Sequence record: NC_031934.1 | DNA length: 64,000 bases | Strand: one strand, 5' to 3' | Source: Escherichia phage MX01 | In this document: positions 1 to 64,000 of the stretch, in pieces | How positions within the stretch are numbered: the first letter of the stretch is position 1 | Layout of the letters: every line of letters starts with the position of its first letter | Position numbers and translations under genes: made by a program | Notes under the pieces: generated by a model | Told to the model about the DNA's origin: nothing | The model's input: only the letters and a program-made list of their open reading frames with translations | The model's database searches: none

Positions 1-380
1 AGGTGGCGTTGAGCTTCAGCAACACCGGCACGGTCGAATTCGTCGATAACAATTACCTTACGCTTACCTTCGATAGATTTAGAAGATGCAAAACGAGTAA
101 GTTCATTACGAACGAAATCAATACGGCAGTCAGAACCGTTAACAAACAGCATGTCTGAATTTGTATCAGCACACAATGCTTTAGCTACGGTAGTTTTGCC
201 TGTGCCTGGTGAAGCAGAGACTAGGATAATGTTAGGGATTAGACCCTTATTAACAATGGCTTGGAGGGTTTCTTTATCATGTGCAGGCAGAATACACTCA
301 GATAAAGTACCTGGACGATATTTCTGTTCCCACATGAAGTCATTTTCATTAATAGTTAAACCATTTACCACTTTACTCAT
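1..380 (-). CDS. 44: clamp loader large subunit gp44 (partial; 3' end outside window)
   Basis: Minus-strand translation from ATG at 380 gives MSKVVNGL...ILVSASPGTGKTTVAKAL... with Walker A and VIVIDEFDR Walker B; RBS GAGGA upstream; T4 synteny next to gene 45. Confidence 0.85.
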   Translation of the reverse strand, partial: MSKVVNGLTINENDFMWEQKYRPGTLSECILPAHDKETLQAIVNKGLIPNIILVSASPGTGKTTVAKALCADTNSDMLFVNGSDCRIDFVRNELTRFASSKSIEGKRKVIVIDEFDRAGVAEAQRH

Positions 381-939
381 TATTATTTTCCTCATTAAAA
401 TGTTTAACAATTTTATTCAATTCGTTTGCAGAATAATTATATCCATAATTTTGTAAAAGCGTACTAAATCTACCCTTTTTAGGCATACCAAGTTCTATCC
501 AAATCTTACGGAGCTCTTCATAATTCTGCCATATTTCAGAGCGTTGCCATTTAGAGCAATTAAGCTTATGGCTTTCGGAAAATGTTCTTGATTTTCCGGT
601 CCTGGTGATAGACATCTTACGTTTAGATTCAGCACTGTGGAAATCTACACCACCTGGACCACCGGGAGCTTTATTAACACAACGTGAACCATACTTGGCA
701 ATACCTTCTTTAACAAGGGCCTCTTCAATAAGTTTGGCTTCTTTAAATGTATCCGTTTTGTGGACAACCTCAATACTAAACTCCCAAACACCAGGAGTTA
801 TAGCATTTTCTCGCTTGCATTTCTTAACAAATTTACCAGTACCATAATATTCTTCAGGAGTAACACGGTGCCTACCGAAATAATGGTAGACATCCTTAGT
901 TTTGGTATTTGTTATTGTATTATGATAGCAAATGTACAT
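373..939 (-). CDS. putative GIY-YIG-family homing endonuclease (seg-like), NUMOD3-like DNA-binding motif
   Basis: 188 aa; VYHYFGRH...YYGTG resembles GIY...YIG core; ESKRKMSITRTGKSR NUMOD3-like; paralogous to ORF 60888..61514; inserted between genes 45 and 44; start overlaps gp45 stop (TAATG). Confidence 0.4.
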   Translation of the reverse strand: MYICYHNTITNTKTKDVYHYFGRHRVTPEEYYGTGKFVKKCKRENAITPGVWEFSIEVVHKTDTFKEAKLIEEALVKEGIAKYGSRCVNKAPGGPGGVDFHSAESKRKMSITRTGKSRTFSESHKLNCSKWQRSEIWQNYEELRKIWIELGMPKKGRFSTLLQNYGYNYSANELNKIVKHFNEENNNE

Positions 940-1637
940 TAGAACGAGTGGCTTGAGCCTGCTTCCATAGCTAGTACGTAAGAAGCTTGTGAACCTTCAA
1001 ACTTAGCTGCGAAACGAGCATCTTGACCTTCACCGCGTGCCCATAACAATACATGGTAATCAGCCGGCATCATTTTCATATTAGTTTTGTTAATAATGAA
1101 TTTGAATTCAGGGCCATCATGGTCTGCAACCACTAAGGAATACAACGGTCGAGTCAATTCTTTATCGTCAACTTGTTTATAACCGTTGATAACGATTTTA
1201 CCATTGTCTGTAGTGATTGCAAATGTATCAATACTCAATCCAGAGGATACACGCATCAGTTGCTGGTAGTCTTCAGCTTTAAGGTCAAAAATAACTTCAG
1301 CGACCGGGAATGGAATCTTTTTGCTTGGGAATGCAATTGTGCTTGGGTCGGCAATAGGCCACTTAATAGTTGAACGTTGGTCTTTAATAATTAAAGTGGT
1401 TTGGTCTTCACTTACCGAAACTTCAGCACTTTCAGATACCAAAGACAGAATACTTAAGAAACCGTTCAGGTCATAGATTGCGGCTTCGATATCAAAGGTA
1501 TCGGATACGGTAGCTTCACCATAACTTGCACCTGTTACAGAACGAGTTAGAATAGTGTTACCAGGTTTAAGCATGATACCTGGATTAATACCGGAGAAGT
1601 TTTTCAGAATGTTCAGAGTTTCTTTAGAGAATTTCAT
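939..1637 (-). CDS. 45: sliding clamp gp45
   Basis: 232 aa, collinear similarity to T4 gp45 (…IYDLNGFL…KFEG…); RBS AAGGA. Confidence 0.9.
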   Translation of the reverse strand: MKFSKETLNILKNFSGINPGIMLKPGNTILTRSVTGASYGEATVSDTFDIEAAIYDLNGFLSILSLVSESAEVSVSEDQTTLIIKDQRSTIKWPIADPSTIAFPSKKIPFPVAEVIFDLKAEDYQQLMRVSSGLSIDTFAITTDNGKIVINGYKQVDDKELTRPLYSLVVADHDGPEFKFIINKTNMKMMPADYHVLLWARGEGQDARFAAKFEGSQASYVLAMEAGSSHSF

Positions 1638-1662
1638 AATGTTTCCTTATCAAGTCAAATTA

Positions 1663-2118
1663 TTAAGCAATAACGATCATTTGTTTACGAATGGATTCAG
1701 GCAGAGATTCAATATACTCTGGAATCTGGGAAGCAACAATAGCACCGGCTTCAAGCAGTTGTTCGTCAAAATCTACGCAATAATCATCTTCGAGACGTTC
1801 AGAACCATCACGGTCGATAACCAGTTTAGCACCTGCGGCCAGTGAATCATTATAGTGGCGACGCATAATTTCTACCCACTTATCGGATACGTCGTTATCA
1901 ATGATACCGTAGAGCATGAACTTAGTTTCTTGTGGAAGAGACTGCAGACGACGTGCAGAGTTGGTATCAATATTCAGTACCCATGATTTACGGATACGGT
2001 TTTGATTATGTGGGTTGGAATCAGTACGGATAGTTTTAACTTGGATATCTTTAACAGTAATAGCGTTAGCAAACATAATATTTTCTCTCATTTGGTTGGT
2101 AAATGTATTATAAATCAA
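1663..2118 (-). CDS. hypothetical early protein at the T4 rpbA position
   Basis: 151-aa ORF; assignment by position only; true start may be an internal Met. Confidence 0.35.
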   Translation of the reverse strand: MIYNTFTNQMRENIMFANAITVKDIQVKTIRTDSNPHNQNRIRKSWVLNIDTNSARRLQSLPQETKFMLYGIIDNDVSDKWVEIMRRHYNDSLAAGAKLVIDRDGSERLEDDYCVDFDEQLLEAGAIVASQIPEYIESLPESIRKQMIVIA

Positions 2119-2138
2119 TATTTTAAAGCATTTAACGT

Positions 2139-2333
2139 TTAATCGAAGTATTCATAAACGAACCAGGCAGGGTTCCTGTTCGACATGATTCTATCATACT
2201 CTGACTTAAAAGCATTTCGGAGATAATCTTCAGTAACAAGATGTTCGTCACCAGAGAAGTTGTTGACTAAAACATACCGCTTTAGTTCAGGAACGGCCAA
2301 CAAATGCTGGCCTGTTATAAAATTGGAAGCCAT
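2139..2333 (-). CDS. hypothetical small protein (T4 45.2 position)
   Basis: 64-aa ORF, position between rpbA-like ORF and gene 46. Confidence 0.4.
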   Translation of the reverse strand: MASNFITGQHLLAVPELKRYVLVNNFSGDEHLVTEDYLRNAFKSEYDRIMSNRNPAWFVYEYFD

Positions 2334-2376
2334 ATAAATATCTTTATCGGTCGCTGTATCAAATAAGGATTTGATA

Positions 2377-3093
2377 ATGAATTATAAATCAATATACGAA
2401 AAGCTTATTCAACGAGCAGTTAATAGAAATTTAACTACCTATAAAGAACGTCATCACATTATACCACAATGCATGGGTGGAACGGACGACGCTTTAAACT
2501 TGGTAGACTTAACACCTGAAGAACATTACTTGGCTCATCAGTTGTTAGTTAAAATCCATCCAGATAATGCATCGTTAGTCTATGCGGCAAGAATGATGAC
2601 AGTTAGCTCACCAAAAGCTGATAGGTCTAAAAATAAATTATTTGGATGGCTTCGTCGTAAGAATTCAGAAGCCCAAAAGGATAAAGAATTCTCGGAAGAA
2701 ACCAGAAAGAAAATGTCAATTTCCGCTTTAAAAAAGCCTAGAGTTACCTGTCCACACTGCGGTAAAACTGGATTGGTAGGCAATATGAACAGATGGCATT
2801 TCGATAACTGCCCTAAAGGCCCTAATAAAGTAGACCGCTCTATATCTGAAGAGCAAAAATTAAAAATAAAGAAAGGCCTAGAAAACATGGTCCATAAAAT
2901 TGTGGAATGTGAATTCTGTGGCCTTTCAGGAAAATCCTGTGTTATTGCCTCTCATAAAGTTTTTTGTAAGAAAAATCCTAACGGGCGCAAAAAAACAGAA
3001 AAGAAGGTAGAATGCCCTCATTGTGGTAAACAAGGGAATTCCGGTAATATGAATCGTTGGCATTTCGATAACTGTAAAATGAAGCCTCAATAA
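2377..3093 (+). CDS. HNH homing endonuclease (mob-like) with NUMOD3 motif and two Cys4 zinc-ribbon repeats
   Basis: ERHHIIPQCMGGTDDALNLVDLTPEEHYLAH HNH motif; FSEETRKKMS NUMOD3; duplicated CPHCGK...NMNRWHFDNC; RBS AAGGA 6 nt upstream of ATG 2377; opposite strand to all neighbours. Confidence 0.8.
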   Translation: MNYKSIYEKLIQRAVNRNLTTYKERHHIIPQCMGGTDDALNLVDLTPEEHYLAHQLLVKIHPDNASLVYAARMMTVSSPKADRSKNKLFGWLRRKNSEAQKDKEFSEETRKKMSISALKKPRVTCPHCGKTGLVGNMNRWHFDNCPKGPNKVDRSISEEQKLKIKKGLENMVHKIVECEFCGLSGKSCVIASHKVFCKKNPNGRKKTEKKVECPHCGKQGNSGNMNRWHFDNCKMKPQ

Positions 3094-3098
3094 GAGGC

Positions 3099-4781
3099 TT
3101 ATTCCATAATTGTAAATCGACCAACCTTTTTCATTTGTAAATGCTGACCATATGCTTGAGGGTCATGGTCCCTGTGGCTGATTATAAAAACATTACTGTC
3201 TTCAAGACTATTAAGAATACTTGCAATCGACTTAACAGCCTCAGCGTCAACTGCTCCATCAAAAACTTCATCCAACACTAATGTACTAATGTGGACTCCA
3301 CTGACTTTTTCAGCAATATCACGCCAGGTAAAAAGTAGTGCGATATCAATACGTGCTTTCTCACCCTGTGAAAATGAAGCATAACTAAAGTCTTCACGTC
3401 CACGTGATTTAATCGTCTCATTGAACTCTTCGTCTAGTGTAAAGACGTAGTCGGCTTCCATAATCTTCAAATAAGAATTTATCTGCTTATTAAAGATAGG
3501 AATGTATTTCTTAATAATGGAACCTTTAATACCGGTATCCTTCAACATTTCTGTCAGAATTCCACGATGGTATTTTTCCATTACCAGGGACGATTTGGTA
3601 GAGACGATTTTATCAAGCTCTGCTTGAAGCGTGGCAATCTCTTCGGCATTACTTACGAACTCAGCAGCGGCTTGGTCTATTAATACTTTAACTTTTTTAG
3701 CTTTCTCTACGGCAGTAATGGCTTGTTGCTTATGAGTAGCTATCTGAGATTTAATAGCCAGCGCTTTATTACGTTGTTCGGTTACTTGGTCCTTAATGAG
3801 CTTGAGTTCTTGGTACTGCTCATTAATCTTATCCAAAGATTTTTGAAGTTCAAAGTTCTTGTCCTTAATTTTAGTAAGGATATTTCCATGCTCTTCTAAT
3901 CCTTGCATACACGTAGGACAACTACCACCGGTTTCGTATAATTTCACGACCTTAGTAAAGGTTGCCATATCATTCTTGATTGCAAACCCTTTATTACTCA
4001 GGTCACTCATAGAGTCGCTAGGGTCATCATCGACAATGACATTGAGTAATTCATCAGTTAGTTTTTCTATATTGCCTTTCGCAGTCCTGGCTTCTTTAAC
4101 GAGCTCGTCATACATTACTTGTAGTCGTGCTGCGTTCTCGCCGGATAATTTACGTTGACGTTCTTCGTTGTCATTATAAATTTTAATCTGTTGGGTAATA
4201 GAATCCTGTTTAACGTCGATTACTTGGATTTGGCTATTAGTCTCACGAATCAAAGATTTGTTCAACTTATCCATATCCGCTAATACAGAAACCTCTAAGA
4301 GGTCTTCGACAAGTTTTCTTCTTGCAGGAGTGGATAGGCCCATAAAAGGGGTATATCCAGCTGTCCCGAGTACGACAATCTGTTTGAAGCTTGTGTAGGA
4401 CATTCCGATAAGCTGTTCAAATTCCGCTTGGAAGTCTTTACTGCTGGCAGATTCATCAAGACGTTCACCGTCACAAGAGATTTCAAAAACGTTGGGTTTT
4501 TGCCCGCGTTTGATGTAGTATTCTTTGCCATCATATTCCATCCACAGTTCGACCAAAAGGTCTTTCTTATTACTTGAGTTAATCAACTGCCCTTTCTTAA
4601 CATCGCGAAAAGGCTTACCAAACAGAGCAAATGTTACGGCTTCAAGGAATGTTGATTTCCCTGCACCATTTTTACCAGTGACTAAGGTCTTTTGGACCTT
4701 ATCAAGTTGGATTGTAATAGGTTGCTGGCCTACCGACATAATATTTTTATACGTTACTTTCTTTAACTTAAAAGTCTTCAT
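3099..4781 (-). CDS. 46: recombination endonuclease subunit gp46 (SbcC/Rad50-like ATPase)
   Basis: Start at MKTFKLKK; Walker A GKNGAGKST, signature SQGEKARIDIALLF, Walker B LVLDEVFDG; length ~560 aa. Confidence 0.9.
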   Translation of the reverse strand: MKTFKLKKVTYKNIMSVGQQPITIQLDKVQKTLVTGKNGAGKSTFLEAVTFALFGKPFRDVKKGQLINSSNKKDLLVELWMEYDGKEYYIKRGQKPNVFEISCDGERLDESASSKDFQAEFEQLIGMSYTSFKQIVVLGTAGYTPFMGLSTPARRKLVEDLLEVSVLADMDKLNKSLIRETNSQIQVIDVKQDSITQQIKIYNDNEERQRKLSGENAARLQVMYDELVKEARTAKGNIEKLTDELLNVIVDDDPSDSMSDLSNKGFAIKNDMATFTKVVKLYETGGSCPTCMQGLEEHGNILTKIKDKNFELQKSLDKINEQYQELKLIKDQVTEQRNKALAIKSQIATHKQQAITAVEKAKKVKVLIDQAAAEFVSNAEEIATLQAELDKIVSTKSSLVMEKYHRGILTEMLKDTGIKGSIIKKYIPIFNKQINSYLKIMEADYVFTLDEEFNETIKSRGREDFSYASFSQGEKARIDIALLFTWRDIAEKVSGVHISTLVLDEVFDGAVDAEAVKSIASILNSLEDSNVFIISHRDHDPQAYGQHLQMKKVGRFTIME

Positions 4782-5031
4782 CGTTATAAGCATCCTTGAT
4801 GCATGATTCGGCCATATGAATTAATGTTTCTGGAGTATCATCTACCATTACATTAAAGCTAAATTCCACAGCCCAATCAGTAGCAACATAAACTTTAATA
4901 AGCTCGTTGGTATCACGAGTGCTCACAGCTTCAAACCAGAACTTAATTGTACTAGGTTGTCCATCGTCATCAATAACGATACAGTCGTGTTCTAGTTCAA
5001 GGCCTGATTTTTTAAATTCATCTAAAGTCAT
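4768..5031 (-). CDS. hypothetical protein
   Basis: 87-aa acidic ORF between genes 47 and 46, overlapping gp46 start. Confidence 0.35.
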   Translation of the reverse strand: MTLDEFKKSGLELEHDCIVIDDDGQPSTIKFWFEAVSTRDTNELIKVYVATDWAVEFSFNVMVDDTPETLIHMAESCIKDAYNDEDF

Positions 5032-6050
5032 CGTGTAACCTCATTATAAAGTTGTGCAGCCATAGTCTTAAGGGCTTTAACATCGTCTTCAGTGTGGCCA
5101 TCAGGAAGGGCATCGATATAATCATACATCATATCCAAGAGGGACTTAACTTCATCTTCCTCTTCAGAATCATCGATATCAACACTGTTATCTACCTTAG
5201 ACACGATACGTAAAGAGTGGACAACCTTTTCAAGCTCTGATTCGAACTTAGTAAGACCGTCATCAATTTTATCGACTATAACACGAACTGCGATATTTGT
5301 AAAATCTTTGTAATCGATAGTCGCGTTAGGATAATGAATCTTACGGTGCCAACAGGTTTCATTGATGATGAAATCCATCTTATGAGTTTCTGTATCAAAA
5401 ATCCAGAAGCCTCGAGGGTCGTTCTCATCACCGGCAGTCAAGGTCCATGGTGTACCGATATACTTAACGTTTGCTGCATCAGAAATAGTGTGGAAGTGGC
5501 CTGACCAAACCTGCTTATACTTCTTAAGGAAATCAGGTTCTAAACCATGAGATTTCATTCCTTTATAGAAATAGAAACCATTTAATTCCCAGTGACCAAT
5601 ACAAAAATCTGCTGTGGTATTTTTGATATGCTCCATGATATCAGTCGTGTTTTCTTCACACATCCATGGAATCAAATCAATTTCGGTGCCATCAAAGTTA
5701 ACCGTAGTAGGTTTCTCAATAACCTTGATATGCTCATATTTACCCAGAACTTCAGAAGCAGCGTTCGGAGTCAAGGTATTTTTGTAGTGCATATCATGGT
5801 TACCAACAATGGTATACATGGTAATGCCATTTTCTTTAAGCAAATCTGAAATATGTCTGGCAAATTCCATGCACTTATGAGTAATTGCTTTACGAACATC
5901 AAAAATATCACCATACTGAATCCAGACAGTGATACCGTTTGCTTTAGAATAATTGATGGCGTCTTTAATGCCTGCCAATTGAATATTTTGCACCCAAGGG
6001 TCATCGTTCTTAACTCCAAGGTGCCAGTCACCTGTGTTTAGTATTTTCAT
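5028..6050 (-). CDS. 47: recombination nuclease subunit gp47 (SbcD/Mre11-like phosphoesterase)
   Basis: MKILNTGDWHLG...GNHD...GHWE...GHFH calcineurin-like motifs; start set at internal ATG 6050. Confidence 0.9.
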   Translation of the reverse strand: MKILNTGDWHLGVKNDDPWVQNIQLAGIKDAINYSKANGITVWIQYGDIFDVRKAITHKCMEFARHISDLLKENGITMYTIVGNHDMHYKNTLTPNAASEVLGKYEHIKVIEKPTTVNFDGTEIDLIPWMCEENTTDIMEHIKNTTADFCIGHWELNGFYFYKGMKSHGLEPDFLKKYKQVWSGHFHTISDAANVKYIGTPWTLTAGDENDPRGFWIFDTETHKMDFIINETCWHRKIHYPNATIDYKDFTNIAVRVIVDKIDDGLTKFESELEKVVHSLRIVSKVDNSVDIDDSEEEDEVKSLLDMMYDYIDALPDGHTEDDVKALKTMAAQLYNEVTR

Positions 6051-6232
6051 AAGCCAAGCGCCGTTATCGCAGTGCAAAATAAAATTATTGAAATGAACCC
6101 GTCAGGAGTGGAAAAGAATCCTATCCAACAAGCTCGTGTGAATGTATAGAATGCCATTAATAGCACGACATATCCTAAAAATAATTCCATATGTTCTCCT
6201 CAGTTTAGACTATTGTACTCCGATATACATAA

Positions 6233-6258
6233 AGCAAAAAAGGAGCCTAAGCTCCTTT
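6233..6258 (-). terminator. rho-independent terminator-like hairpin (AAAGGAGC/GCTCCTTT stem, T-run on minus strand)
   Basis: Perfect 8-bp inverted repeat with 4-nt loop followed by TTTTTTG on minus strand. Confidence 0.45.
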
Positions 6259-6420
6259 ACCAACTAATACACCATACAGAGGTTCACGTGAAGATTTGAA
6301 CTTAATAGGCTTATATGTAATAGTACCTTCATTTTCTGATTTAATACGAGCGGCTTCAAATTGAAGAATCATCTCGTTTTTGTCAGATTTAATCTTATCA
6401 AAATCCGTCGAATTCGTCAT
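6247..6420 (-). CDS. hypothetical small protein (below 60-aa track cutoff)
   Basis: Manual minus-strand translation MTNSTDFDKIKSDKNEMILQFEAARIKSENEG..., stop inside the hairpin. Confidence 0.25.
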   Translation of the reverse strand: MTNSTDFDKIKSDKNEMILQFEAARIKSENEGTITYKPIKFKSSREPLYGVLVGKGA

Positions 6421-6478
6421 TCATATAACCTCTTAAACTTTTTCGTATTCGTCATTCATTAGCCTGCAGTCCATGTTA

Positions 6479-6679
6479 TCATCTCTGCCACCACTTCTTA
6501 AGTTGATGAGAATCTACCCAAACCTTGGCTACAGGCTCAATCTGAAAAATTCCATCGGAATACTGGCCGACCATTTTGTATTCGGTTTCGGACTGCTTAA
6601 TACAGATATTACCGTATGAGCGAAGTCTAAAGGCGGCTCCAATAAGAAGCCGTTTAAAGGGTTTATTTACTAGAGCCAT
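6479..6679 (-). CDS. hypothetical protein
   Basis: 66-aa ORF. Confidence 0.3.
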   Translation of the reverse strand: MALVNKPFKRLLIGAAFRLRSYGNICIKQSETEYKMVGQYSDGIFQIEPVAKVWVDSHQLKKWWQR

Positions 6680-6974
6680 TGACGATTTCCCAAATTTGTT
6701 TGCGGGTAGATTCCCACATCAATTGAACAAGTTCATCAGTAACAGGTTGACGGTAAATACCACGTAATTTAATTAAAGCGTACTTATATGCTTCAAAGTT
6801 GTTTTCAAGTACAGCGCCTTGGGCATGGAGATTTAAACGACGGATTTCACGAGCATTCTTCTTAAGAATCTTAGCCGCTTGAGAATTAGCTTCTTTAATA
6901 TTGTGCTCTTCTAAACGTTGCTGGGCTTCTTCAATTTGCTCATCAGTCAATTGAGAAATGTCATGGCTTTGCAT
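6663..6974 (-). CDS. hypothetical protein
   Basis: 103-aa ORF, helical/charged. Confidence 0.4.
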   Translation of the reverse strand: MQSHDISQLTDEQIEEAQQRLEEHNIKEANSQAAKILKKNAREIRRLNLHAQGAVLENNFEAYKYALIKLRGIYRQPVTDELVQLMWESTRKQIWEIVNGSSK

Positions 6975-6975
6975 A

Positions 6976-7206
6976 TTAATCCTTTGGAGTCAATTCAATA
7001 GTGAAGTAGAAATTAGCGTTCTCAACATGATAACGATAATCTACGTTATTGTCAGGAGAAGTGAATTCGATATTCCTGACGTTAAGTGGGTCAATATCAA
7101 TAGGAAGGCCTTTAACATCCCGTAATATCAATTTAATAAAATAAGGGAGTGCTTCGAAGTCTTCCATTCCATCTAAAAGTGGAGTGATATTAATCTGATG
7201 TTCCAT
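6976..7206 (-). CDS. hypothetical protein
   Basis: ORF downstream of gene 55; start set at internal Met (MEHQ...). Confidence 0.3.
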
Positions 7207-7747
7207 ATAAAAAATCCAGTTCACCAACTTTAGGTTCGGCACTCTTATCAGACCCTGGTGCTTTAGTTAAAGAGGTTTCATACTGAGTCATTTTGTCGTA
7301 GATATCTTGGATAAAGGTTTCATCTGCAATACCTACCATGTCGTCATCATTACTGTCATAGACATTATGGACGAAGTAGCTATATTTCTTTGCCATTTCT
7401 TTACGTTCTTTTTTGATACGCTGAACGAAGGCATTAAAACAAGCCATAGTGATATATGCATGTGGGTTGTCGTATTTTGTTTCGTCGAAATTGTGAAGAC
7501 CTTTAATCGAAGCTTCGATTCCATCAGCTATCATTTCCTGCCGCCAAGATTGGGTATATCCTGAGAAGTTGAAACGCTTGCTGAGGCCTTCTGCTATAAG
7601 CATAATAGCCAATCCTATAGTATCATTTTGTCTAATGATTTTATTAGGGTCGGTGTTAGCATATAATTCCTGCTTCCAACTTGTAATAGCTTTAAGAAGC
7701 TCCTTGTTATTTACATAATTATTTTTAGTCAGTTTAATTTTGGTCAT
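7190..7747 (-). CDS. 55: late-transcription sigma factor gp55
   Basis: 185 aa; NYVNNKELL...[28 protein letters not shown]...NPHAYIT...VHNVYDS collinear with T4 gp55. Confidence 0.85.
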
Positions 7748-7813
7748 TGTTACCTCAGATAACTCAAATCATAGGTCTATTATATCATAGTATTTGAAGA
7801 CCCTTTTAAAGCA

Positions 7814-8077
7814 TCAACGGAGTAAGCAATAAGCCTGAAATACTGTTTCAAGGATTTGTGTGAACTCGGAATAAGAAATTGTATCAGTACACCCGTGTTC
7901 AGACATATATCCACAAAATTCTTTAAAAAGACTTGGATATTCACGATGGTTGTATTTGGAAATATGAGACTTCCATACTAAAGAAGTCTCACCACAAACA
8001 AACTCAACATCCATACAGTTATCTATTAAGAAAAATCCGAGACCTTCGTAGGCGAGGGTGGTGGATATGGGTTTCAT
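7814..8077 (-). CDS. hypothetical protein
   Basis: 87-aa ORF. Confidence 0.35.
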   Translation of the reverse strand: MKPISTTLAYEGLGFFLIDNCMDVEFVCGETSLVWKSHISKYNHREYPSLFKEFCGYMSEHGCTDTISYSEFTQILETVFQAYCLLR

Positions 8078-8340
8078 TGTAGGAATCGAGCTCCTTCCAA
8101 GGCATCATCTAGGTTATCGAACTCGTCGACGTAGTCAACACCGCCAACCTCATCTTTTGCATACAGCCAATACTGTTTAAATTCGTATTCAATAATAAAG
8201 TGGTCACCCTCAATCTGGAGAACCCCATCGCCATTAAATTGAATTGCATAACCTGTAAAGCGGACATCATTCAAGAGTTCTTCTTTCATAGCAATCATTT
8301 CCAAGTTTTTATCGTAATTAGAGAGTTTTATTTTAATCAT
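8074..8340 (-). CDS. hypothetical protein
   Basis: 88-aa ORF, stop/start overlap with neighbours. Confidence 0.4.
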   Translation of the reverse strand: MIKIKLSNYDKNLEMIAMKEELLNDVRFTGYAIQFNGDGVLQIEGDHFIIEYEFKQYWLYAKDEVGGVDYVDEFDNLDDALEGARFLQ

Positions 8341-8666
8341 TTCGCCGCCTTAACAATTTTCAGGTCAACGAATTTTTTCTTACGTTGGTTTTTCATACGA
8401 CGGATAGTTTTATCCGTGATTTCACCCGGTTGCCAAGCTTTAGATTCAACACCAAATGCAGCGACATCGAATTCATCAAGGATATATTGAACCAGGATTT
8501 CACGAATACCGTTCTTACCAATTTTCTGGTCTTTAGAGTGCATGATTGGTAACAGTTCAGCAACCCATTGGTCGAGAATTTCAGGAGTCACAAAACCTGT
8601 ATTCATCAGTTCATTTACTTTATCGAAAGCGAAAGAGTTCAGTACGTTTTTAATAGCTTGTGACAT
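8337..8666 (-). CDS. hypothetical protein
   Basis: 109-aa ORF; early promoter and conserved RBS cassette upstream. Confidence 0.45.
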   Translation of the reverse strand: MSQAIKNVLNSFAFDKVNELMNTGFVTPEILDQWVAELLPIMHSKDQKIGKNGIREILVQYILDEFDVAAFGVESKAWQPGEITDKTIRRMKNQRKKKFVDLKIVKAAK

Positions 8667-8704
8667 AATAATTTCCTCAGTTTTAAATTATAATCCGTAG
8701 GACC

Positions 8705-8734
8705 ATTATACTCTGGTCCCAAGAGTTTGTAAAC
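8705..8734 (-). promoter_or_regulatory. T4-type early promoter (GTTTAC, 18-bp spacer, TATAAT) flanked by GGACC/GGTCC inverted repeat
   Basis: Read on minus strand. Confidence 0.5.
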
Positions 8735-8934
8735 TATTTTTGTGCTTTGGCGCCTTTCCAACCTTCATACATCATTGCTGCGGAAATTAACAAAGCACCC
8801 GAGCAACTTGAATATTTGTGATTCCAAAACCAGTTTAGAAAAACTTCGTCATCAATACCTTGGGCTATCATATTTTCAAAGAACTGACGACGAGATTCGG
8901 CAATTCGCTGTGATAATTTAGATTCAGGATTCAT
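8734..8934 (-). CDS. hypothetical protein
   Basis: 66-aa ORF. Confidence 0.35.
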   Translation of the reverse strand: MNPESKLSQRIAESRRQFFENMIAQGIDDEVFLNWFWNHKYSSCSGALLISAAMMYEGWKGAKAQK

Positions 8935-8945
8935 TTAAATTTTCC

Positions 8946-9239
8946 TCAGCTGTAACGATAACACTCGTTTGATTTACGTTTTGCAACTCGATGAGAAGTA
9001 TTGTAATCAGGTTCATCGTCGTTGTAAACATCTTTTTTCAGCTTTCTCACTTCTTTACGAAGCTGGCGGTTCATTTCATTCTTAACTTCGGAATCAACGC
9101 CTCTCATACGTTTCCACTTGTCAGAACGGAAGATATTTTCTTCAACCAGTTCCTGACTTACACCGTCCGGTGCTTTACGGCGACCTGAATAATAAAAATC
9201 TTTTACAGACAATTCTTTACGACGGATAGTTTTACCCAT
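8946..9239 (-). CDS. hypothetical basic protein
   Basis: 97-aa ORF rich in K/R. Confidence 0.4.
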   Translation of the reverse strand: MGKTIRRKELSVKDFYYSGRRKAPDGVSQELVEENIFRSDKWKRMRGVDSEVKNEMNRQLRKEVRKLKKDVYNDDEPDYNTSHRVAKRKSNECYRYS

Positions 9240-9246
9240 AGTTACC

Positions 9247-9495
9247 TCAGCAATTTACATCAATAAGATTTTTAATGTAATTAACGTCTGCAATACTCAG
9301 ATCGAGTTTAATAGCTTTCAGACGTTCATCCAGAGTAAGAAAAGTTACTCGCTTCCAATTCTTAACAGGGCAGCAATACGTTTTAGGGCCGTTAGCGATT
9401 TCAATATTTTTATCTGTGATGGTGATAAAAATCAGACGTACATAGTCAAGATTCAGGGTGATGACATTTCTCTTTGCATGTATTTTCAGGCTCAT
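9247..9495 (-). CDS. hypothetical protein
   Basis: 82-aa ORF. Confidence 0.35.
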   Translation of the reverse strand: MSLKIHAKRNVITLNLDYVRLIFITITDKNIEIANGPKTYCCPVKNWKRVTFLTLDERLKAIKLDLSIADVNYIKNLIDVNC

Positions 9496-9674
9496 AATTT
9501 AATTTCCTTAGCTATCGAACAAAACACACTACGGTCACACACCATCAATGGAATATTTTTATGGTCCAGTACACGATACCATACGTCTGAATCACTAGCA
9601 GCAATTACACGAACCGCACGTCCATTTATCAAATAATACTGGTCGGCTTTAATTTCTTTATCTTGGATAGTCAT
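9492..9674 (-). CDS. hypothetical protein
   Basis: 60-aa ORF. Confidence 0.3.
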   Translation of the reverse strand: MTIQDKEIKADQYYLINGRAVRVIAASDSDVWYRVLDHKNIPLMVCDRSVFCSIAKEIKL

Positions 9675-9703
9675 AATGGTCTCCTCATGTGTTGATAGGA
9701 TAG

Positions 9704-9732
9704 ACTATAACACGCGAGGAGAGGAAGTAAAC
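9704..9732 (-). promoter_or_regulatory. T4-type early promoter-like element (GTTTAC ... TTATAG)
   Basis: Minus-strand motif upstream of ORF 9492..9674. Confidence 0.35.
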
Positions 9733-9733
9733 A

Positions 9734-10051
9734 CTAATCTTCAATTAAATCTCGGTCATAGCCAAGTTCAATCAAAAGTGACTTAAAGGCAGGAATATTT
9801 TCTATTTTCTTATTATCGACAAATATGACAGGGTAGCGTATCGCTAAGCTCTTGAAGCCAGCACGTTTGGCCAATGATACTATAAGAGGCTTGTCATATA
9901 CTGCGCCTGACGGCGTCTGGTTAATCACAGGATAGAAAGTATGCGGGATAGAAAGGGAATTTAGGAGCGATAGAACTGCAATGCACCCTGGACAGCGCAT
10001 GACTGTCTCAGGGATACCGTAAATCTCAATTTTAGTTAACTTTTGGCCCAC
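9734..10051 (-). CDS. glutaredoxin/thioredoxin-fold protein with CPGC motif
   Basis: 105 aa; KIEIYG...CPGC...; distinct from NrdC at 12335..12598. Confidence 0.4.
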   Translation of the reverse strand: MGQKLTKIEIYGIPETVMRCPGCIAVLSLLNSLSIPHTFYPVINQTPSGAVYDKPLIVSLAKRAGFKSLAIRYPVIFVDNKKIENIPAFKSLLIELGYDRDLIED

Positions 10052-10328
10052 AGGAAATCACTCCTTGGTAGTCCCAGGTTTTTAGAACTTCGTCATCAAC
10101 AGTTTCATAAGGAACATAAATCTGAATAAGGAACCCAGTATCATCAAAAGAGAAGTAGACAGTAGGTTTAATACCATGAATCTCTGACAGAGCATAGATG
10201 TCCTTGAGGTCGTCTTCCTTACCTTTAAAGAATTCGGGATTCAGGTCACAGTCATGGAAGTACCAATCATCACCAAACTTGTCCCAAGCACCCCAATCAG
10301 TAGCTACATATTCTTCAAAACGTTTCAT
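10032..10328 (-). CDS. hypothetical protein
   Basis: 98-aa acidic ORF. Confidence 0.4.
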   Translation of the reverse strand: MKRFEEYVATDWGAWDKFGDDWYFHDCDLNPEFFKGKEDDLKDIYALSEIHGIKPTVYFSFDDTGFLIQIYVPYETVDDEVLKTWDYQGVISCGPKVN

Positions 10329-10552
10329 TCTTTCACCTTCATCATTTTAGAAATAACACCGTGGACAGACTGGATTCGTTTTTCGAACTCAGACCCTTCA
10401 AGACCTTTTTCAGTACTCAGGGCACCGATAATAACAAACAGTAATCCAAACGGGATGACCAGGATTAAAAGGCACACGATAAACAGGACAAATGTAATAT
10501 TGGCCAGGATATCAGAAACAGCATTACGAAATTTGTTCATTAAAGAACCCAC
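10325..10552 (-). CDS. hypothetical small membrane protein
   Basis: 75 aa with a long hydrophobic segment. Confidence 0.4.
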   Translation of the reverse strand: MGSLMNKFRNAVSDILANITFVLFIVCLLILVIPFGLLFVIIGALSTEKGLEGSEFEKRIQSVHGVISKMMKVKE

Positions 10553-10661
10553 ATGTTAGTTACAACAAATAACCATTGAGCAGGATACTCAACACCCATA
10601 ATACGAACCGCATCGTTCAGAGATTCGGCTAAAGCATAAAATGTATAGCCATAAAAATTAA

Positions 10662-11135
10662 TCATTTAAGCGATTTCCTCAGTTGTTTTTTGAATGAATC
10701 CACCATTTGTTTCTTAGTGGCAGATTCATTATAAGACATTCCGTGTGAAAGCATTTCAGCAATCATTTCTTCCTTACCCAACCTGCTGAACTCTTTGGTT
10801 TTATCAGGAACGAAATTAGGATGAATATTGTTTTCAGTATAATCAGCTTTCAGATAGACCAGCAAATTCTCTAACCATTCGAGGTAGTCAACGTTTTGAC
10901 CTTTAAGACCAGAACGGTTGAACTTATGCTTCATTTGTCCTTCTGCAGCATTGCACAGGTTACATAGTAAACCACGAACCTTACCGGCTTTTGGCCCGTT
11001 CAATTCATGGTCGTGGTCAAGGTGGTTACTTTGAACATCAGGGTTTAATTCACGTTTACAAATCAAACACTTACCACATTGTGCATCATAAAGTTTTTGT
11101 TTTTCTTCTTTGTATAATTTGCCGGTCAACAACAT
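10662..11135 (-). CDS. 49: endonuclease VII gp49 (Holliday junction resolvase)
   Basis: 157 aa; CGKCLIC...HLDHDHELNGPKAGKVRGLLCNLCN zinc-binding/HNH-like core typical of T4 endo VII. Confidence 0.85.
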   Translation of the reverse strand: MLLTGKLYKEEKQKLYDAQCGKCLICKRELNPDVQSNHLDHDHELNGPKAGKVRGLLCNLCNAAEGQMKHKFNRSGLKGQNVDYLEWLENLLVYLKADYTENNIHPNFVPDKTKEFSRLGKEEMIAEMLSHGMSYNESATKKQMVDSFKKQLRKSLK

Positions 11136-11136
11136 A

Positions 11137-11162
11137 ATAAACCCTTACCATTATTAGATAAG
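11137..11162 (-). promoter_or_regulatory. hairpin sequestering the gene 49 Shine-Dalgarno (ACCCTTA / TAAGGGT), late-promoter-like ATAAATA just upstream
   Basis: 7-bp perfect inverted repeat whose 3' arm is the RBS 7 nt before the ATG. Confidence 0.45.
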
Positions 11163-11254
11163 GGTATTTATTAATATCCTAATAGTTTAGCAGTGCAACT
11201 TAGCACTAACAACAATCCGAATAAAACAACTCCTACCCAAAATACCGTAATAAG

Positions 11255-11431
11255 AGCCTCCATATCAGACCCCATAGAATGAACGATGCAAACGTTTAAA
11301 TTGCCGAATCATCTTTTTAGTAGGACGGGTATATAATCCTATACAGGTGGCCATAAACTGGTCAGTTGGACTTCCTTTGATAAGAAGTTTCCAGACCTTA
11401 CCGCCATTTAATTTTTCGGTATAGACTAATA
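11255..11431 (-). CDS. hypothetical small protein (58 aa, below track cutoff)
   Basis: Manual translation MKTVLVYTEKLNGGKVWKLL...; ATGA start/stop overlap with upstream ORF. Confidence 0.25.
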
Positions 11432-11437
11432 CAGTTT

Positions 11438-11740
11438 TCATGCGACCTCAAATTCATTATCATCGTTAGTCCAAAAACACCAGAATGCAGATTTAGTGCC
11501 TTCATACATTTCTTTGGTGTATTCATATACCTTACCGTTGAACTCAATAGCAGTCACACCAATGATTTCAGGATTACCCCAGGGAGAAATCTCCACCTTC
11601 AAGATTTTAACTTCAGCACCTTCACAGAGCTTACCGGATTCAAAGCCGCGATTGCCGTTTAATTCAGGCCAGTCAACATAATGGTCAACGGTTTCTTCAG
11701 TAATACGAACAGTTTTACCTTCAAATTCAAATAAATTCAT
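11438..11740 (-). CDS. hypothetical protein
   Basis: 100-aa ORF. Confidence 0.4.
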   Translation of the reverse strand: MNLFEFEGKTVRITEETVDHYVDWPELNGNRGFESGKLCEGAEVKILKVEISPWGNPEIIGVTAIEFNGKVYEYTKEMYEGTKSAFWCFWTNDDNEFEVA

Positions 11741-11955
11741 CAGAATACCTCATCAGAAAAGCGAAGTTGAGATTCAAGCCAATGGATATAGTCAGCGGCA
11801 GCTTTAATCAAATCGGATTCTAGGTCAGGTAAAGAACCTGAATCCGACAACTCGTAAAGCGAATGTTCAATCAGACGGCCTTTATGACGGCCAACTTCAA
11901 TTTTGGTACTCATATCCAAACTCCATATCGATGAAATCATTGTTTGAAGGTTCAT
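11740..11955 (-). CDS. hypothetical protein
   Basis: 71-aa ORF. Confidence 0.35.
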   Translation of the reverse strand: MNLQTMISSIWSLDMSTKIEVGRHKGRLIEHSLYELSDSGSLPDLESDLIKAAADYIHWLESQLRFSDEVF

Positions 11956-12029
11956 TATACTCTATTTCGGAATCGTTGTAAACCGGTTCCTCTGGCCCGG
12001 TAGTTTCCCACCGAGCGACATACCATGGC

Positions 12030-12338
12030 TTAACGGTCACACCACCAACTAGATACTTCAAAATCGGGTTCACCATCTTCCCAATACCAAGGACCAATTG
12101 GGTGCCAATCACCGTGTTCATCTTCTTCAAATTCTTCGGATTCAAGCCCAACGTATTGCCATTGGACTTCATAAGCAGTACCACCGATTACAACGGTGTT
12201 CTCACCATATGGGTGAGCTACAGCAAAGTCTATACCTTCTGCTTTAGCCAACCAAACCATATATTCATATAGTTTATATTCCAGGTCATCTTCGGTGCCA
12301 TCACCTAGAAAAATGGTTTGTTCGTTTAATTCAATCAT
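12030..12338 (-). CDS. hypothetical acidic protein
   Basis: 102-aa ORF, overlaps nrdC stop. Confidence 0.4.
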   Translation of the reverse strand: MIELNEQTIFLGDGTEDDLEYKLYEYMVWLAKAEGIDFAVAHPYGENTVVIGGTAYEVQWQYVGLESEEFEEDEHGDWHPIGPWYWEDGEPDFEVSSWWCDR

Positions 12339-12598
12339 TTGAAATACGCTCGCAGCTGGTCAAACCCACCAATATGACTTCCGTCTGGAGCGAATACCTG
12401 AGGCATAGTCAAACCGACCTGAGATTCGCGTCCAAGTGCAGTCAAGAGTTCAGCAATCTTCTCATCATCAAACACGCCTTTTTCCGGCATCACGTTAATG
12501 AATTCGTAAGGTTGTTTCTTAACATCAAGCAGACGTTTGGCATTATCACAGAAAACACAACGGTGAATATTTGAATCGTAACCATAAACTTTAAACAT
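12335..12598 (-). CDS. nrdC: thioredoxin/glutaredoxin NrdC
   Basis: 87 aa; MFKVYGYDSNIHRCVFCDNAKRLL... CxxC active site; collinear with T4 NrdC. Confidence 0.85.
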   Translation of the reverse strand: MFKVYGYDSNIHRCVFCDNAKRLLDVKKQPYEFINVMPEKGVFDDEKIAELLTALGRESQVGLTMPQVFAPDGSHIGGFDQLRAYFK

Positions 12599-12599
12599 T

Positions 12600-12836
12600 T
12601 TAAATTCCTAATATTTGTTTGAATGCTTCAGAACGGTCAAGTTCTGTTCCGTATTTTTCCATGTGCTCATATTTTAAATCATACACATCAGATAGTATAT
12701 TATTATACGAGCGAGTTAAAGCAGATTTCAATACTGAATAACTGTCCGGAAATTTACCGTGCTCTTTATAATAAGCTAGAGTAAGTTCGCGGACTGCCTT
12801 ATCGGCAGCCTCTACATATTCTTTACGCTTTGCCAT
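12600..12836 (-). CDS. hypothetical protein
   Basis: ORF with start set at internal MAKRKEY. Confidence 0.35.
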
Positions 12837-13161
12837 TTTCGTCTCGCTCAAATTTGTGTTTACAATGGCGGCATTTGTAACGAAGATTACTAGTCTGCCA
12901 ATGGACCAATTGGACCTGTTCTGTACCGCACTCAGGACAGTTAGGAACATTCTTAGAAGATTGTTCTCGTCGTGCGACCATAGCCATCACAGCGTCCCAA
13001 TTAACAGGGCTATAATCATCACAGCCATGAATTTTACCAACCAATTCAACTTCAACATCAGCGGCTTTAATAAATTTTAAAAGACCTTTATTAAGCCCCG
13101 CTGCGGGGGTCCATTCTGGAAATGCAGTTTCTGCAATATCTTCAGCTAAACGTTGTTTCAT
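12823..13161 (-). CDS. hypothetical zinc-ribbon protein
   Basis: 112 aa; CPECG...CRHC pair. Confidence 0.4.
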
Positions 13162-14207
13162 TTCAGCAGCTCCAGAGCCTGTTCAAGACGGTCTAAACGA
13201 TTGGTAGACTCTTCCCAAAGTTTCTTGGCAGCGGTATATTGCCCGGTCAGTTTTTTGTTGATATCAAGGGCATCTTTATACGCTTTTTCTAAGGCAACGA
13301 CTTCTGGTAACTTGGATTTAGTAATTGGTGTAGGGGCCATGATAGGGCTGTTCAAGTCGTTAATCAAGTCTTCTAATGTAGCAGGCTCTTTATCAGTATT
13401 CACAATTTCCTCACATTTTTCTTGGTAAATTTCAGCGTCAGTTTTTGGAACGGTACATTTGATTTCACGGACTGTTACTAAGACCTCATATCCTTTCCAG
13501 CCTAAGTGGTGTTTAACTTCTTGGGTCTCATATTTCTCTACGGTATCCATCAGAGCTAAAGCTTGTTCGATAGTATTCAAGGTATCGTAAGCAATATCTT
13601 GATACTTTACAACTTCCGCATCATCTTTAGGTTTCCTATTAGGTGACCAAATAACAGAAATAATAGCTTTTCCTTTATAACTATTTGTTTTAATCATGCA
13701 ATTAGCCATCGGGTGAATAGTACGACAATCACCGGAAACTATAGTTTTAGAGGCCGCTTTGAGAATTAATGCAGAGTTAGCCTTGAATTCGCTAACCCAA
13801 CGTTGCGGAAATAAACTATTAGGGTCCATACCTTTAATTTTGATATAACCTTTTATGGTATCACCAAACCATTTGTAGCTAACAACACGGTTGGAACCTG
13901 GATATTTCTCTTTGCCAAACTCTGAAAGGATGTCCTTATTGACCAGGCGCGAAAGCAGTCGAGAACCTTTAAATGTTTTAATGATATCATGAATGCACAA
14001 ACGGCCTGCAATCTTTTCGATTTCAGCTTTGAAACAGCGCGATAATGCATCATCAATTTGGTCGACCCATTTATTGATATTAGAAACTATTACCTCGTAT
14101 GGGGTTAACGGAGGGGTGTTGGTAGTGATATACGTAGTAAAGGCATTGATGTATTCAGTACGAGTCATGATATTCTCCTCAGTAGATTTAAAAAGATTAT
14201 ACTCCAT
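13158..14207 (-). CDS. hypothetical protein
   Basis: 349-aa ORF, no recognisable motif. Confidence 0.45.
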   Translation of the reverse strand: MEYNLFKSTEENIMTRTEYINAFTTYITTNTPPLTPYEVIVSNINKWVDQIDDALSRCFKAEIEKIAGRLCIHDIIKTFKGSRLLSRLVNKDILSEFGKEKYPGSNRVVSYKWFGDTIKGYIKIKGMDPNSLFPQRWVSEFKANSALILKAASKTIVSGDCRTIHPMANCMIKTNSYKGKAIISVIWSPNRKPKDDAEVVKYQDIAYDTLNTIEQALALMDTVEKYETQEVKHHLGWKGYEVLVTVREIKCTVPKTDAEIYQEKCEEIVNTDKEPATLEDLINDLNSPIMAPTPITKSKLPEVVALEKAYKDALDINKKLTGQYTAAKKLWEESTNRLDRLEQALELLK

Positions 14208-14226
14208 CCGTCCTTGGATGTAAACA

Positions 14227-15126
14227 TTATTTTAGAGCTAATACTGCCGCGCGGAGCTTGTCACGCTGGAGTTCCATGTTCTTGATGCGAATCAATACGT
14301 CTTGGATACTCTTTTTCTCATCTTCGATCTGACCGTTTAAACGGTGGATTGATTCCTGGAGGTGGTCCTCATGATACTTCTCGATAGGTTTCATCGTAGG
14401 GTTAGTAACCACCATAGAATTCTCAGGCTTGATTTTCCACTGATACTGTTTGGAATTGAATGGACTAGGCACAGCCGTGGTTTTGAATTTGTCATAGGCT
14501 GCATATTGGCCTACGCTATCACATGATACCGCAGAGGTAGAGATACGTCGTTCCATTTGTGGGTCCTTTTGTTGGGATTGATAAGGGGCGTAAGACAAAA
14601 GATATTCGCGAGTTAGTTTAATATTAAAATAAACTGCATCGGGCCGTCCGGAACAATCAGCATATTCATCTGTTGTAACCTTATATGATTCTACGGCCTT
14701 AATACGAGTCATTGCTTCTCTGAATAAGGTTTCAAATGCTCCACGAAGGGCCTTATTACCTTTTGAGGTAGGACGGAAACGAACTTGAATACCGTCAGCC
14801 AAAATATTAATGACTAGGTTACGAGCCGTAAAATTAATATTCTTGATATTGATATGAACCGTAGAAATACGTCCTGCGGTAGCCAAGAGGTCTTTGATAT
14901 TAGCTCGCAATGTTGCGCCGAACAGGTGGGCCGGGCAACGGCAATAATCGTTCAAAGAACTAATATAAGTCCCTTTACGTCCTACACCATAAGTATAATT
15001 ACCATTACAAATATGGCCAAAGTCGGCCAGACGGTCAATAGCGATACGACGTGTGGTATCAAAATCATATCGGGAATATTCTTTACGTGTTTTAATGTTC
15101 ATATTAAAGTCCAAATAATTTTTCAT
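14227..15126 (-). CDS. hypothetical protein
   Basis: 299-aa ORF, no recognisable motif. Confidence 0.45.
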   Translation of the reverse strand: MKNYLDFNMNIKTRKEYSRYDFDTTRRIAIDRLADFGHICNGNYTYGVGRKGTYISSLNDYCRCPAHLFGATLRANIKDLLATAGRISTVHINIKNINFTARNLVINILADGIQVRFRPTSKGNKALRGAFETLFREAMTRIKAVESYKVTTDEYADCSGRPDAVYFNIKLTREYLLSYAPYQSQQKDPQMERRISTSAVSCDSVGQYAAYDKFKTTAVPSPFNSKQYQWKIKPENSMVVTNPTMKPIEKYHEDHLQESIHRLNGQIEDEKKSIQDVLIRIKNMELQRDKLRAAVLALK

Positions 15127-15304
15127 AGAATTTAGCGATTGGCCAGGTTATAATAAAAACTATCCCAAATATAGCAAGAACTGGCCAGATAAAGGTGGCA
15201 AACACTGCTTCACCACCTGAGTTAATTTCCATATGATTACGACCAATAAGGACAGTAATGAATCCTAATGCAAGGTACAGAAGAATAAAACCTGCGATTT
15301 CCAT
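15104..15304 (-). CDS. hypothetical small membrane protein
   Basis: 66 aa, two hydrophobic helices. Confidence 0.4.
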   Translation of the reverse strand: MEIAGFILLYLALGFITVLIGRNHMEINSGGEAVFATFIWPVLAIFGIVFIITWPIAKFYEKLFGL

Positions 15305-15306
15305 AA

Positions 15307-16149
15307 TTAATCCTTAAGAAGATTTAAAATATCTGTATATTTTTGACGTTCAGCCTTAGCTTTAGCGTTCAGACCAGAGAGTCGGAAAATCTCATCGTCT
15401 TGTTGCTGAATTGTAACATTCAAGCAAGTAAGCAAATTGCTAAAATACTCGATTTGAGCTTGATGCTTCTCATTGCTGCGCACTGGTACAGGTTCCATTT
15501 TAGGAGCTTCTGAATGATTCTTAACTTCATTACCCGGCTTAACAAGTTTAATACGCCAGCCTGTACTGGTATTAACATTATCGAAGGTAAGAATACCGCT
15601 ACGTTCTAGTTCAGACAAAGCCAATCGAAGATGGAACTCCCAGTTGTCATATTGACAACCACTAAAAGTTGAAGTAAGATACTCGTTTTCGTTACCTGGT
15701 TGGTTGACAATATTAAAGATAATCCAATCACCTGAACCATTAGTCTTAAATGGCATTTGCTTATCTTTACCTAAAGCTAGACGAGCACCCAGTGCTAGTA
15801 AACGACGTTGGTTAGTACGAAGGTCTTTAACAACTTCATCAAATGACATCGCCGGGATTAAACGACCATAGAGGTCATAGCCTTTGTTATAATTTCTAAG
15901 AATAATTCTGGCGTTAGCACGAGTCAACATACCGGCCCTGTGAAGAGATTTCATGACTCGGTCTTCTAACGTAAACAAACCTTTAGTCTTGTCAAAGATT
16001 TTAGTGAATTCATCTACAGAAATACAAACTTCAAACTTTTCCCACATCATGGCCAAAACCTTTTCAACCACTTCTTTATTCAGTGGAATACGACCAAATT
16101 TAATAACTTTTTTAACTTCAGAACGAATTTGATTAATTGCCTGTGACAT
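15307..16149 (-). CDS. hypothetical protein
   Basis: 280 aa; shares exact upstream cassette and MSQAI N-terminus with ORF 8337..8666. Confidence 0.45.
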   Translation of the reverse strand: MSQAINQIRSEVKKVIKFGRIPLNKEVVEKVLAMMWEKFEVCISVDEFTKIFDKTKGLFTLEDRVMKSLHRAGMLTRANARIILRNYNKGYDLYGRLIPAMSFDEVVKDLRTNQRRLLALGARLALGKDKQMPFKTNGSGDWIIFNIVNQPGNENEYLTSTFSGCQYDNWEFHLRLALSELERSGILTFDNVNTSTGWRIKLVKPGNEVKNHSEAPKMEPVPVRSNEKHQAQIEYFSNLLTCLNVTIQQQDDEIFRLSGLNAKAKAERQKYTDILNLLKD

Positions 16150-16212
16150 AATAATTTCCTCAGTAAGTAATTAAGAACCTAGAACCATTATACCATCCTT
16201 GGTATAAAGCGT

Positions 16213-16737
16213 TTATGCGAGAACCGTCTTTAAACGCTCTTCAAATTTCTGAAGCAGAGCTTGGCGTTCAGCTCGTTGTGATTTGTACTGCTCGATACGA
16301 CCTGAAGTGAGGGCGTACTGTTCGTTTACTGATTCCCGCATGAATTCAGGAATCTCTTTACAAGCTTTGATTTCGTCAAACTTATCAATAACAGCTTGTT
16401 GTTCAGCAATCAGATTATCGAAATAAGCGATATCAGATTTAACGTTTGCCAGGTCGGATTCGGTAGGCATTAAACGTTTGTTACGTTCAGCTTGATAAGC
16501 TTGATTGGTTTCACGACTCCAGTGAAGAGTACGTTTTTTGTTGGTGTTTTTATAGAGCTCTACAATACCAACTGAATCGATGATAACAATCCAGTTCCAA
16601 CGGCTTTTGTAAATCTCTCCTCCAGATACGGTAATCTCATTACCGCAAGCAACGTCGTTAAAGAACTTGCTTTGTTTTTCAGATTTGAAATTACCATTAT
16701 TAAAATTAATCAGTGAAAAAATATCTTTAGCGTTCAT
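16213..16737 (-). CDS. hypothetical protein
   Basis: 174-aa ORF with early promoter and GGAGG RBS upstream. Confidence 0.45.
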   Translation of the reverse strand: MNAKDIFSLINFNNGNFKSEKQSKFFNDVACGNEITVSGGEIYKSRWNWIVIIDSVGIVELYKNTNKKRTLHWSRETNQAYQAERNKRLMPTESDLANVKSDIAYFDNLIAEQQAVIDKFDEIKACKEIPEFMRESVNEQYALTSGRIEQYKSQRAERQALLQKFEERLKTVLA

Positions 16738-16763
16738 GATAACCTCCAGTAGTTGATAGGTCT

Positions 16764-16792
16764 ATAGTATCATTTCTACCGGAGATGTAAAC
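16764..16792 (-). promoter_or_regulatory. T4-type early promoter (GTTTAC, 17 bp, TACTAT)
   Basis: Minus-strand motif; conserved AGACCTATCAAC just downstream of -10. Confidence 0.5.
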
Positions 16793-16794
16793 AA

Positions 16795-17136
16795 CTAATA
16801 GAAACTTTTTTCACCGGCTTGACCACTAAACCATGCGGATTGAGTGTTCTCTTTCCGTTGGTGTTCAATACGAATGCGATATTCATTCCTGATGGCGCAG
16901 AGTTCATCTCGGAAGTCGCCTGCCAACTTTACCTGCTTGCGGTCTAGATTTATTAAGGCCTGGGTGTTAACGGCCAAGCGCAGTCTCCTGAAGTCTCCTC
17001 CACTACACGGATTTTTATAGAATTTCTCAGAAAACTTAGTACTACATTCATTAGTATAGTCTTCAACAGACTGTTTCATAGCTTTGGAAAAAGTCTGACC
17101 TGCGTTATAAAGATTGTAAATAAATTGTTCAAACAT
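16795..17136 (-). CDS. hypothetical protein
   Basis: 113-aa ORF. Confidence 0.4.
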   Translation of the reverse strand: MFEQFIYNLYNAGQTFSKAMKQSVEDYTNECSTKFSEKFYKNPCSGGDFRRLRLAVNTQALINLDRKQVKLAGDFRDELCAIRNEYRIRIEHQRKENTQSAWFSGQAGEKSFY

Positions 17137-17145
17137 AATTCACCC

Positions 17146-18165
17146 TTATTTCAGAAGTGTAACTTCAGCGATTTCGCTCCAGTCATTTTTATCGGTGGCA
17201 ATGAAGTCCGCCAGATAAAGAGCTGTACGTAATGATACGTTACGAAGACGAGATACATTAGCCTTCATCCATGCTAAAGCTTGATAAGTCTCAGCATCAG
17301 TCAGACCTCGATTTTGCATCATATCAGTGGACAGGATAACGTCTTCAACACGAACCATAATCTCTTCGTTAGAGTGAACTCCAAGGTCTAAGTAAACTGA
17401 ACGAGATACTAAAGCCTGGAGGTGTGGAGCAAGTTTAGTTCCACGCTCTAATTCACGGTCGATATCAACGTTGGTGATGAACACGATGGTGCCTTCGTAT
17501 TCGAATTCTTTATCGATGTTTTTATCATCGAGGTAAGAACTTGAAGTGCTCCAGCACACCTTACGTTTTTCACCAGTATCCAATGCTGCTTTTAACAGGT
17601 TCAGGATATCCATATCAGAGAATACATCAACATCATCAATAAGAAGAACACTATTAGGGCCGCGGTTATTCCAAAGCTGCTCGTAAAGACCGATTCCACT
17701 AATCTTTCCGTTGATTGATTTATATTCGATAGTTTCATTTTCGTGGGCATTCTGTAATGCTTTATCCAAAGAATACGTTTTACCAATACCTGCGGCACCA
17801 GAGATGATAAGGGAACGAATTTTACCATCGATGATTCCATTAGTCATCATGTTCATTACTTTAAAACGTTTGTTAATGCGATGTTTCATTTCTTCAGCGG
17901 ATTCAGTAACCATTGCAGGAGCTCCAGCACCTTCGGTTTCGATATCACATTTGAACACCCATACACCACGTTCAACACCATCAATCTGTACGAATACCTT
18001 GCCATCACCTAGGTGAGCTTCGGATTCATGAATTTTATTAGGGAACCAGGTTTTACCTGAACTCATGAACGTACCGGAGATTACATTACCGCGATAGATA
18101 CCTTTGTTGATTTTGATAGTTAACATTATATTCTCCATTTCACTCAGTAGATTTGATAGGTCCAT
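17146..18165 (-). CDS. AAA+/P-loop ATPase with N-terminal domain of unknown function
   Basis: 339 aa; Walker A ISGAAGIGKT, Walker B VLLIDDVD, sensor-like TIVFITN. Confidence 0.55.
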   Translation of the reverse strand: MDLSNLLSEMENIMLTIKINKGIYRGNVISGTFMSSGKTWFPNKIHESEAHLGDGKVFVQIDGVERGVWVFKCDIETEGAGAPAMVTESAEEMKHRINKRFKVMNMMTNGIIDGKIRSLIISGAAGIGKTYSLDKALQNAHENETIEYKSINGKISGIGLYEQLWNNRGPNSVLLIDDVDVFSDMDILNLLKAALDTGEKRKVCWSTSSSYLDDKNIDKEFEYEGTIVFITNVDIDRELERGTKLAPHLQALVSRSVYLDLGVHSNEEIMVRVEDVILSTDMMQNRGLTDAETYQALAWMKANVSRLRNVSLRTALYLADFIATDKNDWSEIAEVTLLK

Positions 18166-18192
18166 AATAACATGCTCTACGAGAGTGTAAAC
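18165..18192 (-). promoter_or_regulatory. T4-type early promoter (GTTTAC, 16 bp, TATTAT)
   Basis: Minus-strand motif directly upstream of ATPase gene. Confidence 0.45.
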
Positions 18193-18212
18193 TCTTTTTT
18201 TGCACTAAACCC

Positions 18213-18234
18213 AAAAAAGGCCCGAAGGCCTTTT
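18213..18234 (-). terminator. rho-independent terminator hairpin (GGCC-CGAA-GGCC flanked by A and T runs)
   Basis: Directly after stop of ORF 18236..19246. Confidence 0.5.
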
Positions 18235-18235
18235 A

Positions 18236-19246
18236 TCATTTATAATACGAGTTATGGTTTTCTAGGTATACCTCTTCGACGAACTTGTCCCAGAACTTCA
18301 TGTCTACCTTAGCAGGCATACCGTTCTTAGATGCCTGGATGGCTAGGACTTCAACCAAATCAACAGTATCTTCAAGAAGTTCTTGAACTTCTTTAAATGG
18401 TAATTCACCGGCTTTAATCAGCTTAATGATAGAGGCTTCGCGCAATGGGAACACCAGGTCGCCTGTTTGGTAGATTTCTAACAATTGATACCCTGCGCGA
18501 TAAGCATGGCTCAGAGCTTTCCAGTCAATACCTTCGTTAGCTTCAGCTTTACGGGCCCGTTCACCATATTCCGCATCGAGCTTATTCAGAGATTGCTTGA
18601 GCTCGATTAAAGATAAAGTAGTTTGGTACTTACGTCCGAGAACAGTATAGAACGTTTGAGGACCTGTTTTCTCATGGTTATGGAATACCCATTCACAGAA
18701 CTCGTTTTCAGGGAGTCGATGTTTGATATCTTCTACACGAGTACGACGTTGCTTAGTCGAACCATCTTCTTGATAATCGACCCACTGTTCAGGAATCTGG
18801 TTAACAATAGCCAGTACACCACGCAGTGCAGCTAGTCGAGAACCCTTAACACCATATTTAGAAGCTTGCTTACGGACGTACCCTAAATAGGCTTTCATGT
18901 TAGTCGTATAGAACCGAGAACGATTGTCTTGGATAAATTTCCATACATCAGGTAAATCAGATTTAACCACCATTTCAGGTGGAGTGTGGAGCATATCCAG
19001 AGCAACGGTTTCGCCATCTGCCGCCAGTTTAAAGAAATATTTCAGACTGTAAAGCTCATGGTCAACATCATCTTTAGTGTTTTTGGAAGCAGTGTTATTC
19101 GTGTTCAGGTTGGTATGGTTCATTGCCGTACCCAACAGAATATCACGCGGATGTGGAACAAAGATTTCTTTAAAATCGACATCAGATTCCGGAGTACTTG
19201 TTCCATAAAGGTGGGAGCCAAAATATCCCTTCATAACTGTTCTCAT
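18236..19246 (-). CDS. Pol-beta-superfamily nucleotidyltransferase-fold protein
   Basis: 336 aa; N-terminal GS-x10-DVD (FGSHLYGTSTPESDVDF) NTase signature. Confidence 0.5.
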   Translation of the reverse strand: MRTVMKGYFGSHLYGTSTPESDVDFKEIFVPHPRDILLGTAMNHTNLNTNNTASKNTKDDVDHELYSLKYFFKLAADGETVALDMLHTPPEMVVKSDLPDVWKFIQDNRSRFYTTNMKAYLGYVRKQASKYGVKGSRLAALRGVLAIVNQIPEQWVDYQEDGSTKQRRTRVEDIKHRLPENEFCEWVFHNHEKTGPQTFYTVLGRKYQTTLSLIELKQSLNKLDAEYGERARKAEANEGIDWKALSHAYRAGYQLLEIYQTGDLVFPLREASIIKLIKAGELPFKEVQELLEDTVDLVEVLAIQASKNGMPAKVDMKFWDKFVEEVYLENHNSYYK

Positions 19247-19695
19247 TCTTTGTTCTCGAAGTGGATTACCGGACAGACCTTAGATTTACGAGCTTTGATA
19301 TATTGGATGACAACGTTTTCTTTAGTTTCTCGGCCTTCACGCTCAGCTTGAATACGTTGCCATTCCTTTTCTTCTCTACGGGCATCATACCATGCGTGTA
19401 AATTCATCGCACCGAATGCCAAACCAATGGATAGCGCAATAATAAGAGCTATTGCAACCAATCCTAAAACAAACCCTAGACTCAACAGAACAGGGGTACT
19501 TAATACAAAGAAATGCTCTAATACACCAACACCTGCAACAGTTAATCCAAAAAGCGTACTACCTGCAACAACAGCACAAGCAAAACAAGCCCAAACCATT
19601 TTCCAGAAGTAAGCACACAAAGAGTGTGGACGAGAATGGCGGTCATAAAATTTATCGTGGAAACGAGCATGCCAAGAGTTTGCATTGATAATCAT
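19243..19695 (-). CDS. hypothetical membrane protein
   Basis: 150 aa; two to three hydrophobic helices, charged C-terminal tail; stop overlaps NTase start. Confidence 0.45.
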   Translation of the reverse strand: MIINANSWHARFHDKFYDRHSRPHSLCAYFWKMVWACFACAVVAGSTLFGLTVAGVGVLEHFFVLSTPVLLSLGFVLGLVAIALIIALSIGLAFGAMNLHAWYDARREEKEWQRIQAEREGRETKENVVIQYIKARKSKVCPVIHFENKE

Positions 19696-19705
19696 AATAT
19701 TTTCC

Positions 19706-20266
19706 TTAAGAGTTCATAGTTGGGATAACAGAGTTCAGATAAGAGACTAAAACTTTTAGCTCGTCTTTAGTAAATACAACTTCACTTTCACCGTCATGTC
19801 TTTGGGTCAAGGATAGCAAATCACGGCCCTGGTGTTGATACACGGTTAATTCAGTATCATAATTCAGTTCTTCTTCATCACCTTCAAAGGTTTCACTAGA
19901 GCGAATTACAGCATCTTGACCCGGGACTTTCCATTCAACTTCCGGCTTGCATTCTTCCTGGAACAGTTTAAAAATACATTTAAAGAAATTATCGGGATTG
20001 CTAATGCTTAGGCATTCTGCATCCGTTTCCAAATTAAACCCAGCGCTGTGCTTATAAATGCGGGCGCATACATCATCGTTAATATCAAATACACCGCTAA
20101 AGCTACCACCAAGATAATCCTGTTTGTCCAAAACCTTTAAATCATAAAGCGGTTTAATATCAGCGATAGTCAGTACGATTTTATCGTCTTCTTGTGAAAG
20201 CTCAATTGCGTTATTAACTACTTCAGCGGACAGTTCGCCAAACAATTCAGTTGTTTCAATAATCAT
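19706..20266 (-). CDS. hypothetical acidic protein
   Basis: 186-aa ORF. Confidence 0.4.
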   Translation of the reverse strand: MIIETTELFGELSAEVVNNAIELSQEDDKIVLTIADIKPLYDLKVLDKQDYLGGSFSGVFDINDDVCARIYKHSAGFNLETDAECLSISNPDNFFKCIFKLFQEECKPEVEWKVPGQDAVIRSSETFEGDEEELNYDTELTVYQHQGRDLLSLTQRHDGESEVVFTKDELKVLVSYLNSVIPTMNS

Positions 20267-20276
20267 TTTCTATTCC

Positions 20277-20549
20277 TCAACGGTTATGTTTTAAAATACT
20301 ATAAAGCTCTTCGACTTGGTCTGCATTCAGACAAATCATATCATTTTCTTGTTGGAGCGTAATTCCACCTTTTTCTTCCCAATCTTTAACAAAGACATCA
20401 TCGTCAGATTCTTCAACATCTGCCAAAAGAACAATAATACCATCTTCAGAATTACCACTAGGGTCATATAACATTACAGTTTCCTCGCTAACCGTGAAAA
20501 GAATAAACCAATTAAAACAGGCCCTACAACCATTGTTAACCAAGCCCAA
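20277..20549 (-). CDS. hypothetical protein
   Basis: 90-aa ORF. Confidence 0.35.
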   Translation of the reverse strand: MGLVNNGCRACFNWFILFTVSEETVMLYDPSGNSEDGIIVLLADVEESDDDVFVKDWEEKGGITLQQENDMICLNADQVEELYSILKHNR

Positions 20550-20594
20550 GGTTCAAGATAGTAAATCATCTTCATGCTCCTATGCCACCAGCCA

Positions 20595-20777
20595 TTAGGC
20601 TTTCAATTCTTCTAAATAATCAACCAAAGCCTGTTTTGATTTAGCCAAATCTCGTTTACACCGTTCTATTCCGGAATATGAATAACCTTCACACATCTCA
20701 ACCGCAAGGTCGTTAGAATCTCTTTCAATTTCAATAGCCAATTTAAGAATTTTTGCACACTGTTCAGTAGTTAACAT
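20595..20777 (-). CDS. hypothetical protein
   Basis: 60-aa ORF. Confidence 0.3.
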   Translation of the reverse strand: MLTTEQCAKILKLAIEIERDSNDLAVEMCEGYSYSGIERCKRDLAKSKQALVDYLEELKA

Positions 20778-20781
20778 AATA

Positions 20782-21018
20782 TCACCAGTATTTGTTGATG
20801 GTAGAAATTAATTCTTGGGCCTGGGTGGTTTTCAGTTTACACCCACAGCCCTTTAATGTGTCTTTAAGGAGCCACGGTTCCTTGAGCTCGTCCTTTTCTA
20901 GACGAATTCTGTATCCTCGATAATCAGCGAAGATACTTCGGTCGTCGAATATCTTAATCTCAAGGATACGGTCATTTATTTCATATTCTAATGAAACCGT
21001 AGTACTTGTAAGTTTCAT
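20782..21018 (-). CDS. hypothetical protein
   Basis: 78-aa ORF with early promoter upstream. Confidence 0.4.
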   Translation of the reverse strand: MKLTSTTVSLEYEINDRILEIKIFDDRSIFADYRGYRIRLEKDELKEPWLLKDTLKGCGCKLKTTQAQELISTINKYW

Positions 21019-21046
21019 ACTGTTCTCCTCATTAGTTGATAGGTCT

Positions 21047-21075
21047 ATAGTATCATGTTCCTAGAGGATGTAAAC
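21047..21075 (-). promoter_or_regulatory. T4-type early promoter (GTTTAC, 17 bp, TACTAT)
   Basis: Minus-strand motif. Confidence 0.5.
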
Positions 21076-21084
21076 ACTAAAACG

Positions 21085-21113
21085 AAAAAAGGTCCCACCG
21101 AAGTGAGACCTTT
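21085..21113 (-). terminator. rho-independent terminator-like hairpin
   Basis: AGGTCCCAC-CGAA-GTGAGACCT stem with flanking A/T runs. Confidence 0.4.
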
Positions 21114-21115
21114 GA

Positions 21116-21499
21116 TTATTCTAACGTCAGCAAATACTTAGTCTGGTAAAAGACGCCAGTGATATCGTCCAAAGTCGACTGGATGGCCTTAGGAAGGGTG
21201 TCATAGATTTTATCAGATGCTTTAAGAAGCTCGTCAAGAAAATCTACAGGGTCCTTAGGCAAGTCTGAAGCAGACGGTAATGATGCTTTATATTCTTTGC
21301 CACTGAATCCAAGATATTGCTCACTAAATTGGTCCAGAGGTCCTTGAACTTCTACATAATAGAAGTCATACGCTTTGTGTCTTGCATAGCTTTTGGTTTC
21401 TAAATGGGCTGACTTAAAATAGGCTAAAGAAACCAGTAGCCAACCAATATAAGAATCCACTTCAGACCCTCGACCGGGTACGAAATCATTGAATTTCAT
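21116..21499 (-). CDS. hypothetical protein (T4 rI.-1 position)
   Basis: 127-aa ORF immediately downstream of rI. Confidence 0.35.
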   Translation of the reverse strand: MKFNDFVPGRGSEVDSYIGWLLVSLAYFKSAHLETKSYARHKAYDFYYVEVQGPLDQFSEQYLGFSGKEYKASLPSASDLPKDPVDFLDELLKASDKIYDTLPKAIQSTLDDITGVFYQTKYLLTLE

Positions 21500-21779
21500 C
21501 TTCTACCTTCATTAGTTTTACATAACGCTCTCCGATGGCCCGACCTTCAATTGAGCACGCTTCTATAGTCCGACAACTTGAAATCTTCCAGGAAGCCGTA
21601 ACATAGGCCCAATAGTCTTCGGAGGCCTTTACGCTGGGTCTACTCATTTGCGCATAAACAGGCATCGCACTACTAGCAAATGCATCCATCAATTTATCAT
21701 TGGTGTTATTTGCTAGTGAAACTGTAGGGCTTAAACATCCAGCCATAAGGATACAAGCCGCTGTACGGAAAATATCCAT
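21486..21779 (-). CDS. rI: lysis-inhibition regulator RI (antiholin)-like
   Basis: 97 aa; N-terminal signal-anchor-like segment; C-terminal C-x5-C...G...Y...M pattern resembling T4 RI; position next to tk. Confidence 0.5.
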   Translation of the reverse strand: MDIFRTAACILMAGCLSPTVSLANNTNDKLMDAFASSAMPVYAQMSRPSVKASEDYWAYVTASWKISSCRTIEACSIEGRAIGERYVKLMKVEDEIQ

Positions 21780-21871
21780 ACAAAAGTCCTTTGTTGTTTT
21801 ATACTATTTGCCTTTCGGCCTTAACCGATAGCGATTACCAAAAGCTAAAGCTCTACGGTTAGTATTATTAT

Positions 21872-22150
21872 TTATAGCTTTTTAAGCTTACGACAATAAG
21901 AATAGAACACGTCGTTAAAATTATATTCAACCCAATTCCTCTGTATAGGCGAGGTAATGGAAAGCATATAATGCGCTTTAATTAAATCCATCCCATTTTT
22001 ATTAGGACACTCTTTATTATTAGCATTATACGTCGCTGCTACAACCTCTATCTCTCTTTTGTAAGCCACATCATCCATGATAGGCGAAAGAACAATATAA
22101 GAAATAGCCACAGCGAACGCTAGAATTAAAATCTTTGAATTTAGGTCCAT
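21872..22150 (-). CDS. hypothetical protein with N-terminal signal/anchor
   Basis: 92-aa ORF. Confidence 0.35.
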   Translation of the reverse strand: MDLNSKILILAFAVAISYIVLSPIMDDVAYKREIEVVAATYNANNKECPNKNGMDLIKAHYMLSITSPIQRNWVEYNFNDVFYSYCRKLKKL

Positions 22151-22157
22151 AGCACCC

Positions 22158-22730
22158 TCAACTCGTTATTTCTATCCAGTGCTTCCTGCACAATGATACG
22201 TAAGAATCGTTGCCACCTATAGAAACTTGGGCTCCGTCCTTAATTGCGATACCATCTTGGACCCTAGCGGTCATAGTAGCTTTACGGCCACAATGGCACA
22301 CACCTTTGTACTCAACGAGTTTATCTGCTGTAGCGAGTAATTCAGCAGAGCCAGGAAACAGTTTACCCTGAAAATCAGTTCTTAGCCCATAGCACATAAC
22401 TGGAACATTATAATTGTCTACTATCTTTGCCAGTTGTTTTATCTGTGCAGGTTCTAAGAATTGCGCTTCATCCACAAACACACAGTGGATATCTTTTTGA
22501 GATTCAGCCCAACGATAGAACTCGTATAGGTCCATATCCGGAGTCACTGCATTAGCCTCTTGGCTAATCCCTATACGAGATGAAATGCTATGGCTTGATT
22601 CTCTATTGTCTATCACAGGCTTTAAAAGGAGTACGCCCATACCGCGTTCTTTGTAGTTATGAGCAGCCGTTAGCAATGAAGCAGTCTTCCCGGAATTCAT
22701 TGCCGCATAGTGAAAATAAAGTTGAGCCAT
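22158..22730 (-). CDS. tk: thymidine kinase
   Basis: 190 aa; Walker A AAMNSGKTASLL, VFVDEAQF, CHCGRKA zinc motif. Confidence 0.9.
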   Translation of the reverse strand: MAQLYFHYAAMNSGKTASLLTAAHNYKERGMGVLLLKPVIDNRESSHSISSRIGISQEANAVTPDMDLYEFYRWAESQKDIHCVFVDEAQFLEPAQIKQLAKIVDNYNVPVMCYGLRTDFQGKLFPGSAELLATADKLVEYKGVCHCGRKATMTARVQDGIAIKDGAQVSIGGNDSYVSLCRKHWIEITS

Positions 22731-22738
22731 ATTAAACC

Positions 22739-22924
22739 TTAAGCAATTAAGCTTTCTAAATAGTTATCTAAAGCATTATCAGCCTCAGTTAAGACCTTTA
22801 CCAATTCATAATATGTATCTGCATCGCCATATTCAGAATTAACTTCAAAACTGAGCTCTCTTTCGGCCTCCACAATATCACCGACTAAAGAGATAATTTT
22901 AAATTTCTGGTCATGAGTAATCAT
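22739..22924 (-). CDS. hypothetical small acidic protein
   Basis: 61-aa ORF. Confidence 0.35.
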   Translation of the reverse strand: MITHDQKFKIISLVGDIVEAERELSFEVNSEYGDADTYYELVKVLTEADNALDNYLESLIA

Positions 22925-22930
22925 ACTACC

Positions 22931-23125
22931 TCAGAGTGTATTTACATAAGCAATTAATTCATTTTCTTTTTTAGAAAACTCGTCTTCTTCGTCGCCGAGC
23001 CAGTCCCAGTCTAGAGAGTTATCAAATTCACATTCAGTATTCGCATCCAAAAGCTCATGGATAAGCTCAAACAATTTATCTTTCTGTTCTTTACTCAGAC
23101 TCATAACCATTGTACCTTTAAGCAA
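22931..23125 (-). CDS. hypothetical small acidic protein
   Basis: 64-aa ORF. Confidence 0.35.
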   Translation of the reverse strand: MLKGTMVMSLSKEQKDKLFELIHELLDANTECEFDNSLDWDWLGDEEDEFSKKENELIAYVNTL

Positions 23126-23313
23126 TATTCTTCTACGTGCTGTTTACGTTTATTTTTATCTATAAAAGTATATTCAACATATTCGCCAATATACCATTTA
23201 TCAGTGTTGTGTTGACTTTTTATAGGGCATTTAGTTACTCGGGTTTCGGCCCAGTGTCGAATAATTTCCGCTTTGTTTTTAGGGTCAAACGGATGTGGGT
23301 AATGGGCTTTCAT
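23101..23313 (-). CDS. hypothetical protein
   Basis: 70-aa ORF. Confidence 0.35.
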   Translation of the reverse strand: MKAHYPHPFDPKNKAEIIRHWAETRVTKCPIKSQHNTDKWYIGEYVEYTFIDKNKRKQHVEEYCLKVQWL

Positions 23314-23752
23314 AATCTACCACCACTAAATTAATATCAGGAGTAAACAAATTAATCAATTGGTAAACCTTGTCCCAATCACCACCAGCAATACCACAAC
23401 CGATGCGAGGAATATAAATTCTGGGTTTAAACAAAAGACCCTTTGCGGTACGGTTTAATTCTATCATACAGTTTACTAAAGCACCGTAATCAAGATTAGG
23501 GCCCGGTTCGTATTGGGTGTATAAATTATAGCAAATTTGGCCATTATTACCTGTGGCTTGAGTAAACGTGCCAAGTTTTTCCAAATTGCCTAAATAAGTG
23601 GTTTTATCGATAGCGAGAATAGGCGGATAAGCCTTGGCCAATTGTCCGGCTACACCTGAACCCATTGTGTGGAAACAGTTGCACCCGTGTGCCACATTAT
23701 TACCTTGAAGAAACAGGGCGACAATATCGCCCTTAATATAATCAATAATCAT
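23285..23752 (-). CDS. macro-domain protein (putative ADP-ribose binding/hydrolase)
   Basis: 155 aa; GDIVALFLQGNNVAHGCNCFHTMGSGVAGQLAKAYP and IPRIGCGIAGGDW resemble macro-domain glycine-rich loops. Confidence 0.5.
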   Translation of the reverse strand: MIIDYIKGDIVALFLQGNNVAHGCNCFHTMGSGVAGQLAKAYPPILAIDKTTYLGNLEKLGTFTQATGNNGQICYNLYTQYEPGPNLDYGALVNCMIELNRTAKGLLFKPRIYIPRIGCGIAGGDWDKVYQLINLFTPDINLVVVDYESPLPTSV

Positions 23753-24105
23753 TTAGAGTTTAATCCTCGGTTGTATGAGTCAACGAGTCTGTCTACCATA
23801 GACGCGCACATTTCTTTGTACTTTTTATCAGATGGAATACATTCAGTAACGTTTAGACGTTGCTCGTATCTTTTAGAAAGAGTTTTCTCTTTCATTCGGC
23901 GATGCTCTACGTCATTCTGCCCATCTTTAAAAGCAGCTGTGATTTTTGAACTGAATTCGATAACGCATTCAGTATTACTTGGATGACAATAATCTTTTGC
24001 TGTACGGGTAGCATACTCTACAATTGAATTATTGCTATCATCAACTTGTGACGCTAATACTCCCGGAGCGATCAACATAAGCGCTATAGTCATCTGCTTA
24101 ATCAT
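23749..24105 (-). CDS. hypothetical secreted protein
   Basis: 118 aa with N-terminal signal peptide. Confidence 0.4.
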   Translation of the reverse strand: MIKQMTIALMLIAPGVLASQVDDSNNSIVEYATRTAKDYCHPSNTECVIEFSSKITAAFKDGQNDVEHRRMKEKTLSKRYEQRLNVTECIPSDKKYKEMCASMVDRLVDSYNRGLNSK

Positions 24106-24645
24106 TTAATATACCGCCTCAAACATCTTTTTAGATTTTAGGTAATTGGCCTTTTCTAGAACTTCAGAAGCATATTTACTGCCTGCTTTGACGTTCCAGC
24201 CCGCATTATAAGAAGCAATCGCTTTTCTCAGGTCACCTTTGTGAACATCAATCCAATAAGACAGCTCAATGTAGGCCCAAGAGGCACTGTTCTGTCGTTT
24301 TTGGACCATACGAATTATTTCTTTATCAGACATCTTCCAACCTACCTGTTGAACACGACTTCTTAACGTAGGCAAGTAATTTTGGAACATGCCATAAGCA
24401 TGGTGCTTATCTTTATTTAAACCTTGATTAATTCCGGCGGATGATTCCTGCCATAGTAATCCTGCCATGATATATCCTAATCCTTTTTGATTAGGGTTTT
24501 CTTTGAACTTTCCCGACTTTTGGTATTGTTCACCGAAAGCATATGCATAATGCAAATTGTCGAGTTGCTCACTGTTGAAAGTAGGCTCTACGCTATAGGC
24601 AGACATACTAACTGTCAATAGTAAAGTGGCTAATACTTTTTTCAT
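24106..24645 (-). CDS. secreted lytic transglycosylase-like (SLT domain) protein
   Basis: Signal peptide; WQESS...GMFQ...ASYNAGWN match SLT E-S / GLMQ / AYNAG motifs. Confidence 0.5.
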   Translation of the reverse strand: MKKVLATLLLTVSMSAYSVEPTFNSEQLDNLHYAYAFGEQYQKSGKFKENPNQKGLGYIMAGLLWQESSAGINQGLNKDKHHAYGMFQNYLPTLRSRVQQVGWKMSDKEIIRMVQKRQNSASWAYIELSYWIDVHKGDLRKAIASYNAGWNVKAGSKYASEVLEKANYLKSKKMFEAVY

Positions 24646-24657
24646 GAGACCTCATTA

Positions 24658-25116
24658 TTAAAGATAGATTACTTTCGTGCTGGTTTTACCTTCTAAACGT
24701 TTAGAGTTAACAAATGCCATACGACATTTTAACGAGTATCCTTTATCAGGATGTTTACGGTCTACAGTCATACCTAGCCATAAGGTTTTATCGGTAATTT
24801 CGAGACGCAATGGGCGATACACTTTACCAGGGACAATTTCGGATTCTACATCAGGCAGAGGTTCCTGGATTAAGAACTCATGGATTTCTTTAACATGGTT
24901 ATGGAGTTGCTTGAATAAAGCAAAAACGTATTTTTCGTCGATTTCACGTTGGATAGCACGGTCCAACAAATGATTAGAGTACTTAATAAAGAAGGCTGGG
25001 ACTCCGCTCTTAACGGCGGCTTTTTTGATGGACGTGTTCAGTTCACGGAATTCGGTTTCGAACTGACGACGTAATTTATTGCGGCGGATGAATACTTCTG
25101 AATTAATTTCTGTCAT
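24658..25116 (-). CDS. regB: RegB site-specific endoribonuclease
   Basis: 152 aa; EVFIRRNKLRR...HLLDRAIQREIDE...LWLG collinear with T4 RegB. Confidence 0.8.
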   Translation of the reverse strand: MTEINSEVFIRRNKLRRQFETEFRELNTSIKKAAVKSGVPAFFIKYSNHLLDRAIQREIDEKYVFALFKQLHNHVKEIHEFLIQEPLPDVESEIVPGKVYRPLRLEITDKTLWLGMTVDRKHPDKGYSLKCRMAFVNSKRLEGKTSTKVIYL

Positions 25117-25144
25117 TTTGTAATCTCCTGTAGTTGATAGGTCT

Positions 25145-25173
25145 ATAGTATCACGTCTACAGGAGATGTAAAC
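25145..25173 (-). promoter_or_regulatory. T4-type early promoter (GTTTAC, 17 bp, TACTAT)
   Basis: Minus-strand motif upstream of regB. Confidence 0.5.
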
Positions 25174-25177
25174 TGCT

Positions 25178-25456
25178 TTAGTACTTTTCTTCCGGTTGGA
25201 ACACAGAACGACACGCCCACATGCTTGCTTCTTTCAAGCGTTCGATTGCCGTACGAATCTGGGTGATGCGTTCATGAGCCTGGTCTAGTTCTTGTTCAGA
25301 AACCTCTTCGGTGTCTAAACCCATATAATGGTTGACATGCTCTTCTTCCAGAGCTTTAAACATTAACCCAAGACGAACTTCAGCATCTTTGATAGCATTC
25401 ACTTTACCGATTTTATCGTCGGTATGCGGTTTATAACCCTTGATATCTTCAATCAT
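25178..25456 (-). CDS. hypothetical protein
   Basis: 92-aa ORF. Confidence 0.4.
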   Translation of the reverse strand: MIEDIKGYKPHTDDKIGKVNAIKDAEVRLGLMFKALEEEHVNHYMGLDTEEVSEQELDQAHERITQIRTAIERLKEASMWACRSVFQPEEKY

Positions 25457-25671
25457 TTCACTTCCTCATCAGATGCAATATCATATTCAACTAAATGAAT
25501 CCCATCATATCCACCACGAACAGAGATATATGTGCTAGGATAAACGGTTTCTTTACCATTCCATTGGCCGCCGTCCCAGACTTCCAGAAAGTCTTGTTCG
25601 CCCTGTTCATGGAACCAATCAACAAACATCTTCAGAGCTTCATCAGAACCTTCAATAGTCAATTTAGACAT
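25453..25671 (-). CDS. hypothetical protein
   Basis: 72-aa ORF. Confidence 0.35.
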   Translation of the reverse strand: MSKLTIEGSDEALKMFVDWFHEQGEQDFLEVWDGGQWNGKETVYPSTYISVRGGYDGIHLVEYDIASDEEVK

Positions 25672-26008
25672 ATTTTTTCCAGCCAGAAATCATATGAATC
25701 TCTTGGTTATAAGTTAAGAGACTGCGAGTAATAATACCCTTACAAGGCCCTGAGATGAACTCGAGAGTGAAGTAAGGAACCTGTTTCATTAATCGGATAC
25801 TAGGAGCATGACATCTAAAACGAGAGCCCTTAAAGGGCCCTGTCATGAATACATATTCCAATGGGTAGAAATAAGCATATTCGAAATTTGCAGTAAGGTC
25901 CTCTCTTCGAACCTTACGTGAGAAATAACAGAACTCAAAAAGTTCTTCATCAGTCATCATTGCATTCCTATCACAAAGAACAGAGGCAAAGGCTTGTCGC
26001 CTTGGCAC
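25664..26008 (-). CDS. hypothetical protein
   Basis: 114-aa ORF. Confidence 0.35.
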   Translation of the reverse strand: MPRRQAFASVLCDRNAMMTDEELFEFCYFSRKVRREDLTANFEYAYFYPLEYVFMTGPFKGSRFRCHAPSIRLMKQVPYFTLEFISGPCKGIITRSLLTYNQEIHMISGWKKYV

Positions 26009-26484
26009 ATAAATTTATTAATCATTATCTGGTAAGCTTCGTAGAACTTATCCATCGCTGGAAGGCGCATTGGCTCTTCGATAATAATCAATAATCGAGT
26101 AACAGATAGTCCACGATACTTATGGAAATTGTCTTCATCAAGGAAACTGCGCACAGTATCATAGACAACAAAACCAGGACCTTCGACTTGGAGATGTGGG
26201 TGTGCCTTAGAAACCTGTTTTATTACATTACAAATTTCTCGCGAGCGATGCGAAGAACTCGACATAACAATCACATCATTACCCTTGGAAACCCAATCAG
26301 CGGCGAACTGAGCAAGGGCACTTGTTTTACCTGTTTGGCGTCCGCCATCAAGTCGAAGAGTACCAAACTCTTGCATTCTTGAAGCAGGTTCATACCATGT
26401 GTATTGGTCTGAGTCTAAACGTTCAATGGCGCGTTCAGCGAAGGCGTGCATTAAGGTTAGATAAATGGGAGTTAAAAATTTCAT
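25957..26484 (-). CDS. hypothetical P-loop NTPase-like protein
   Basis: 175 aa; GGRQTGKTS Walker A-like, LLIIIEEP Walker B-like. Confidence 0.4.
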   Translation of the reverse strand: MKFLTPIYLTLMHAFAERAIERLDSDQYTWYEPASRMQEFGTLRLDGGRQTGKTSALAQFAADWVSKGNDVIVMSSSSHRSREICNVIKQVSKAHPHLQVEGPGFVVYDTVRSFLDEDNFHKYRGLSVTRLLIIIEEPMRLPAMDKFYEAYQIMINKFMCQGDKPLPLFFVIGMQ

Positions 26485-26644
26485 AGTAGTCTCTTAGTGG
26501 TGGGGCCGTTCCTTGGCACATAATTCGTCCATGTATCCGTATGTAAACCCTTTACCGCACTTGGGCTCGACCTTATTACAGGTAGGGAAAGGTCCATCAC
26601 TCAGAGGACGCGACGTTCATGAGGAGAGGGCCGGCTTGCCTTTA

Positions 26645-26944
26645 TTAGAAAGAACCAGAACCTCTAATTGTGTTCTGGCGACCTTTATTTTCTAATTCAT
26701 AGTCGTCGATTTCGTAGGCTTGTGCTACACCAAAAGCCTTTTTAACTTTAGCTAAAGAGCCTTTAGACGTAACAATATTAAAAGTATTACCTTTGGTAAA
26801 ATCAACCAAATCCACTTGTACACCCTGTTTACCGAGGCTTGCTACAATAGCATCAACATATTCCTGGTCTAAATTGCCTTGAACTCCAATTTGAAATACT
26901 TTAGGAGCTTTGGCTTCTGTAATAAATTCTTGGTAAGTTTTCAT
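26645..26944 (-). CDS. internal-protein-like capsid protein with N-terminal capsid targeting sequence
   Basis: Starts MKTYQEFITEA; paralog of ORF 39388..39696. Confidence 0.55.
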   Translation of the reverse strand: MKTYQEFITEAKAPKVFQIGVQGNLDQEYVDAIVASLGKQGVQVDLVDFTKGNTFNIVTSKGSLAKVKKAFGVAQAYEIDDYELENKGRQNTIRGSGSF

Positions 26945-26986
26945 ATTATTCCTTAAGTTGATAGAAGTATTCTATCACGGATTTAA

Positions 26987-27403
26987 TTAAGCGTAAATCG
27001 CCTTACCATAATGTTTGTACCAGGTAGGGCGCTGTGCAATTTTTTCGTCCAAACGGGCCTGTGAAATGGCGATAGAAGCTTCGTGAGGAACATAGTCACC
27101 ACGGAATTCCTGAGGAATATCACTAATGTCCCGGACCGTAGTGTCCTTGATATTAAAACCACGTTTTAAACATTCGGCTATAAGCTCGATTTGACGTTTA
27201 CGTAAAAATTCAAGCTTATCGTAAAAGAATGTAACATGACCTGTACCAAGGATAAAAGTAGGACTGATTTTGAAATCACGGACACGTTTACCATTAGCAA
27301 CATGCTTACGAACTGCACCGAAAACACGTGGTAATTCACGGTACTCAGCCATTAAGTGTTGGTCAGCCAATTCAGATACTAAGGTAAGGTTGATACGAGT
27401 CAT
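26987..27403 (-). CDS. denV: endonuclease V (pyrimidine-dimer DNA glycosylase) DenV
   Basis: 138 aa; [29 protein letters not shown]... very close to T4 DenV as recalled. Confidence 0.9.
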
Positions 27404-27432
27404 TTTAGTGTTCTCCGTGTTTGTATGAGAAC

Positions 27433-27461
27433 ACTATATCACAGCTGTTGTAAAAGTAAAC
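27433..27461 (-). promoter_or_regulatory. T4-type early promoter (GTTTAC, 17 bp, TATAGT)
   Basis: Minus-strand motif upstream of denV. Confidence 0.5.
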
Positions 27462-27463
27462 TG

Positions 27464-27766
27464 TTATTTAGCTTTAATTGCTTTAGCTGCTTCGGTAGCC
27501 GCTTGCTGAAGGTCATCCATAGACATACCGAACTTAGAAGCAAAGTTATCAATTTTCTTTTCGACAGAATTCAAAGGCTTGGCCTGTTTACCTTCATTAG
27601 CGCCAGGGAGAGCGAGAATACGCTCTTTGTCAATATAAAGGCTTACAAGTTTCTTACGGTCTTTATCTGGCAAATCATGAAATGAATGGGCCTTTTTATT
27701 TACGGCGGCTTCTAATTTACCCGCACTTACTCGCGCTTCGGTGATAAATTCTTGATAGGTTTTCAT
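27464..27766 (-). CDS. ipII: internal protein II-like (CTS-bearing)
   Basis: 100 aa; MKTYQEFITEA start; position between e and denV. Confidence 0.6.
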   Translation of the reverse strand: MKTYQEFITEARVSAGKLEAAVNKKAHSFHDLPDKDRKKLVSLYIDKERILALPGANEGKQAKPLNSVEKKIDNFASKFGMSMDDLQQAATEAAKAIKAK

Positions 27767-27807
27767 ATGGGTCCTTTAAATGTAAATAAGCCTAAGTATA
27801 GGCTTTA

Positions 27808-28404
27808 TTAATTACCACGGGCTGCATTAGCAACGGCGTAAGCGTACTGAATATTAGCGTCTTTAAACGTACCTTTAGAGGTATCTATTTCTGCCTTAAA
27901 GCCGCCTTTAGCCATAACATCAGCAAATTCTTTACGGAAAGTCATTGCATCAAGACCTTTCCATGTTGATTTGTGCTTGGCAAATTCAAGACCAGCGAAG
28001 TTGACAGCTTTAGCCAATTTATTATCAATAGTCCATTTACCTGCTTTAGGTACAAACACCGGGCCTTTCTGTTTAGAGAACAGTTTTAAATTCCAGCGAC
28101 GAAGGTCACCGTCAGCTTTAACAAAAGCTGCGTCCAAGTTACTAGCAACAACATCTTGGATATGGGCAAATTTAAGTCCATCAGCTTCAATATTTAGGTC
28201 GTTACGCCAGCGAAGTCCTTCCCAGGCGAAAGCTTTAAAGTCGGAAGCTTTTGTAGCCAAGTACCGTTCAATAGGAGCTGTTTTAGCGTCAAAACCGTTT
28301 CCTGGGTTGTCAACGCCGTTTCCTTTGTAAGTCCACTCATCTTTATTAATGCCTTGGACCTTTCCTACAGAAGCTTCGGCGATAAATTCTTTATACGTTT
28401 TCAT
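27808..28404 (-). CDS. ipIII: internal protein III-like (CTS-bearing)
   Basis: 198 aa; MKTYKEFIAEA start. Confidence 0.6.
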   Translation of the reverse strand: MKTYKEFIAEASVGKVQGINKDEWTYKGNGVDNPGNGFDAKTAPIERYLATKASDFKAFAWEGLRWRNDLNIEADGLKFAHIQDVVASNLDAAFVKADGDLRRWNLKLFSKQKGPVFVPKAGKWTIDNKLAKAVNFAGLEFAKHKSTWKGLDAMTFRKEFADVMAKGGFKAEIDTSKGTFKDANIQYAYAVANAARGN

Positions 28405-28457
28405 ATGGGTTCCTTAAAGGTAAATATTTTAATTGGTCTGTTCAAGTAACTGTAGAT

Positions 28458-28486
28458 ATACTATCACAATTCTAGGAGATGTAAAC
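28458..28486 (-). promoter_or_regulatory. T4-type early promoter (GTTTAC, 17 bp, TAGTAT)
   Basis: Minus-strand motif upstream of ipIII-like gene. Confidence 0.5.
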
Positions 28487-28885
28487 TTATTTATAGGTCT
28501 TCATCCAATTCTTGAACAAAGCCGCGACGTCTTTCTCTTTAACGTTCAGTTTAAGGTCTAACATTTTACCACCGGCAGCACGTGTCTGACGAATCTTAGC
28601 AGTACCGGTTTCGCCATTCCACTCAACATAATACTGTCCAGTGTTCATTGCAATACCATCGCCGTAGTCTTCATTTTTAGAAGTTGTGAAGGCCAGCTTC
28701 ATAGTCTTAGATACACGAGCCTGCATGCCAGTCTGAAGGGCATTACGAACGCGAATAACCTGAGGAGTGGCCTGGGTCAGGTTCTCATTCAGTTCTTCAG
28801 TGAACTCTTCAGATTCAAACATCGCCAAAAGTTCTTTAGATGCAGGAATTACATTCTCTGCGATAAATTCATTATAAGTTTTCAT
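28487..28885 (-). CDS. internal-protein-like protein (CTS-bearing)
   Basis: 132 aa; [10 protein letters not shown] start. Confidence 0.5.
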
Positions 28886-29366
28886 ATGCTTTCCAAGTAC
28901 CTGTTTTAAATGTGGAAATCACGCGCTTAGCACGATTAGGAGTTTGTTTATACCAACGGGATTGAGCCAGGTTAACTGCTGCATCATCCCAACGTTTTTG
29001 CTGAAGCATACGCAGAGAGTTAGTGAACCCTGCTACGCCTGCTTCACCCATTTGGAAGACCATGTTAATTAAAGCACAACGACGAACTTCGTCCAGTACA
29101 TCATAAACAGGTTTCAATTTAGGATTACGCAGAATAGCTCTACGAGCATTTTCAACCGATCGGTTAAAGAGTTGCTCAGCTTCAGCCATAGTAATACGAC
29201 CGTTGCAAACTCGGCCCATAAGCTTATCGAGTTCAGCGCGAGCAACATCTTTAGATGGGTTCTTGGTAATCAACTGACCAATGCCAATAGTCCAATAACC
29301 TTCGGTGTCTTTATAAAGATTTAAATCAAGACCTTCGTCTTGACGTAACATATCAAAAATATCCAT
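28872..29366 (-). CDS. e: endolysin (T4 lysozyme e)
   Basis: 164 aa; [13 protein letters not shown]...[13 protein letters not shown]...[25 protein letters not shown]. Confidence 0.9.
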
Positions 29367-29368
29367 AA

Positions 29369-29396
29369 TACCTCCTGAGTATAGGAGGTATTTATA
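29369..29396 (-). promoter_or_regulatory. gene e RBS-sequestering hairpin (ACCTCCT/AGGAGGT) overlapped by late promoter TATAAATA
   Basis: Perfect 7-bp inverted repeat whose 3' arm is the SD; TATAAATA on minus strand at 29389..29396. Confidence 0.6.
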
Positions 29397-29846
29397 TCAA
29401 AAGAGCGAATCTAAAACCTTAAACATCGACGGGCCCATGACATATTCCCATTGCGGACGTTTAATCAAGGCAAAAGCATCAAATTCAGGAATAGTACGAC
29501 CATCAGGGAACGTATGGTAAGCCGTACATTTGCAATCCTTGAACTGCTCGTGTTCCACAGGCACCGTATATAAGAACAGATGTAGATTCTTATTGCTTGA
29601 ATATTTGAACTCACCCAGGTCTTTCAGGAACGCAGGATCGTATGCTGTGAATCCAATCTCTTCTTCGGTTTCGCGCATTGCCGCTTGAATGGGCTCTTCG
29701 CCTGGTTCGACATGACCCTTAGGAATGTCCCATTTATGACGCATATTCTCTGGATTACGAGAGCCTGTTACACGGCCCATGACCAGTTCTTTATCAACGG
29801 TCATGAATAAAATACCGGCAGATAGTTCTTTCACTTTCTTACTCAT
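29397..29846 (-). CDS. nudE: Nudix hydrolase NudE
   Basis: Nudix box GHVEPGEEPIQAAMRETEEEIG; start set at MSKKVKEL. Confidence 0.75.
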   Translation of the reverse strand: MSKKVKELSAGILFMTVDKELVMGRVTGSRNPENMRHKWDIPKGHVEPGEEPIQAAMRETEEEIGFTAYDPAFLKDLGEFKYSSNKNLHLFLYTVPVEHEQFKDCKCTAYHTFPDGRTIPEFDAFALIKRPQWEYVMGPSMFKVLDSLF

Positions 29847-30075
29847 CGTCTCGTTCCCATGATTGTTTAAAAATATCTTGCATAATAATTTGAAGTCTAT
29901 TTTCTGATGATGGACTTTCACTATCAGACACTTGAAGCATATAGTCACCAATAGGACAGAACATATCCATATCGCTTTCTAAGTCTTCTTTAATTTTCTC
30001 TTCTGATGTTCCGGTATCATAGGAATACAGGTAAGAATCACATGACTCAGATTTAATATAAATTGCAATACTCAT
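29839..30075 (-). CDS. hypothetical acidic protein
   Basis: 78-aa ORF. Confidence 0.35.
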   Translation of the reverse strand: MSIAIYIKSESCDSYLYSYDTGTSEEKIKEDLESDMDMFCPIGDYMLQVSDSESPSSENRLQIIMQDIFKQSWERDDE

Positions 30076-30665
30076 TTACGGCATTCCTCAATAAACTCAT
30101 TTAAATTCTGTTTGATTTTACCTTCGTCGTAAAGACGTTGTTGACGACGTAAACGCCATGGCATTTCAATAGCCAAGCACCAAATACTTAAAGCAGCGCC
30201 AGCGGCGGCAAGGTTCATTAATCCAGCGCCAATAATAGTTCGTTCTAGCGCATCATTCCAGTTGGCATCGATTAAAAATGAACTCAGCACTAACATTGGA
30301 AGTAAAGTAATAAAATACGCTACAACATATCGTCCGAACGTAAGCCATTCAGTATCAATGAGCCTGGCCTTTCCATCTTGGAGACAAATATACTTATCGT
30401 CAGTGCGAGTGATTTTCTTTACTGGTTGCCAGCCGTTTACAATATAGCCCATTTTATATTCCTCAATTAAAAGCTGTTTCATTTCGGCAGTACAACCTGA
30501 CCAATCTATTGTACTGGCTGAAATTCCTTCATCACAGTCATCGATATTTCGCCAGGACTTTTTAATAATCATATGTTCACCACTTGGGATAATAATTCCG
30601 GCATTTTCCGACCTACGGATGAAGTTTGTATCAATACCCATACATCCAGGTTCATAAAGGGCCAT
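30072..30665 (-). CDS. hypothetical membrane protein
   Basis: 197 aa with C-terminal hydrophobic helices. Confidence 0.4.
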   Translation of the reverse strand: MALYEPGCMGIDTNFIRRSENAGIIIPSGEHMIIKKSWRNIDDCDEGISASTIDWSGCTAEMKQLLIEEYKMGYIVNGWQPVKKITRTDDKYICLQDGKARLIDTEWLTFGRYVVAYFITLLPMLVLSSFLIDANWNDALERTIIGAGLMNLAAAGAALSIWCLAIEMPWRLRRQQRLYDEGKIKQNLNEFIEECRK

Positions 30666-31354
30666 TACCAGCCCTCCATAGGAAATTCCAGATATACTTG
30701 AGCATTAACACGGATTTCATTAGTAATCTTTTTAACACGGTCTGTATTACGAGACACACGACCAAACCAGCGCCACCCATTACTTACTGCACGAGAACCT
30801 GTATGCCACGTCTGCCAATCAAACTGGAGCAACGTGCGGTCAGGAGCATCCCACTTAGTTAATTCATTAGACTCAATTTTTTCCAGAACTTCTTTATGCC
30901 ACTGGCGATAGATAAGTTCGCCTTCAGGAATCTGACTGAACTGTGCAGTTCCGGTTGCAAAATGAGTAGGACACACATCAGCGTTAACAAGACCAAGAAT
31001 ATGTTCAGAATGGTATCGAGGATTATCATAATCAGGTTGCCCTGCGGTAATAAAGTGTTGACCAACCGGAATATCCGGACGGGGTACATCATCATGGTGG
31101 AAGCCTGGAATTGCAGGGTACCAGCCAGGCATTAACATGTGTACACGGGAATCAAATACAATATCAGGGCCACATTGCCAATCTTCAGGCAGGTTTTCAA
31201 TAAAGCTACGAGTAATAGGACCGCCATGTTTATGAGCAAAATAAGCATCGCAATTAAAGAACATAGGCTCATTTTTAATCATATCATTACTGATATCTTG
31301 AGCAAAACCACCTACTGCACGAGCTTTAGAATTAAAAATTTTTGGACCGTTCAT
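30665..31354 (-). CDS. hypothetical protein
   Basis: 229-aa ORF, His/Asp-rich. Confidence 0.4.
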   Translation of the reverse strand: MNGPKIFNSKARAVGGFAQDISNDMIKNEPMFFNCDAYFAHKHGGPITRSFIENLPEDWQCGPDIVFDSRVHMLMPGWYPAIPGFHHDDVPRPDIPVGQHFITAGQPDYDNPRYHSEHILGLVNADVCPTHFATGTAQFSQIPEGELIYRQWHKEVLEKIESNELTKWDAPDRTLLQFDWQTWHTGSRAVSNGWRWFGRVSRNTDRVKKITNEIRVNAQVYLEFPMEGW

Positions 31355-31368
31355 AATATTTTCCTCAC

Positions 31369-31581
31369 TTACTTTTTGTTGAAAAAGTACATTTTACCTT
31401 TAGGGGATAAAGATACACGAAGTGCGTTACCAATACCAACTGAACATTTAACCAGGTCAGCAGATTTCAATTCACCAAATGCTTGACGAAGGTCACCGTC
31501 ACGAGTGTTAACCATCAGGCATTTAGCACCAGCTGCACGAACTTCGTTTAACATGTTGATTGCTTGGTTAGAAAGTTTCAT
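31369..31581 (-). CDS. hypothetical protein
   Basis: Start set at MKLSNQAI with GGAGAATAAA RBS; early promoter lies inside the longer track ORF. Confidence 0.4.
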   Translation of the reverse strand: MKLSNQAINMLNEVRAAGAKCLMVNTRDGDLRQAFGELKSADLVKCSVGIGNALRVSLSPKGKMYFFNKK

Positions 31582-31618
31582 TTTATTCTCCATTTCACTC
31601 TGTTGTTTTGATAGGTCT

Positions 31619-31647
31619 ATAGTATCATGCCTATAGACCTTGTAAAC
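31619..31647 (-). promoter_or_regulatory. T4-type early promoter inside an inverted repeat (PeSL-like)
   Basis: AGGTCTATAG / CTATAGACCT inverted repeat spanning spacer and post -10 region. Confidence 0.5.
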
Positions 31648-31659
31648 AATTTTATGCAA

Positions 31660-32619
31660 TTATTTTTCGAAAGGACGAATTAAATGTTGGTTACGCTTAA
31701 ACCGTTCAATGTAGTCGTTTTCACCTAAAGTCTTGTACATATTAACCACGGCTTGGTAGTTTTCCCATGCATAAGTGCGGAACCAACCTGAAGTGATTGA
31801 GGTACACACTTTCTCAAGAGCCATATAGAAACTTAATGATGGTGAAATATTGAAGTCATTAGGGACCTGTGAACGTTCTAGTGCCAGGACACAAGTTTCT
31901 TCATATACACCAGCCAGTTTAATAGCTTCAGGCAAGGCCTCGAACTTCTCACGAGAGGTCATGACTTCAGAACCTTCCTTCATATAAAAGGTATATGCAG
32001 GGCGCCCTGCTAATGCCACCGCTTCATGGATAGAGTCATGGTCTAGCGTATAAATGGTATCATTAAAGAATGATGATTTGTTTACATCCAATTTAGGATG
32101 GGAATAGCTCAACGTTTCTTTTTGACGTTGCAGCATAATTTCCTGGAGCTCTTCGTTCAGGGTGATACCTTTATTACGAAGGTATTTGATGTGGGACATA
32201 GTTTTCAGGAAGAAAGGATTATTCTTCAGGAAACGATGAGAGGTTTTGATAGCCAGACAGATATCAGGCGTAGCCCAATAGAAACCTGTAAGACGGTCCT
32301 TTTTAATATGATTTTCAGCATATTTCAGGAGACGATAGCTTGAGGTGTAGTCTTCATCTTGGAGCTCACCGGTAATTTCTCGTACATTAGTCAGGGCACG
32401 GACGATATAAGCTTCGAAATAGGTTTCTTTACCGTTATGCATACATTTGAAAGCCTGAACATCAGGATTGTCAACGTGTACATGAGCACCGAACATACGT
32501 GCTTTAAAGTGGTTCCATGAGCCTTGGTCGGCAATGAAATCCCAATCAGAATTTTCGATATGCTTACTTTCAATCAGACCTGCGTGGTGCAGTGCACGAG
32601 AACCAATAACTAACATCAT
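31660..32619 (-). CDS. hypothetical protein
   Basis: Start set at MMLVIGSRALHH with ACTGAGGAAAATATT RBS cassette. Confidence 0.45.
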   Translation of the reverse strand: MMLVIGSRALHHAGLIESKHIENSDWDFIADQGSWNHFKARMFGAHVHVDNPDVQAFKCMHNGKETYFEAYIVRALTNVREITGELQDEDYTSSYRLLKYAENHIKKDRLTGFYWATPDICLAIKTSHRFLKNNPFFLKTMSHIKYLRNKGITLNEELQEIMLQRQKETLSYSHPKLDVNKSSFFNDTIYTLDHDSIHEAVALAGRPAYTFYMKEGSEVMTSREKFEALPEAIKLAGVYEETCVLALERSQVPNDFNISPSLSFYMALEKVCTSITSGWFRTYAWENYQAVVNMYKTLGENDYIERFKRNQHLIRPFEK

Positions 32620-32638
32620 AATATTTTCCTCAGTAAAC

Positions 32639-32878
32639 TTAAATTTCAGCAACGTAATCGTTATGCAATTCCCACATATCATCAGAATTATTCTTAATGA
32701 TAGGAATTATCTCATTAGAGATTTCTTCTGCATAAGGGTCGTTGATACAGTGGGCATCTTCAAAACGAACACCGTAATCAGACTTCTTATAAGCAAAGCC
32801 ATAAATCTTTTTAAACTTGGCACGGGTAATGCGTACCGGTTCATTAGACTTATCGGACATCGGAGCGTAATACCACAT
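32639..32878 (-). CDS. hypothetical protein
   Basis: 79-aa ORF. Confidence 0.35.
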   Translation of the reverse strand: MWYYAPMSDKSNEPVRITRAKFKKIYGFAYKKSDYGVRFEDAHCINDPYAEEISNEIIPIIKNNSDDMWELHNDYVAEI

Positions 32879-32921
32879 ATGTTCTCCTCATGTTTGTGTA
32901 GGGTAATAGTAACACGTATTT

Positions 32922-33272
32922 TTAGAGTTGTACATCACTTCTGCAATATTCTAAAAATAATTTATCGTTGTCTACCGTATCCCAACGACGCCAAGATGGA
33001 TTCCAGACCAGAGCGTTGTCACCACAATCATTGAGCTTAAAATGGTCGTAGTACATAGCTATACGTCTAGTTTCGTCACCAGAGAATCCCAGTATAGGCT
33101 CACCATGGGTGTGATACATATGATGGTGCATTGAGAGGTCGCATTTGTAAAACATCTCACGTTTACCGCGAACGAACAAGAAAGCTTGCCCATTCATATA
33201 GAATTCTTTATCTGTTTTCAAAAGATATTTGAATACTGAATCTTTATGCATAAGTCCTCCTACCACATCCAT
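32922..33272 (-). CDS. hypothetical protein
   Basis: 116-aa ORF. Confidence 0.35.
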   Translation of the reverse strand: MDVVGGLMHKDSVFKYLLKTDKEFYMNGQAFLFVRGKREMFYKCDLSMHHHMYHTHGEPILGFSGDETRRIAMYYDHFKLNDCGDNALVWNPSWRRWDTVDNDKLFLEYCRSDVQL

Positions 33273-33281
33273 GTGGTTAAA

Positions 33282-33509
33282 TTATTTTCCTAACGAAATA
33301 CGAGTAGGTTTTTTACCGAAATAGTCTTCATAAGAACCATCTAAACGACCTGCTTTAGACCGACAATATGAATCGTACTTTTTGTAATAAGTCATCTCAG
33401 TATTATAACGCGGGTGTCTATCAGCCATAATAATACTTAACGGCCAACCTTTGGCATAATCGCGAAGACCATTTATTTTACGAATGTATCTTTTCTTTAA
33501 TTTTAGCAT
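33282..33509 (-). CDS. hypothetical basic protein
   Basis: 75-aa ORF. Confidence 0.35.
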   Translation of the reverse strand: MLKLKKRYIRKINGLRDYAKGWPLSIIMADRHPRYNTEMTYYKKYDSYCRSKAGRLDGSYEDYFGKKPTRISLGK

Positions 33510-33727
33510 GAGCTCGGATACCAGATTTTACCATCGGCCTGAGCAACGAAGGTGCGTCCAGCTTCTTCGCCATAACACGAGCTATTCAGCCAATCTTCGA
33601 GACGAACTTCACCGTCATAATCGTCGAGCTCAACACCAAAACTTTGAGCAGAAGCCATATCTTTTACTTTCTTATACAGTGCAGCCAGTTCAAGTGCAGC
33701 TTTTTCTAATTCATTAATATCAGACAT
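33503..33727 (-). CDS. small acidic protein, member 1 of tandem W-x-SS-x-C paralog family
   Basis: 74 aa ending ...WYPSSC (also internal WLNSSC). Confidence 0.45.
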   Translation of the reverse strand: MSDINELEKAALELAALYKKVKDMASAQSFGVELDDYDGEVRLEDWLNSSCYGEEAGRTFVAQADGKIWYPSSC

Positions 33728-33738
33728 TTTTTATCACC

Positions 33739-33951
33739 TTAGCAAGACATAGAGGATGTAAACCAGAAACCTTCACCTTCCGGAATACCGTAGTCATCAC
33801 GGACCCATTCGTAATCATCATATTCCGGGTTCTTTGGAGAAATGTATTCTCCACGACCAGAAACACGGAACTCTTCACCCGTTTCGTCAGCCACGGCCTG
33901 GCCTTTACGTACTAATTCGCGGATTTGTTTTTCAATTTCATCAATAGTCAT
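33739..33951 (-). CDS. small acidic protein, member 2 of tandem paralog family
   Basis: 70 aa ending ...WFTSSMSC. Confidence 0.45.
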   Translation of the reverse strand: MTIDEIEKQIRELVRKGQAVADETGEEFRVSGRGEYISPKNPEYDDYEWVRDDYGIPEGEGFWFTSSMSC

Positions 33952-33960
33952 TTTATTTCC

Positions 33961-34242
33961 TTAACATTCAGAAGAAGAGGACACCCATCCACCATTTTCT
34001 AGGCTGGTAGTGTAATCATGTTGGTTTACAATAGCGTACTGAGCTTCACCGTATTCTTCCCAGTGGGCAAGGTCGGCTTTCAAGGCGCCAGGAGAATAAT
34101 AGTCACCGCCCATACCGCGAGCAGGGTATATATTAAAATGAGTCTCATATTTGTTTGCAATTTCCTCAGCACGACGAATAGCTTTATGGATATCATTTAC
34201 TGCTTCAGCCAGCTCTTTATTTTTACGGCAATCATTCATCAT
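33961..34242 (-). CDS. small acidic protein, member 3 of tandem paralog family
   Basis: 93 aa ending ...WVSSSSEC. Confidence 0.45.
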   Translation of the reverse strand: MMNDCRKNKELAEAVNDIHKAIRRAEEIANKYETHFNIYPARGMGGDYYSPGALKADLAHWEEYGEAQYAIVNQHDYTTSLENGGWVSSSSEC

Positions 34243-34251
34243 AGCGTTTCC

Positions 34252-34542
34252 TTAGCACATTGCTGAAGAGGAGACCCAAGCACCAACTGTAACGACGCCG
34301 TTTTCAACTTCACCGCCGTTGTTTTCAATTTCATCTTTAAACCACTGGGAGCATTCATAGCCGATAGGATAATATGTACGTCCTGAACCATAATCACCGG
34401 TACCGAATTGGATACCATACTTATCGGCAATAGCTTCACATTCATGTTCGATGGTATTCGCTTTATTCAGAAGAGCATAGATAGCCTTTTCTGCAGATTT
34501 CTCGTCATTGTGTTCCGGGATTTCGATTTCAATTTTATTCAT
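34252..34542 (-). CDS. small acidic protein, member 4 of tandem paralog family
   Basis: 96 aa ending ...WVSSSAMC. Confidence 0.45.
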   Translation of the reverse strand: MNKIEIEIPEHNDEKSAEKAIYALLNKANTIEHECEAIADKYGIQFGTGDYGSGRTYYPIGYECSQWFKDEIENNGGEVENGVVTVGAWVSSSAMC

Positions 34543-34892
34543 GATTTACATTCCTTAATAAAGGTTTCAAGGTCATTACGTTTAGTTTGTTTTACATACT
34601 CATTATAATTAGCCATAGCTAAAGCATATCTCTTTTTACGTGGCTTGTTTATTTTATTAGTTTGGGCAATATCAAAGACCCATGGGATAAAAAATCCTAT
34701 TAAAGCCGGAACCCAAATCCATGCAAGGCTCATATCTTCAAACGGATGGCGAGGCATACCATTAATAATCCCACCGACAAGAAATCCAATTATCCCTGCA
34801 GTCATACTAGTAGCAATGCCGAGGAATAAGGAAATAGCTATATCATAATCTGCTAATGCGTAACCAGGGTCGGTTTTACTAGGCTTATGCAT
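34539..34892 (-). CDS. hypothetical membrane protein
   Basis: Start set at MHKPSKT; two hydrophobic helices. Confidence 0.4.
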   Translation of the reverse strand: MHKPSKTDPGYALADYDIAISLFLGIATSMTAGIIGFLVGGIINGMPRHPFEDMSLAWIWVPALIGFFIPWVFDIAQTNKINKPRKKRYALAMANYNEYVKQTKRNDLETFIKECKS

Positions 34893-35421
34893 TTTGAACC
34901 TCTTTAGCGTATTCGCGGCATTCAGCAATAAAACGATTAAGCTTCCGTTGTTGTTTTCGAATCTCTGATGTATACTCATTAGCCAAAATAATAAGCTCGT
35001 CTTTATCGTAATTTTTAATATCCGAATAACTCGGGCGGCGGTCGACCATACCAAAGTGGTCACCATTTTCTAACATCAAATAGCATACTAAATGGTAATC
35101 ATCGTCAGCATCAACAAGCTGTTTACAATCACTTGGTTCATTTAAAGCGTATACTGAATAGCATAATCCAGCGAATTCCACTCGTTGAATACCTAGATTT
35201 AAGTCAATAATTTCTAAAGCTTCTGCAAAAGAAAGGTCCTCAGCTAAAGCAAAGATAAAAGGTAATTTGGTAGTATCGCCACGGCTAGATGTTCTGCTTA
35301 AGAAATCGTTTGAATAGCCTAGGTCTTGGCGAATTCTATAAAGAACTGAATTGGTTTCATGGGAAAGACCACTATTTTTAAACCAATCAATATTTGATAT
35401 AAGGTTATCATATAAACTCAT
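34885..35421 (-). CDS. hypothetical protein
   Basis: 178-aa ORF. Confidence 0.4.
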   Translation of the reverse strand: MSLYDNLISNIDWFKNSGLSHETNSVLYRIRQDLGYSNDFLSRTSSRGDTTKLPFIFALAEDLSFAEALEIIDLNLGIQRVEFAGLCYSVYALNEPSDCKQLVDADDDYHLVCYLMLENGDHFGMVDRRPSYSDIKNYDKDELIILANEYTSEIRKQQRKLNRFIAECREYAKEVQNA

Positions 35422-35469
35422 AATATTCTCCTCTCCTCCAAATAGGGAGACCGAAGTCTCCCGGTAACA

Positions 35470-36063
35470 TTACTTAAGTGAATTAATGTAGTCTTCGATA
35501 TCAGCAGAAGTCGTATCCATTCCAACTTGTGGGCCTTTAAACGTTTCTACACGCAGTAGGGTGTCTTCAATATCAATCTTAGTCAGTGCAGCGATTTCAA
35601 CAACATCATCGGCAGTAGCAATACCAAGGGCAGCCATATTACGAGTTTCACGGATGTACTCGAGCTTAACAGCCAGTTCCTGACGAGAGTCATCAAGTTC
35701 CTTAACCTTCAGTTTAATTTCATTACGCATTTCGATATAATCATCGGCTTTCTTACGAAGCTGAGTAGCTGTACGACGATAAAGGAGACCGAGTTTAGCA
35801 TGTACCTGGACATCAGAGCCTTCGGCAATCAGTTTACGAATTTCACGTTCTTTAGAAGCAGCGAGCTGGTCTTTTTCATTAGCCAAAGCACGAATACGTT
35901 TTTCTTCATTCACAGACTTAACATGAGCCGTCTGGAGTTCAGTGATTTTATCAATCAGGGTAGAAGCAGCTTTGGTGTATTGGTCTTCGATTGACAGGTT
36001 CTGAGCCATCGCGGTACCCAGTTTAGAACGGATGAATTCAACGATTTTCTTTAAAGTGTTCAT
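35470..36063 (-). CDS. coiled-coil protein, possibly PspA/IM30-like
   Basis: 197 aa, predicted long helices; weak resemblance only. Confidence 0.3.
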
Positions 36064-36105
36064 AGTATTTCCTTCAGTTGATTAAGATTTATAATCCATG
36101 AGGAC

Positions 36106-36135
36106 ATTATACCCTGTCCTCTGAGGTTTGTAAAC
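36106..36135 (-). promoter_or_regulatory. T4-type early promoter (GTTTAC, 18 bp, TATAAT) within GAGGAC/GTCCTC inverted repeat
   Basis: Minus-strand motif. Confidence 0.5.
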
Positions 36136-36138
36136 ATT

Positions 36139-36537
36139 TTATTTCATTTTTGCGAGGCAAATTTCATTGGCTTCCCATTGAGCTTGCTTAATAATAGCTT
36201 TGGATACAGGAGCCCTTTGGCCATAAGTTTTTGACGTTGAGAGAACAATACATTTGTTTGCCTCATTATGCCATCCCCATGATTTTTCGCCATGAGTACC
36301 TTTAACTACAGCAGACACCTCAACAGAGCAACCACCATCAGAAATCTTGGTTTCGACAACCCATTCATTTCTCTCAGCAGCTTCAATTTCTAATCTAGTT
36401 TTTTCTTCATACATCGCGGCCCAATCAGTTTTTGCCAAGTTGAAAGTAAGAGCTTTCTCTAGTTCTTTGGCATATTTTTGTTGTTCAGGTGTTAATGAAT
36501 TATACAACTCTTGCATTTCTTTATCTTCGATATTCAT
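36139..36537 (-). CDS. hypothetical protein
   Basis: 132-aa ORF. Confidence 0.4.
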   Translation of the reverse strand: MNIEDKEMQELYNSLTPEQQKYAKELEKALTFNLAKTDWAAMYEEKTRLEIEAAERNEWVVETKISDGGCSVEVSAVVKGTHGEKSWGWHNEANKCIVLSTSKTYGQRAPVSKAIIKQAQWEANEICLAKMK

Positions 36538-36562
36538 TATGTTCTCCTCAAATTATGGGCTC

Positions 36563-36592
36563 ATAATATCTTAATCATGAGCCCATGTAAAC
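36563..36592 (-). promoter_or_regulatory. T4-type early promoter within ATGGGCTCAT/ATGAGCCCAT inverted repeat
   Basis: Minus-strand motif. Confidence 0.45.
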
Positions 36593-36595
36593 GTT

Positions 36596-36859
36596 TTATT
36601 TCATATTATTGAAATAATTTTCTGCATCAAAATCATTACCATGGTAAACTTTGGTAGACGATTTGGCGTAACCTTCAGCTGAGAACATATTAATCACAAC
36701 TTTAATTGTATACCACTGTCCATCTTCATTACCCATTACTGCATAGGTTTCATACACCGGGTGTTCAGGACCGATAACTTTAATATCGTTAACAGTAGCA
36801 CCAAATTCTTCAGGGACGCATTTCATAAAGAAATTAAACACTTCACCATAATTATCCAT
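36596..36859 (-). CDS. hypothetical protein
   Basis: Start set at MDNYGEV with AAGGAG RBS. Confidence 0.4.
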   Translation of the reverse strand: MDNYGEVFNFFMKCVPEEFGATVNDIKVIGPEHPVYETYAVMGNEDGQWYTIKVVINMFSAEGYAKSSTKVYHGNDFDAENYFNNMK

Positions 36860-36894
36860 TTTACTCTCCTTCACACTGTTGTTTTGATAGGTCT

Positions 36895-36923
36895 ATAGTA
36901 TCATGTTCTACGAAAGAGTAAAC
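36895..36923 (-). promoter_or_regulatory. T4-type early promoter (GTTTAC, 17 bp, TACTAT)
   Basis: Minus-strand motif. Confidence 0.5.
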
Positions 36924-36947
36924 ATCTTTTTTAAACTTTTTAGAAAC

Positions 36948-36976
36948 AAAAAAAGGCCCAACCTTTCGGAAGGGCC
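36948..36976 (-). terminator. terminator hairpin, copy 1 of an identical ~28-bp element
   Basis: AAAAAAGGCCCAACCTTTCGGAAGGGCC; stem plus T-run on minus strand. Confidence 0.5.
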
Positions 36977-36981
36977 TAGAA

Positions 36982-37536
36982 TCAGTTCCTGTAGAACCGG
37001 AATGGGTTTATGTGGAAGGCTAACATAGCCTTAGGGATTTTACGAGACAAAAGACTCTTAAGTTTCCAACCACAGTATACACGAAGGTAAAAGGTAATCC
37101 CACCTACTTTAAGATACGGAACTGAAGCAAAGACTCCCCATGCTTCGTCATTCCACATCCATAACCATCCATGATGAGCTTTATCAGGAGAACCGGATTC
37201 AACGTCAGGATTACCACGATAATGGAATTCTGAGCTACAATCGCGTCCAAGTTTATGGTAAGCAAAGTTATAAGCTTTATTTCGCCACAGCCAAGCTACT
37301 CTCTGGAGATAAACACCGCCAGGCATTTTCCTGATTTTAGCCCAACGTTTAATATGGCCTTTGTCACCGTCAATTGGATTATCGTATGTCATCATCCAAT
37401 CAAAGCCATAAGGCAATTTACCGGTCTTTTTATTATGAAAAGGGACTACAAAAGGTGCAAGGATAACAGCCAGAACCATAGAGATAAAATCTAGAGGGAC
37501 CAACAGTACCCAACTCAAATATTTTAAAAGTTTCAT
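36982..37536 (-). CDS. hypothetical membrane-anchored protein, possibly late-expressed
   Basis: 184 aa, N-terminal TM; TATAAATA on minus strand at 37563..37570 upstream. Confidence 0.4.
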   Translation of the reverse strand: MKLLKYLSWVLLVPLDFISMVLAVILAPFVVPFHNKKTGKLPYGFDWMMTYDNPIDGDKGHIKRWAKIRKMPGGVYLQRVAWLWRNKAYNFAYHKLGRDCSSEFHYRGNPDVESGSPDKAHHGWLWMWNDEAWGVFASVPYLKVGGITFYLRVYCGWKLKSLLSRKIPKAMLAFHINPFRFYRN

Positions 37537-37571
37537 ATTATTTCCTAAGTTAGTTTACTACATATTTATAC

Positions 37572-37600
37572 AAAAAAGGCCCAACCTTTCGGAAGGGCCT
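37572..37600 (-). terminator. terminator hairpin, copy 2 of the identical element
   Basis: Same sequence as 36948..36976. Confidence 0.5.
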
Positions 37601-37835
37601 TTAACCTAGGGTAACCTTGTCGGGGTTCCACCTGCTAGGCAAGTGTTCGGTGCGCCGTTTCTGCTGTGATATAAGGGGACATTAACGAATCGTAAAGATT
37701 TATTAATGCCGGTCCTTAAACAGGGAACATCAGTCCGACGACTTACCGGTAGCGACCCGGTTTCTTGTTTGTTGCGCCGGTGAATGCTGGTAATCAGTCT
37801 TCATACGACGGCTTGACTATATAATAGTCTTCATT

Positions 37836-37910
37836 TGGTATCCCGCCCTGGGATCGAACCAGGACCGCAAACTTAGAAGGATCGTATGCTATCCATTACA
37901 CCAGCGGGAC
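37836..37910 (-). tRNA. tRNA, anticodon UCU (Arg) by manual folding
   Basis: Minus-strand cloverleaf: acceptor GTCCCGC/GCGGGAT, T-arm CCTGG-TTCGATC-CCAGG, anticodon loop CTTCTAA, encoded CCA. Confidence 0.6.
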
Positions 37911-37915
37911 ATAGT

Positions 37916-37992
37916 TGGTGACCCGGACCAGATTTGAACTGGTAACCTTTCCCTTATGAGGGGACTGCTGCTAACCATTGAGCTACGGGGCC
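37916..37992 (-). tRNA. tRNA, anticodon CAU (Met or Ile) by manual folding
   Basis: T-arm ACCAG-TTCAAAT-CTGGT, D-arm GCTC-AATGGTTA, anticodon loop CTCATAA, encoded CCA; one acceptor-stem mismatch. Confidence 0.5.
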
Positions 37993-37997
37993 TTAAT

Positions 37998-38270
37998 TTA
38001 AATTACAAATCCAGCGGGAGCATTATCATCTTTAGCCATGTGCTGAATTGTATGATAAGTCATTTCTTCAGGAGCAACCAGATAAGCCGCCGCGTTAACT
38101 AGTGGAATTATTTTCGGTTTAGCGAATGTGCTATCGGCAATTGCCATAAAGGGCTCGCCATCAGTCTCAACTTCGCCAAATTGGCATTCATATGAAATAG
38201 AACAACGTTTGGTAGTTGTTGTCTTGGTTTCCGGGTCATAAAAAGCTAATTTTAATACTAACATAAACAC
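37998..38270 (-). CDS. hypothetical protein
   Basis: 90-aa ORF. Confidence 0.35.
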   Translation of the reverse strand: MFMLVLKLAFYDPETKTTTTKRCSISYECQFGEVETDGEPFMAIADSTFAKPKIIPLVNAAAYLVAPEEMTYHTIQHMAKDDNAPAGFVI

Positions 38271-38438
38271 CTCAAATAAAATTAAGTAAAGTAAGTTTGA
38301 TTAATAGACCTTGTCTATTATGAAAGGCTCTTTGAGGGAAGAACCTTTGGTAATAGAGGGTATTAATGATAGAGTAATAATAACACATTACTCTTAAAGC
38401 ATATTACTATTTTTAGGAATAGTCTGGCCAAATTTGAT

Positions 38439-38729
38439 TCATTGTGGCCACATATTAATGTAATCAAGTTTAATAGAAGCAATCTTCAAAGGATTTTTAA
38501 AGATGTCGTATTCGATCAATCCGTTTTCAGTTGCGGTGTAGAAAGTAAAGTTAACAGAATTATAACGGCGACCATTAACTTTTAGTTTAACGTCGCTTGA
38601 ACTACGACCAATATTAACCTGTTGGACATCAAGCACAGCACCTTTGCCAAAGTTGCGAATCAGTAGCTCTGCTGCAACCTGGTCCGAATTATAGCCATTC
38701 TCTGGATTAGTAACCTTAACGTATAGCAT
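38439..38729 (-). CDS. hypothetical protein
   Basis: 96-aa ORF. Confidence 0.4.
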   Translation of the reverse strand: MLYVKVTNPENGYNSDQVAAELLIRNFGKGAVLDVQQVNIGRSSSDVKLKVNGRRYNSVNFTFYTATENGLIEYDIFKNPLKIASIKLDYINMWPQ

Positions 38730-39149
38730 TTAACCCTCGTCTACAATAGTATGGGTATTAGCATTAACAATCTGCCACCAGTCACAGTCAAAACGATTAG
38801 AACCGTAACGAGGCTTTTTCTCATTTTCGTTAATAATATCACGTAGTTCGTCTTCAGAAAATGCTTTAGCGATTAAATCGGTATAGCCGCCACGTGGATA
38901 ATAGTTATCACCTGCGAACAGAAGGAAATTTACTTTACCAGAAGGAACATATGCTTCCTTAGGATACTTGTTTCCTGCTTGGTCTACCACTTCAATATAA
39001 CGGTAAGGAATATCGGTACTTTCAACCCATTGCCAAGCTGCAGCAGGGGATTCAAAAGCATCTACACCTAAACGGTTATCTTCATCTTTAGACGGATTAT
39101 TTTCATAATCCGCATATACATAATATTTCATTTTACTCACCTTTTGCAA
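38730..39149 (-). CDS. hypothetical protein
   Basis: 139-aa ORF. Confidence 0.4.
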   Translation of the reverse strand: MQKVSKMKYYVYADYENNPSKDEDNRLGVDAFESPAAAWQWVESTDIPYRYIEVVDQAGNKYPKEAYVPSGKVNFLLFAGDNYYPRGGYTDLIAKAFSEDELRDIINENEKKPRYGSNRFDCDWWQIVNANTHTIVDEG

Positions 39150-39318
39150 TTTTATCCATAACGATAGCGATTAAACCGATTAGAAATGCTACTACCAATG
39201 AGATAGAATTTTCTGTTGTTGTCAGTAGTCCACAAATGAATCCTACAAACATCGAAAAACTAAAAGCCATTGAAGCAATTACTACAGCAACATTACGAAT
39301 CAGTTCAGCGCGTTTCAT
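39133..39318 (-). CDS. hypothetical small membrane protein
   Basis: 61 aa, hydrophobic. Confidence 0.35.
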   Translation of the reverse strand: MKRAELIRNVAVVIASMAFSFSMFVGFICGLLTTTENSISLVVAFLIGLIAIVMDKIAKGE

Positions 39319-39346
39319 TTTATTCTCCTCAGTAGTTGATAGGGTA

Positions 39347-39376
39347 ATAGTATCACTACCCTATCTAAAAGTAAAC
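39347..39376 (-). promoter_or_regulatory. T4-type early promoter within GATAGGGTA/TACCCTATC inverted repeat
   Basis: Minus-strand motif. Confidence 0.45.
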
Positions 39377-39387
39377 GGTTTTATAAA

Positions 39388-39696
39388 CTATTTTATTCCG
39401 CGTGATGCAATCGTATTCTGCCGTTTAACGCCAGTTTGTTTAAAGTTATGATTGTCGAGTTGATCGGTACGAGCAACTCCGAATGATGATTTAATCTTAG
39501 CTTTAGATCCTTTAGTTATAGAAATATACATCTCGGGAGCCCCTTTCTTAAAGTCCGAAGCAATTACTTCAACACCGTTCTTAGCAAGTGACTTCAGAAT
39601 TGCTTCCGCATACTCATCATCAAGACCCGCTTGAGTATGAATAATGAATGTCTTTGGTGCAGCCGCTTCATTGATAAATTCTTGATATGTTTTCAT
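39388..39696 (-). CDS. internal-protein-like protein (CTS-bearing), IPI-locus type
   Basis: Start MKTYQEFINEA; paralog of 26645..26944. Confidence 0.55.
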   Translation of the reverse strand: MKTYQEFINEAAAPKTFIIHTQAGLDDEYAEAILKSLAKNGVEVIASDFKKGAPEMYISITKGSKAKIKSSFGVARTDQLDNHNFKQTGVKRQNTIASRGIK

Positions 39697-39730
39697 TTTG
39701 ATTTCCATTTAGTTTTGTTTTGATAGGGCT

Positions 39731-39760
39731 ATAGTATCACCACTAAAGCCCGTTGTAAAC
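39731..39760 (-). promoter_or_regulatory. T4-type early promoter (GTTTAC, 18 bp, TACTAT)
   Basis: Minus-strand motif. Confidence 0.5.
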
Positions 39761-39762
39761 AA

Positions 39763-40035
39763 TTATTTTAAATAAATTGCATACTTTTTATAACCAGCTG
39801 TTTCGTGACGTAGCCCTTTTTCATTAGCAAAACGTTCAATATTGTTAATTTGATTCTGGTCAAGTTCTGAAGTATCAAATACAAAAAAGTTTCGCTTATT
39901 GCCTAAAGTTACGTGATTAGTCAAATCGATGTTATAGAGATGATTTATATCATCAATCATAGTCTTAACAGATTTGTTAATTTTTACTTCCTCATTAAGA
40001 ATAGATTCAGCGATAAATTCTTGATAAGTTTTCAT
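39763..40035 (-). CDS. internal-protein-like protein (CTS-bearing)
   Basis: 90 aa; starts MKTYQEFIAE. Confidence 0.5.
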   Translation of the reverse strand: MKTYQEFIAESILNEEVKINKSVKTMIDDINHLYNIDLTNHVTLGNKRNFFVFDTSELDQNQINNIERFANEKGLRHETAGYKKYAIYLK

Positions 40036-40058
40036 TTTGATTTCCGTGCGGTTAGTTT

Positions 40059-40100
40059 GTTTACAAGGTCTATAGTATCATGCCTATAGACCTTGTAAAC
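40059..40100 (-). promoter_or_regulatory. perfectly palindromic early promoter element (PeSL-like)
   Basis: GTTTACAAGGTCTATAG-tatcatgc-CTATAGACCTTGTAAAC, 17-bp perfect inverted repeat. Confidence 0.55.
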
Positions 40101-40111
40101 ACCTTTTTAAA

Positions 40112-40789
<678 letters not shown>

Positions 40790-40797
<8 letters not shown>

Positions 40798-41551
40798 TTT
40801 TATTTCCTAATAATTTATCAATAGTGGTGTATAGTTCAGAAAGAGTGCCGTTATTTTCAACAACAACGTCACCAGGTAAAATTGGTAGACCCGCTTCAGT
40901 GATGTGCGAGTCTTGTACTTGACCGGTTTCAGCGCGAACTACATGAATAATCGTAGCACCCATCGCTCTGAGCGAATCAATTTCGTGTGTTTGACGAACA
41001 TCAGGTACGACATAGTATTTCGCATCAGAGTATATTTTATCAAAATAGTCTAAAGCGAACAACTTAACCCAATACATCTTATCAAATTGGTTAACAATAA
41101 TATCAGTCCCAAGGGTCTGCATGAGACGACGTACTGACCAATTGTTATTTTTATTTATTACTTCAAACAGTTGGTCTTTTGTTTCTTCAGACAGATACTG
41201 GACTGGGGTAAGACCATAATGATATGCGGTACGAACGTCCATTCCTGGAATAGGAAGGATATTATTCAGTTTGACAATAGCATTTTCAAAGATATCAATC
41301 ACATCATATGGTTTTAAAGGAAGGATTTCTTCACGGTCGTAACCGATACCTTCAAAACAGTTGAAATCCAGTTTAGGCATATAACTACGGTCGAATACAG
41401 GGTCATCAGAGATGTATTCATAGGCTTCAGCCAGATACTTTTTAATAGGACCTGCGAGCTGAAATTTTACCGAATCCATATTTTCGATTACATAGTTAGC
41501 AACGGTATCCTTACCGCTACGTTTGATTCCTACAATTGATATTAGTTTCAT
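40790..41551 (-). CDS. 1: deoxynucleoside monophosphate kinase gp1
   Basis: 253 aa; KRSGKDT P-loop, WSVRRLMQTLGTD, MYWVKLFALDY. Confidence 0.85.
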
Positions 41552-42141
41552 TATTTTCTCATAGATGGATGCATAGACATACGAGCCACACGTTGTTCGG
41601 CATACGAATCAATTTGTGGACGACCTGTAACTATTGTACCATCTATTTCTACAGCAAACGATTTGAAGTTGAATGTTGCTGTGGCGATTATCGCTGGGTC
41701 AGAATCCTCTTTATAAGAGTACTGGATTTCCGAGAGGTCGGATGGCCAACCACCGTAGTAATGAATGCTCATTACGATTTTCTGTTTGTTGTTATCAAGG
41801 ATGTGGAGGGTGATAGCTTCAGGTTGACCTTTAGGATGCCAGGCTTCTGAATCATGTGTTACATAGTTGTTTAATGACAACATCCACTTATAAACATCAA
41901 GCCATGATTTCAATTCACGGTCCACAAGAAAGTTCACGATCAGTGGGTCGAATTCTACAGTAGAACCTGGCAGCTTAGCACGATGTATGCCCTGGGTCGA
42001 TCCTGGGACGTCTGAGACCGGAATATGGATACCTGGTAGTGTTACATCTTGTACGTTCAATTTGAATGCCTGCGTCATTCCTGCGTCACTAACCTCTAAG
42101 ATAAAGTTAGTAGTGTTAGTTTGGTTAAATAAGCCGTTCAT
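41551..42141 (-). CDS. 3: tail completion / sheath stabiliser gp3-like
   Basis: 196-aa ORF between genes 1 and 2; assigned mainly by synteny. Confidence 0.55.
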   Translation of the reverse strand: MNGLFNQTNTTNFILEVSDAGMTQAFKLNVQDVTLPGIHIPVSDVPGSTQGIHRAKLPGSTVEFDPLIVNFLVDRELKSWLDVYKWMLSLNNYVTHDSEAWHPKGQPEAITLHILDNNKQKIVMSIHYYGGWPSDLSEIQYSYKEDSDPAIIATATFNFKSFAVEIDGTIVTGRPQIDSYAEQRVARMSMHPSMRK

Positions 42142-42223
42142 AGGGTTCCTATATTGCTTAAGTCCCAGACAGTGTATAATGGTCCTAGGTCTGTTCCATT
42201 CAATAACTGGCTGGGATAATAGA

Positions 42224-43051
42224 TTATGAATTCTTCCATACTTTCTGAGCTGAATAACGCTTGCCTTTAGACATGAACTGTTGGAGCGGCATCATTACGA
42301 CATTAGCCCAATCAGACGGTTTTATCTCTACTAAAGGTCCCTTAATATTTCCAGGGATATAAGCCTTAATCATCACGTCGGCGCCAGCGAATCCTTTTAC
42401 CTTACTCCAATCGATTTTTAATTTAGTCGAGTTCGTAATGGTAGGCGTACTCGCGTATTGCTTCAGCAATTCTTCCAGAAATTGCTGACGTGCTTTAGGT
42501 GGAATATAGTGTAAGTTCAGTCCGTACATTAAATTATGCTTACCTAACCCAAGATAAATTATTAAAGGATATTTGTCCCAGTATGGTAGGGTATCCTTAT
42601 GTTTAGCATCATAGATATAAGCATAAAGCTTACCAGGAGACGGTTTAGATACCTGGTGTCCACGAATTCCTTTCTTTAATGTTTCTGTAAACCATTTAGC
42701 TGATTTATTGTTTACGGCAGCGCCTTCGTTAGCAATCTTATCGCGAATACTCTTTCTAAAACTATTCACCAAAATTAATTGACGTTCGGCTTTGGTTAAT
42801 TTATTGCCAGGTTTCTTCTGAAGTTTTTCAACCTGTACAGCAGTTTTAATTCGACTCGAGTATCGAGACATCGCAGATGTAAAGCTAGAATACTTGATGC
42901 CTTTATCTTCAGCGAATTTCTTAGCCGAGACACCTTTAGCCTTGGCATTGGCATATTCAACGCCTAAAGCTATCCATTGTTGTTCTGAACGAGTAGGCTT
43001 AGAACCTTTTGTAGTTTCAGTAGCCTCGTTTATGTAAGAAAATATACTCAT
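42224..43051 (-). CDS. 2: DNA end protector gp2-like
   Basis: ~275 aa basic protein; ATGA overlap with gp4 stop; synteny. Confidence 0.65.
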
Positions 43052-43497
43052 CCTTTCCATCCTAATTTTTTCAGTGAGTTTTCGGTAATCAATCTGAAAT
43101 TAATTCCCATTTTATCTGCTGTAGCTTTAGCAGCTTTCCATTTATCTTTATTTACACTCCATGTATAATGTTCGTTGATATATCTCTTTTTAGCAGCTGT
43201 AGTCATTTTAGCAGGTGCCGCTGGAGGATGTGTTTCTTTAAAAGGTTTGACTTCGAAAAAGAATTGTTGTCCATTATCGAACTTCACCCAGAAGTCCATA
43301 AAATACCGACGTTTCTTTCCATCAGCGTTACTAAAATATGGAATCACCACCTCTTCCGAGTTCCACTGGACAACATTAGGATGGTTATCAAGCCAACGCA
43401 TAAGCCATGCTTCCCAAGAGGAACGATATTGGATTTTCTTCCAATCACCTTTATATTTTTGTAAGTTTGTAGGTTTAAATTTCCCTGAGTAGGCCAT
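43048..43497 (-). CDS. 4: head completion protein gp4
   Basis: 149 aa; MAYSGKFKP...; late promoter upstream. Confidence 0.8.
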
Positions 43498-43507
43498 AGT
43501 GCCTCCT

Positions 43508-43530
43508 TATAAATATTAATATTATTTATA
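43508..43530. promoter_or_regulatory. divergent pair of late promoters (TATAAATA on each strand) between genes 4 and 53
   Basis: TATAAATA at 43508..43515 (+) and its reverse complement at 43523..43530 (-), within symmetric GCCTCC...GGAGGC. Confidence 0.65.
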
Positions 43531-43542
43531 CTCGGAGGCACT

Positions 43543-44145
43543 ATGCTCTTCTCATTTTTCGACCCTATCAATTATGAATCAAAAACAGTCAAGCCGGATT
43601 CAGGCTCATTAACCAACGCCGATGTACTGAGCGTGCCGATGACTGATATATTTAGAAATTATAAAGAATATTTTGATAAAGTGGCTAAAAATTATACACT
43701 AAAGACTTATTATATCAATGGGGCCCCTCGTCCAGAAGAATTGGCTAATCAACTTTATGGCAACGTCCAATTATATTGGGTTTTATTGATGTGTAATAAT
43801 GTATACGACCCTTATTACGACTGGATTACAGGTCAAGAAGTTGCATATCAAGCTGCAATCCAAAGATATTCTACTGCAGGCGGTAATCAAGTTCTTTATC
43901 ATGTTAATGAAAAGGGTGAGAAATTCTGGAATCTTGTTAATACTCCAGAAAACCCATATACTTGGTATGATAAAGGCGATACCGAAAAACGTTATCCTCA
44001 ATATGAAGGCCCTTTGGCTGCGGTGGATATTTACGAGGATGCCATTCGTAAAAATGAATATAAGCGTGAAATAAAGATTATAGACCCTAATGACATAGAG
44101 TCCTTTGTTTCTGCCCTTATTCGCGAAATGGAGAAAGCCCTCTAA
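43543..44145 (+). CDS. 53: baseplate wedge subunit gp53
   Basis: 200 aa; MLFSFFDPI...; synteny. Confidence 0.8.
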   Translation: MLFSFFDPINYESKTVKPDSGSLTNADVLSVPMTDIFRNYKEYFDKVAKNYTLKTYYINGAPRPEELANQLYGNVQLYWVLLMCNNVYDPYYDWITGQEVAYQAAIQRYSTAGGNQVLYHVNEKGEKFWNLVNTPENPYTWYDKGDTEKRYPQYEGPLAAVDIYEDAIRKNEYKREIKIIDPNDIESFVSALIREMEKAL

Positions 44146-45887
44146 TGATTAACATGTCTGATAATGTAAGTTGGTTCGTCGGTGTAGTTGAAGACCGAAT
44201 GGACCCACTCCAACAAGGCCGAGTACGCGTGCGCGTATGGGGTATGCACCCCTATGAAAAGGTGCAAGGTCCTGTAAAAGGCCTTCGTACAGAAGATTTA
44301 CCATGGATGTCGGTATTAATGCCTACATCTTCAGCCTCCGTTTCTGGTATCCAAACAGCCATGACTGGTATGGTTCCAGGTACACAGGTTTACGGGCACT
44401 TTCTTGATAAGTGGAAATTAAACGGACTTGTTCTTGGTACATACGGTTCCGCTTCAAGACAGAAGGCTAATCCTAATGAAGGTTTTAGCGACCCGACAGG
44501 TCAATATCCGCTTTATTTAGGTAATGATGCTGCAGCACTAAACCGAGGTGGTGAAGTTGGATATGATGCCACTTCTAACGTAATACAAGATGCAAACACT
44601 GATGTAGGTATTAATCCTGACGGTTTAGATTTAAGTCAAGTCAAACCAGACGATAATCCTAATTTCACAATAGAAAACATGCTTCATCGTGATGAAGGGC
44701 TTCGACTGAAGGTATATTGGGACACCGAAGGTTATCCTACTATAGGTATAGGCCACCTTATTACACCACAACCTATTAGAGATATGAATCGAATAAACAA
44801 AATATTATCTAATCAGGTAGGACGAGAAGTTAAAGGTAACCCTGGTACAATATCAATGGACGAGGTTTCTAAATTATTCCAAGACGACCTTAAAAAAGTC
44901 CAAAATGATATAGGCCGGCATAGTGTTGTAGGTCCTGTTTATAATAAAGAAAACCGTTCGAGACAAATGGCTCTTGAAAACATGGCTTTCCAAATGGGAT
45001 TGGGCGGTTTGGCTAAATTCCGTGGAATGCTTAGTGCAATGTTAATAGGTGATTATAAGAAAGCATTTGAGGAAGCTCGTAATTCAGTATGGTTTAACCA
45101 AACTAAAGGCCGTGCATCAAGGGTATCAATGATTATCCTCACAGGTAACATGGAATCATATGGTATTATGGCCCCTAAAGAAAGAGAATTTAAAGGGCGT
45201 TCGTATAGAATGATTCAAACCTTTGCGGCCCCTACAAATTCAGACCCGGCCGATCCGTGGACTCCAGAAGACACAAGGATTCTTTTTAAAGAACCCGATT
45301 CTAGTTATAAAGGCGAATACCCATATGTCCAGACCATGCAAACTGAAGGTGGACACGTCCAAGAATTTGATAACACCCCAGGGCAAGAGCGTTATCGATT
45401 AATCCATCCTACCGGTAGTTATGAAGAAGTTGCTCCTGATGGTCGCAAAACTTCTAAAACAGTAGCCGATGGGTATTATATGACCCAAGGCGATTCTAAT
45501 ACTTATGTTGGTGGTAATAATAAAGTCAACATAGGCGGTGATGAAACATATTATAATATGGCAAACGTGCGCCGTCAAACTGACGGGTCTGAAAGCATCC
45601 ATATTCGTGGTAATGAAACCAAAACAGTAGAAGGTGATGGAACCCTTATTGTTAAAGGAAATGTCACAGTTCTTGTTGAGGGTAATGCTGATATAACTGT
45701 TAAAGGCGATGCCAAAACCTTAGTTGAAGGCAATCATGACTATACAGTAAATGGAAACGTTAAATGGTCTGTAAATGGAAACGTTGATATGACTGTTGCA
45801 GGTAATTGGTCCGAAACTATGTCGACCATGAGTTCAATTGCATCTGGTCAATATACTATTGATGGTTCGAGGATTGACATTGGCTAA
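44145..45887 (+). CDS. 5: baseplate hub subunit and tail lysozyme gp5
   Basis: 580 aa; OB-fold N-terminus, lysozyme domain MLHRDEGLRLKVYWDTEGYPTIGIGHLI, C-terminal beta-helix repeats. Confidence 0.9.
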   Translation: MINMSDNVSWFVGVVEDRMDPLQQGRVRVRVWGMHPYEKVQGPVKGLRTEDLPWMSVLMPTSSASVSGIQTAMTGMVPGTQVYGHFLDKWKLNGLVLGTYGSASRQKANPNEGFSDPTGQYPLYLGNDAAALNRGGEVGYDATSNVIQDANTDVGINPDGLDLSQVKPDDNPNFTIENMLHRDEGLRLKVYWDTEGYPTIGIGHLITPQPIRDMNRINKILSNQVGREVKGNPGTISMDEVSKLFQDDLKKVQNDIGRHSVVGPVYNKENRSRQMALENMAFQMGLGGLAKFRGMLSAMLIGDYKKAFEEARNSVWFNQTKGRASRVSMIILTGNMESYGIMAPKEREFKGRSYRMIQTFAAPTNSDPADPWTPEDTRILFKEPDSSYKGEYPYVQTMQTEGGHVQEFDNTPGQERYRLIHPTGSYEEVAPDGRKTSKTVADGYYMTQGDSNTYVGGNNKVNIGGDETYYNMANVRRQTDGSESIHIRGNETKTVEGDGTLIVKGNVTVLVEGNADITVKGDAKTLVEGNHDYTVNGNVKWSVNGNVDMTVAGNWSETMSTMSSIASGQYTIDGSRIDIG

Positions 45888-45897
45888 TATCCTACCT

Positions 45898-46419
45898 ATG
45901 AGCACAGATTTAGGAGACTCCATGGAAGGAGCCTCAATCGATGTTACGTTTACCGCTCAATTAGAAACAAACGAAACATTAGTTGAAATAAATATAACAG
46001 AATATGAGCCTACAGAAGGCATTATTGTTGATGGAGCTCATTTATATGGAACCTACGAATCTGTATTTGGATTCTCTGAAGATGCCTTGAAATATCGATT
46101 AAACGATGAATTCGAAACTGCAGGTTCATGGAAAGACCTACCGGCCGACAGTAACACTCAATTATACCTCTGGAAAGCCCCTAGTAATCTCCAGAAGACG
46201 TTTTCTTACACAGTCACATTAACCTATGACTTTAAAGAAGAGTCATCAGGAGGTGATACAGGGAACTCAGGCGGTAGTAACTCTAGAGCTGGCGCAGAAA
46301 CCGATCCGCCTCCGGCTCCTGTAAGAAAAACTCTTACTAAGGTTTATACCAAGGTTATAGTGGGTAATTGGAGTCGCTGGGGAGACCAATTAAGAGAATA
46401 TGTATACGCGAGGTCATAA
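45898..46419 (+). CDS. hypothetical protein (T4 5.1 position)
   Basis: ORF between gp5 and gp5.4; start set at internal ATG. Confidence 0.4.
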
Positions 46420-46712
46420 TGTCGGGCTTAAGTTATAACCAATGTGTAACGGCAGGTCATGAAGCATGGCCTCCTACAGTAATAAATGCCACCCAAGGTA
46501 AAGTATTTACAGGTGGCATTCCTGTATTAGTAGATGGCGACCCTATTACAGAGCACACAGAAATTAAAAAACCATATGAAACCCACGGTGGGGTAACCCA
46601 ACCTAGAACATCAAAGGTATATGTTACAGGCAAAAAGGCCGTCCAGATGGCGGACCCTATTTCGTGCGGAGATACAGTCGCACAAGCCTCATCTAAAGTA
46701 TTCATAAAATAG
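46419..46712 (+). CDS. 5.4: PAAR-repeat spike tip protein gp5.4-like
   Basis: 97 aa from ATG 46419; position after gp5. Confidence 0.6.
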
Positions 46713-46720
46713 GAATTAAA

Positions 46721-48679
46721 ATGGCTACTCCTACGAATTACCAATTAACAAGAACCGTTAACGCTATCCCAAAAGTATTTGTGGGAGCTACGTTTGAAGA
46801 GATTAAAAAGAATATTATCGATTGGCTTTCTAGCCAGGATGAATTTAAGGATTATGATTTCGTAGGTTCGCGAATGAATATCCTGATTGACATGTTAGCT
46901 TACAATACCCTTTATATTCAACAGTTCGCTAACACAGCAGTATATGAATCTTTTATCGGTACTGCTAACTTGCGTTCCTCCGTCGTCCAGGCTGCACAGG
47001 ATAACGGTTATTTGCCAAGTTCTAAATCAGCAGCAAAAACGAGTATTATGTTGACTTGTACTCAGGCCCTGAATGAAAAGAATATTCGTATCCCACGTGG
47101 TACTAAATTCTTGGCCTATGCCCGTGATACTTCAGCAGACCCGTATGCTTTTGTTACTACGGAAAACGTTATTGCCGTACGTGATGTCAATAACCAATAT
47201 CTTCCTATTGTATCTTTAGCACAAGGCCGTATTATTCGTACCGAACTTAAGTATGATCCTAAAACCCCTATTCTTATTCGTGACCCGGATATCGATAGAC
47301 AAGAAGTTAAACTTTATGTCGATGGCGCAGAATGGACTAACTGGACTAATAAATCCATGGTTCATGCTGGTAGTACATCAACAATTTACTATATGCGTGA
47401 AACCGTAGATGGTAATACTGAATTCTTCTTTGGTGAAGGTGTTGCTGAAAAATCAGTTGCAGGTGGGGTATTAGAAGCTAATTATATTGGTGGTTTAAAA
47501 CCTGTTAAAGATGCCACCATTGTTATAGAATACCTTCGTACAGACGGTGAAGTTGCTAACGGGGCGGTGGACTTTAGTTATGCGGATTCTTTGGCGTATA
47601 TTACAGTTGAAAAAATTACAGAAAACTATGATGAAAACCCGGATTATGTAGGTGCTGATGGTGGTGGTGACCCTGAAGATATTGAACGTATTCGTGAACT
47701 TGCCGTAGTTAAACGTGAAGCTCAGATGCGTGCTGTAACTGGTACAGATTATGATACATTCGTTTCAGAGCGATTTGGTTCTATTGTACAAGCAGTACAA
47801 ACCTTTACAGACCCAAATAAACCAGGTTACGCCTTTGTTACCATTAAACCTAAATCAGGATTGTATTTGACTGCGGTTCAACGCGAAGATATCCAAAATT
47901 ATCTTTCAGAATTTAACTTGGCACCTATTACCCCTTCGGTTATTTCTCCTGACTACTTGTTCTTGAAGCATAAAATTAAGGTTTCATATGCACTGAACAA
48001 ATTACAGGAATCCGAACAATGGTTAACGGCTCAAATCCTTTCCCAAATAGACCGTTATTATATTAACGAAGTTGAAATATTCAACCACGGATTTGCCAAG
48101 TCTAAAATGCTGACTTATATTGATAATGCAGACCACAGTATCCTTGGCTCTTCGGCTACGGTAACAATGGTTCGCGAGGTATTAAACTTCTTCAAAACAC
48201 CTGAAGCAGGTATTAAATACTATAATCAATACACCAACCGTTCTGTAACTTCTAGTGAATTTGAGTTCGTCCCAACAAACGTATCTGATGTTGTTAAATC
48301 TTACAACGTACGTATTGTTGCCACAGATAAAGACGAACGAGGCGATGGTAAAATGGTTATAGGTCCTTTCCGACCTGGCGATGTAATTGAAAACCAATAC
48401 ATCCAACCTTACACCGGAGATGACTTCGATAAAATGGCAGCGCCTGCAGACCAATCGGTCTACTATGTTATTGGCGAAATTGATTATTACTCGGACTTTA
48501 TTTTCTGGGATATCGCCGCAATAGGCCTTACTTCCGACCGTTTTGAAGTCCAGTCTATTGAACTTTATGCAGGGCCAGACCAAGACAACATCTTTACCAA
48601 AGACGGTTCTTTAATCGTATTTGAAGATGACCTTCGTCCTCAGTACACAACTATAGAGTTGGAACCAATTACAATATAA
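46721..48679 (+). CDS. 6: baseplate wedge subunit gp6
   Basis: 652 aa; NYQLTRT...SRMNILIDMLAYNTLYIQQF...ADGGGDPEDIERIREL. Confidence 0.9.
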   Translation: MATPTNYQLTRTVNAIPKVFVGATFEEIKKNIIDWLSSQDEFKDYDFVGSRMNILIDMLAYNTLYIQQFANTAVYESFIGTANLRSSVVQAAQDNGYLPSSKSAAKTSIMLTCTQALNEKNIRIPRGTKFLAYARDTSADPYAFVTTENVIAVRDVNNQYLPIVSLAQGRIIRTELKYDPKTPILIRDPDIDRQEVKLYVDGAEWTNWTNKSMVHAGSTSTIYYMRETVDGNTEFFFGEGVAEKSVAGGVLEANYIGGLKPVKDATIVIEYLRTDGEVANGAVDFSYADSLAYITVEKITENYDENPDYVGADGGGDPEDIERIRELAVVKREAQMRAVTGTDYDTFVSERFGSIVQAVQTFTDPNKPGYAFVTIKPKSGLYLTAVQREDIQNYLSEFNLAPITPSVISPDYLFLKHKIKVSYALNKLQESEQWLTAQILSQIDRYYINEVEIFNHGFAKSKMLTYIDNADHSILGSSATVTMVREVLNFFKTPEAGIKYYNQYTNRSVTSSEFEFVPTNVSDVVKSYNVRIVATDKDERGDGKMVIGPFRPGDVIENQYIQPYTGDDFDKMAAPADQSVYYVIGEIDYYSDFIFWDIAAIGLTSDRFEVQSIELYAGPDQDNIFTKDGSLIVFEDDLRPQYTTIELEPITI

Positions 48680-48706
48680 ACCTCTTCGGAGGTTTAAGGA
48701 GATTTA

Positions 48707-51700
48707 ATGTCTGTACAAGCGCCTTATGTTACTAGTCTGAGAATTGATAAACTCTCGGCTAACCATGTGAGCATTCTTTGGGATGACGTAGGCGCCAACT
48801 TCTATTATTTCGTAGAACTGGCCCAAACGAAGGATGCGGGTGTAGAAATTCCCGACGATAGATTATTTTGGAGAAATTTAGGTTACACCCCTAATAACGA
48901 ATGGTTTGAAGAGGCATTCATTTCTCCTAATTCATTTTATAAAATGCGAGTTGCGGTGGCCGCCCAGGGGTTTGAGCAGTCTGAATGGGTTTACACTGAA
49001 GAATTTGAAACTTTCTCTACCAACGCATATACATTTGAGCATATGCGTGAATTCACTTTGTCTAATAAATTTATTGAAGAAAAATTCACAAAAAATAATC
49101 AGAATTATGTGAACTTTAATACCGATGCCATTATGGCTTCCTTAATGACGGAAGATTTTAACTTTACGCCAGCGTATTCGCATTTGTCATCTATATCAAA
49201 TTATGTTTTAAAAGCAGACCGATTCCATGAAATCCAAGGAAGCATCCAAGCGGTTTGTAAAGACCCTAAACGTTCTATTTTAATGGAACTTGGTGGTGTA
49301 CTTTACCTTTTAGAAAGGTTCCAAAGTACTGCTAAGGTTTCTAATGATAAAGGGCAGAACTGGCATTATATCCGTTTGTTTAATGACCGAGTAGGTAACC
49401 CTGTTTCACGTACGGCACATTACCAAACCAACTCGACCACTTATGTTCTAGGTTATGACCAAATATTTTACGGGCGTAAATCAAGTGACATTCGTTGGTC
49501 TGCTGATGATGTTAGATTTAGTTCCCAGGATGTAACATTTGCTAAAATAGGTAGCGATATCGACCTTCCATTTGAAATTGAGATATTTGGTTCATACGCA
49601 AAGCTTCCTTTGCCTATTTCCACTATTGCCGAGGCCGTGTGCGCATCTGATGAATTCATTTATGTTGCCGGTAGAGACAGAGTTTATAAAGCAAAAACAT
49701 CCGAGGCCCCTATAGACACCGACCCTAGTTCTCCGACTTATGGAGAGAAGATATTTGAAAGCGGATATTCGACTATCACAGGGAACCCTAAAGCTGTTTG
49801 TTATAAATTAGATTCTATCCAAGGCCATACATTTGCTTTAATTACAGGTGAAGTTAAAGAAGAAAAAATGGACCCTACGGTTGAATCTAATGTGGTCGAT
49901 TCTGAATCCAAAGGTGTTTATTGGTTAGACACTTCAACCGATACATGGACCCGTGTGTTCGGAAACACTGAAGAAGAACGTCGTCGTATAGAGCATGGAT
50001 ATACCAGCATGTCTACCGACGGAGAGGAATTATTTTTCAGTTCAAGCAACTTTAGATATGAAGTAGAGGTTGATTCTGAACTTCCTTTGGAATATCCTGA
50101 AATTGTTACCTCAGCCGTTAAATATGTTAAAGACGAACAATGGATTCATGATAAGCATTATTTGATGATGAGTTTTAGGTCCAACTCTAAATCAGATTTT
50201 AAAGAATTTAAACCGGGGCGTATGGCTTATTATGCCGAACCGTTCTTTAGTTGGTCTCGACGTGATGGAACCCGTTCATGGATTACTACTAGCGACCACG
50301 CGATGGTTGTTTATAACGATGCTTTATACCAGAAAATTATCGACCTGAACAGTGGTTCTTCACCTGAACGTATTGTTCATGAGATTTGGAATAAAGGTTT
50401 TTGTAAAGTCACGTCTCCTAATATAGAATTTAACGGCTTTAAGAAATATTCTTCCGGAATGATGATTCACAAATCTACAGGTGAATTGGTTGGATATTTT
50501 GAATTTGACTATCGCGTGCGTGATGAAGTCCGTGTTATTTGGAAGCCTAAAGAAGTTATGTTTACGGCAGAATTACAAAACCAAGAACATGAAATACCGT
50601 GGAAGCCCAAAGAAGAAGTTGGTGAGCAAGACCCGGACCTCCAACCTTTACTGGTTAAAATGGTTCCAGATAGTTATTTGCTTCAAGATTCTAACTTTGA
50701 AAAATTCTGTGAATACTATCTCCAATTTATTAGTGATGGCTCAGGTACACACTATAATAATTTGTTGAATCTTATTCGTAACCAATACCCACGTGAAGAA
50801 GATTCATGGGAATATTTGTGGTCGGAAATCTATAAGCGTAATATCTATTTGTCGAAGGAAAAACGCGATGAAGTTGTTCGTTTTTTCCAGGCGCGCCAAA
50901 GCGATTTTTGGTCTACTAAAGGTACCGAAGCTTCTTATAAGTTCCTGTTTAAATTGCTTTACAACGAAGATGTCGAAATTGATATCGAGTCCAAGAACTC
51001 TATCGAATATGATATCATCGTAGAATCCGACAATATTAGTGAAGATATCGTAGGCCAAACGATTTATACTCCTACGGGTCGTAGTAATGTTACTTATATT
51101 GAACGTAACTATAAACAAGGTAAACTGCAATGGCGTTTAACCATTCATAACCTTTTAGGTCGTTTTATAGTCGGTCAGGAAATTAAATCTGAACGTACTT
51201 CGTTCAAGGGTATGATTGTACGTGGTGTACGTGGTAAAGAACTTTTAAGTAACAATATCGACTATATCAACCGTAACCGCTCTTATTACGTGATGACTAT
51301 TAAATCTAATCTCCCTACCTCTCGTTATCGCAACGATGTTTTGAGATTTGTCCATCCAGTAGGTTTCGGCTTTGTAGGTATAACTTTGCTTTCTATGTTT
51401 GTTAACGTAGGTTTAACGCTAAAACATACAGAAACTATTATTAATATCCTTAAGAACTACAAATGGGACTCAGGTTTGCCATCTGAATGGTATGATAGAG
51501 TTGCTGTAATAGGTTTTGATGGTAATATAGAACGAGACCCTCGTACAGGTGCTCCAACGTACAACGTAGGACCTAAAGCAGGAGAACCGTTTGATATTCC
51601 TGCTGATTATGATGCAGAAAATGATTTCTCTGTATTCCAAGGTCAATTACCACACGAACGTATTAAAAAGCATAGTCCATTGTTTGACCAAAGTGCTGTG

Positions 51701-51802
51701 ACCTTTGCCAATTGGCGTGCACTGGTTGATAAGCGTCTTAAAGACGATATTGGAAATCCTAGAGACCCTAAAGTTCCAACTCAGGTAAAAATTAATGATT
51801 AA
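48707..51802 (+). CDS. 7: baseplate wedge initiator gp7
   Basis: 1031-aa ORF in the gp6-gp8 interval. Confidence 0.85.
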   Translation: MSVQAPYVTSLRIDKLSANHVSILWDDVGANFYYFVELAQTKDAGVEIPDDRLFWRNLGYTPNNEWFEEAFISPNSFYKMRVAVAAQGFEQSEWVYTEEFETFSTNAYTFEHMREFTLSNKFIEEKFTKNNQNYVNFNTDAIMASLMTEDFNFTPAYSHLSSISNYVLKADRFHEIQGSIQAVCKDPKRSILMELGGVLYLLERFQSTAKVSNDKGQNWHYIRLFNDRVGNPVSRTAHYQTNSTTYVLGYDQIFYGRKSSDIRWSADDVRFSSQDVTFAKIGSDIDLPFEIEIFGSYAKLPLPISTIAEAVCASDEFIYVAGRDRVYKAKTSEAPIDTDPSSPTYGEKIFESGYSTITGNPKAVCYKLDSIQGHTFALITGEVKEEKMDPTVESNVVDSESKGVYWLDTSTDTWTRVFGNTEEERRRIEHGYTSMSTDGEELFFSSSNFRYEVEVDSELPLEYPEIVTSAVKYVKDEQWIHDKHYLMMSFRSNSKSDFKEFKPGRMAYYAEPFFSWSRRDGTRSWITTSDHAMVVYNDALYQKIIDLNSGSSPERIVHEIWNKGFCKVTSPNIEFNGFKKYSSGMMIHKSTGELVGYFEFDYRVRDEVRVIWKPKEVMFTAELQNQEHEIPWKPKEEVGEQDPDLQPLLVKMVPDSYLLQDSNFEKFCEYYLQFISDGSGTHYNNLLNLIRNQYPREEDSWEYLWSEIYKRNIYLSKEKRDEVVRFFQARQSDFWSTKGTEASYKFLFKLLYNEDVEIDIESKNSIEYDIIVESDNISEDIVGQTIYTPTGRSNVTYIERNYKQGKLQWRLTIHNLLGRFIVGQEIKSERTSFKGMIVRGVRGKELLSNNIDYINRNRSYYVMTIKSNLPTSRYRNDVLRFVHPVGFGFVGITLLSMFVNVGLTLKHTETIINILKNYKWDSGLPSEWYDRVAVIGFDGNIERDPRTGAPTYNVGPKAGEPFDIPADYDAENDFSVFQGQLPHERIKKHSPLFDQSAVTFANWRALVDKRLKDDIGNPRDPKVPTQVKIND

Positions 51803-52799
51803 TTCTACAGTAGTTTATCGTTCTATTGTTACTTCAAAATTTAGAACGGAAAAAATGTACAACTTTTACAGAACAATAGGTGATGGTGAAGACCAGAACA
51901 CTATGTATGTATCTTTCGGAAGGGCCCGACCATGGGCCGATAACGAAAATGACCCGGGTTTTGCACCACCATATCCTGTAGATGATTCTGAAGGCGTAGA
52001 AGACGTCTGGACCAACATGATGGGTTGTGTTAAGGTTTATAAGAGTATGCTGGATTGTGTTGTCCCTCGCAAAGACTGGGGCGATACCTCTTATCCTAAT
52101 CCGTTTACTTTCCAGATTGGTGAAATTGTAGTAGCGAACAGCCAGCCGCAAAACCGTACTGATGTCGGTGCAGGCTGGATGGTTTATCGTTGTGTAGATA
52201 TTCCTGAATCAGGTACATGTTCTATTTTATCCCTTGATAATAAAACCGAGTGTATTAAACTTGGTGGTAAATGGACTTCAAACGTGCAATCGGTTAAAGC
52301 CCCTGCAGGACAAGGTGATACCGAAGGCATGGTTGATACAGGTGATGGATATCTCTGGGAATATTTGTATGAGATTCCACCTGATGTAAGTATCAACCGT
52401 TGCACTAATGAATATATTGTGGTTCCGTGGCCAGAAGAAATTGCCGAAGACCCGGAACGTTGGGGATACGAGAATAACCTTACTTGGCAGCAAGACGATT
52501 ATGGATTGATTTATCGTATTAAAGGCAATACCATTCGTTTTAAAGCATTCTTAGATTCAGTTTACTTCCCTGAATTTAGTCTTCCCGGTAACAAAGGATT
52601 TAGACAGCTTTCGATAATCTCTAATCCATTAGAAGCTAAAGCTCACCCATCCGATCCGATCATTAAAGCCGAAAAAGAGTACTATGATGTTATAGACCTC
52701 TCCCGCCATTCAGGTGAAATGATTTATATGGAAAACCGTCCTCCGGTTATTCGTTCTATGGACCAAACAGAAGAAATTAACATTATCTTCGAATTCTAA
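51795..52799 (+). CDS. 8: baseplate wedge subunit gp8
   Basis: 334 aa; VYRSIVTSKFRTEKM...EYIVVPWPEE...MIYMENRPP. Confidence 0.9.
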   Translation: MINSTVVYRSIVTSKFRTEKMYNFYRTIGDGEDQNTMYVSFGRARPWADNENDPGFAPPYPVDDSEGVEDVWTNMMGCVKVYKSMLDCVVPRKDWGDTSYPNPFTFQIGEIVVANSQPQNRTDVGAGWMVYRCVDIPESGTCSILSLDNKTECIKLGGKWTSNVQSVKAPAGQGDTEGMVDTGDGYLWEYLYEIPPDVSINRCTNEYIVVPWPEEIAEDPERWGYENNLTWQQDDYGLIYRIKGNTIRFKAFLDSVYFPEFSLPGNKGFRQLSIISNPLEAKAHPSDPIIKAEKEYYDVIDLSRHSGEMIYMENRPPVIRSMDQTEEINIIFEF

Positions 52800-52800
52800 T

Positions 52801-52822
52801 AAGGGCCGCAAGGCCCTTTCGG
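52801..52822 (+). terminator. terminator-like hairpin after gene 8
   Basis: AAGGGCC-gca-GGCCCTT followed by TCGGGTTT. Confidence 0.4.
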
Positions 52823-52860
52823 GTTTAATAAATACAGTATATCAATAATGAGGCATACCT

Positions 52861-53721
52861 ATGATTAAGCAAACTGGTAAAGAACTAATTGACGTCGGTG
52901 AAATTGGTAATGCCAGCACCGGCGACATTCTTTATGATGGCGGTGTTAAACTGAACACTGACTTAAACAACATCTATAACACTTTCGGCGACCAACGCAA
53001 AACTGCTTTAACTGGCGAATTAACCGGTCAGAAATTACATGCTACAGGCTACTATCAAAAATTTGGTGATACTGACCAAGCAAGTTCAGTTGATTTAGGC
53101 TCCTTGGTAGATATCGATGCTTCTACCGGTTCTATCGTATTAACCACTGTAAAAGGTGCAGTTGGTGAAGGAATCGAGATTATCAACTCTAACGGAAGTA
53201 TTTCAGCTACTAACTATCTTGAAATCCGTATATTGGATACTTTTGCAAGCCATTCAACTTCGACTTTGCGCATCGTAACACCTTATACACGAGTTCTTTT
53301 ATGGTGTGTATCGGATACAAACGGCGTTGCGGTATGGGATTATTCAATTGAAAGTATGTTTGGTGATAAACGAGTTCCATTAAATAAGACATATAATATA
53401 TCTTCTGTCGCTCGTGATATCCCAGTGGTTTATTCCGGCCAGTACTCATTGCTCAAACTTTTAGTTACGGCAGTGAATGCCAACGAAACCATTTACAAAG
53501 CTTCAGAATATCTTGTGTTTATCGACAACCAAGCTAAAAAGATTTATTCCACTGAATACGGTGTTATTAAACGTGGACAAACTTCAGATGATGACGAAAT
53601 TTATTCTCTAGATTTTAAATTCGATACATCAAACTATATTATCGCGACCGCTTCTTCTGTCAACCCTATGAAGCTTGCAATTAAGGTCGTAGAAACCCAA
53701 ACTATTGGAGTTCCAGTATAA
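52861..53721 (+). CDS. 9: baseplate wedge tail-fiber connector gp9
   Basis: 286 aa; LIDVGEIGNASTGDILYDGG...NYSIESMFG. Confidence 0.85.
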   Translation: MIKQTGKELIDVGEIGNASTGDILYDGGVKLNTDLNNIYNTFGDQRKTALTGELTGQKLHATGYYQKFGDTDQASSVDLGSLVDIDASTGSIVLTTVKGAVGEGIEIINSNGSISATNYLEIRILDTFASHSTSTLRIVTPYTRVLLWCVSDTNGVAVWDYSIESMFGDKRVPLNKTYNISSVARDIPVVYSGQYSLLKLLVTAVNANETIYKASEYLVFIDNQAKKIYSTEYGVIKRGQTSDDDEIYSLDFKFDTSNYIIATASSVNPMKLAIKVVETQTIGVPV

Positions 53722-55532
53722 TGAAACAAGACTTAAAAGTAGGTTCCGCTGTTGATGACGGGTCCGGTGATTACCTGCGTGCAGGTGGTCTTAAAATTAA
53801 TAACAACTTCAATGAGCTTTATTACCAATTAGGTGATGGCAACAACCCGCATGCAGCAGGCGCTTGGAAACAGCATTCTACTGCAGATGGTGCTTTGTTG
53901 AACGCTGTAATGGGTCATAGCTATACCCTGAATACTCAAGGTGGGCGTATTAACGTTCAGCTTCCTAAAGGCTCTCCTGAAGAATATAACTTTGTTATCC
54001 GTGTACGTGACGTGTATTCCTCATGGCAAGCTAACCCTGTAACCCTAATCCCTGCCACAGGTGATACCATTAAGGGTTCAGCTACTCAAGTAGAAATTGC
54101 TCGCAACTTCTCTGACCTTGAATTAGTTTATTGTGCCCCGGGACGTTGGGAATATGTTGAAAATAAGCAAGTAAACCGTATTCCAAATAACGACCTTGCC
54201 ACTGTAGCAACCAAGCAGTTTATTGCCACCGAAGGCCAAACGGATTTTCTAGATGTTTTCCCGGGCCTTTCTTATAACGTAGCAAGTTTAAGCGTTTCAC
54301 AACGTGGTAACAATTTGTTCTACGGTATTGATGATATTTTTGATGCGGCTACCGCAGAATTCGGTTCTCCAGGTGCTCAACCAGGTGAATTGGTTGCCTT
54401 GAATGGTAAAGACATCCGTTTAAAATATCCTTGTGAAGCAGGTGATACTGTTATTATCAAATCGTATAATGATGGGCTTGCTCAATGGCGCAGTTCTTAT
54501 AACCGTCGTGATATAACAATCCAAAGTTCAGAATTGACTAAAAACGTTTCTGTTCCTGGTTCTTCTTTCGTCGGAGATTTGAATACTTCGCATGTTATAT
54601 CGGCCGCAGATTTGAATATTTCTGTTAACAGCCCTATCAACCCAAATGCTTGTCAAGTCATGCTTAATAGCACATTACTTCATCAAGCAGGTACAGCAGG
54701 ACTTCCTTCGTTTTATTGTGAAGGTGCTGATGGTCGTACTGCTACCGAGTGTTTTAATGCTGGTGGCCAATGGACCCAATCTAAATCAGACTATATTTTT
54801 AATTTGACTCCTGAAGACAAGATTGAATCCATCGAATTTGGACGTAACTTTGAACATGGCGATATTCTTACAGTAATTTGGTACAATAATGATATCGGTA
54901 CTACCATGGAAATTGATGAGATTTTGGATTATACCAACAACATCTATATTTCTAAAGGTCCATCTATTGATATAACAGGCCAGGTTCGTATTACTGATGT
55001 AGATAATCCTTTTGCACCTAACGTTGAGCCGGTTGCCTCGTCTAATATTACAATAGACACAGCAGCAACATTTTTTGATTTAATTTACCCTATAGGAACT
55101 ATCTATGAGAACACGGTGAACCCTAATAACCCTAAAACTTATATGGGCTTTGGTTCATGGAAGCGTTTATCTGATGTGTTCTTGGTAGGTTGGTCTCCTG
55201 ACGCGGCTTCTTTGTTTAATGCAAATAATAACGATCTGGATTCTGCTGGTATTCCACAGTCAACTGCAGGTGGTACTGGTGGTGCTCATGTGGCTAATTT
55301 GAAATATGAGAATATCCCTGAACTTAATACTGATGATAAAGTCCTTATTGCTGATAACGATGGCCCTATTTTTGTAGGTGGATGTTTAGTTGACCCTGAT
55401 TCACAAGGACCGGCTTATACAAAATATCGTGAAGATAAAGCCAGTATTAATAAGGCTCAAGGAACCACTCCTATCCCGGTTAATACTCTACCACCATACT
55501 TAACTGTTCATCGCTGGATGAGGATTGCATAA
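53721..55532 (+). CDS. 10: baseplate wedge subunit and tail pin gp10
   Basis: 603 aa; VDDGSGDYLRAGGLKINNNFNELYYQLGDG. Confidence 0.85.
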   Translation: MKQDLKVGSAVDDGSGDYLRAGGLKINNNFNELYYQLGDGNNPHAAGAWKQHSTADGALLNAVMGHSYTLNTQGGRINVQLPKGSPEEYNFVIRVRDVYSSWQANPVTLIPATGDTIKGSATQVEIARNFSDLELVYCAPGRWEYVENKQVNRIPNNDLATVATKQFIATEGQTDFLDVFPGLSYNVASLSVSQRGNNLFYGIDDIFDAATAEFGSPGAQPGELVALNGKDIRLKYPCEAGDTVIIKSYNDGLAQWRSSYNRRDITIQSSELTKNVSVPGSSFVGDLNTSHVISAADLNISVNSPINPNACQVMLNSTLLHQAGTAGLPSFYCEGADGRTATECFNAGGQWTQSKSDYIFNLTPEDKIESIEFGRNFEHGDILTVIWYNNDIGTTMEIDEILDYTNNIYISKGPSIDITGQVRITDVDNPFAPNVEPVASSNITIDTAATFFDLIYPIGTIYENTVNPNNPKTYMGFGSWKRLSDVFLVGWSPDAASLFNANNNDLDSAGIPQSTAGGTGGAHVANLKYENIPELNTDDKVLIADNDGPIFVGGCLVDPDSQGPAYTKYREDKASINKAQGTTPIPVNTLPPYLTVHRWMRIA

Positions 55533-56197
55533 TGACTTTAACTGAAATGAAAAGCGGGTTAAAATCCCGCTTAGCTGATTATTTGGAATTATCTTATACC
55601 AGTGACAAGCCTACTGCTGTCGCTGACCAACGACCTATCGGTGGCCCTTCTGCAAACCAAACCCAGAAGGGTGTTTATTTTCCTACGGTCCAAAGTGCAA
55701 TAGATGATATTGCATTTAGAGCAGAGCTTCCTGTGAACTCTGTTATTGTTACTACGGAAAATAGAGCCCCCGGATTTATTCAGCAATCTGATAAAATTAC
55801 ATTTACTGGTTCTATTTCTTCGGGTGGTGAACTTGGCGACCCGGTTATTATTAAAGTGTTTGGACTTCCTGTAGAGGTCTTAGTTGGTGATTCATCCGTA
55901 TTGGTTGCATCTAAAGTAAATGATGTGTTTTTAGACGCTATTGCTAATAGCTATATTTTGGCCGAAACTGCTATTGATGCCTTAGACCAATCTACCTTGA
56001 ATATTAAATACAATGACTATCAGAATCATATTTTTTCACCATATAAACAATCGGGTTGTACAATTTCCCATACCATAGTCCAACAGCCGAGGGCTGGATA
56101 CGGTAAGTGGGAATACTTAGGTAACTCTACCCAATCGTTAGCAGGTGGTACAGTTAACGGCACGATTCCTTTATATTACTATAAGAGATTATATTAA
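55532..56197 (+). CDS. 11: baseplate wedge subunit and tail pin gp11
   Basis: 221 aa; synteny and size. Confidence 0.75.
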   Translation: MTLTEMKSGLKSRLADYLELSYTSDKPTAVADQRPIGGPSANQTQKGVYFPTVQSAIDDIAFRAELPVNSVIVTTENRAPGFIQQSDKITFTGSISSGGELGDPVIIKVFGLPVEVLVGDSSVLVASKVNDVFLDAIANSYILAETAIDALDQSTLNIKYNDYQNHIFSPYKQSGCTISHTIVQQPRAGYGKWEYLGNSTQSLAGGTVNGTIPLYYYKRLY

Positions 56198-57723
56198 TGT
56201 CAACAAACACACTAAAACACATTAGTGATAAATCGGAATTCAAATCATTCGACCCTACTGGGTCGAATTTCCCGCCTGATATTACTAATGTTCAAGAAGC
56301 ATTGGCCACTATTTCATTAATCGGCGTCACAGGTAATGTTCCTTCAGCCACAGAAACATCCCAAGGTATTATTCGTCTGGCCACAACACAAGAAGTAATG
56401 GATGGATTGGATGCTTATAGTGCAGTGACCCCAGCAACTTTAAAAGCCCGTTTAGATATTCCTACTCAGGCAACAGAAACTTATGTAGGTATCACCCGTT
56501 ACGCTACTAACGCTGAAGCCATTGCAGGCACAGAGCCCCAGGCTGCAATCGTAGCAACCTCTTTGAAAGCGGTAATGGATTATACATTTGAGAACCGTTT
56601 ATCAACAGAGAACGCCACAGGCGTTATCAAGATTTCAACTACACCTGCTGCATTAGCTGGTACCGATGATACCACAGCGATGACCCCACTTAAAGTATCG
56701 CAAGCAATTGGTGCAGCGACAGCGGCATTACCGGTTTATTCTACGGCAACGACTACAAATGAAGGTCTAGTTCGTTTAGCGACTAATGCCGAAGTTGGTA
56801 ATGGAAATCTTTCTGTAGGTATCGCTATTTCTCCAGCAGGATTGGCCACATTAACTTCCACCGAAGAACGAAGCGGTATTATTAAACTCGCCGGTTGGGA
56901 TATGGTATCTAATGGCACCGACCACACCGCCGCTGTTACACCTGCTTCTTTGTTAGCTCGTACAGGTAATACCGGACGTATTGGGTTGGTTCGATTATCT
57001 ACTACAGTAGGTCAAGGTGATGGTAATACGGCACTGGCTTATAATGCCAACGTTATTTCTACTTCAGGTGGTGAAATATGGGGTACTTTAAACGTTAATG
57101 GCGCATTACGTCGTAATGGTGTTGATGTTGTTACCCACGACCAATTATCAGATAGTGTTCCGGTCGGTACTATTTGTATGTGGGGCGGCAATGAAGGTAA
57201 TATCCCTGGCAAATGGCGTGCTTGTGTAGGTGGGACTTACACTGGTGGTGCATATTTAAATGCTGTTGGTGGACGTTGGGGATGGTGGGGTGCTATTCCA
57301 GATTTCCGTGGATTATATCCTCGTGGCGCTAATATGGTTGGTGGATATTCTGAAGGTGAAGTTAACCCACATATTGCTGGTAACCGAGGACAAGACGGTA
57401 AAGGTAAGGCCCGTTTAGGCAACGGTGTTGGTTCGTTCCCACAATCTTCTGTTCAAGCCCAAGCGTTACGTTACCATAAACACGCCGGCGGTTTTGGTGA
57501 ACATGATAACTATGGCGCTTTTGGCAACACAGCTAACTCCGGATATGTTGGCACTCGTAAAGGCCTTGACTGGGATAACCGTAGTTATTATACCAACGAA
57601 GGTTTTGAGACCACCGATCCTTGGAACCGTGATGGACATACCACATTGAATAGTGAAGGTCTTATTGCCAACGAAACACGTCCATGGACAATGTCCGTTC
57701 TTTTTATTATTAAAGTAGAATAA
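56197..57723 (+). CDS. 12: short tail fibre gp12
   Basis: 508 aa; FDPTGSNFPPDIT..., repeated GVIKIST/GIIRLAT motifs, C-terminal YHKHAGGFGEHDNYGAFGN. Confidence 0.85.
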   Translation: MSTNTLKHISDKSEFKSFDPTGSNFPPDITNVQEALATISLIGVTGNVPSATETSQGIIRLATTQEVMDGLDAYSAVTPATLKARLDIPTQATETYVGITRYATNAEAIAGTEPQAAIVATSLKAVMDYTFENRLSTENATGVIKISTTPAALAGTDDTTAMTPLKVSQAIGAATAALPVYSTATTTNEGLVRLATNAEVGNGNLSVGIAISPAGLATLTSTEERSGIIKLAGWDMVSNGTDHTAAVTPASLLARTGNTGRIGLVRLSTTVGQGDGNTALAYNANVISTSGGEIWGTLNVNGALRRNGVDVVTHDQLSDSVPVGTICMWGGNEGNIPGKWRACVGGTYTGGAYLNAVGGRWGWWGAIPDFRGLYPRGANMVGGYSEGEVNPHIAGNRGQDGKGKARLGNGVGSFPQSSVQAQALRYHKHAGGFGEHDNYGAFGNTANSGYVGTRKGLDWDNRSYYTNEGFETTDPWNRDGHTTLNSEGLIANETRPWTMSVLFIIKVE

Positions 57724-57732
57724 GGGTAAAAA

Positions 57733-59895
57733 ATGATTAACAAATTGGAACTTAGTGAGTTACCATTTGTTGACGGCGTACCTGATGCTCCTCAAAAGCG
57801 TATCCAATGGATACGCGAGGGTGATTGTATGTCTGCAGCAAAAACAAAATACGGCAATGAAGGTAATTTGAACGCTGCTGCTTTAGGAGTTCAGAAAAAC
57901 GTTGAAGCTCTTGATGCGAATGATTTGAAAACCGCAGATAAAGTTAACGAACTGGTAGAAAACGTTAATAATATCAATGATGCCTTAGAAATGGCTACGG
58001 ATATTTCCGTCATCCAACAAATTGAGAAAAACCGTGTTGATATCGTAGAGCTTAAGAGAGTAGAAGGCGAAACCACTACTGGGCTAAACAATTTAACCAT
58101 AAATTTAGACCACCTAAAAGAAGACGTTGGTTACCATGACCCTTTACAAGACGGCCCATATTTAACTTTACGTGAAAATATTGTTCTTCTTAAAACCGAA
58201 ATAGGTCATTATGAAAACCAGGATATAAATGGCAATCCATTGCCTCCTGGTGAAACCAGCGAAGCCACTGGTATGAAACGTCGCATCATTGATAATACCA
58301 CTCAATTGGTCGACCATCGTCTTCGCATTGATACCCTTGAAAGGAATTATGAAGATTCTGACGTCGGGCAACTAGGTATTAAATTAAATGAAATTCGTGC
58401 TGAATTAGGTCCTCATTCCGATACGGTAGGTAAACAACAGGCTTATACCCGAATTTCTGTATTAGAAACGGCTGCAATTAATTTTAATACATCTATCGAC
58501 GAAATTAAGGCTGATATTGATTTCTCCGGTATGCCTATAAAGGACCGAGTAACTACTTTAGAAAGCAAAACTCTTACCCTAGAAAATTCAGTCAACGTTG
58601 ATTTAAAACCTCGTGTAACATCAATTGAAACCCAAATAGGTTCTGAATCAACTCCTACTTCTATTAATGGACGTTTAAGCGGTCTTCGTACTGATGTAAA
58701 TGACCTTAAAACCATAGTAGGTGTTAGTTCAAGTGATGGCTTACGTTTCCAAGTTACTGATATCAACCGCCGTTTAGGTAGTGAAGTATCTCCGGCAGCC
58801 GGGACCATTAATAAGCGTTTAAATGACGTTATTATCCAAGCAAACCAATCTACTTCATCTATCCAGGATATTCAAGTAGAAATTGGAAATAACCAATCTG
58901 GTATTAAGGGTACTTTACTTAAACTCACCAATAAGGTTGATGGGACAAACCCTAACGGTGCTACTGTAGAAGAACGTGGTCTTATTAATGCGGTTACTTC
59001 TTTAGAAACCCAGATGTTAGGTAAGTTGAATGAGGCCCCTTCCGATGGTAAGCTTTATGCTCGTCGTAATGCTACATGGACCGAAGTTATTAATAACTCT
59101 ACTGAGATAGAATCTGTTAAAGCCGATTTGGTTGTTACCGACGGTAAAGTAACGGCCCTGACTTCTAGAGTTGACACTAACGATACCTCAATTTCTTCTC
59201 TTGATACACGTACCGGAGCTTTAAACACTTCGGTTGGTGAGATTAAAGCAGATATCGTTACTATAAAGGCTAAAGACCTTGAACAGGACGGTCGTTTAAC
59301 AGCACTTGAATCTAGTGATGTTACTGTTAATGGAAAAATATCGGCACTTGAATCTAAAACCGATACCACCGATTCTGATGTTACCGCTTTGGCCTTAGAT
59401 GTGAGTTCTATAGAATCACAATTAATTCCTATTAAAGCTGATATAACTAAGAACAAAGGCGATATAGTTACTTTAACCGGACGAGTAGCTGCTAATGAAG
59501 GTGAAATTGCCGATATTAAATTAGACACCGCTAAAATAGCTCCTTTGGCTACTCGAGTCACTACTGCTGAAGGTAAAATTACCACCTTAGAAACAGGTTT
59601 AGCTGCTGTTAAAGTTGAATCCGATAAAGTTGCAGGAATCAATACCCGTTTAGGTACGGTAGAAGGTAAAGTTGGTACTCTTGAAACAGGTTTAGCAGCG
59701 GTTAAAGTTGAATCTGATAAAGTTGCTGATTTAGGAACCCGTTTAACTGCGGCTGAAGGTAAAATCACTGCACTAGAAACTGAGTTGGCCAAACGCCCTC
59801 CTGTTGCTCCTGTAGCTGATGGGCTTCCGTATGTTCTTGTTGATAATGCATGGGTATTATTGTCCGATTTTGTGACTTTAAACTCAGCGCCATAA
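57733..59895 (+). CDS. wac: fibritin (neck whiskers), extended 720-aa form
   Basis: Long coiled-coil repeats and C-terminal foldon-like GLPYVLVDNAWVLLSDFV. Confidence 0.8.
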   Translation: MINKLELSELPFVDGVPDAPQKRIQWIREGDCMSAAKTKYGNEGNLNAAALGVQKNVEALDANDLKTADKVNELVENVNNINDALEMATDISVIQQIEKNRVDIVELKRVEGETTTGLNNLTINLDHLKEDVGYHDPLQDGPYLTLRENIVLLKTEIGHYENQDINGNPLPPGETSEATGMKRRIIDNTTQLVDHRLRIDTLERNYEDSDVGQLGIKLNEIRAELGPHSDTVGKQQAYTRISVLETAAINFNTSIDEIKADIDFSGMPIKDRVTTLESKTLTLENSVNVDLKPRVTSIETQIGSESTPTSINGRLSGLRTDVNDLKTIVGVSSSDGLRFQVTDINRRLGSEVSPAAGTINKRLNDVIIQANQSTSSIQDIQVEIGNNQSGIKGTLLKLTNKVDGTNPNGATVEERGLINAVTSLETQMLGKLNEAPSDGKLYARRNATWTEVINNSTEIESVKADLVVTDGKVTALTSRVDTNDTSISSLDTRTGALNTSVGEIKADIVTIKAKDLEQDGRLTALESSDVTVNGKISALESKTDTTDSDVTALALDVSSIESQLIPIKADITKNKGDIVTLTGRVAANEGEIADIKLDTAKIAPLATRVTTAEGKITTLETGLAAVKVESDKVAGINTRLGTVEGKVGTLETGLAAVKVESDKVADLGTRLTAAEGKITALETELAKRPPVAPVADGLPYVLVDNAWVLLSDFVTLNSAP
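59569..59790 (+). repeat. 93-bp tandem repeat (about 2.4 copies) inside fibritin coiled coil
   Basis: Near-identical units starting gaaggtaaaattaccacc / gaaggtaaagttggtact, encoding KI(V)TTLETGLAAVKVESDKVA... Confidence 0.7.
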
Positions 59896-59896
59896 T

Positions 59897-59928
59897 AAAA
59901 GGGCTTCGGCCCTTTTTTGCTATAAATA
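59897..59928 (+). promoter_or_regulatory. terminator hairpin (AAAAGGGCTTCGGCCCTTTTTT) followed by late promoter TATAAATA
   Basis: Hairpin 59897..59918, TATAAATA 59921..59928, gp13 ATG at 59950. Confidence 0.6.
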
Positions 59929-59949
59929 CGGTTATTAGAGGAATAAACC

Positions 59950-60885
59950 ATGGCAAGTGAATCATATAACCCTAAGCAACTCAAGGACGCAATCCTGCGC
60001 CGCCTGGGTGCACCGATTACAAATATTGAAGTAACTACAGACCAAGTATACGATTGCATCCAGCGCGCCCTGGAGCTCTACGGTGAATATCATTATAACG
60101 GCTATAACAAAGGTTATCAGGCTTTTTATATAGGCCATGATGACGAAGAAAAATTCCGTAACGGCGTATTTGACCTTAAAGGCCGTAATATATTTGCGGT
60201 AACACAAATTTTGAGAACCAACGTAGGTTCTTTAACATCTATGGATGGCCAAGCGACTTATCCGTGGTTTACTGATTTTGTATTAGGCTTGGCCGGTATT
60301 AATGGTGGTCTTGGAACTTCTTGTAACAGCTTTGGGCCTAATGCCTTTGGTGCTGACCTTGGGTATTTTACACAATTAATGCAATATCGTTCTATGATGC
60401 AGGACCTTTTGGTTCCATTGCCTGATTATTGGTATAACGATGCTACTGAACAGTTGAAGGTAATGGGTAACTTTGTTAAAGGCGATTTTATTGTAATTGA
60501 AGTTTATACTCGCTCTTTTAATGGGGTCGATTCTATGGTAGGAAATACCGCAGGATATGGATACGCCTCTGGTGGGTGCGACGAAAATGAATGGAGCCCC
60601 GGAGCTATTTGGGATAACCCGGCTCGTCGTATTTCAGGTATGAGGGCAGGTGAAGACCTTGGTTTGCAAGATGGTTCATATAATAACCGTTGGGTCAAAG
60701 ATTATGCGACGGCATTGGTTAAAGAAGTCAATGGTAATATTTTGGCCAAACACCAAGGCATGCAACTTGCGGGTGGAACCACTGTAGATGGTATTCGATT
60801 GATTGAAGAAGCTCGTTTAGAAAAAGAACGCCTTCGCGAAGAATTAGATTTACTCGACCCACCAACACCTATTTTAATTGGATAA
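59950..60885 (+). CDS. 13: neck protein gp13
   Basis: 311 aa; [13 protein letters not shown]...[17 protein letters not shown]. Confidence 0.85.
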
Positions 60886-60887
60886 TT

Positions 60888-61514
60888 ATGTTTTATAGAT
60901 TATACGTGACTGAGTTTGAAACGTCGGACGGATTAAAAATTTATGGCGGTAAAAGACATTCGGATAAATCTAATCCAAAGCTGGATTCATACGTTGGCTC
61001 AGGAACGTATATTTCGAATGCTAAGAAAAAATATGGACGAAACTGTATAAAACAGGTATTATGGTCGAAAGATTTCGGTAATCCGGAATTATTAAAGGAA
61101 GCCGAAGAACTTTTAGTCGATATTCTTAAAGAAGATTTTGCTCAGTGTGTTAATTTGGTAAAAGGAGGACAAGGTGGTCCTTCTTATTACAATCCTAAAG
61201 ATAACCCTAATATAGGTAAAACCCGTTCTATAGAATCAAGAAAAAGAATGTCAGAGGCGGCAAAATCAAGAGAATGGACTGAAGAAGGGCTAAAGCGTAG
61301 AAAAGAATCTACCGCATTAATGTGGACGCGTGTGAAACACCCAGATTTTACCGGTAGTAAAAATCCTGCGGCCAGAGCAGTTAGAGTCGGAGAAATGGTA
61401 TTCTCGACAGGTAAAGAATGCGCCGAGTATTTTGGTATAGTCAAAAGCGCAGTTATTAATAGAATAAAGAATGATAAACCTAAATGGAAGGAGTGGAGTT
61501 ATGTCGACATTTGA
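60888..61514 (+). CDS. GIY-YIG-family homing endonuclease (seg-like) with NUMOD3 and C-terminal HTH-like motif
   Basis: KIYGGKRH...YVGSG core; [19 protein letters not shown]3; paralog of 373..939; inserted between genes 13 and 14. Confidence 0.6.
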
Positions 61515-62274
61515 TTCTAGTCTTTTCGCCAAACTAGAAAATAATACAGGTTACGCTAATACGAACGAAGCCGAAATTCTCAATCCCTTTGTCAACTTCT
61601 ACAAGCATGAGAATACCCAAACATTGGCTGATGCTTTAGTTGCTGAGTCTATTCAAATGCGTGGTATTGAGCTTTATTATATACCACGTGAATACGTTAA
61701 TCCAGACCAGCTATTTGGCGAAGACCTTCAGAACAAATTTACTAAAGCCTGGAAATTTGCAGGTTATTTGGATTCCTTTGAAGGTTATTCCGGTGACAAT
61801 ACTTATTTCAGTAAGTTCGGTATGATGGTTAATGATGAAGTAACAATCACAATTAACCCTAACCTTTTTAAACATCAATGCAATGGCACTGAACCTGTTT
61901 CAGGTGATTTGATTTATTTCCCAATGGACAACAGCCTATTCGAAATTAACTGGGTACAACCTTACGACCCGTTCTATCAAGTGGGTGCTAACGTCCAGCG
62001 TCGAATCACTGCTACCAAGTTCATTTACAATGGTGAAGAACTTCGTCCTGAATTACAGAGAAATGAAGGTATTAATATTCCTGAGTTTAGTGAGCTTGAT
62101 TTAATGCCTGTTAAGAATATCGACGGATTGGCTGATATCTCCGACATTCAATACGAAGAGGTCAATGAGATTAACGCCGAAGCGGCTGAATTCGTACATC
62201 CTTATGTTGTAATTAATGGACGAGGAGAGGATGCTCCTCCTACAGCATTTGATGATGCTTTTTTAGATGATTAA
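61501..62274 (+). CDS. 14: neck protein gp14
   Basis: Start set at MSTFDSS (ATG 61501); synteny. Confidence 0.8.
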
Positions 62275-62281
62275 ATAATAC

Positions 62282-62304
62282 ATGGCGCATGGTGCGCCAT
62301 TTTG
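62282..62304 (+). terminator. terminator hairpin after gene 14
   Basis: ATGGCGCA-tgg-TGCGCCAT followed by TTTT. Confidence 0.5.
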
Positions 62305-62363
62305 AGAGGTGATTTATTTTTGGCCACTGGTACAATTCATCGCTGCGTCGCTATATTGTTTTG

Positions 62364-63178
62364 ATGGGTGATTTATTTTCCCATGTCCAAGTAGCGCGTC
62401 AAAGAGAAGATACAGGACTTAAATTTATTAAGGTCCCTATTACGTATGCTTCTAAAGAAAGATTTATGGCAAATTTGGGTAAATGGACGGCCGTTCAAAA
62501 TATTCCAAATCCTAATATGTCTCCTAAAGAACGAGCTGAACAAAAGGCTAAAGTGGAAACAGTTCTTCCACGTATGAACCTTCAAATGGTTGATATGCTT
62601 TATAACTCACAATACAAAACAGCTCTTCAGAACAGAACACAAATTCAATTTGAGAATGGTGACCCGAGAAAACGAGTCAGCCAATATTCTCCTACTCCGG
62701 TTAAAATGATTTTCGAACTGGGTATTTACACTAGAACCCAAGATGATATGTTCCAAATTGTGGAACAGATTATGCCTTATTTCCAACCTCACTTTAATAC
62801 AACAATCACCGAACTCTATACAAACGAGATTAAATTTGACCGTGATATTCGTATTGTGTTCCAGTCTATTGCAATGGACGAACAATTGGAAGGTGATACC
62901 ACTTCTCGTCGTCGCTTAGAATGGTCTATGATGTTTGAGGTTAACGGATGGTTATATCCTCCTGTGAAGGAAATGGAAGGCGAAATTAAAACCATTTATC
63001 TTGATTTCTTTGCTAATTCAAAGGAACTCGCTCCTGAAGGTAATTTCGAATCGGTTGATAGCGAAGTGGTTCCGAGAGGTGTAGAACAAACAGAATGGGA
63101 TGGAAGTTCCGTTCAAACATATTCACAAGATATTCCAGTGCCTGTCGAGCCAGCGCCTCCAGCACCAAGGAGAAACCC

Positions 63179-63182
<4 letters not shown>
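62364..63182 (+). CDS. 15: tail sheath stabiliser / completion protein gp15
   Basis: MGDLFSHVQ...[15 protein letters not shown]...; in-frame upstream codons also look gp15-like but lack an ATG. Confidence 0.8.

Positions 63183-64000
<818 letters not shown>

Follow-up and report, generated by a model that had tools for sequence, protein, structure and literature searches.

The window analysed here, a 64,000-nt stretch of the genome of Escherichia phage MX01 (NC_031934.1), a T4-like Dhakavirus, contains an open reading frame encoding 188 aa on the minus strand between gene 45, which encodes the sliding clamp, and gene 44, which encodes the clamp loader (Table 1). The gp44 reading frame is incomplete here, as it runs off the start of the window. 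The ATG of the intervening frame (939..937) shares one base with the gp45 TAA (941..939), and its own TAA (375..373) falls 5 nt past the gp44 ATG (380..378), so that the Shine-Dalgarno sequence and start codon of gene 44 lie within its last codons. This initiation region, AATGAGGAAAATAATAATGAGTAA, consists of the gp44 Shine-Dalgarno sequence GAGGA (393..389), which overlaps the codons ...N-E-E-N-N-N-E*, the gp44 ATG and the stop of the intervening frame, and it resembles T4 AAUGAGGAAAUUAUG, the stretch just 5' of and including the gene 44 start codon. An earlier note on this DNA had described a frame that begins at the gp45 stop and reads through the gp44 ribosome-binding site and start; both junctions are as described there, AATGAGGAAAATAATAATGAGTAA matches the letters it quoted exactly, and the strand, which it did not give, is the minus strand. 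The C-terminal tail FNEENNN is kept in Bp7, VR20 and L007 and partly in a Hadza-gut phage.

The TAATG overlap suggests that translation of the frame may be coupled to that of gp45. No Shine-Dalgarno sequence, promoter or hairpin of its own was found in the sequence or in promoter and terminator scans. The late promoter TATAAATA does not occur near the gene on its strand, and the number of sigma-70-like matches (16, compared with 10.5 +/- 3.2 in shuffled sequence) is not convincingly over background. The predicted RNA fold at the two translation starts was likewise no different from that of shuffles (z of 0.27 at TAATG and 0.51 at the other start).

Table 1. Features at the gene 45/44 junction and at the paralogous locus (positions in the window).
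Feature	Position	Strand	Basis
Predicted free-standing Seg-type GIY-YIG homing endonuclease gene, 188 aa	373..939	minus	ORF listing
Predicted N-terminal GIY-YIG nuclease domain, aa 1-98	646..939	minus	AlphaFold2, family columns, hhalign, dN/dS
Linker (aa 99-132) containing a single basic, NUMOD3-like motif, ESKRKMSITRTGKSR	544..645	minus	weak Pfam match
Predicted C-terminal helical DNA-binding module, aa ~133-187, W..Y.EL..IW....PK[KR]G.F	379..543	minus	SegA/SegF/MobD comparison
gp45 sliding clamp, upstream neighbour	939..1637	minus	ORF listing; annotated Bp7 and JS98 homologs
TAATG, overlap of gp45 stop and endonuclease start	937..941	minus	sequence
gp44 clamp loader, codons 1-126, downstream neighbour	1..380	minus	translation, Bp7/JS98 gp44 alignment
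Gene 44 translation initiation region AATGAGGAAAATAATAATGAGTAA	373..396	minus	window sequence; T4 45-44 spacer
Putative mobile cassette, ~600 nt	340..938		5 HEG+ vs 7 HEG- genome alignments
Predicted paralog, a Seg-type GIY-YIG endonuclease gene flanked by gp13 and gp14	60888..61514	plus	PHROG 314, E 9.3e-33

Judged by its sequence, the frame is a Seg-family GIY-YIG endonuclease gene with predicted nuclease activity. It is matched by PHROG 314 'homing endonuclease' (E 8.5e-16, 59 bits), and an exhaustive profile search gathered 468 relatives at E<=1e-3. Neither PF01541 (GIY-YIG) nor PF19835 (SegE_GIY-YIG) matches the frame itself, even at E<=1; as 18 of 51 aligned relatives match PF19835 and 8 match PF01541, with NUMOD3 matched by 29, the Pfam link of the frame to GIY-YIG is transitive. 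Scans of the frame against Pfam and NCBIfam gave a sub-threshold NUMOD3 match from the former and nothing from the latter. Searches of PDB sequences by phmmer, with this protein and with its paralog, gave no matches, and with the family profile the only PDB sequence matched was the I-TevI DNA-binding domain, weakly and in the NUMOD3 manner, with nothing for the catalytic domain.

The AlphaFold2 model of the 188-aa protein (mean pLDDT 89.8) has the strand-strand-helix-strand-helix topology (E2-11, E17-25, H36-47, E52-62, H65-86), with a three-stranded antiparallel sheet and flanking helices, of the GIY-YIG alpha/beta fold, and a Foldseek search with this model ranked I-TevI only ninth (E 0.67). 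Alignment of I-TevI with the family profile by hhalign (E 1.3e-5) pairs the candidate catalytic residues Y5, Y20-x-G22, E72 and N89 with Y6, Y17/G19, E75 and N90 of I-TevI, respectively. Y5, the 'GIY' tyrosine, sits on strand 1 in the context I-C-Y, and N89 in C-V-N; both belong to the residues invariant among 51 family members (Y5, G22, Y31, G33, G35, E72, N89), all of which are present, while Y20 of the 'YIG' motif (Y20-F21-G22) is kept in at least 90% of family sequences. Residues 25-32 of I-TevI, which hold R27, the conserved Arg at the start of helix 1, fall in a gap of this alignment; candidates for its equivalent are the basic residues R23, R25 and K39, conserved among orthologs, none of which could be assigned. 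The 14-residue GIY...YIG spacing is unusual and is also found in P0006 and P0007, two distant relatives whose sequences were read, where the motif 'YHT.I.N...YHY.G[KR]H' recurs as well.

C-terminal to the predicted nuclease domain lie a NUMOD3-like linker (weak Pfam match over aa 100-116, E 0.067), the least confident part of the model (pLDDT 56-82), and then a separate predicted DNA-binding module, a three-helix HTH unit common to T4 SegA, T4 SegF and the T4 HNH endonuclease MobD. This module sets the frame apart from the gene at 60888..61514, with which it had been paired in the earlier note on the strength of collinear motifs. The motifs are real, and five of them align (YFGRH/YGGKRH, YYGTG/YVGSG, KEAxxxE, CVNxxxGGxGG and ESxxKMS...KSR). 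Paralogy beats chance in BLASTP (E 5e-5, 22% identity) and in hhalign of the ortholog profile against 60888..61514 (91% probability, E 1e-6), yet significant homology is confined to residues ~9-103, the nuclease domain, while the C-terminal halves are DNA-binding modules of different types. That of 60888..61514 is of the I-TevI type (Pfam I-TevI_DNA-bd, E 3.3e-5), and this gene also matches NUMOD3 and TIGR01453 (E 1e-8) and scores 115 bits against PHROG 314.

Among known systems, T4 SegF gives the strongest profile alignment (E 2e-9, hhalign probability 96%, 173 columns, about 25% identity), which extends from the nuclease domain through the linker and over the W..EL..W..GKP module at the C-terminus. 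Both genes are free-standing and overlap the end of the upstream gene, by 11 nt in the case of segF and gene 56, but they differ in site (56/soc vs 45/44), presumably in target, and in length, at 224 aa for SegF and 188 aa for the window protein, which carries just one NUMOD3-like motif. T4 SegA, whose activity has been shown experimentally (PMC2988022, Table 1) where that of the window protein is predicted, has the same domain order (94% probability, E 1e-7, 157 columns, 29% identity), but lies between uvsX and beta-gt and carries more NUMOD3 repeats in its linker. I-TevI, the GIY-YIG archetype, is encoded in the td intron; in contrast, the window gene is not intron-encoded, and its product has 14 residues between the two Tyr motifs, lacks a zinc finger and has a C-terminal module of another type. 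The C-terminal region of T4 MobD aligns with residues 73-188 of the window protein (32% identity, E 1e-11) although its catalytic domain is of the HNH type and unrelated to GIY-YIG, so that one DNA-binding module is used by endonucleases of two catalytic families. A parallel in layout is T4 mobE, between nrdA and nrdB, which likewise fits without a seam into an operon of essential genes and whose start overlaps the upstream stop and whose end overlaps the downstream start in the T4 feature table. It is an HNH-family gene at another locus, and its product is reported to nick DNA instead of breaking both strands (PMC2988022).

The endonuclease frame is under purifying selection. Apart from that of vB_EcoM_005, all eight copies that were read are full length and free of stops, at 55-99% identity, and dN/dS, at 0.06-0.34 overall, is far under 1 in both domains. 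Between the window and Bp7 it is 0.18 overall and 0.11 in the nuclease domain, and between VR20 and L007 0.064 and 0.07, respectively; the nuclease-domain values rest on these two pairs, in which dS is unsaturated. The suggestion in the earlier note that a core more degenerate than that of the paralog marks a decaying or regulatory-only copy is not supported, given the intact copies, the low dN/dS, the full set of invariant residues and the recurrence of the unusual spacing in P0006 and P0007.

Alignment of five Dhakavirus genomes that carry the endonuclease gene (HEG+) with seven that lack it (HEG-) delimits a cassette of ~600 nt that fits seamlessly inside the 45-44-62-regA-43 replication operon. 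It replaces ~83 nt of the HEG- genomes, namely a 61-nt hairpin spacer and codons 1-8 of gene 44, and brings its own gene 44 ribosome-binding site and first 13-14 codons, with MSKVVNGLTINEND replacing MLTVNNNE. In carriers, the only ribosome-binding site and start codon of gene 44 come from within the endonuclease frame. Candidate immunity polymorphisms were sought from gene 45.2 through gene 62 in the same genomes, and no fixed differences were found outside the cassette. Only a spacer of 51-61 nt separates gene 45 from gene 44 in T4, in JS98 and in most Dhakaviruses; this adjacency, which the earlier note had proposed to look for, is as predicted for a mobile insertion.

The endonuclease orthologs (55-99% identity) come from three phage lineages and in every case occupy the 45/44 junction. 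The carriers are the Dhakaviruses SHP1, LQ5, Bp7 and PSD2002, the Gaprivervirus VR20 together with a related contig from a metagenome, and the 169-kb Hadza-gut phage. The distribution of the gene is sporadic. Out of 47 records matching a 2.4-kb query at >=90% identity, only seven covered at least 80% of it, and it is in these seven that the gene is present. A word-indexed protein search returned only four close homologs and a scan of IMG/VR only VR20 itself, which indicates that the ortholog group is rare. The claim that a Seg-like endonuclease gene occupies the junction between the clamp and clamp-loader genes is supported by the profiles, the predicted fold, the catalytic residues, the modular architecture and this distribution.

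The cassette and its flanks have different closest relatives. The cassette is 98.5% identical to the copies of SHP1 and LQ5, and the adjacent gp45 DNA 90.6% identical, which argues that the endonuclease gene moved horizontally; relative to SHP1, 9 of 599 nt differ in the cassette and 33 of 352 in the adjoining 3' half of gp45 (Fisher p 2.5e-8), and dS is 0.065 for the endonuclease gene vs 0.40 for gp45. The flanks of the window copy are closest to those of ABTNLsp5, a phage without the endonuclease gene (99.1% and 96.0% identity). Ordinary mosaic recombination instead of endonuclease-driven conversion could also have produced this discordance. Across lineages, divergence of the endonuclease broadly follows that of gp45 and gp44, so that it may have been passed on vertically for much of its past. 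In vB_EcoM_005, a deletion of ~111 nt takes out the C-terminal DNA-binding module and the N-terminal 155 aa of the endonuclease are apparently fused in frame to gp44; decay of the element thus does happen in some lineages.

Based on this evidence, 373..939 is most likely a functional, free-standing Seg (GIY-YIG) homing endonuclease gene carried on a ~600-nt cassette, its activity being predicted. Seg-type endonuclease genes are an ordinary kind of selfish element in T4-like phages. For Seg and Mob genes intronless homing is established (PMC2988022). The endonuclease gene would share the transcript of gene 45, and ribosomes that terminate and reinitiate at TAATG would translate it at a low level. 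When a co-infecting phage has an empty 45/44 junction, its DNA would be cut by the endonuclease, probably inside or close to the ~83-nt segment (the spacer and the 5' end of gene 44) whose place the cassette takes, a placement suggested by this being the sole sequence that consistently differs between carriers and non-carriers. As the cleavage sites of free-standing endonucleases can lie up to hundreds of bp from the gene (PMC2988022), a target within the replaced 83 nt is the simplest guess only. T4-type recombination would then repair the break off the carrier genome, and the recipient would thereby acquire both the endonuclease gene and the recoded gene 44 start. The essential gene 44 would stay expressed, since the last codons of the cassette hold a copy of its ribosome-binding region.

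Alternatively, the frame could be a domesticated or regulatory copy, in the sense of the regulatory-only idea of the earlier note, whose product, or whose translation alone, is now of use to the phage. The protein might bind DNA without cutting it, or the frame might couple translation and so set the gp45:gp44 stoichiometry. Such a role would fit a frame that lacks its own promoter and Shine-Dalgarno sequence and overlaps both neighbours, and whose ribosomes would halt 5 nt past the gp44 AUG. It would also fit the presence, within the last codons, of a T4-like gene 44 initiation region that is kept in the orthologs (partly in the Hadza-gut phage), RegA sites in T4 being located at the start codon or just 5' of it. 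The PHROG 314 score below that of the paralog (59 vs 115 bits), the lack of an identified equivalent of I-TevI Arg27 in the hhalign alignment and the in-frame fusion to gp44 in vB_EcoM_005 point in the same direction. However, most close relatives lack the gene and still have genes 45 and 44 adjacent, which makes it dispensable for operon function, and constraint is strongest on the nuclease domain (0.07-0.11), where the residues aligned with the I-TevI active site are kept, neither of which is needed for a coupling frame. The phylogeny of the cassette is, moreover, discordant with that of its flanks, as for a mobile element, and we regard a purely regulatory copy as unlikely.

Another possibility is that an active nuclease serves mainly in competition or exclusion, by cutting co-infecting relatives or host or defence-related DNA, with the spread of the gene as a by-product. 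The long tie to one locus in three lineages suggests retention by benefit, but its sporadic presence among very close relatives is more typical of a selfish element than of a gene that benefits the phage. Cutting of a competitor would be mechanistically the same event as homing, and the present data do not separate the two; as the main function, competition appears quite improbable. An inactive remnant of a homing endonuclease gene heading for loss, to which the distance of the frame from its family profile (a PHROG 314 score of 59 bits, no direct Pfam match) and the deletion in vB_EcoM_005 might point, is already largely refuted by the selection analysis and, given the full-length copies, the complete set of invariant residues and the confident predicted fold, is very improbable.

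It is doubtful that the cassette is more than a passenger, through endonuclease-linked expression of gp44, a recoded start that serves as immunity determinant, and addiction-like stabilisation. If this were the case, gp44 synthesis would be set or gated by translation of the endonuclease through the RegA-operator-like region, which ends 5 nt past the gp44 AUG, and the recoded gene 44 start would double as immunity determinant and as counterpart to the target of the enzyme. The element could then hardly be lost precisely, and the endonuclease-gp44 fusion of vB_EcoM_005 would represent one outcome of attempted loss.

Public records list the gene as 'hypothetical protein' in SHP1, Bp7, PSD2002 and VR20 while the LQ5 record has no annotation, and in a limited search of the literature no description of an endonuclease between genes 45 and 44 came up. 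The general understanding of such elements is unchanged by these findings. What is gained is an annotation: the gene can be named as that of a predicted Seg-type GIY-YIG homing endonuclease, its cassette is delimited, and the ~83-nt HEG- segment offers a short candidate target. This would add a homing site within the core replication operon (clamp/clamp loader), where T4's endonuclease list has none, and the Dhakaviruses offer a clean natural case of discordance between cassette and flanks. The comparison further documents the sharing of one module between GIY-YIG (SegA, SegF and the window protein) and HNH (MobD) endonucleases.

The source phage is T4-like and belongs to the genus Dhakavirus (JS98 group), the first 2.4 kb of the window being about 96% identical to Salmonella phage SHP1 and Escherichia phage LQ5 and 90-97% identical to Bp7, IME08 and JS98. 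Gene order on the minus strand is 46, 45.2, rpbA, 45, the endonuclease ORF and 44, the last extending past the window start and hence incomplete. Judging by sequence relationships and a structural model, the ORF product is a Seg-like endonuclease, as an earlier note had proposed, and is predicted to be capable of cleavage. Both the ORF and its paralog (60888..61514) matched PHROG 314 ('homing endonuclease'). A profile of the ORF and four close homologs, searched against 1.84 billion representative proteins, retrieved 468 relatives at E<=1e-3, and 49 of these were aligned with the ORF and the paralog. Pfam matches within these 51 sequences were to SegE_GIY-YIG (18/51), GIY-YIG (8/51) and NUMOD3 (29/51); Y5, G22, Y31, G33, G35, E72 and N89 (ORF numbering) are invariant, and Y20 is conserved in at least 90% of sequences. 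T4 SegF (96% probability, E 2e-9, 173 columns) and SegA (94%, E 1e-7, 157 columns) match the ortholog profile over nearly their full length. The GIY-YIG archetype I-TevI matches the family profile at E 1.3e-5, which pairs Y5 with Y6, Y20-x-G22 with Y17-x-G19, E72 with E75 and N89 with N90, while the position of Arg27 of I-TevI falls in an alignment gap. The AlphaFold2 model is confident (mean pLDDT 89.8; at least 94 across residues 1-90) and follows the GIY-YIG topology, strand-strand-helix-strand-helix. When the model was compared with PDB structures by Foldseek, I-TevI ranked ninth (E 0.67). No direct match to the ORF was found in Pfam, NCBIfam or PDB sequences. Among the traits compared, a direct hit to the curated Pfam model is the only one that sets it apart from Seg-type endonucleases; in sequence and fold, in domain architecture, and in where it lies, how it is distributed and how it has moved, it conforms to them.

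Over residues 73-188 the protein shares 32% identity (E 1e-11) with the C-terminal region of the T4 HNH endonuclease MobD, and the SegA and SegF alignments extend through this MobD-like region. It is therefore a DNA-binding module common to two catalytic families. The motif series previously noticed in the ORF and the paralog is present and statistically supported, and paralogy holds in pairwise comparison (BLASTP E 5e-5; profile-versus-sequence E 1e-6), but only for residues ~9-103. The C-terminal part of the paralog is an I-TevI-type DNA-binding domain. The two proteins have a nuclease domain in common and different target-reading domains.

The ORF does begin at the gp45 stop and read through the ribosome-binding site and start of gp44, as had been described: the junction reads TAATG, and GAGGA and the gp44 ATG lie within the ORF end. 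A similarly seamless layout is seen in the paralog between gp13 and gp14, which ends 11-14 nt past the likely gp14 ATG, and in T4 mobE between nrdA and nrdB. The gp14 start at 61471 in the ORF list is probably too early.

Features at the 45/44 junction, the paralog locus and the gene 46 region
Feature	Position	Strand	Remark
Endonuclease ORF	373..939	-	188 aa, ORF listing
Endonuclease ATG	939..937	-	overlaps gp45 TAA (941..939); reads TAATG
Endonuclease TAA	375..373	-	5 nt past gp44 ATG (380..378)
gp44 Shine-Dalgarno GAGGA	393..389	-	inside codons of endonuclease tail ...FNEENNNE*
Paralog start (ATG)	60888	+	2 nt after gp13 stop (60883-60885)
gp14 Shine-Dalgarno AAGGAG and likely ATG	ATG 61501	+	inside last codons of paralog (61490..61514)
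Late-promoter consensus TATAAATA	2333..2340	+	immediately upstream of HNH gene
Mob-type HNH gene	2371..3093	+	240 aa, between 45.2 and 46
gp46	3099..4793	-	564 aa, single intact ORF

In T4-like phages, the Seg (GIY-YIG) and Mob (HNH) endonucleases are well described as free-standing, intergenic genes that are unequally distributed even among close relatives, can cut at a distance from their own location and show 'intronless homing' (PMC2988022; PMC2993671). The 15 endonucleases listed for T4 include none at a 45/44 site (PMC2988022), no description of one at this junction was found in the literature searched, and all annotated public records examined label the product 'hypothetical protein'. 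The endonuclease adds a new member, unannotated until now, to a familiar type of selfish element.

Genes 45 and 44 are adjacent in most relatives, a point whose checking the earlier note had recommended; they directly adjoin in T4, JS98 and six other Dhakaviruses. The T4 spacer is 51 nt long and contains the hairpin GGGCTTCGGCCC followed by AAUGAGGAAAUUAUG, whereas that of JS98 and the six others is 61 nt with a hairpin unlike that of T4. At least 80% of the 2.4-kb query was covered in 7 of the 47 records matching at >=90% identity. All orthologs found lie at the 45/44 junction, in Dhakavirus, Gaprivervirus VR20 and a 169-kb Hadza-gut phage. In an alignment of 5 carriers and 7 non-carriers, the two groups run colinear as far as the gp45 TAA and do so again from TTCATGTGG (gp44 codon ~14), and ~600 nt in carriers (window 340..938) stand in for ~83 nt in non-carriers. 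With the cassette come a ribosome-binding site and an N-terminus for gene 44 (MSKVVNGLTINEND versus MLTVNNNE). No consistent carrier/non-carrier differences were found elsewhere from gene 45.2 to gene 62. In the Bp7 record (NC_019500.1), gp44 is begun at an upstream ATG (in AATGAGG) within the endonuclease gene (L001:1873-1895), which makes it 330 aa long. The likely true start, used in SHP1 and PSD2002, is an ATG five codons further on that has a properly spaced GAGGA.

In the window, Bp7 and the Hadza-gut phage, the gp45 stop and the start of the endonuclease gene meet directly. VR20 and the metagenomic contig L007 keep a T4-type hairpin upstream, and their endonuclease has its own GGAG Shine-Dalgarno. 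This post-gene-45 hairpin is conserved from T4 (L009:2354-2404) to VR20 and L007 (GGGGCTTCGGCCCC; in VR20 at L003 about 2964-2995), Dhakaviruses of the JS98 type carry another (GGGAGGAATTTCCTCCC; in JS98 at L002:1863-1923), and none accompanies the window/Bp7-type cassette. Insertion therefore took away from between 45 and 44 what may be a terminator or an element for RNA stability.

Between the window and SHP1 the cassette differs at 9 of 599 nt (98.5% identity), whereas the adjoining gp45 differs at 33 of 352 nt (90.6%; Fisher p 2.5e-8), with dS of 0.065 for the endonuclease gene and 0.40 for gp45. The window flanks are nearest to the non-carrier ABTNLsp5 (gene 44 99.1%, gp45 96.0%), and against Bp7-type phages the endonuclease allele (dS 0.85) is more diverged than its flanks (dS 0.15-0.38). 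Given these mismatches in divergence, cassette and flanks have separate histories, which fits a homing element. Alternatively, ordinary mosaic recombination could have produced the same discordance.

The suggestion that a degenerate core marks a decaying or merely regulatory copy is not supported: all eight copies read (window, SHP1, LQ5, Bp7, PSD2002, VR20, L007 and the Hadza-gut phage; protein identity 55-99%) are uninterrupted and dN/dS is well under 1. By the Nei-Gojobori method, whole-gene values are 0.18 for window versus Bp7 (dS 0.85) and 0.064 for VR20 versus L007 (dS 0.81), and nuclease-domain values 0.11 and 0.07, respectively. The seemingly degenerate features, I-C-Y replacing G-I-Y and a 14-residue spacing, recur in the distant relatives P0006 and P0007, whose sequences show the same pattern (Y-H-T-x-I...Y-H-Y-x-G-[KR]). 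Decay does occur in another phage, vB_EcoM_005, where a deletion of ~111 nt has cost the endonuclease its C-terminal module and gene 44 its first 5 codons, fusing the two frames. The resulting ORF (L004:1501-2937, NC_055783.1), annotated as a 478-aa 'clamp loader', joins the nuclease domain of a Bp7-type endonuclease, its first ~155 aa, to gp44 starting at residue 6. The in-frame deletion also removes the ribosome-binding site and start codon of gene 44. Either a viable phage carries a true fusion of nuclease and clamp loader here, or the assembly is wrong.

Neither a late promoter nor a convincing sigma-70-like one was found for the ORF, nor any RNA structure out of the ordinary; most simply, it would share the transcript of gene 45 and be translated through coupling at the TAATG overlap. 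RegA sites overlap or sit immediately 5' of start codons, and binding studies have employed gene 44 operator RNA (PMC3014915). The T4 gene 44 start and the sequence just upstream (AAUGAGGAAAUUAUG) closely resemble the region encoded by the last codons of the endonuclease.

A third homing-endonuclease-like gene, of Mob type, lies nearby on the opposite strand, and its product matches PHROG 655 (E 5e-69) and carries repeated zinc-ribbon motifs. Bp7 and FB have this gene, and JS98, SHP1, PSD2002 and the majority of other Dhakaviruses do not; in KIT01 and IME281 the segment aligned to that part of the query is annotated 'homing endonuclease'. Beside this gene, Bp7 gene 46 is annotated in two pieces (L001:4789-4971 and 5051-5413). 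The split could stem from a frameshift or from faulty annotation, or it could be damage linked to the endonuclease.

What the first reader, a model, noticed from the sequence alone, without database searches (positions are those of the whole stretch)
2377..3093. Opposite-strand HNH homing endonuclease between 45.2 and gene 46
This is the only plus-strand gene in 43 kb of minus-strand early genes. It has a clear HNH motif (HHIIP…N…H..H), a NUMOD3 motif and two CPHCGK…NMNRWHFDNC zinc-ribbon repeats, the architecture of freestanding mob-type endonucleases. Its transcription opposes the recombination-gene operon.
Basis: partly seen in the sequence, partly recalled or inferred. Interest (0 to 1): 0.45.

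Follow-up and report, generated by a model that had tools for sequence, protein, structure and literature searches.

The report
Mob-type homing endonuclease beside gene 46
This is a real but ordinary selfish gene, a free-standing HNH "homing" nuclease of the phage T4 Mob family, inserted backwards between two conserved genes of a T4-like coliphage; comparison with relatives suggests it has recently copied itself, with a piece of the neighbouring gene, into a related phage.

Summary
The ORF is real: window 2377..3093 (+), 238 aa, in a JS98-type T4-like phage (Dhakavirus), between gene 45.2 and gene 46.

- **Family.** Its N-terminal 116 aa are 46-48% identical to T4 MobE and MobB. The HNH residues H26/H27, N41, H50 and H54 are invariant in 79 homologues.
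- **C-terminal half.** It carries three CX2CX11-12HX3C zinc fingers homologous to the two DNA-binding fingers of I-TevIII.
- **Pfam.** HNH and NUMOD3 scores for this protein alone are below threshold. The assignment rests on homologues.
- **Distribution.** The same 238-aa gene sits at the same site and in the same reversed orientation in several T4-like genera. It is absent from JS98, QL01, PSD2002 and T4.
- **Linked tract.** Genomes with the gene carry a foreign ~235-nt 3' end of gene 46: 67-74% identical to congeners without it, against 98-99% just beyond.
- **Natural mosaic.** Phage IME281 is a JS98-like backbone carrying exactly the window's block 2292..3336. That looks like a homing and co-conversion product.
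- **Expression signals (inferred).** A T4 late-promoter box (TATAAATA, 2333-2340) lies 36 nt upstream of the ATG. A hairpin spans the two convergent stop codons.

Public records already annotate near-identical copies as a "mob-like endonuclease". Interest is low.

The parts
2292..3336 (.). Whole mobile block as delimited in nature: the mob gene with its control signals, the first ~40 nt of gene 45.2 and the last ~235 nt of gene 46
   Evidence: At sites where the window and JS98 differ, IME281 follows JS98 almost everywhere. It follows the window at 74 consecutive sites from 2292 to 3336. The left switch lies between 2285 and 2292, the right switch between 3336 and 3426.
2333..2340 (+). TATAAATA, a match to the T4 late-promoter -10 consensus, 36 nt upstream of the mob ATG. 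Its first T is the complement of the A of the 45.2 start codon.
   Evidence: The box count in the window equals chance (8 against 7.8 expected), but 6 of the 8 boxes lie 21-36 nt upstream of a same-strand ORF start (P about 7e-8). A TATAAATA or CATAAATA box is kept upstream of the gene in all 9 loci compared. Function is inferred, not tested.
2364..2368 (+). Shine-Dalgarno-like AAGGA, 8 nt before the ATG
   Evidence: Read directly from the sequence. An AAGG core is kept in eight of the nine loci compared; pzk-kv8 has TAGGAAG.
2377..3093 (+). mob-like gene, 238 aa plus the stop codon (TAA at 3091-3093)
   Evidence: dN/dS between orthologues is 0.1-0.3. AlphaFold2 mean pLDDT is 93.5.
2446..2547 (+). 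HNH (beta-beta-alpha-metal) core, aa 24-57: E24, H26, H27, N41, H50, H54
   Evidence: These residues are invariant in 79 homologues. The model has strands at 24-27 and 42-45 and a helix at 47-60. T4 MobE is 46% and MobB 48% identical over aa 1-116.
2689..2736 (+). NUMOD3-like helix, aa 105-120 (FSEETRKKMSISALKK)
   Evidence: Pfam NUMOD3 gives E = 0.061 and 13.7 bits, below the 20.4 cut-off. 48 of the 79 aligned sequences match NUMOD3.
2749..2811 (+). Zinc finger 1: C125, C128, H141, C145 (CX2CX12HX3C)
   Evidence: The motif is as defined for I-TevIII in PMC1865063. One copy of direct repeat D1 lies at 2779-2810.
2908..2967 (+). Zinc finger 2: C178, C181, H193, C197 (CX2CX11HX3C)
   Evidence: Aligns with I-TevIII finger 1. 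The model has two short strands followed by a helix.
3013..3075 (+). Zinc finger 3: C213, C216, H229, C233 (CX2CX12HX3C)
   Evidence: All four ligands are invariant in 79 homologues. It aligns with I-TevIII finger 2. The second copy of repeat D1 lies at 3043-3074.
3082..3100 (.). Hairpin AAGCCTC-AATAA-GAGGCTT. It spans the mob stop codon (3091-3093) and reaches into the gene 46 stop codon (3099-3101).
   Evidence: Folding energy is -10.6 kcal/mol on the + strand and -13.7 on the - strand, z about -2.5. The stem is kept in Dhakavirus, pzk-kv8 and F2, and G4498 has a different palindrome at the same place. A terminator or RNA-stabilising role is inferred.
3099..3336 (-). 3' end of gene 46, linked to the mob gene and heterologous to congeners without it. 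It encodes the Walker B and H-loop region of the Rad50-like protein and is the proposed location of the target site in mob-less genomes.
   Evidence: Identity to JS98, PSD2002 and QL01 is 67-74% over the last 240 nt, and 98-99.6% over the next 240 nt. Identity among mob-carrying Dhakaviruses is 97-100%. The same breakpoint, just after TGGCGTGATATTGCT, is seen in G4498 against T4.
2292..2333 (-). 5' end of gene 45.2 carried on the block. The start is MASNF instead of MSDF, and the ATGA overlap with the gene 46 stop codon is lost.

Best explanation
The gene encodes a free-standing homing endonuclease of the T4 Mob (HNH) family.

**Shown by comparison**
- The N-terminal HNH domain is of the Mob type.
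- The C-terminal half carries three zinc fingers of the I-TevIII type.
- The gene, its upstream signals and about 235 nt of the 3' end of gene 46 are inherited as one block. The block is present or absent at exactly one junction in T4-like phages and has moved between otherwise different genomes.

**Inferred mechanism**
- During mixed infection the zinc fingers and the NUMOD3 helix bind a sequence in the 3' part of gene 46 of a phage that lacks the gene.
- The HNH domain nicks or cuts there. The likely region is within about 230 nt of the insertion point, near the codons for WRDIA and Walker B.
- The break is repaired by recombination from the mob-carrying genome. This copies in the gene and the intervening piece of gene 46.
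- The many mostly synonymous differences in that piece protect the carrier from its own enzyme.

**Inferred expression**
- The gene is probably transcribed late from its own TATAAATA promoter.
- The transcript probably ends at, or is stabilised by, the hairpin between the two convergent stop codons.
- This would keep it apart in time from early and middle transcription of gene 46 on the other strand.
For: **Family membership**
- PHROG 655 'homing endonuclease' matches at 7.7e-69.
- blastp to T4 MobE gives 46% identity and E = 5e-30; MobB 48% and 3e-29; MobD 2e-21; MobC 2e-19. RB3 MobE gives 3e-25.
- All share the MNYxxIY N-terminus.
- The catalytic residues are invariant.
- Of the 79 aligned sequences, 46 match Pfam HNH and 48 match NUMOD3.

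**Zinc fingers**
- Fingers 2 and 3 align with the two I-TevIII fingers at 35% identity, E = 1e-8.
- In I-TevIII those fingers bind zinc and are needed for DNA binding (PMC1865063).

**Selection**
- dN/dS is 0.1-0.3, and the nine orthologues compared are all 238 aa.

**Presence or absence at one site**
- Present in KIT01, Bp7, IME281, FB, P479, YenP8, pzk-kv8, F2 and G4498.
- Absent in JS98, PSD2002, QL01 and T4.
- In the Dhakaviruses that lack it, the gene 46 stop codon overlaps the 45.2 start codon.

**Linked foreign flank**
- The foreign gene 46 tract and its sharp breakpoint appear.

**Natural mosaic**
- IME281 matches JS98 at 96-99% outside the block and the window at 99.6-100% inside it.

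**Promoter**
- Box position and conservation support a late promoter.
- A gp55-like ORF lies at 7190..7747, where KIT01 and Bp7 annotate the late sigma factor gene 55.

**Precedent**
- T4 MobE nicks the neighbouring conserved gene about 120 nt inside it, with protective polymorphisms in carrier genomes (PMC2790892).
Against: - No enzymatic or genetic test was possible.
- Pfam HNH and NUMOD3 scores for this protein are below the curated cut-offs.
- No nucleotide position cleanly separates all mob-carrying from all mob-lacking gene 46 sequences in the 13-genome sample, so the target site is not pinned down.
- The number of TATAAATA boxes in the window is what chance gives.
- The hairpin lacks a good T-run on the + strand.
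- The mosaic could in principle come from ordinary recombination.
Confidence: 0.85

Rival explanations
1. The gene is a former homing endonuclease that no longer homes. It is kept for another reason, for example excluding competing phages or supplying signals for its neighbours. The mosaics would then come from ordinary recombination.
For: - Purifying selection shows only that the protein matters, not what it does.
- In carrier genomes the block supplies the start codon and upstream region of 45.2. Deleting the block would therefore damage 45.2, a retention effect described for T4 HEGs in PMC2988022.
Against: - The catalytic residues and all zinc ligands are intact in every orthologue.
- The foreign tract is tied to gene presence in four comparisons: window against QL01, IME281 against JS98, FB against JS98, and G4498 against T4. 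Two of them share the same breakpoint.
Confidence: 0.1
2. The main role of the locus is antisense regulation. A late + strand transcript reads into gene 46, or uncouples 45.2 from gene 46, and so changes recombination-nuclease expression late in infection.
For: - The gene is convergent with gene 46, and the two stop codons are only 5 nt apart.
- The hairpin is a weak terminator on the + strand.
- The ATGA coupling between gene 46 and 45.2 is lost in carrier genomes.
Against: - A 238-aa ORF under purifying selection with a complete nuclease architecture is not needed for an antisense RNA.
- rpbA and gene 45 have their own promoter-like site at 2107-2130.
- There are no expression data.
Confidence: 0.04
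3. The ORF is a chance open frame on the antisense strand.
For: Many shadow ORFs of about 100 aa occur on the + strand of this region.
Against: - It does not overlap any - strand gene.
- It has 3425 homologues at E <= 0.001.
- It matches PHROG 655 at 7.7e-69.
- dN/dS is well below 1.
Confidence: 0.01

Closest known systems
T4 MobE and T4 MobB (free-standing HNH homing endonucleases; MobE studied in PMC2790892)
   Same: - The N-terminal about 116 aa are homologous (46-48% identity, E about 1e-29 to 1e-30), with the same MNYxxIY start, HHIIP...N...EH..AH motif and following NUMOD3-like helix.
- The gene sits between conserved genes.
- The likely target lies inside the adjacent conserved gene, with protective polymorphisms in carrier genomes.
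   Different: - T4 mob genes lie on the same strand as their neighbours, and mobE has no promoter of its own. This gene is reversed and has its own late-promoter box.
- The insertion site, 45.2/46, is empty in T4.
- The C-terminal DNA-binding half is unrelated to those of T4 MobB, C, D and E.
I-TevIII of phage RB3 (intron-encoded HNH endonuclease, PMC1865063)
   Same: Tandem CX2CX12-13HX3C zinc fingers at the C-terminus. Fingers 2-3 here align with I-TevIII fingers 1-2 at 35% identity, E = 1e-8. In I-TevIII these fingers bind zinc and DNA.
   Different: - I-TevIII is encoded inside the nrdB group I intron.
- Its HNH domain gave no reported alignment with this protein in a direct comparison.
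- It has two fingers, not three.
- Whether the present protein dimerises and makes a double-strand break, as I-TevIII does, is unknown.
T4 segD (free-standing GIY-YIG gene in antisense orientation between genes 23 and 24; reviewed in PMC2988022)
   Same: A free-standing endonuclease gene oriented against its neighbours. The reversed orientation therefore has a precedent.
   Different: - It belongs to a different nuclease family (GIY-YIG).
- No segD-specific promoter was found in T4, whereas a late-promoter box lies directly upstream here.
'HEG islands' of Barth et al. 2023 (PMC10448857)
   Same: A homing endonuclease gene at the boundary of a sharply delimited exchanged segment in an essential gene. 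In phage F2, gene 46 is bracketed by two HNH genes.
   Different: The exchanged tract here is about 1 kb, not more than 10 kb. In the window only one side of gene 46 carries an endonuclease gene.

Membership tests
T4 Mob-type free-standing HNH homing endonucleases | N-terminal catalytic domain homologous to T4 MobA-E | tested here: met
   blastp gives MobE 5e-30, MobB 3e-29, MobD 2e-21, MobC 2e-19 and the MobA remnant 1e-6. RB3 MobE gives 3e-25.
T4 Mob-type free-standing HNH homing endonucleases | HNH catalytic residues intact (His general base, Asn, metal-binding His) | tested here: met
   H26/H27, N41, H50 and H54 are present and invariant in 79 homologues. The nine orthologues compared keep them.
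T4 Mob-type free-standing HNH homing endonucleases | Free-standing gene between conserved genes, present or absent among close relatives at a precise site | tested here: met
   The insertion lies between the gene 46 stop and the 45.2 start. It is absent from JS98, PSD2002, QL01 and T4. It is present at the same site in 9 other phages examined.
T4 Mob-type free-standing HNH homing endonucleases | Co-conversion of flanking markers with the gene | tested here: met
   Shown by natural comparison only. The foreign ~235-nt end of gene 46 is linked to the gene. The IME281 mosaic covers 2292-3336.
T4 Mob-type free-standing HNH homing endonucleases | Site-specific nicking or cleavage of the allele lacking the gene, and preferential inheritance in mixed infection | not testable with these tools
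   This needs phage crosses and in vivo or in vitro cleavage mapping.
Pfam HNH (PF01844) / His-Me finger fold | Score at or above the curated gathering threshold | tested here: not met
   HNH scores 15.5 bits against a cut-off of 21.4. HNH_5 scores 15.2 against 27.5. 46 of the 79 aligned sequences match HNH at E < 0.01.
Pfam HNH (PF01844) / His-Me finger fold | Beta-beta-alpha-metal fold | tested here: inconclusive
NUMOD3 (PF07460) | Score at or above the gathering threshold | tested here: not met
   The score is 13.7 bits against 20.4, E = 0.061, on aa 96-125. 48 of the 79 aligned sequences match, the best at 1.7e-29. The motif is therefore probably present but degenerate here.
I-TevIII-type zinc-finger DNA-binding module | CX2CX12-13HX3C spacing and sequence homology to the I-TevIII fingers | tested here: met
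   There are three units, with spacers of 12, 11 and 12 residues. The alignment to the RB3 I-TevIII fingers gives E = 1e-8. The motif definition comes from PMC1865063.
I-TevIII-type zinc-finger DNA-binding module | Zinc binding, DNA binding and dimerisation | not testable with these tools
   This needs biochemistry.
T4 late (gp55-dependent) promoter | TATAAATA box at a suitable distance upstream of the gene | tested here: met
   The box is at 2333-2340, 36 nt before the ATG. Six of the 8 boxes in the window are similarly placed before ORFs. The box is conserved in relatives.
T4 late (gp55-dependent) promoter | Late transcript 5' end a few nucleotides downstream of the box | not testable with these tools
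   No transcript data are available.

The most novel reading that the evidence does not exclude
The DNA-binding fingers and the adjacent protected piece of gene 46 may evolve and move as one matched 'specificity plus immunity' unit.

- In phage FB the first 420 nt of the gene are 92-100% identical to the window.
- Fingers 2-3, together with the neighbouring end of gene 46, are replaced by a different version.

If so, such swaps would create endonuclease variants with new targets. These variants could home into genomes that already carry another variant.
Probability: 0.12. Interest if true: 0.45.

Novelty: new member of a known kind. Interest (0 to 1): 0.2.

Why it matters
- **It explains a local mosaic.** Part of an essential recombination gene (gene 46, the Rad50-like subunit) differs sharply between closely related phages. 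The locus offers a clean natural example of a homing product: IME281 equals a JS98-like backbone plus the block.
- **It gives a testable prediction for an unstudied enzyme.** The target should lie in the last ~230 nt of gene 46. The enzyme combines a Mob catalytic domain with I-TevIII-type fingers.
- **It opens no new question.** Near-identical copies are already labelled 'mob-like endonuclease' in GenBank.

Tried and rejected
- **PDB sequence search.** Only chance-level hits (E of 0.29 or more) to flavivirus envelope and zinc-finger proteins.
- **Whole-chain fold searches.** Nothing significant. The elongated multi-domain model matches helical repeats and C2H2 finger arrays non-specifically, and only short local HNH hits appear.
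- **I-TevI-style autorepression operator.** I looked for similarity between the conserved region upstream of the gene (2325-2380) and the mob-less 45.2/46 region of QL01, JS98 and T4. The best local score equals the shuffled mean, so this is rejected.
- **RBS-sequestering hairpin in the 5' leader (2357-2376).** Folding is no better than shuffles (z = 0.04), and from inspection of the sequences the pairing is not conserved. Rejected.
- **Sigma-70 or MotA-type promoter for the gene, or an embedded promoter on the opposite strand inside it.** None was found inside 2334-3098.
- **Diagnostic nucleotides fixed in all mob-less and absent from all mob-carrying gene 46 ends.** None was found in 13 genomes.
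- **First flank-identity script.** It timed out and was redone.

Full report
**Where the window comes from.** The first 7 kb match JS98-type T4-like coliphages (genus Dhakavirus) at 91-96% nucleotide identity. The closest records are Bp7, IME281 and KIT01. The rest of the window behaves the same way. The gene order around the finding is 44, a seg-like ORF, 45, rpbA, 45.2, the finding, 46, 46.2, 47.

**The observation.**
- An ORF runs 2377..3093 on the + strand and gives 238 aa. It starts at an ATG preceded by AAGGA.
- It is flanked by gene 45.2 (2139..2333, - strand, Pfam Gp45_2 at 2e-26) and gene 46 (3099..4793, - strand, SMC/Rad50-type ATPase hits).
- The HNH-type motif (ERHHIIP, N41, H50, H54) and the two CPHCGK...NMNRWHFDNC units are present.
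- The two units are also a 32-nt direct repeat in the DNA.
- There is a third, divergent finger at aa 178-197.
- The strand claim holds at the resolution available:
  - all large non-shadow ORFs from 373 to 43497 are on the - strand;
  - five of the larger other + strand ORFs have no PHROG hit, and two of them no NCBIfam hit either;
  - KIT01's annotation has this gene as the only + strand CDS between genes 43 and 53.

**What the protein is.**
- Curated Pfam models do not reach threshold on this sequence alone: HNH 15.5 bits against 21.4, NUMOD3 13.7 against 20.4.
- The family assignment is nevertheless firm:
  - PHROG 655 'homing endonuclease' matches at 7.7e-69;
  - 3425 database homologues exist;
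  - in an alignment of 79 of them the residues E24, H26, H27, P30, G35, N41, H50, H54 and the finger ligands C213, C216, H229, C233 are invariant;
  - 46 of the 79 match Pfam HNH and 48 match NUMOD3.
- Direct comparison with phage T4 shows that aa 1-116 are 46-48% identical to MobE and MobB. They are also clearly related to MobD, MobC and the MobA remnant.
- The C-terminal half is unrelated to those proteins. It aligns instead with the two zinc fingers of I-TevIII, both the T4 remnant and the full-length RB3 protein (35% identity, E = 1e-8).
- The finger spacing, CX2CX11-12HX3C, is the one shown for I-TevIII to bind zinc and to be required for DNA binding (PMC1865063).
- An AlphaFold2 model built on the alignment is confident (pLDDT 93.5). 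It shows a beta-beta-alpha unit at aa 24-60 and three small strand-strand-helix fingers.
- Whole-chain searches of solved structures gave only weak local matches to HNH domains and finger arrays. I count the fold evidence as consistent but not independent proof.

**Comparative anatomy of the locus.**
- The same 238-aa gene lies at the same junction, in the same reversed orientation, in these phages:
  - Dhakavirus: KIT01, Bp7, IME281 and FB;
  - Gaprivervirus: P479;
  - Tequatrovirus: F2 and G4498;
  - Yersinia phage P8;
  - Klebsiella phage pzk-kv8.
- In total about 186 phage records hold a copy at least 60% identical.
- It is missing from JS98, PSD2002, QL01 and T4.
- In the three Dhakaviruses without it, the stop codon of gene 46 overlaps the start codon of 45.2 (ATGA).
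- The insert replaces the first codons of 45.2 (MASNF for MSDF) and the gene 46 stop codon (TAA for TGA).
- Orthologues differ by up to about 35% in protein sequence, yet all are 238 aa with dN/dS of 0.1-0.3.

**Evidence that it moves.**
- Against mob-less Dhakaviruses, the last 240 nt of the window's gene 46 are only 67-74% identical. The next 240 nt are 98-99.6% identical.
- Over the last 120 codons, the window and QL01 differ at 38 synonymous and 10 non-synonymous codons.
- Among the mob-carrying Dhakaviruses KIT01, Bp7 and IME281 the same tract is 97-100% identical to the window.
- The switch happens just after an invariant TGGCGTGATATTGCT (codons WRDIA). This lies between the ABC signature and Walker B motifs of the Rad50-like protein.
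- The same switch point separates mob-carrying G4498 from T4, which are 98% identical further on.
- IME281 gives the clearest evidence:
  - at sites where the window and JS98 differ, it follows JS98 almost everywhere from 936 to 5187;
  - it follows the window at 74 consecutive sites from 2292 to 3336;
  - it is, in effect, a JS98-like genome that received the block.
- This is the pattern expected from homing with co-conversion. It resembles what was shown experimentally for T4 MobE, which nicks about 120 nt inside the adjacent nrdB gene of T2 and co-converts the flank (PMC2790892).
- From the asymmetry (about 40 nt into 45.2 against about 235 nt into gene 46), I infer that the target lies in the 3' part of gene 46. 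No single diagnostic nucleotide could be found in 13 genomes.

**Expression signals (inferred).**
- A perfect T4 late-promoter box, TATAAATA, lies at 2333-2340, 36 nt before the ATG.
- The total number of such boxes in the window is what chance gives. However, six of the eight lie 21-36 nt upstream of a same-strand ORF start (P about 7e-8). These include genes 53, 4 and e, named by correspondence with the KIT01 annotation.
- A TATAAATA or CATAAATA box and the following leader are conserved upstream of the gene in all loci compared.
- A gp55-like ORF lies at 7190..7747, at the position where KIT01 and Bp7 annotate the late sigma factor gene 55.
- A 7-bp hairpin (3082-3100) covers the mob stop codon and touches the gene 46 stop codon. 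It is moderately stable on both strands (z about -2.5) and is conserved or replaced by another palindrome in relatives.
- On the - strand, a MotA-type middle-promoter-like site sits at 2107-2130, just upstream of rpbA. So only the small gene 45.2 depends on transcription that crosses the insert.
- A reversed free-standing endonuclease gene has a precedent in T4 segD (PMC2988022).

**Comparison with what is known, and verdict.**
- The element works like, and by sequence belongs to, the Mob class of free-standing HNH homing endonucleases.
- It differs from the five T4 genes in four ways: insertion site, reversed orientation, its own late-promoter box, and an I-TevIII-type three-finger DNA-binding half.
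- JS98 and JS10 were listed as having no homing endonuclease genes in 2010 (PMC2993671), so this gene is a later-seen acquisition within the genus.
- GenBank annotators already call it 'mob-like endonuclease' (KIT01) or 'homing endonuclease' (RefSeq). I found no paper that studies this locus.
- It is a new, uncharacterised member of a well-known kind.

Noticed in passing
window 373..939 (- strand): A second endonuclease-like gene (188 aa) lies between genes 44 and 45. It matches PHROG 314 'homing endonuclease' at 8.5e-16 and has a weak NUMOD3 hit. It is present in Bp7 and PSD2002 at only 66-88% nucleotide identity and is absent from KIT01, JS98, IME281 and QL01. It is another presence/absence polymorphic element.
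   Followed up: partly
window 4768..4793 (junction of genes 46 and 46.2): Gene 46.1 is missing in the window, KIT01 and IME281. It is present in JS98, PSD2002, QL01 and Bp7. In phage F2 the same position holds an HNH endonuclease gene, so gene 46 there is bracketed by two endonuclease genes.
   Followed up: no
window 5701..6300 (5' end of gene 47 and the region beyond it): Identity to KIT01 and Bp7 falls to 55-79% here, while QL01 stays at 94-99% up to about 6000. KIT01 carries an extra 771-bp ORF and QL01 an annotated HNH endonuclease just beyond gene 47. This may be another endonuclease-associated mosaic boundary.
   Followed up: no
L004 (Bp7) 4789..6289: Gene 46 of Bp7 is annotated in pieces. 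Its translation shows stop codons and frameshifts exactly in the Walker B region, at the edge of the mob-linked tract. This could be sequencing error or a damaged essential gene; I did not resolve which.
   Followed up: no
L006 (FB) 1501..2217 and the adjacent end of gene 46: The FB copy of the gene is chimeric. Its nt 1-420 are 92-100% identical to the window, while nt 450-717 (fingers 2-3) are 50-79% identical. The adjacent end of gene 46 is also of a different type.
   Followed up: partly
window 2107..2130 (- strand): The sequence TGCTTTAAAATATTGATTTATAAT combines a MotA box with a -10 element, a good T4 middle-promoter match, between 45.2 and rpbA. The pattern is enriched in the window overall: 24 matches against 10.6 expected.
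   Followed up: no
L009 (G4498) 1249..1500: An intact 45.2 homologue with a GTG start and a GGAGG ribosome-binding site is not annotated in the RefSeq record.
   Followed up: no

Follow-up and report, generated by a model that had tools for sequence, protein, structure and literature searches.

Predicted T4-type early promoters, about half with hairpins, form a repeat family at cassette junctions in the early region of Escherichia phage MX01

The window analysed here, 64,000 nucleotides of Escherichia phage MX01 (NC_031934.1), belongs to a Dhakavirus-type T-even phage and holds the early region that runs from gene 55 to gene 3. The pattern GTTTAC-N16-18-TAYWAT has exactly 15 matches between 8705 and 40100, 15 of 15 on the minus strand, against a chance expectation of 0.15 (maximum 3 in 100 dinucleotide shuffles), bearing out the 15 or more minus-strand sites reported in an earlier note on this DNA. 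Allowing one mismatch gives 26 matches on the minus strand and 3 on the plus strand (shuffle mean 4.8); three credible extras among them (P9732, P27461 and P28486) bring the family to 18 sites (Table 1). A full-length gene with a PHROG match lies downstream of all 18, its Shine–Dalgarno sequence (SD) and ATG being 24-60 nt away, and two sites (P9029 and P11983) lie within the ORF before them, at its 3′ end. The earlier description of each site as preceding a small ORF is broadly right, except that the genes, from 57 aa upwards, reach 336 aa.

Table 1. Predicted early promoters and degenerate promoter-like elements of the window (promoter limits in brackets where the element extends further).
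Element	Coordinates	Strand	Sequence and fold	Downstream gene
P8734	8694-8734 (8705-8734)	-	GAGTATAAT type; GGGACC/GGUCCU stem around -10	55.2-like, 8337-8666
P9029	9000-9029	-	TACAAT; match in 3′ end of ORF 8946-9239	55.3-like, 8734-8934
P9732	9680-9732 (9704-9732)	-	TATAGT; z -5.7	55.6-like, 9492-9674
P11983	11954-11983	-	match inside or next to 49.1-like ORF; no stem	pin-like, 11740-11913
P14225	14196-14225	-	GAGTATAAT type; no significant stem (z -1.0)	nrdC.4-like, 13158-14168
P16792	16742-16792 (16764-16792)	-	z -3.5	nrdC.8-like, 16213-16737
P18192	18164-18192	-		nrdC.10-like, 17146-18126
P21075	21047-21075	-	no significant stem (z -0.1)	20782-21018
P25173	25123-25173 (25145-25173)	-	z -4.8	regB, 24658-25116
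Degenerate	26969-26998	-	ATTTAC-N18-TAGAAT, TGn, CTATCAAC box	IP-like, 26645-26944
P27461	27406-27461 (27433-27461)	-	TATAGT; z -3.5	denV, 26987-27403
P28486	28458-28486	-	one mismatch, TAGTAT; stem weak or absent	ipIII-like, 27808-28404
P31647	31613-31647 (31619-31647)	-	10-bp stem AGGUCUAUAG/CUAUAGACCU; z -4.4	31369-31581
Degenerate	32906-32935	-	ATGTAC-N18-TACTAT then TACCCTACAC; repeat families D4, D11	32639-32878
P36135	36100-36135 (36106-36135)	-	GGGTATAAT type; stem GAGGAC/GUCCUC	e.6-like, 35470-36063
P36592	36555-36592 (36563-36592)	-	13-bp stem around -10; z -5.5	36139-36537
P36923	36895-36923	-	no promoter-specific stem	e.8-like, 36596-36859
P39376	39338-39376 (39347-39376)	-	12-bp stem around -10; z -3.4	trna.4-like, 39133-39318
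P39760	39726-39760 (39731-39760)	-	stem GGGCUuUAGU/ACUAuAGCCC flanks -10	internal-protein gene, 39388-39696
P40100	40058-40101	-	-35 GTTTAC 40095-40100, TGn, -10 TACTAT 40072-40077, inside perfect 17/18-bp palindrome	internal-protein gene, 39763-40035

The consensus profile of the sites comprises an A-tract, GTTTACA, TGn and the -10. Most copies also share a conserved box, AGACCTATCAA, over the discriminator and first transcribed bases, where the start site is presumed to lie, and the core (A/G)(G/C)(A/C)CCTATCAA follows the -10 in about ten. The additional shared sequence remarked on earlier is therefore real as a core, whereas the exact 23-mer is confined to two sites, P36923 and P31647. In an unbiased repeat search the top direct-repeat families (D1-D4, D6, D8 and D9) were these elements, and among relatives the motif positions are 3% variable, compared with 14-18% elsewhere. 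It is hardly conceivable that AT-rich DNA has produced sigma-70-like matches by chance and that the repeats reflect compositional bias only. A generic TTGACA/TATAAT scan does find promoter-like sites no commoner than in shuffles (64 versus 53 ± 7; 45 versus 42 ± 6), but the T4-type pattern is 100-fold enriched, strand-exclusive, intergenic and conserved in both relatives and T4; enrichment, strand bias and the low variability at motif positions refute that reading.

The motif is the T4 early-promoter consensus, in which the -35 is GTTTAC and positions -40 to -44 are A-rich (Nolan 2006, PMC1524935); a UP/-35/TGn/-10 promoter class has been described (Hinton 2010, PMC2988021), and the PeSLs of the T4/PST pair follow TTTACW-N17-TAYWAT (Comeau 2014, PMC4122927). 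Equivalent elements occur at the T4 orthologues ipI, trna.4, e.8, e.7, e.6, ipIII, ipII, denV, regB and mobD.5. We conclude that the sites are T4-type early promoters, with activity and start site predicted by homology to T4. They would be read by the host sigma-70 polymerase, through an A-rich UP-like tract, a -35 GTTTAC(A), usually an extended -10 (TGn), a -10 TAYWAT and mostly the AGACCTATCAA box. The promoter or PeSL-like identity proposed in the earlier note is supported by this consensus and by breakpoints at the elements in relatives.

About 10 of the 18 sites have a promoter-specific hairpin, as judged by swap controls and z-scores; the embedding of the -10 in an inverted repeat, remarked on earlier for many sites, holds for these and not for all 18. 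Own partners fold at -14.9 kcal/mol and swapped partners at -10.1 ± 0.7 kcal/mol (0 of 20,000 permutations), an advantage also seen over 62 ortholog groups. Eight elements have z-scores of -3.4 to -9.3; for the gene e hairpin, a known one that also lies in the window, the score is -3.4. Roughly half of the elements would pair their promoter spacer (or -10) with sequence just downstream, and in one class the 3′ arm would be the conserved box at the start site. The extreme case is P40100, where 40059-40100 is, as noted before, a perfect palindrome, with 17-nt arms (18 with the flanking T/A at 40058 and 40101) and a loop of 8 nt. Within 8-42 kb it exceeds every other perfect inverted repeat in length (MFE -27.4, z -9.3), and it is terminator-like only on the plus strand; the gene that P40100 is predicted to drive matches the PHROG internal head protein family. 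Several stems recur in relatives: that of P31647 is retained even where the -35 is GTGTAC or GTATAC, the T4 trna.4 and ipI promoters have stems equivalent to that of P39376 with different arms, P36592, whose SD is free, shows a compensatory change when compared with the e.7 promoter of T4, and the ESCO10 counterpart of the P36135 stem has the compensatory pair GAGGGC/GCCCUC.

In some stems the SD is buried by a 5′ arm that precedes the presumed start. At P25173 spacer and SD pair in an 11-bp stem (AUCUCCUGUAG/CUACAGGAGAU), and the predicted unpaired probability of the SD is 0.00 in read-through RNA and 0.88 in the promoter's own transcript; P16792 has a spacer–SD stem of 11 bp with one G-U pair, and at P9732 the stem UCUCCUC..GUGU/ACAC..GAGGAGA buries the SD. 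The P27461 hairpin (27406-27436) begins its 5′ arm in the -10 and covers the SD with its 3′ arm. In about 30 distinct T-even denV upstream regions with at least 12 arm variants, the SD has an unpaired probability of at most 0.10, and four of the seven consensus pairs of the denV stem covary. The T4 regB stem, of 15 bp, differs from that of Dhakavirus regB, and both bury the SD. Burial is not family-wide (0.49 with the own upstream block, 0.46 swapped, 0.42 with random genomic upstream sequence; p = 0.10). In this second class the SD serves as the 3′ arm, and the 5′ arm precedes the start presumed for the element itself; the ribosome-binding site (RBS) would then be closed in read-through RNA and open only in RNA begun at the proximal early promoter. 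Promoter-initiated denV RNA has been treated as unstructured (Durand 2006, PMC1702504).

The original PeSL definition would make the stem-loops terminators or attenuators that shield each cassette from upstream transcription. One RB49 PeSL stem-loop did lower lacZ expression to the same extent as the rrnB T1 terminator (Arbiol 2010, PMC2839356), and the stems here are stable (MFE -14 to -27 kcal/mol). Yet on the sense strand no U-tract comes after any promoter-embedded stem, the stems go undetected in the terminator scan, and genuine terminators are separate hairpins upstream of three promoters: an intrinsic one (21088-21113) at P21075, a bidirectional one (18215-18234) at P18192 and one with a GNRA loop (36954-36977, plus a T-run) at P36923. 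Nor would such a role predict that the SD always lies within the denV stems, at whatever position. A terminator role is not supported by the sequence here, and we consider it unlikely. There is a modest chance that the stems are instead non-adaptive by-products: templated (quasi-palindrome) mutation, together with gene conversion among copies of the promoter, would make and renew local complementarity, which would then decay neutrally. Stem positions appear near-neutral among close relatives, varying as much as unpaired ones, with G.U and A.C substitutions equal (9 versus 9) and 2 compensatory doubles versus 37 weakening changes; some stems, such as that of ipIII, are degraded relative to T4. 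The body of P40100 equals that of P31647 over 35 identical nt, the one block change (ATCAAAAC to TGTAAAC), which extends the palindrome into the -35 complement, resembling a single templated event. What such an origin leaves unexplained is that every T-even denV leader pairs with the SD, by two architectures as well as those varied arms, and that T4 and Dhakavirus have stems at matching orthologous promoters.

Cassette gains and losses were scored against eight relatives. Promoter zones, 4.1% of the sequence, hold 14 of 73 unique breakpoints (p = 1.6e-6); a breakpoint occurs at 11 of 16 promoter junctions versus 25 of 65 others (p = 0.03), with 2.06 versus 0.74 event ends per junction (p = 0.003). 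The enrichment vanishes against other junctions with a spacer of at least 40 bp (11/16 versus 7/11). Among 37 two-ended events (indels or replacements), five have their ends in two different promoters, all five in register, where 0.13 are expected (P = 2e-7; sequence-level checks agree). The coincidence of gene-content breakpoints with the elements, which the earlier note had proposed checking in related genomes, is thus found. In relatives, four different inserts (205, 312, 543 and 1011 bp) lie at 18198-18243 near P18192; 36929-36946, by P36923, is an insertion or replacement hot spot in five relatives; the UP19 and JS10 deletions terminate at P36592; and the whole P39760 cassette (385 bp) is missing in IME08, LHE83, C6, IME281 and UP19. 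Breakpoints also lie 6-8 bp upstream of the P28486 -35, the degenerate element at 26969-26998 holds two breakpoint ends, and in IME281 the promoter of denV nearly duplicates the regB-type promoter.

The crossovers map to stretches of shared linear sequence, made up of the A-tract with the -35, of the -10 with the box, or of the SD–ATG region. Because many similar copies (about 18-20, of 12-35 bp), all in direct orientation, are crowded into the tightly packed early region, they may serve as short-homology substrates for the phage recombination machinery; unequal exchange between two elements would then delete, insert or replace a 'promoter + gene' cassette, as in the PeSL/IP-locus model. Promoter-less junctions also recombine, through stop/RBS/start repeats of 9-22 bp, so the promoters are one class of short-homology linker and not privileged sites. 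The role as recombination junctions suggested earlier is supported by the breakpoints at the elements but is not specific to them, other spacers and promoter-less junctions being used as readily. We think it improbable that the inverted repeats act as DNA, as cruciform or hairpin recombination targets or as binding sites of a dimeric early-promoter regulator. Breakpoints cluster at the elements, recent substitutions show no G.U over A.C asymmetry, as a strand-symmetric feature predicts, and a stem-specific DNA-binding protein has been speculated on (Arbiol 2010, PMC2839356). But the arms differ from promoter to promoter, so there is no common protein site; crossovers follow linear homology, and the repeats at promoter-less junctions are plain and direct, without a palindrome; the stemless promoters P36923, P18192 and P28486 are among the busiest breakpoints; and the constant partner in the denV stem is the SD, an RNA-level signal. 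We put a probability of roughly 80% on the joint explanation of T4-type early promoters that act in short-homology recombination and carry hairpins in about half of the copies.

Like T4 early promoters, the elements have a -35 GTTTAC, an A-rich -40s region, TGn, a -10 TAYWAT and a consensus beyond the hexamers, and they precede early genes on the early strand. They differ in that the AGACCTATCAA box is present in most copies, whereas T4 has it at some promoters only, such as denV, and in standing, the MX01 promoters being predictions from sequence. The SD-burying hairpins resemble the RBS-sequestering leader hairpins of T4 (e, soc, 49 and I-TevI), of which the gene e example is present in the window: the SD pairs with a 5′ arm transcribed only from upstream promoters, and a promoter within or over that arm yields translatable RNA (PMC3014915). 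In T4 the bypassing promoter is a late one, whereas here it would be an early sigma-70 promoter, with the 5′ arm in the spacer or from the -10 to the start; we found no description of such an arrangement in the literature examined.

PeSLs were defined in RB49/phi1, and the T-even elements were termed analogues, not homologues (Arbiol 2010, PMC2839356). The MX01 elements share with the PeSLs of RB49/phi1, PST/T4 and nt-1/KVP40 the order of AT-rich region, early promoter, stem-loop and SD/ATG, stems that, like those of the commonest RB49 subclasses, lie between -35 and -10 or overlap the -10, a concentration in hyperplastic regions, and cassette indels whose crossovers join two elements, either within the AT-rich region or from -10 to ATG. 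In RB49 the PeSL promoters come close to perfect TTGACA/TATAAT, and the stems, of the form G(n)-loop-C(n), act as terminators; here, by contrast, the promoters are of the T4 type and the stems are AT-rich, individually different and without a terminator signature. As far as the summary in PMC2839356 goes, the elements behind T-even IP-locus polymorphism (Repoila et al. 1994) have a counterpart in the 39.3-40.1 kb cluster, which would drive internal-protein genes with an MKTYQEFI targeting sequence; no other spot is as rearranged among the relatives compared. The family is thus a known kind of element, T-even early promoters of PeSL-like form, in a new phage group.

A megablast search placed the window among T-even phages of the JS98/JS10/IME08 type (genus Dhakavirus), with closest records that are 90–97% identical but mosaic. 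Annotation transfer from IME08, JS10 and T4 identified 8–42 kb as a minus-strand early region that runs through the gene 55 neighbourhood, nrdC, tk, vs, regB, denV, internal protein (IP) genes, e, the tRNA cluster, a second IP locus, 57B/57A and genes 1 and 3. At least 15 minus-strand sites matching GTTTAC-N16–18-TA(C/T)(T/A)AT had been described in the earlier note, and our search returned 15 exact matches at the same coordinates, 15/15 on the minus strand, against 0.15 in shuffled sequences. Allowing one mismatch gave 26 minus-strand versus 3 plus-strand matches (shuffle mean, 4.8), three of which were convincing; together with the exact matches they form a working family of 18 promoters, each named by its upstream-end coordinate (P40100, P31647 and so on). 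The top direct-repeat families from an unbiased repeat finder were this same family, and two further repeat families, D5 and D7, consist of the 5′ ends of IP-like genes plus their ribosome-binding site (RBS). As first noticed, the sites lie just upstream of small ORFs: in all 18 cases the Shine–Dalgarno sequence (SD) and ATG of a minus-strand gene follow 24–60 nt downstream, and each of these genes (57–336 aa) matches a PHROG over its full length; they encode IPs, DenV, RegB, a Lon inhibitor and many proteins of unknown function. Two of the 18 sit inside the 3′ end of the preceding ORF.

Alignment of all instances into a position profile yielded a motif consisting of an A-rich tract, GTTTACA, TGn and the −10. 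The A-tract (consensus aAaAAAa) lies 5′ of the −35, with 12.6 A in 32 nt versus 9.8 in the background, and TGa precedes the −10 in most copies. The additional sequence said to be common to many sites proved to be a box, AGACCTATCAA, directly 3′ of the −10 in about ten copies, where it takes in the discriminator and what are presumed to be the first transcribed bases. In a second subtype the spacer is 18 bp long, GAGTATAAT is present and TGn is absent. Among relatives, the −35, TGn/−10 and SD–ATG positions vary at 3%, versus 14–18% elsewhere. T4 early promoters have a GTTTAC −35 with A-rich sequence at −40 to −44 (PMC1524935) in a UP/−35/TGn/−10 architecture with additional consensus regions (PMC2988021), and the PeSLs (promoter-early stem-loops) of the T4/PST pair read TTTACW-N17-TAYWAT (PMC4122927). 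The window's elements share the GTTTAC −35, the 16–18-bp spacer and a TAnnnT-type −10; they are A-rich and UP-like at about −40 to −44, often include TGn and stand 5′ of early genes in matching orientation, and the T4 orthologues ipI, trna.4, e.8, e.7, e.6, ipIII, ipII, denV, regB and mobD.5 carry the same elements. They are thus T4-type early promoters by sequence; T4 homology suggests their promoter activity, their start site and their use by the host polymerase right after infection. Two degenerate promoter-like elements (see table) could be family members that are weak or in decay, and a candidate MotA-dependent middle promoter lies 5′ of an nrdC.6-like gene.

We then compared the window with eight relatives (IME08, LHE83, C6, IME281, UP19, MN04, ESCO10 and JS10; 86–94% identity), chaining collinear blocks and recording every indel or replacement of 20 bp or more, which came to 67 distinct events with 73 unique breakpoints. 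The elements had been likened to proposed recombination junctions of T4, and breakpoints do coincide with them: 14 of the 73 fall in promoter zones, which occupy 4.1% of the region (p = 1.6e-6). Junctions with a promoter were hit in 11/16 cases versus 25/65 for promoter-less junctions (p = 0.03), and had 2.06 versus 0.74 independent event ends per junction (p = 0.003). The preferential location in hyperplastic regions and the association with indels therefore hold when compared with uniform positions or with all junctions; relative to the 11 other junctions whose spacers reach 40 bp or more, no enrichment was seen (11/16 versus 7/11). Some of these control spacers contain degenerate promoter-like elements, and reclassifying them leaves the spacer-matched null result unchanged. 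Insertion hot spots occur 6–25 bp upstream of the −35 at P18192 (four different inserts), P25173, P36923 and P40100. The busiest indel sites of the region are the spacers flanking the tRNA genes (8 and 6 event ends); the window has only two such genes, the sole hits of an Rfam search, and most relatives carry Arg, Asn and Met tRNAs. Inserts of 640–1010 bp in three relatives (L002, L003 and L006) include two annotated homing or intron-like endonucleases and one with an opposite-strand ORF.

Coordinates of features and events in the early region and of comparison loci
Feature	Position	Size	Inter-promoter distance (bp)	Remarks
One-mismatch promoter site	9704–9732
One-mismatch promoter site	27433–27461
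One-mismatch promoter site	28458–28486
Degenerate promoter-like element	26969–26998			−35 weakened, TGn and −10 intact, downstream box partial
Degenerate promoter-like element	32906–32935			As for 26969–26998
Candidate middle promoter	~16170–16200			Minus strand; cGCTTTA, 12 nt, TATAAT; downstream sequence resembles that of P8734
nrdC.6-like gene	15307–16149
Palindrome	40059–40100			Perfect, 17-nt arms (18 with flanking T/A)
Terminator hairpin	18215–18234
Terminator hairpin	27788–27805
Terminator hairpin	21088–21113
Terminator hairpin	36954–36977
tRNA genes	37836–37992			Arg-tct, Met-cat
IP-like genes, first locus	26645–28885			Six genes over both loci
IP-like genes, second locus	39388–40035
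Gene e	28872–29366			Minus strand; upstream region 29367–29392
denV locus, T4 (L029)	8357–8414			Survey locus
Promoter-to-promoter event	39387→39773	385 bp	384
Promoter-to-promoter event	39355→39741	385 bp	384
Promoter-to-promoter event	27469→28494	1024 bp	1025
Promoter-to-promoter event	36126→36586	459 bp	457
Promoter-to-promoter event	39778→40116	337 bp replaced by 204 bp	340
Sixth event, JS10	36548→36853			In register with two start codons; crossover in SD–ATG region
Promoter-less indel junction	8333–8341			Repeat-flanked, as are the six below
Promoter-less indel junction	8933–8945
Promoter-less indel junction	12326–12343
Promoter-less indel junction	12834–12848
Promoter-less indel junction	15299–15317
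Promoter-less indel junction	20266–20279
Promoter-less indel junction	21013–21034
Insert in relatives	7814
Insert in relatives	18198–18243
Insert in relatives	37916
Insert in relatives	42227

Sharper evidence comes from the 37 events with two ends in the window. Five of them, where chance would give 0.13 (P about 2e-7), link one promoter to another, each in register to within 3 bp; they show the genomic outcome that element-to-element excision or insertion of the intervening ORF would leave. Sequence inspection of UP19 revealed a hybrid element in which the upstream flank of P36592 is joined to the body of P36135 through the common ATGAAATAAAAYGTTTAC. Promoter modules also move: the denV promoter-leader of IME281 is a near copy of a regB-type promoter-leader, and P40100 shares a 35-nt stretch of full identity with P31647, yet serves an unrelated IP gene. 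The IP-like genes themselves, six over two loci, have an MKTY(Q/K)EFI capsid-targeting N-terminus in common.

Indels at promoter-less junctions are flanked by 9–22-bp direct repeats of stop/RBS/start motifs (for example, TTCAAATGATTGAATTAA and TAATGAGGAGAACAGTATGAAA), which suggests that ordinary translational junctions recombine through short homology. Because these repeats are used too, the mechanism looks general rather than specific to promoter-stem-loops, and the simplest reading is short-homology recombination between any repeated gene-boundary motif, among which the promoters rank first in size and in number. Promoters lacking a stem are among the busiest sites, and no role in recombination is needed for the hairpin itself. 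The same reading fits the crossovers reported for RB49 mini-circles, which map either to the AT-rich region or to the stretch from the −10 to the SD or ATG (Arbiol 2010, PMC2839356).

What the stems represent is a separate question. The −10 of many sites had been described as embedded in an inverted repeat, with a perfect 17-bp palindrome around the promoter at 40059–40100. That palindrome is indeed perfect, and is the longest perfect inverted repeat within 8–42 kb; embedding holds for about ten of the 18 elements, which have promoter-specific stems (z −3.4 to −9.3), whereas the other eight have no stem above control. As a control, the −35-plus-spacer of each promoter was folded with its own −10-to-ATG segment and with those of the other 17, a swap that preserves composition and family consensus. 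Own-partner folding averaged −14.9 kcal/mol versus −10.1 ± 0.7 for permuted partners, and 0 of 20,000 permutations were as low as the own-partner mean. The signal comes from ten sites (P40100, P39760, P39376, P36592, P36135, P31647, P25173, P16792, P9732 and P8734), and recurs in 201 unique promoter-leader sequences (62 ortholog groups, 27 loci), distant T-even phages included. Eight elements fold at z −3.4 to −9.3, as well as or better than the known leader hairpin of gene e in this stretch (z −3.4); folding of P21075 and P14225 was not significant. Class A stems have a short loop, with a 5′ arm from the spacer and a 3′ arm formed by the box immediately 3′ of the −10, and leave the SD free. 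In class B the loop is long and the pairing is between spacer and SD region (regB, nrdC.8-like and 55.6-like genes); in the denV variant of class B, the 5′ arm begins inside the −10 instead of the spacer.

No T-run or U-tract follows any embedded stem on the sense strand and a terminator scan reported none of them, so the terminator component of the PeSL definition (PMC2839356) is unsupported by sequence here, as is a terminator reading of the stems. The palindrome (40058–40101 with its flanking pair) was scored as a terminator on the plus strand only, because the promoter A-tract reads as a T-run there; on that strand it is followed by CCTTTTTAAA and resembles an intrinsic terminator for antisense transcription. 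Classical terminators occur as hairpins of their own, a short way 5′ of P21075, P18192 and P36923. In all there are four canonical terminator hairpins, two bidirectional and one with a GNRA loop; three are directly upstream of early promoters. Strong ongoing selection on the stems is disfavoured, because stem positions are as variable among close relatives as unpaired ones (13.8% versus 17.8%, no difference) and only two compensatory double changes occur beside single changes to G·U (9), A·C (9) and other mismatches (19). The G·U versus A·C asymmetry, which bears on RNA-level versus DNA-level selection, was uninformative (9 versus 9). For how some stems arose, templated quasi-palindrome mutation is a live alternative; what sets P40100 apart from P31647 is a block change lengthening the palindrome. 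None of our tests assigned a function to the class A stems.

For a subset of elements, predicted RNA folds suggest a translational role. The SD is paired to upstream sequence with a probability of at least 0.75 at P25173, P16792, P9732, P27461, P14225, P21075, P36923 and P39760, only four of which have significant stems. At P25173, P16792, P9732 and P27461 the SD is predicted to be 0–23% unpaired in read-through RNA from upstream promoters and 55–92% unpaired when the RNA begins 7 nt past the −10, the position taken as the presumed +1. Transcripts from the own promoter would lack the 5′ arm, because the arms lie in the spacer or end before this +1. SD sequestration as a family-wide property was rejected (SD pairing probability 0.49 with the own upstream block, 0.46 with blocks swapped from other promoters and 0.42 with random same-strand upstream sequence; p = 0.10), and an anti-SD tetramer directly after the −35 is enriched (15/58 versus 8.7%), a figure inflated by promoter paralogy. 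The SD of regB is buried by unrelated stems in T4 and Dhakavirus, whereas RB69-like regB lacks SD burial. We propose only tentatively, at somewhat below even odds (roughly 0.4), that some T-even early promoters form part of a hairpin that sequesters the RBS and would gate translation to own-promoter RNA, an early counterpart of the late-promoter switch of e, soc, 49 and I-TevI. With the 5′ arm of the hairpin in the promoter spacer or the −10-to-start segment, such a gene would be translated only from its own early-promoter RNA and stay silent on read-through RNA. The clearest case would be denV, joined in this clade by regB, 55.6 and nrdC.8.

The case for an RBS-burying hairpin interlocked with the early promoter is strong for denV. 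In 79 IMG/VR loci (59 unique upstream regions; L030–L068 and T4 among the survey loci), denV is preceded in essentially every T-even-type phage by an early promoter, and its SD has a predicted unpaired probability of 0.00–0.10. Among the stems there are at least 12 distinct arm sequences, both architectures are represented, and the partner of the SD lies in or just after the promoter. RNAalifold found changes on both sides at four of seven consensus pairs, a pairing covariation absent among close relatives. SD burial was not seen in jumbo-phage and marine denV homologues that lack a T-even promoter. The genes just upstream of denV encode internal proteins, which are also made in quantity late in infection. 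The hairpin would keep denV off the read-through RNA of these heavily late-transcribed genes, and such shielding is a plausible rationale. We found no mention of promoter-spanning denV or regB hairpins in the literature consulted, although Repoila 1994 or the T4 genome review may note them; promoter-initiated denV RNA has been treated as unstructured (Durand 2006, PMC1702504).

The main result is confirmatory: the sequence-only observation stands overall, its interpretation with qualifications, and the elements belong to a known class, the PeSL-like early promoters of T-even phages. They make the Dhakavirus-like phages a fourth T4-type lineage in which early-promoter elements demonstrably end cassette gains, losses and replacements, and the clean in-register examples support the PeSL/linker model of modular evolution. 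That model is qualified by the parallel use of ordinary stop/RBS/start repeats and by stems without a terminator signature. The denV hairpin, kept across T-even phages, suggests a possible purpose for some stem-loops, one open to direct test; if gating is real, their role would be translational insulation rather than termination. Early-promoter-gated RBS hairpins, above all that of denV, are a side lead worth an experiment.

Two known systems frame these elements. In T4, genes e, soc, 49 and I-TevI exemplify a paradigm in which a hairpin buries the RBS and a late promoter bypasses the 5′ arm of that hairpin (PMC3014915). The window has the classical lysozyme arrangement, with the gene e late promoter TATAAATA overlapping the 5′ arm of an SD-burying hairpin (AUACCUCC...GGAGGUAU; MFE −14.1). 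Class B geometry resembles these hairpins, but the bypassing promoter would be early, not late, and SD/AUG pairing with a promoter over the 5′ arm is predicted for a subset only. PeSLs are composites of an AT-rich region, early promoter, stem-loop, SD and ATG, an architecture shared by about ten of our 18 elements, which likewise work as composite units tied to cassette indels. The PeSLs of RB49 and phi1 have TTGACA/TATAAT promoters and GGGG-loop-CCCC stems, whereas the window has T4-type promoters and heterogeneous AT-rich stems, a difference that speaks against homology. The T-even IP-locus elements, noticed by Repoila et al. 1994 (as cited in Arbiol 2010, PMC2839356), were described as analogues, not homologues, of RB49 PeSLs: T4 early promoters with weaker, AT-rich and variable stems (Arbiol 2010, PMC2839356). 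The elements of the window, those of the 39.3–40.1-kb IP locus included, match that description exactly.
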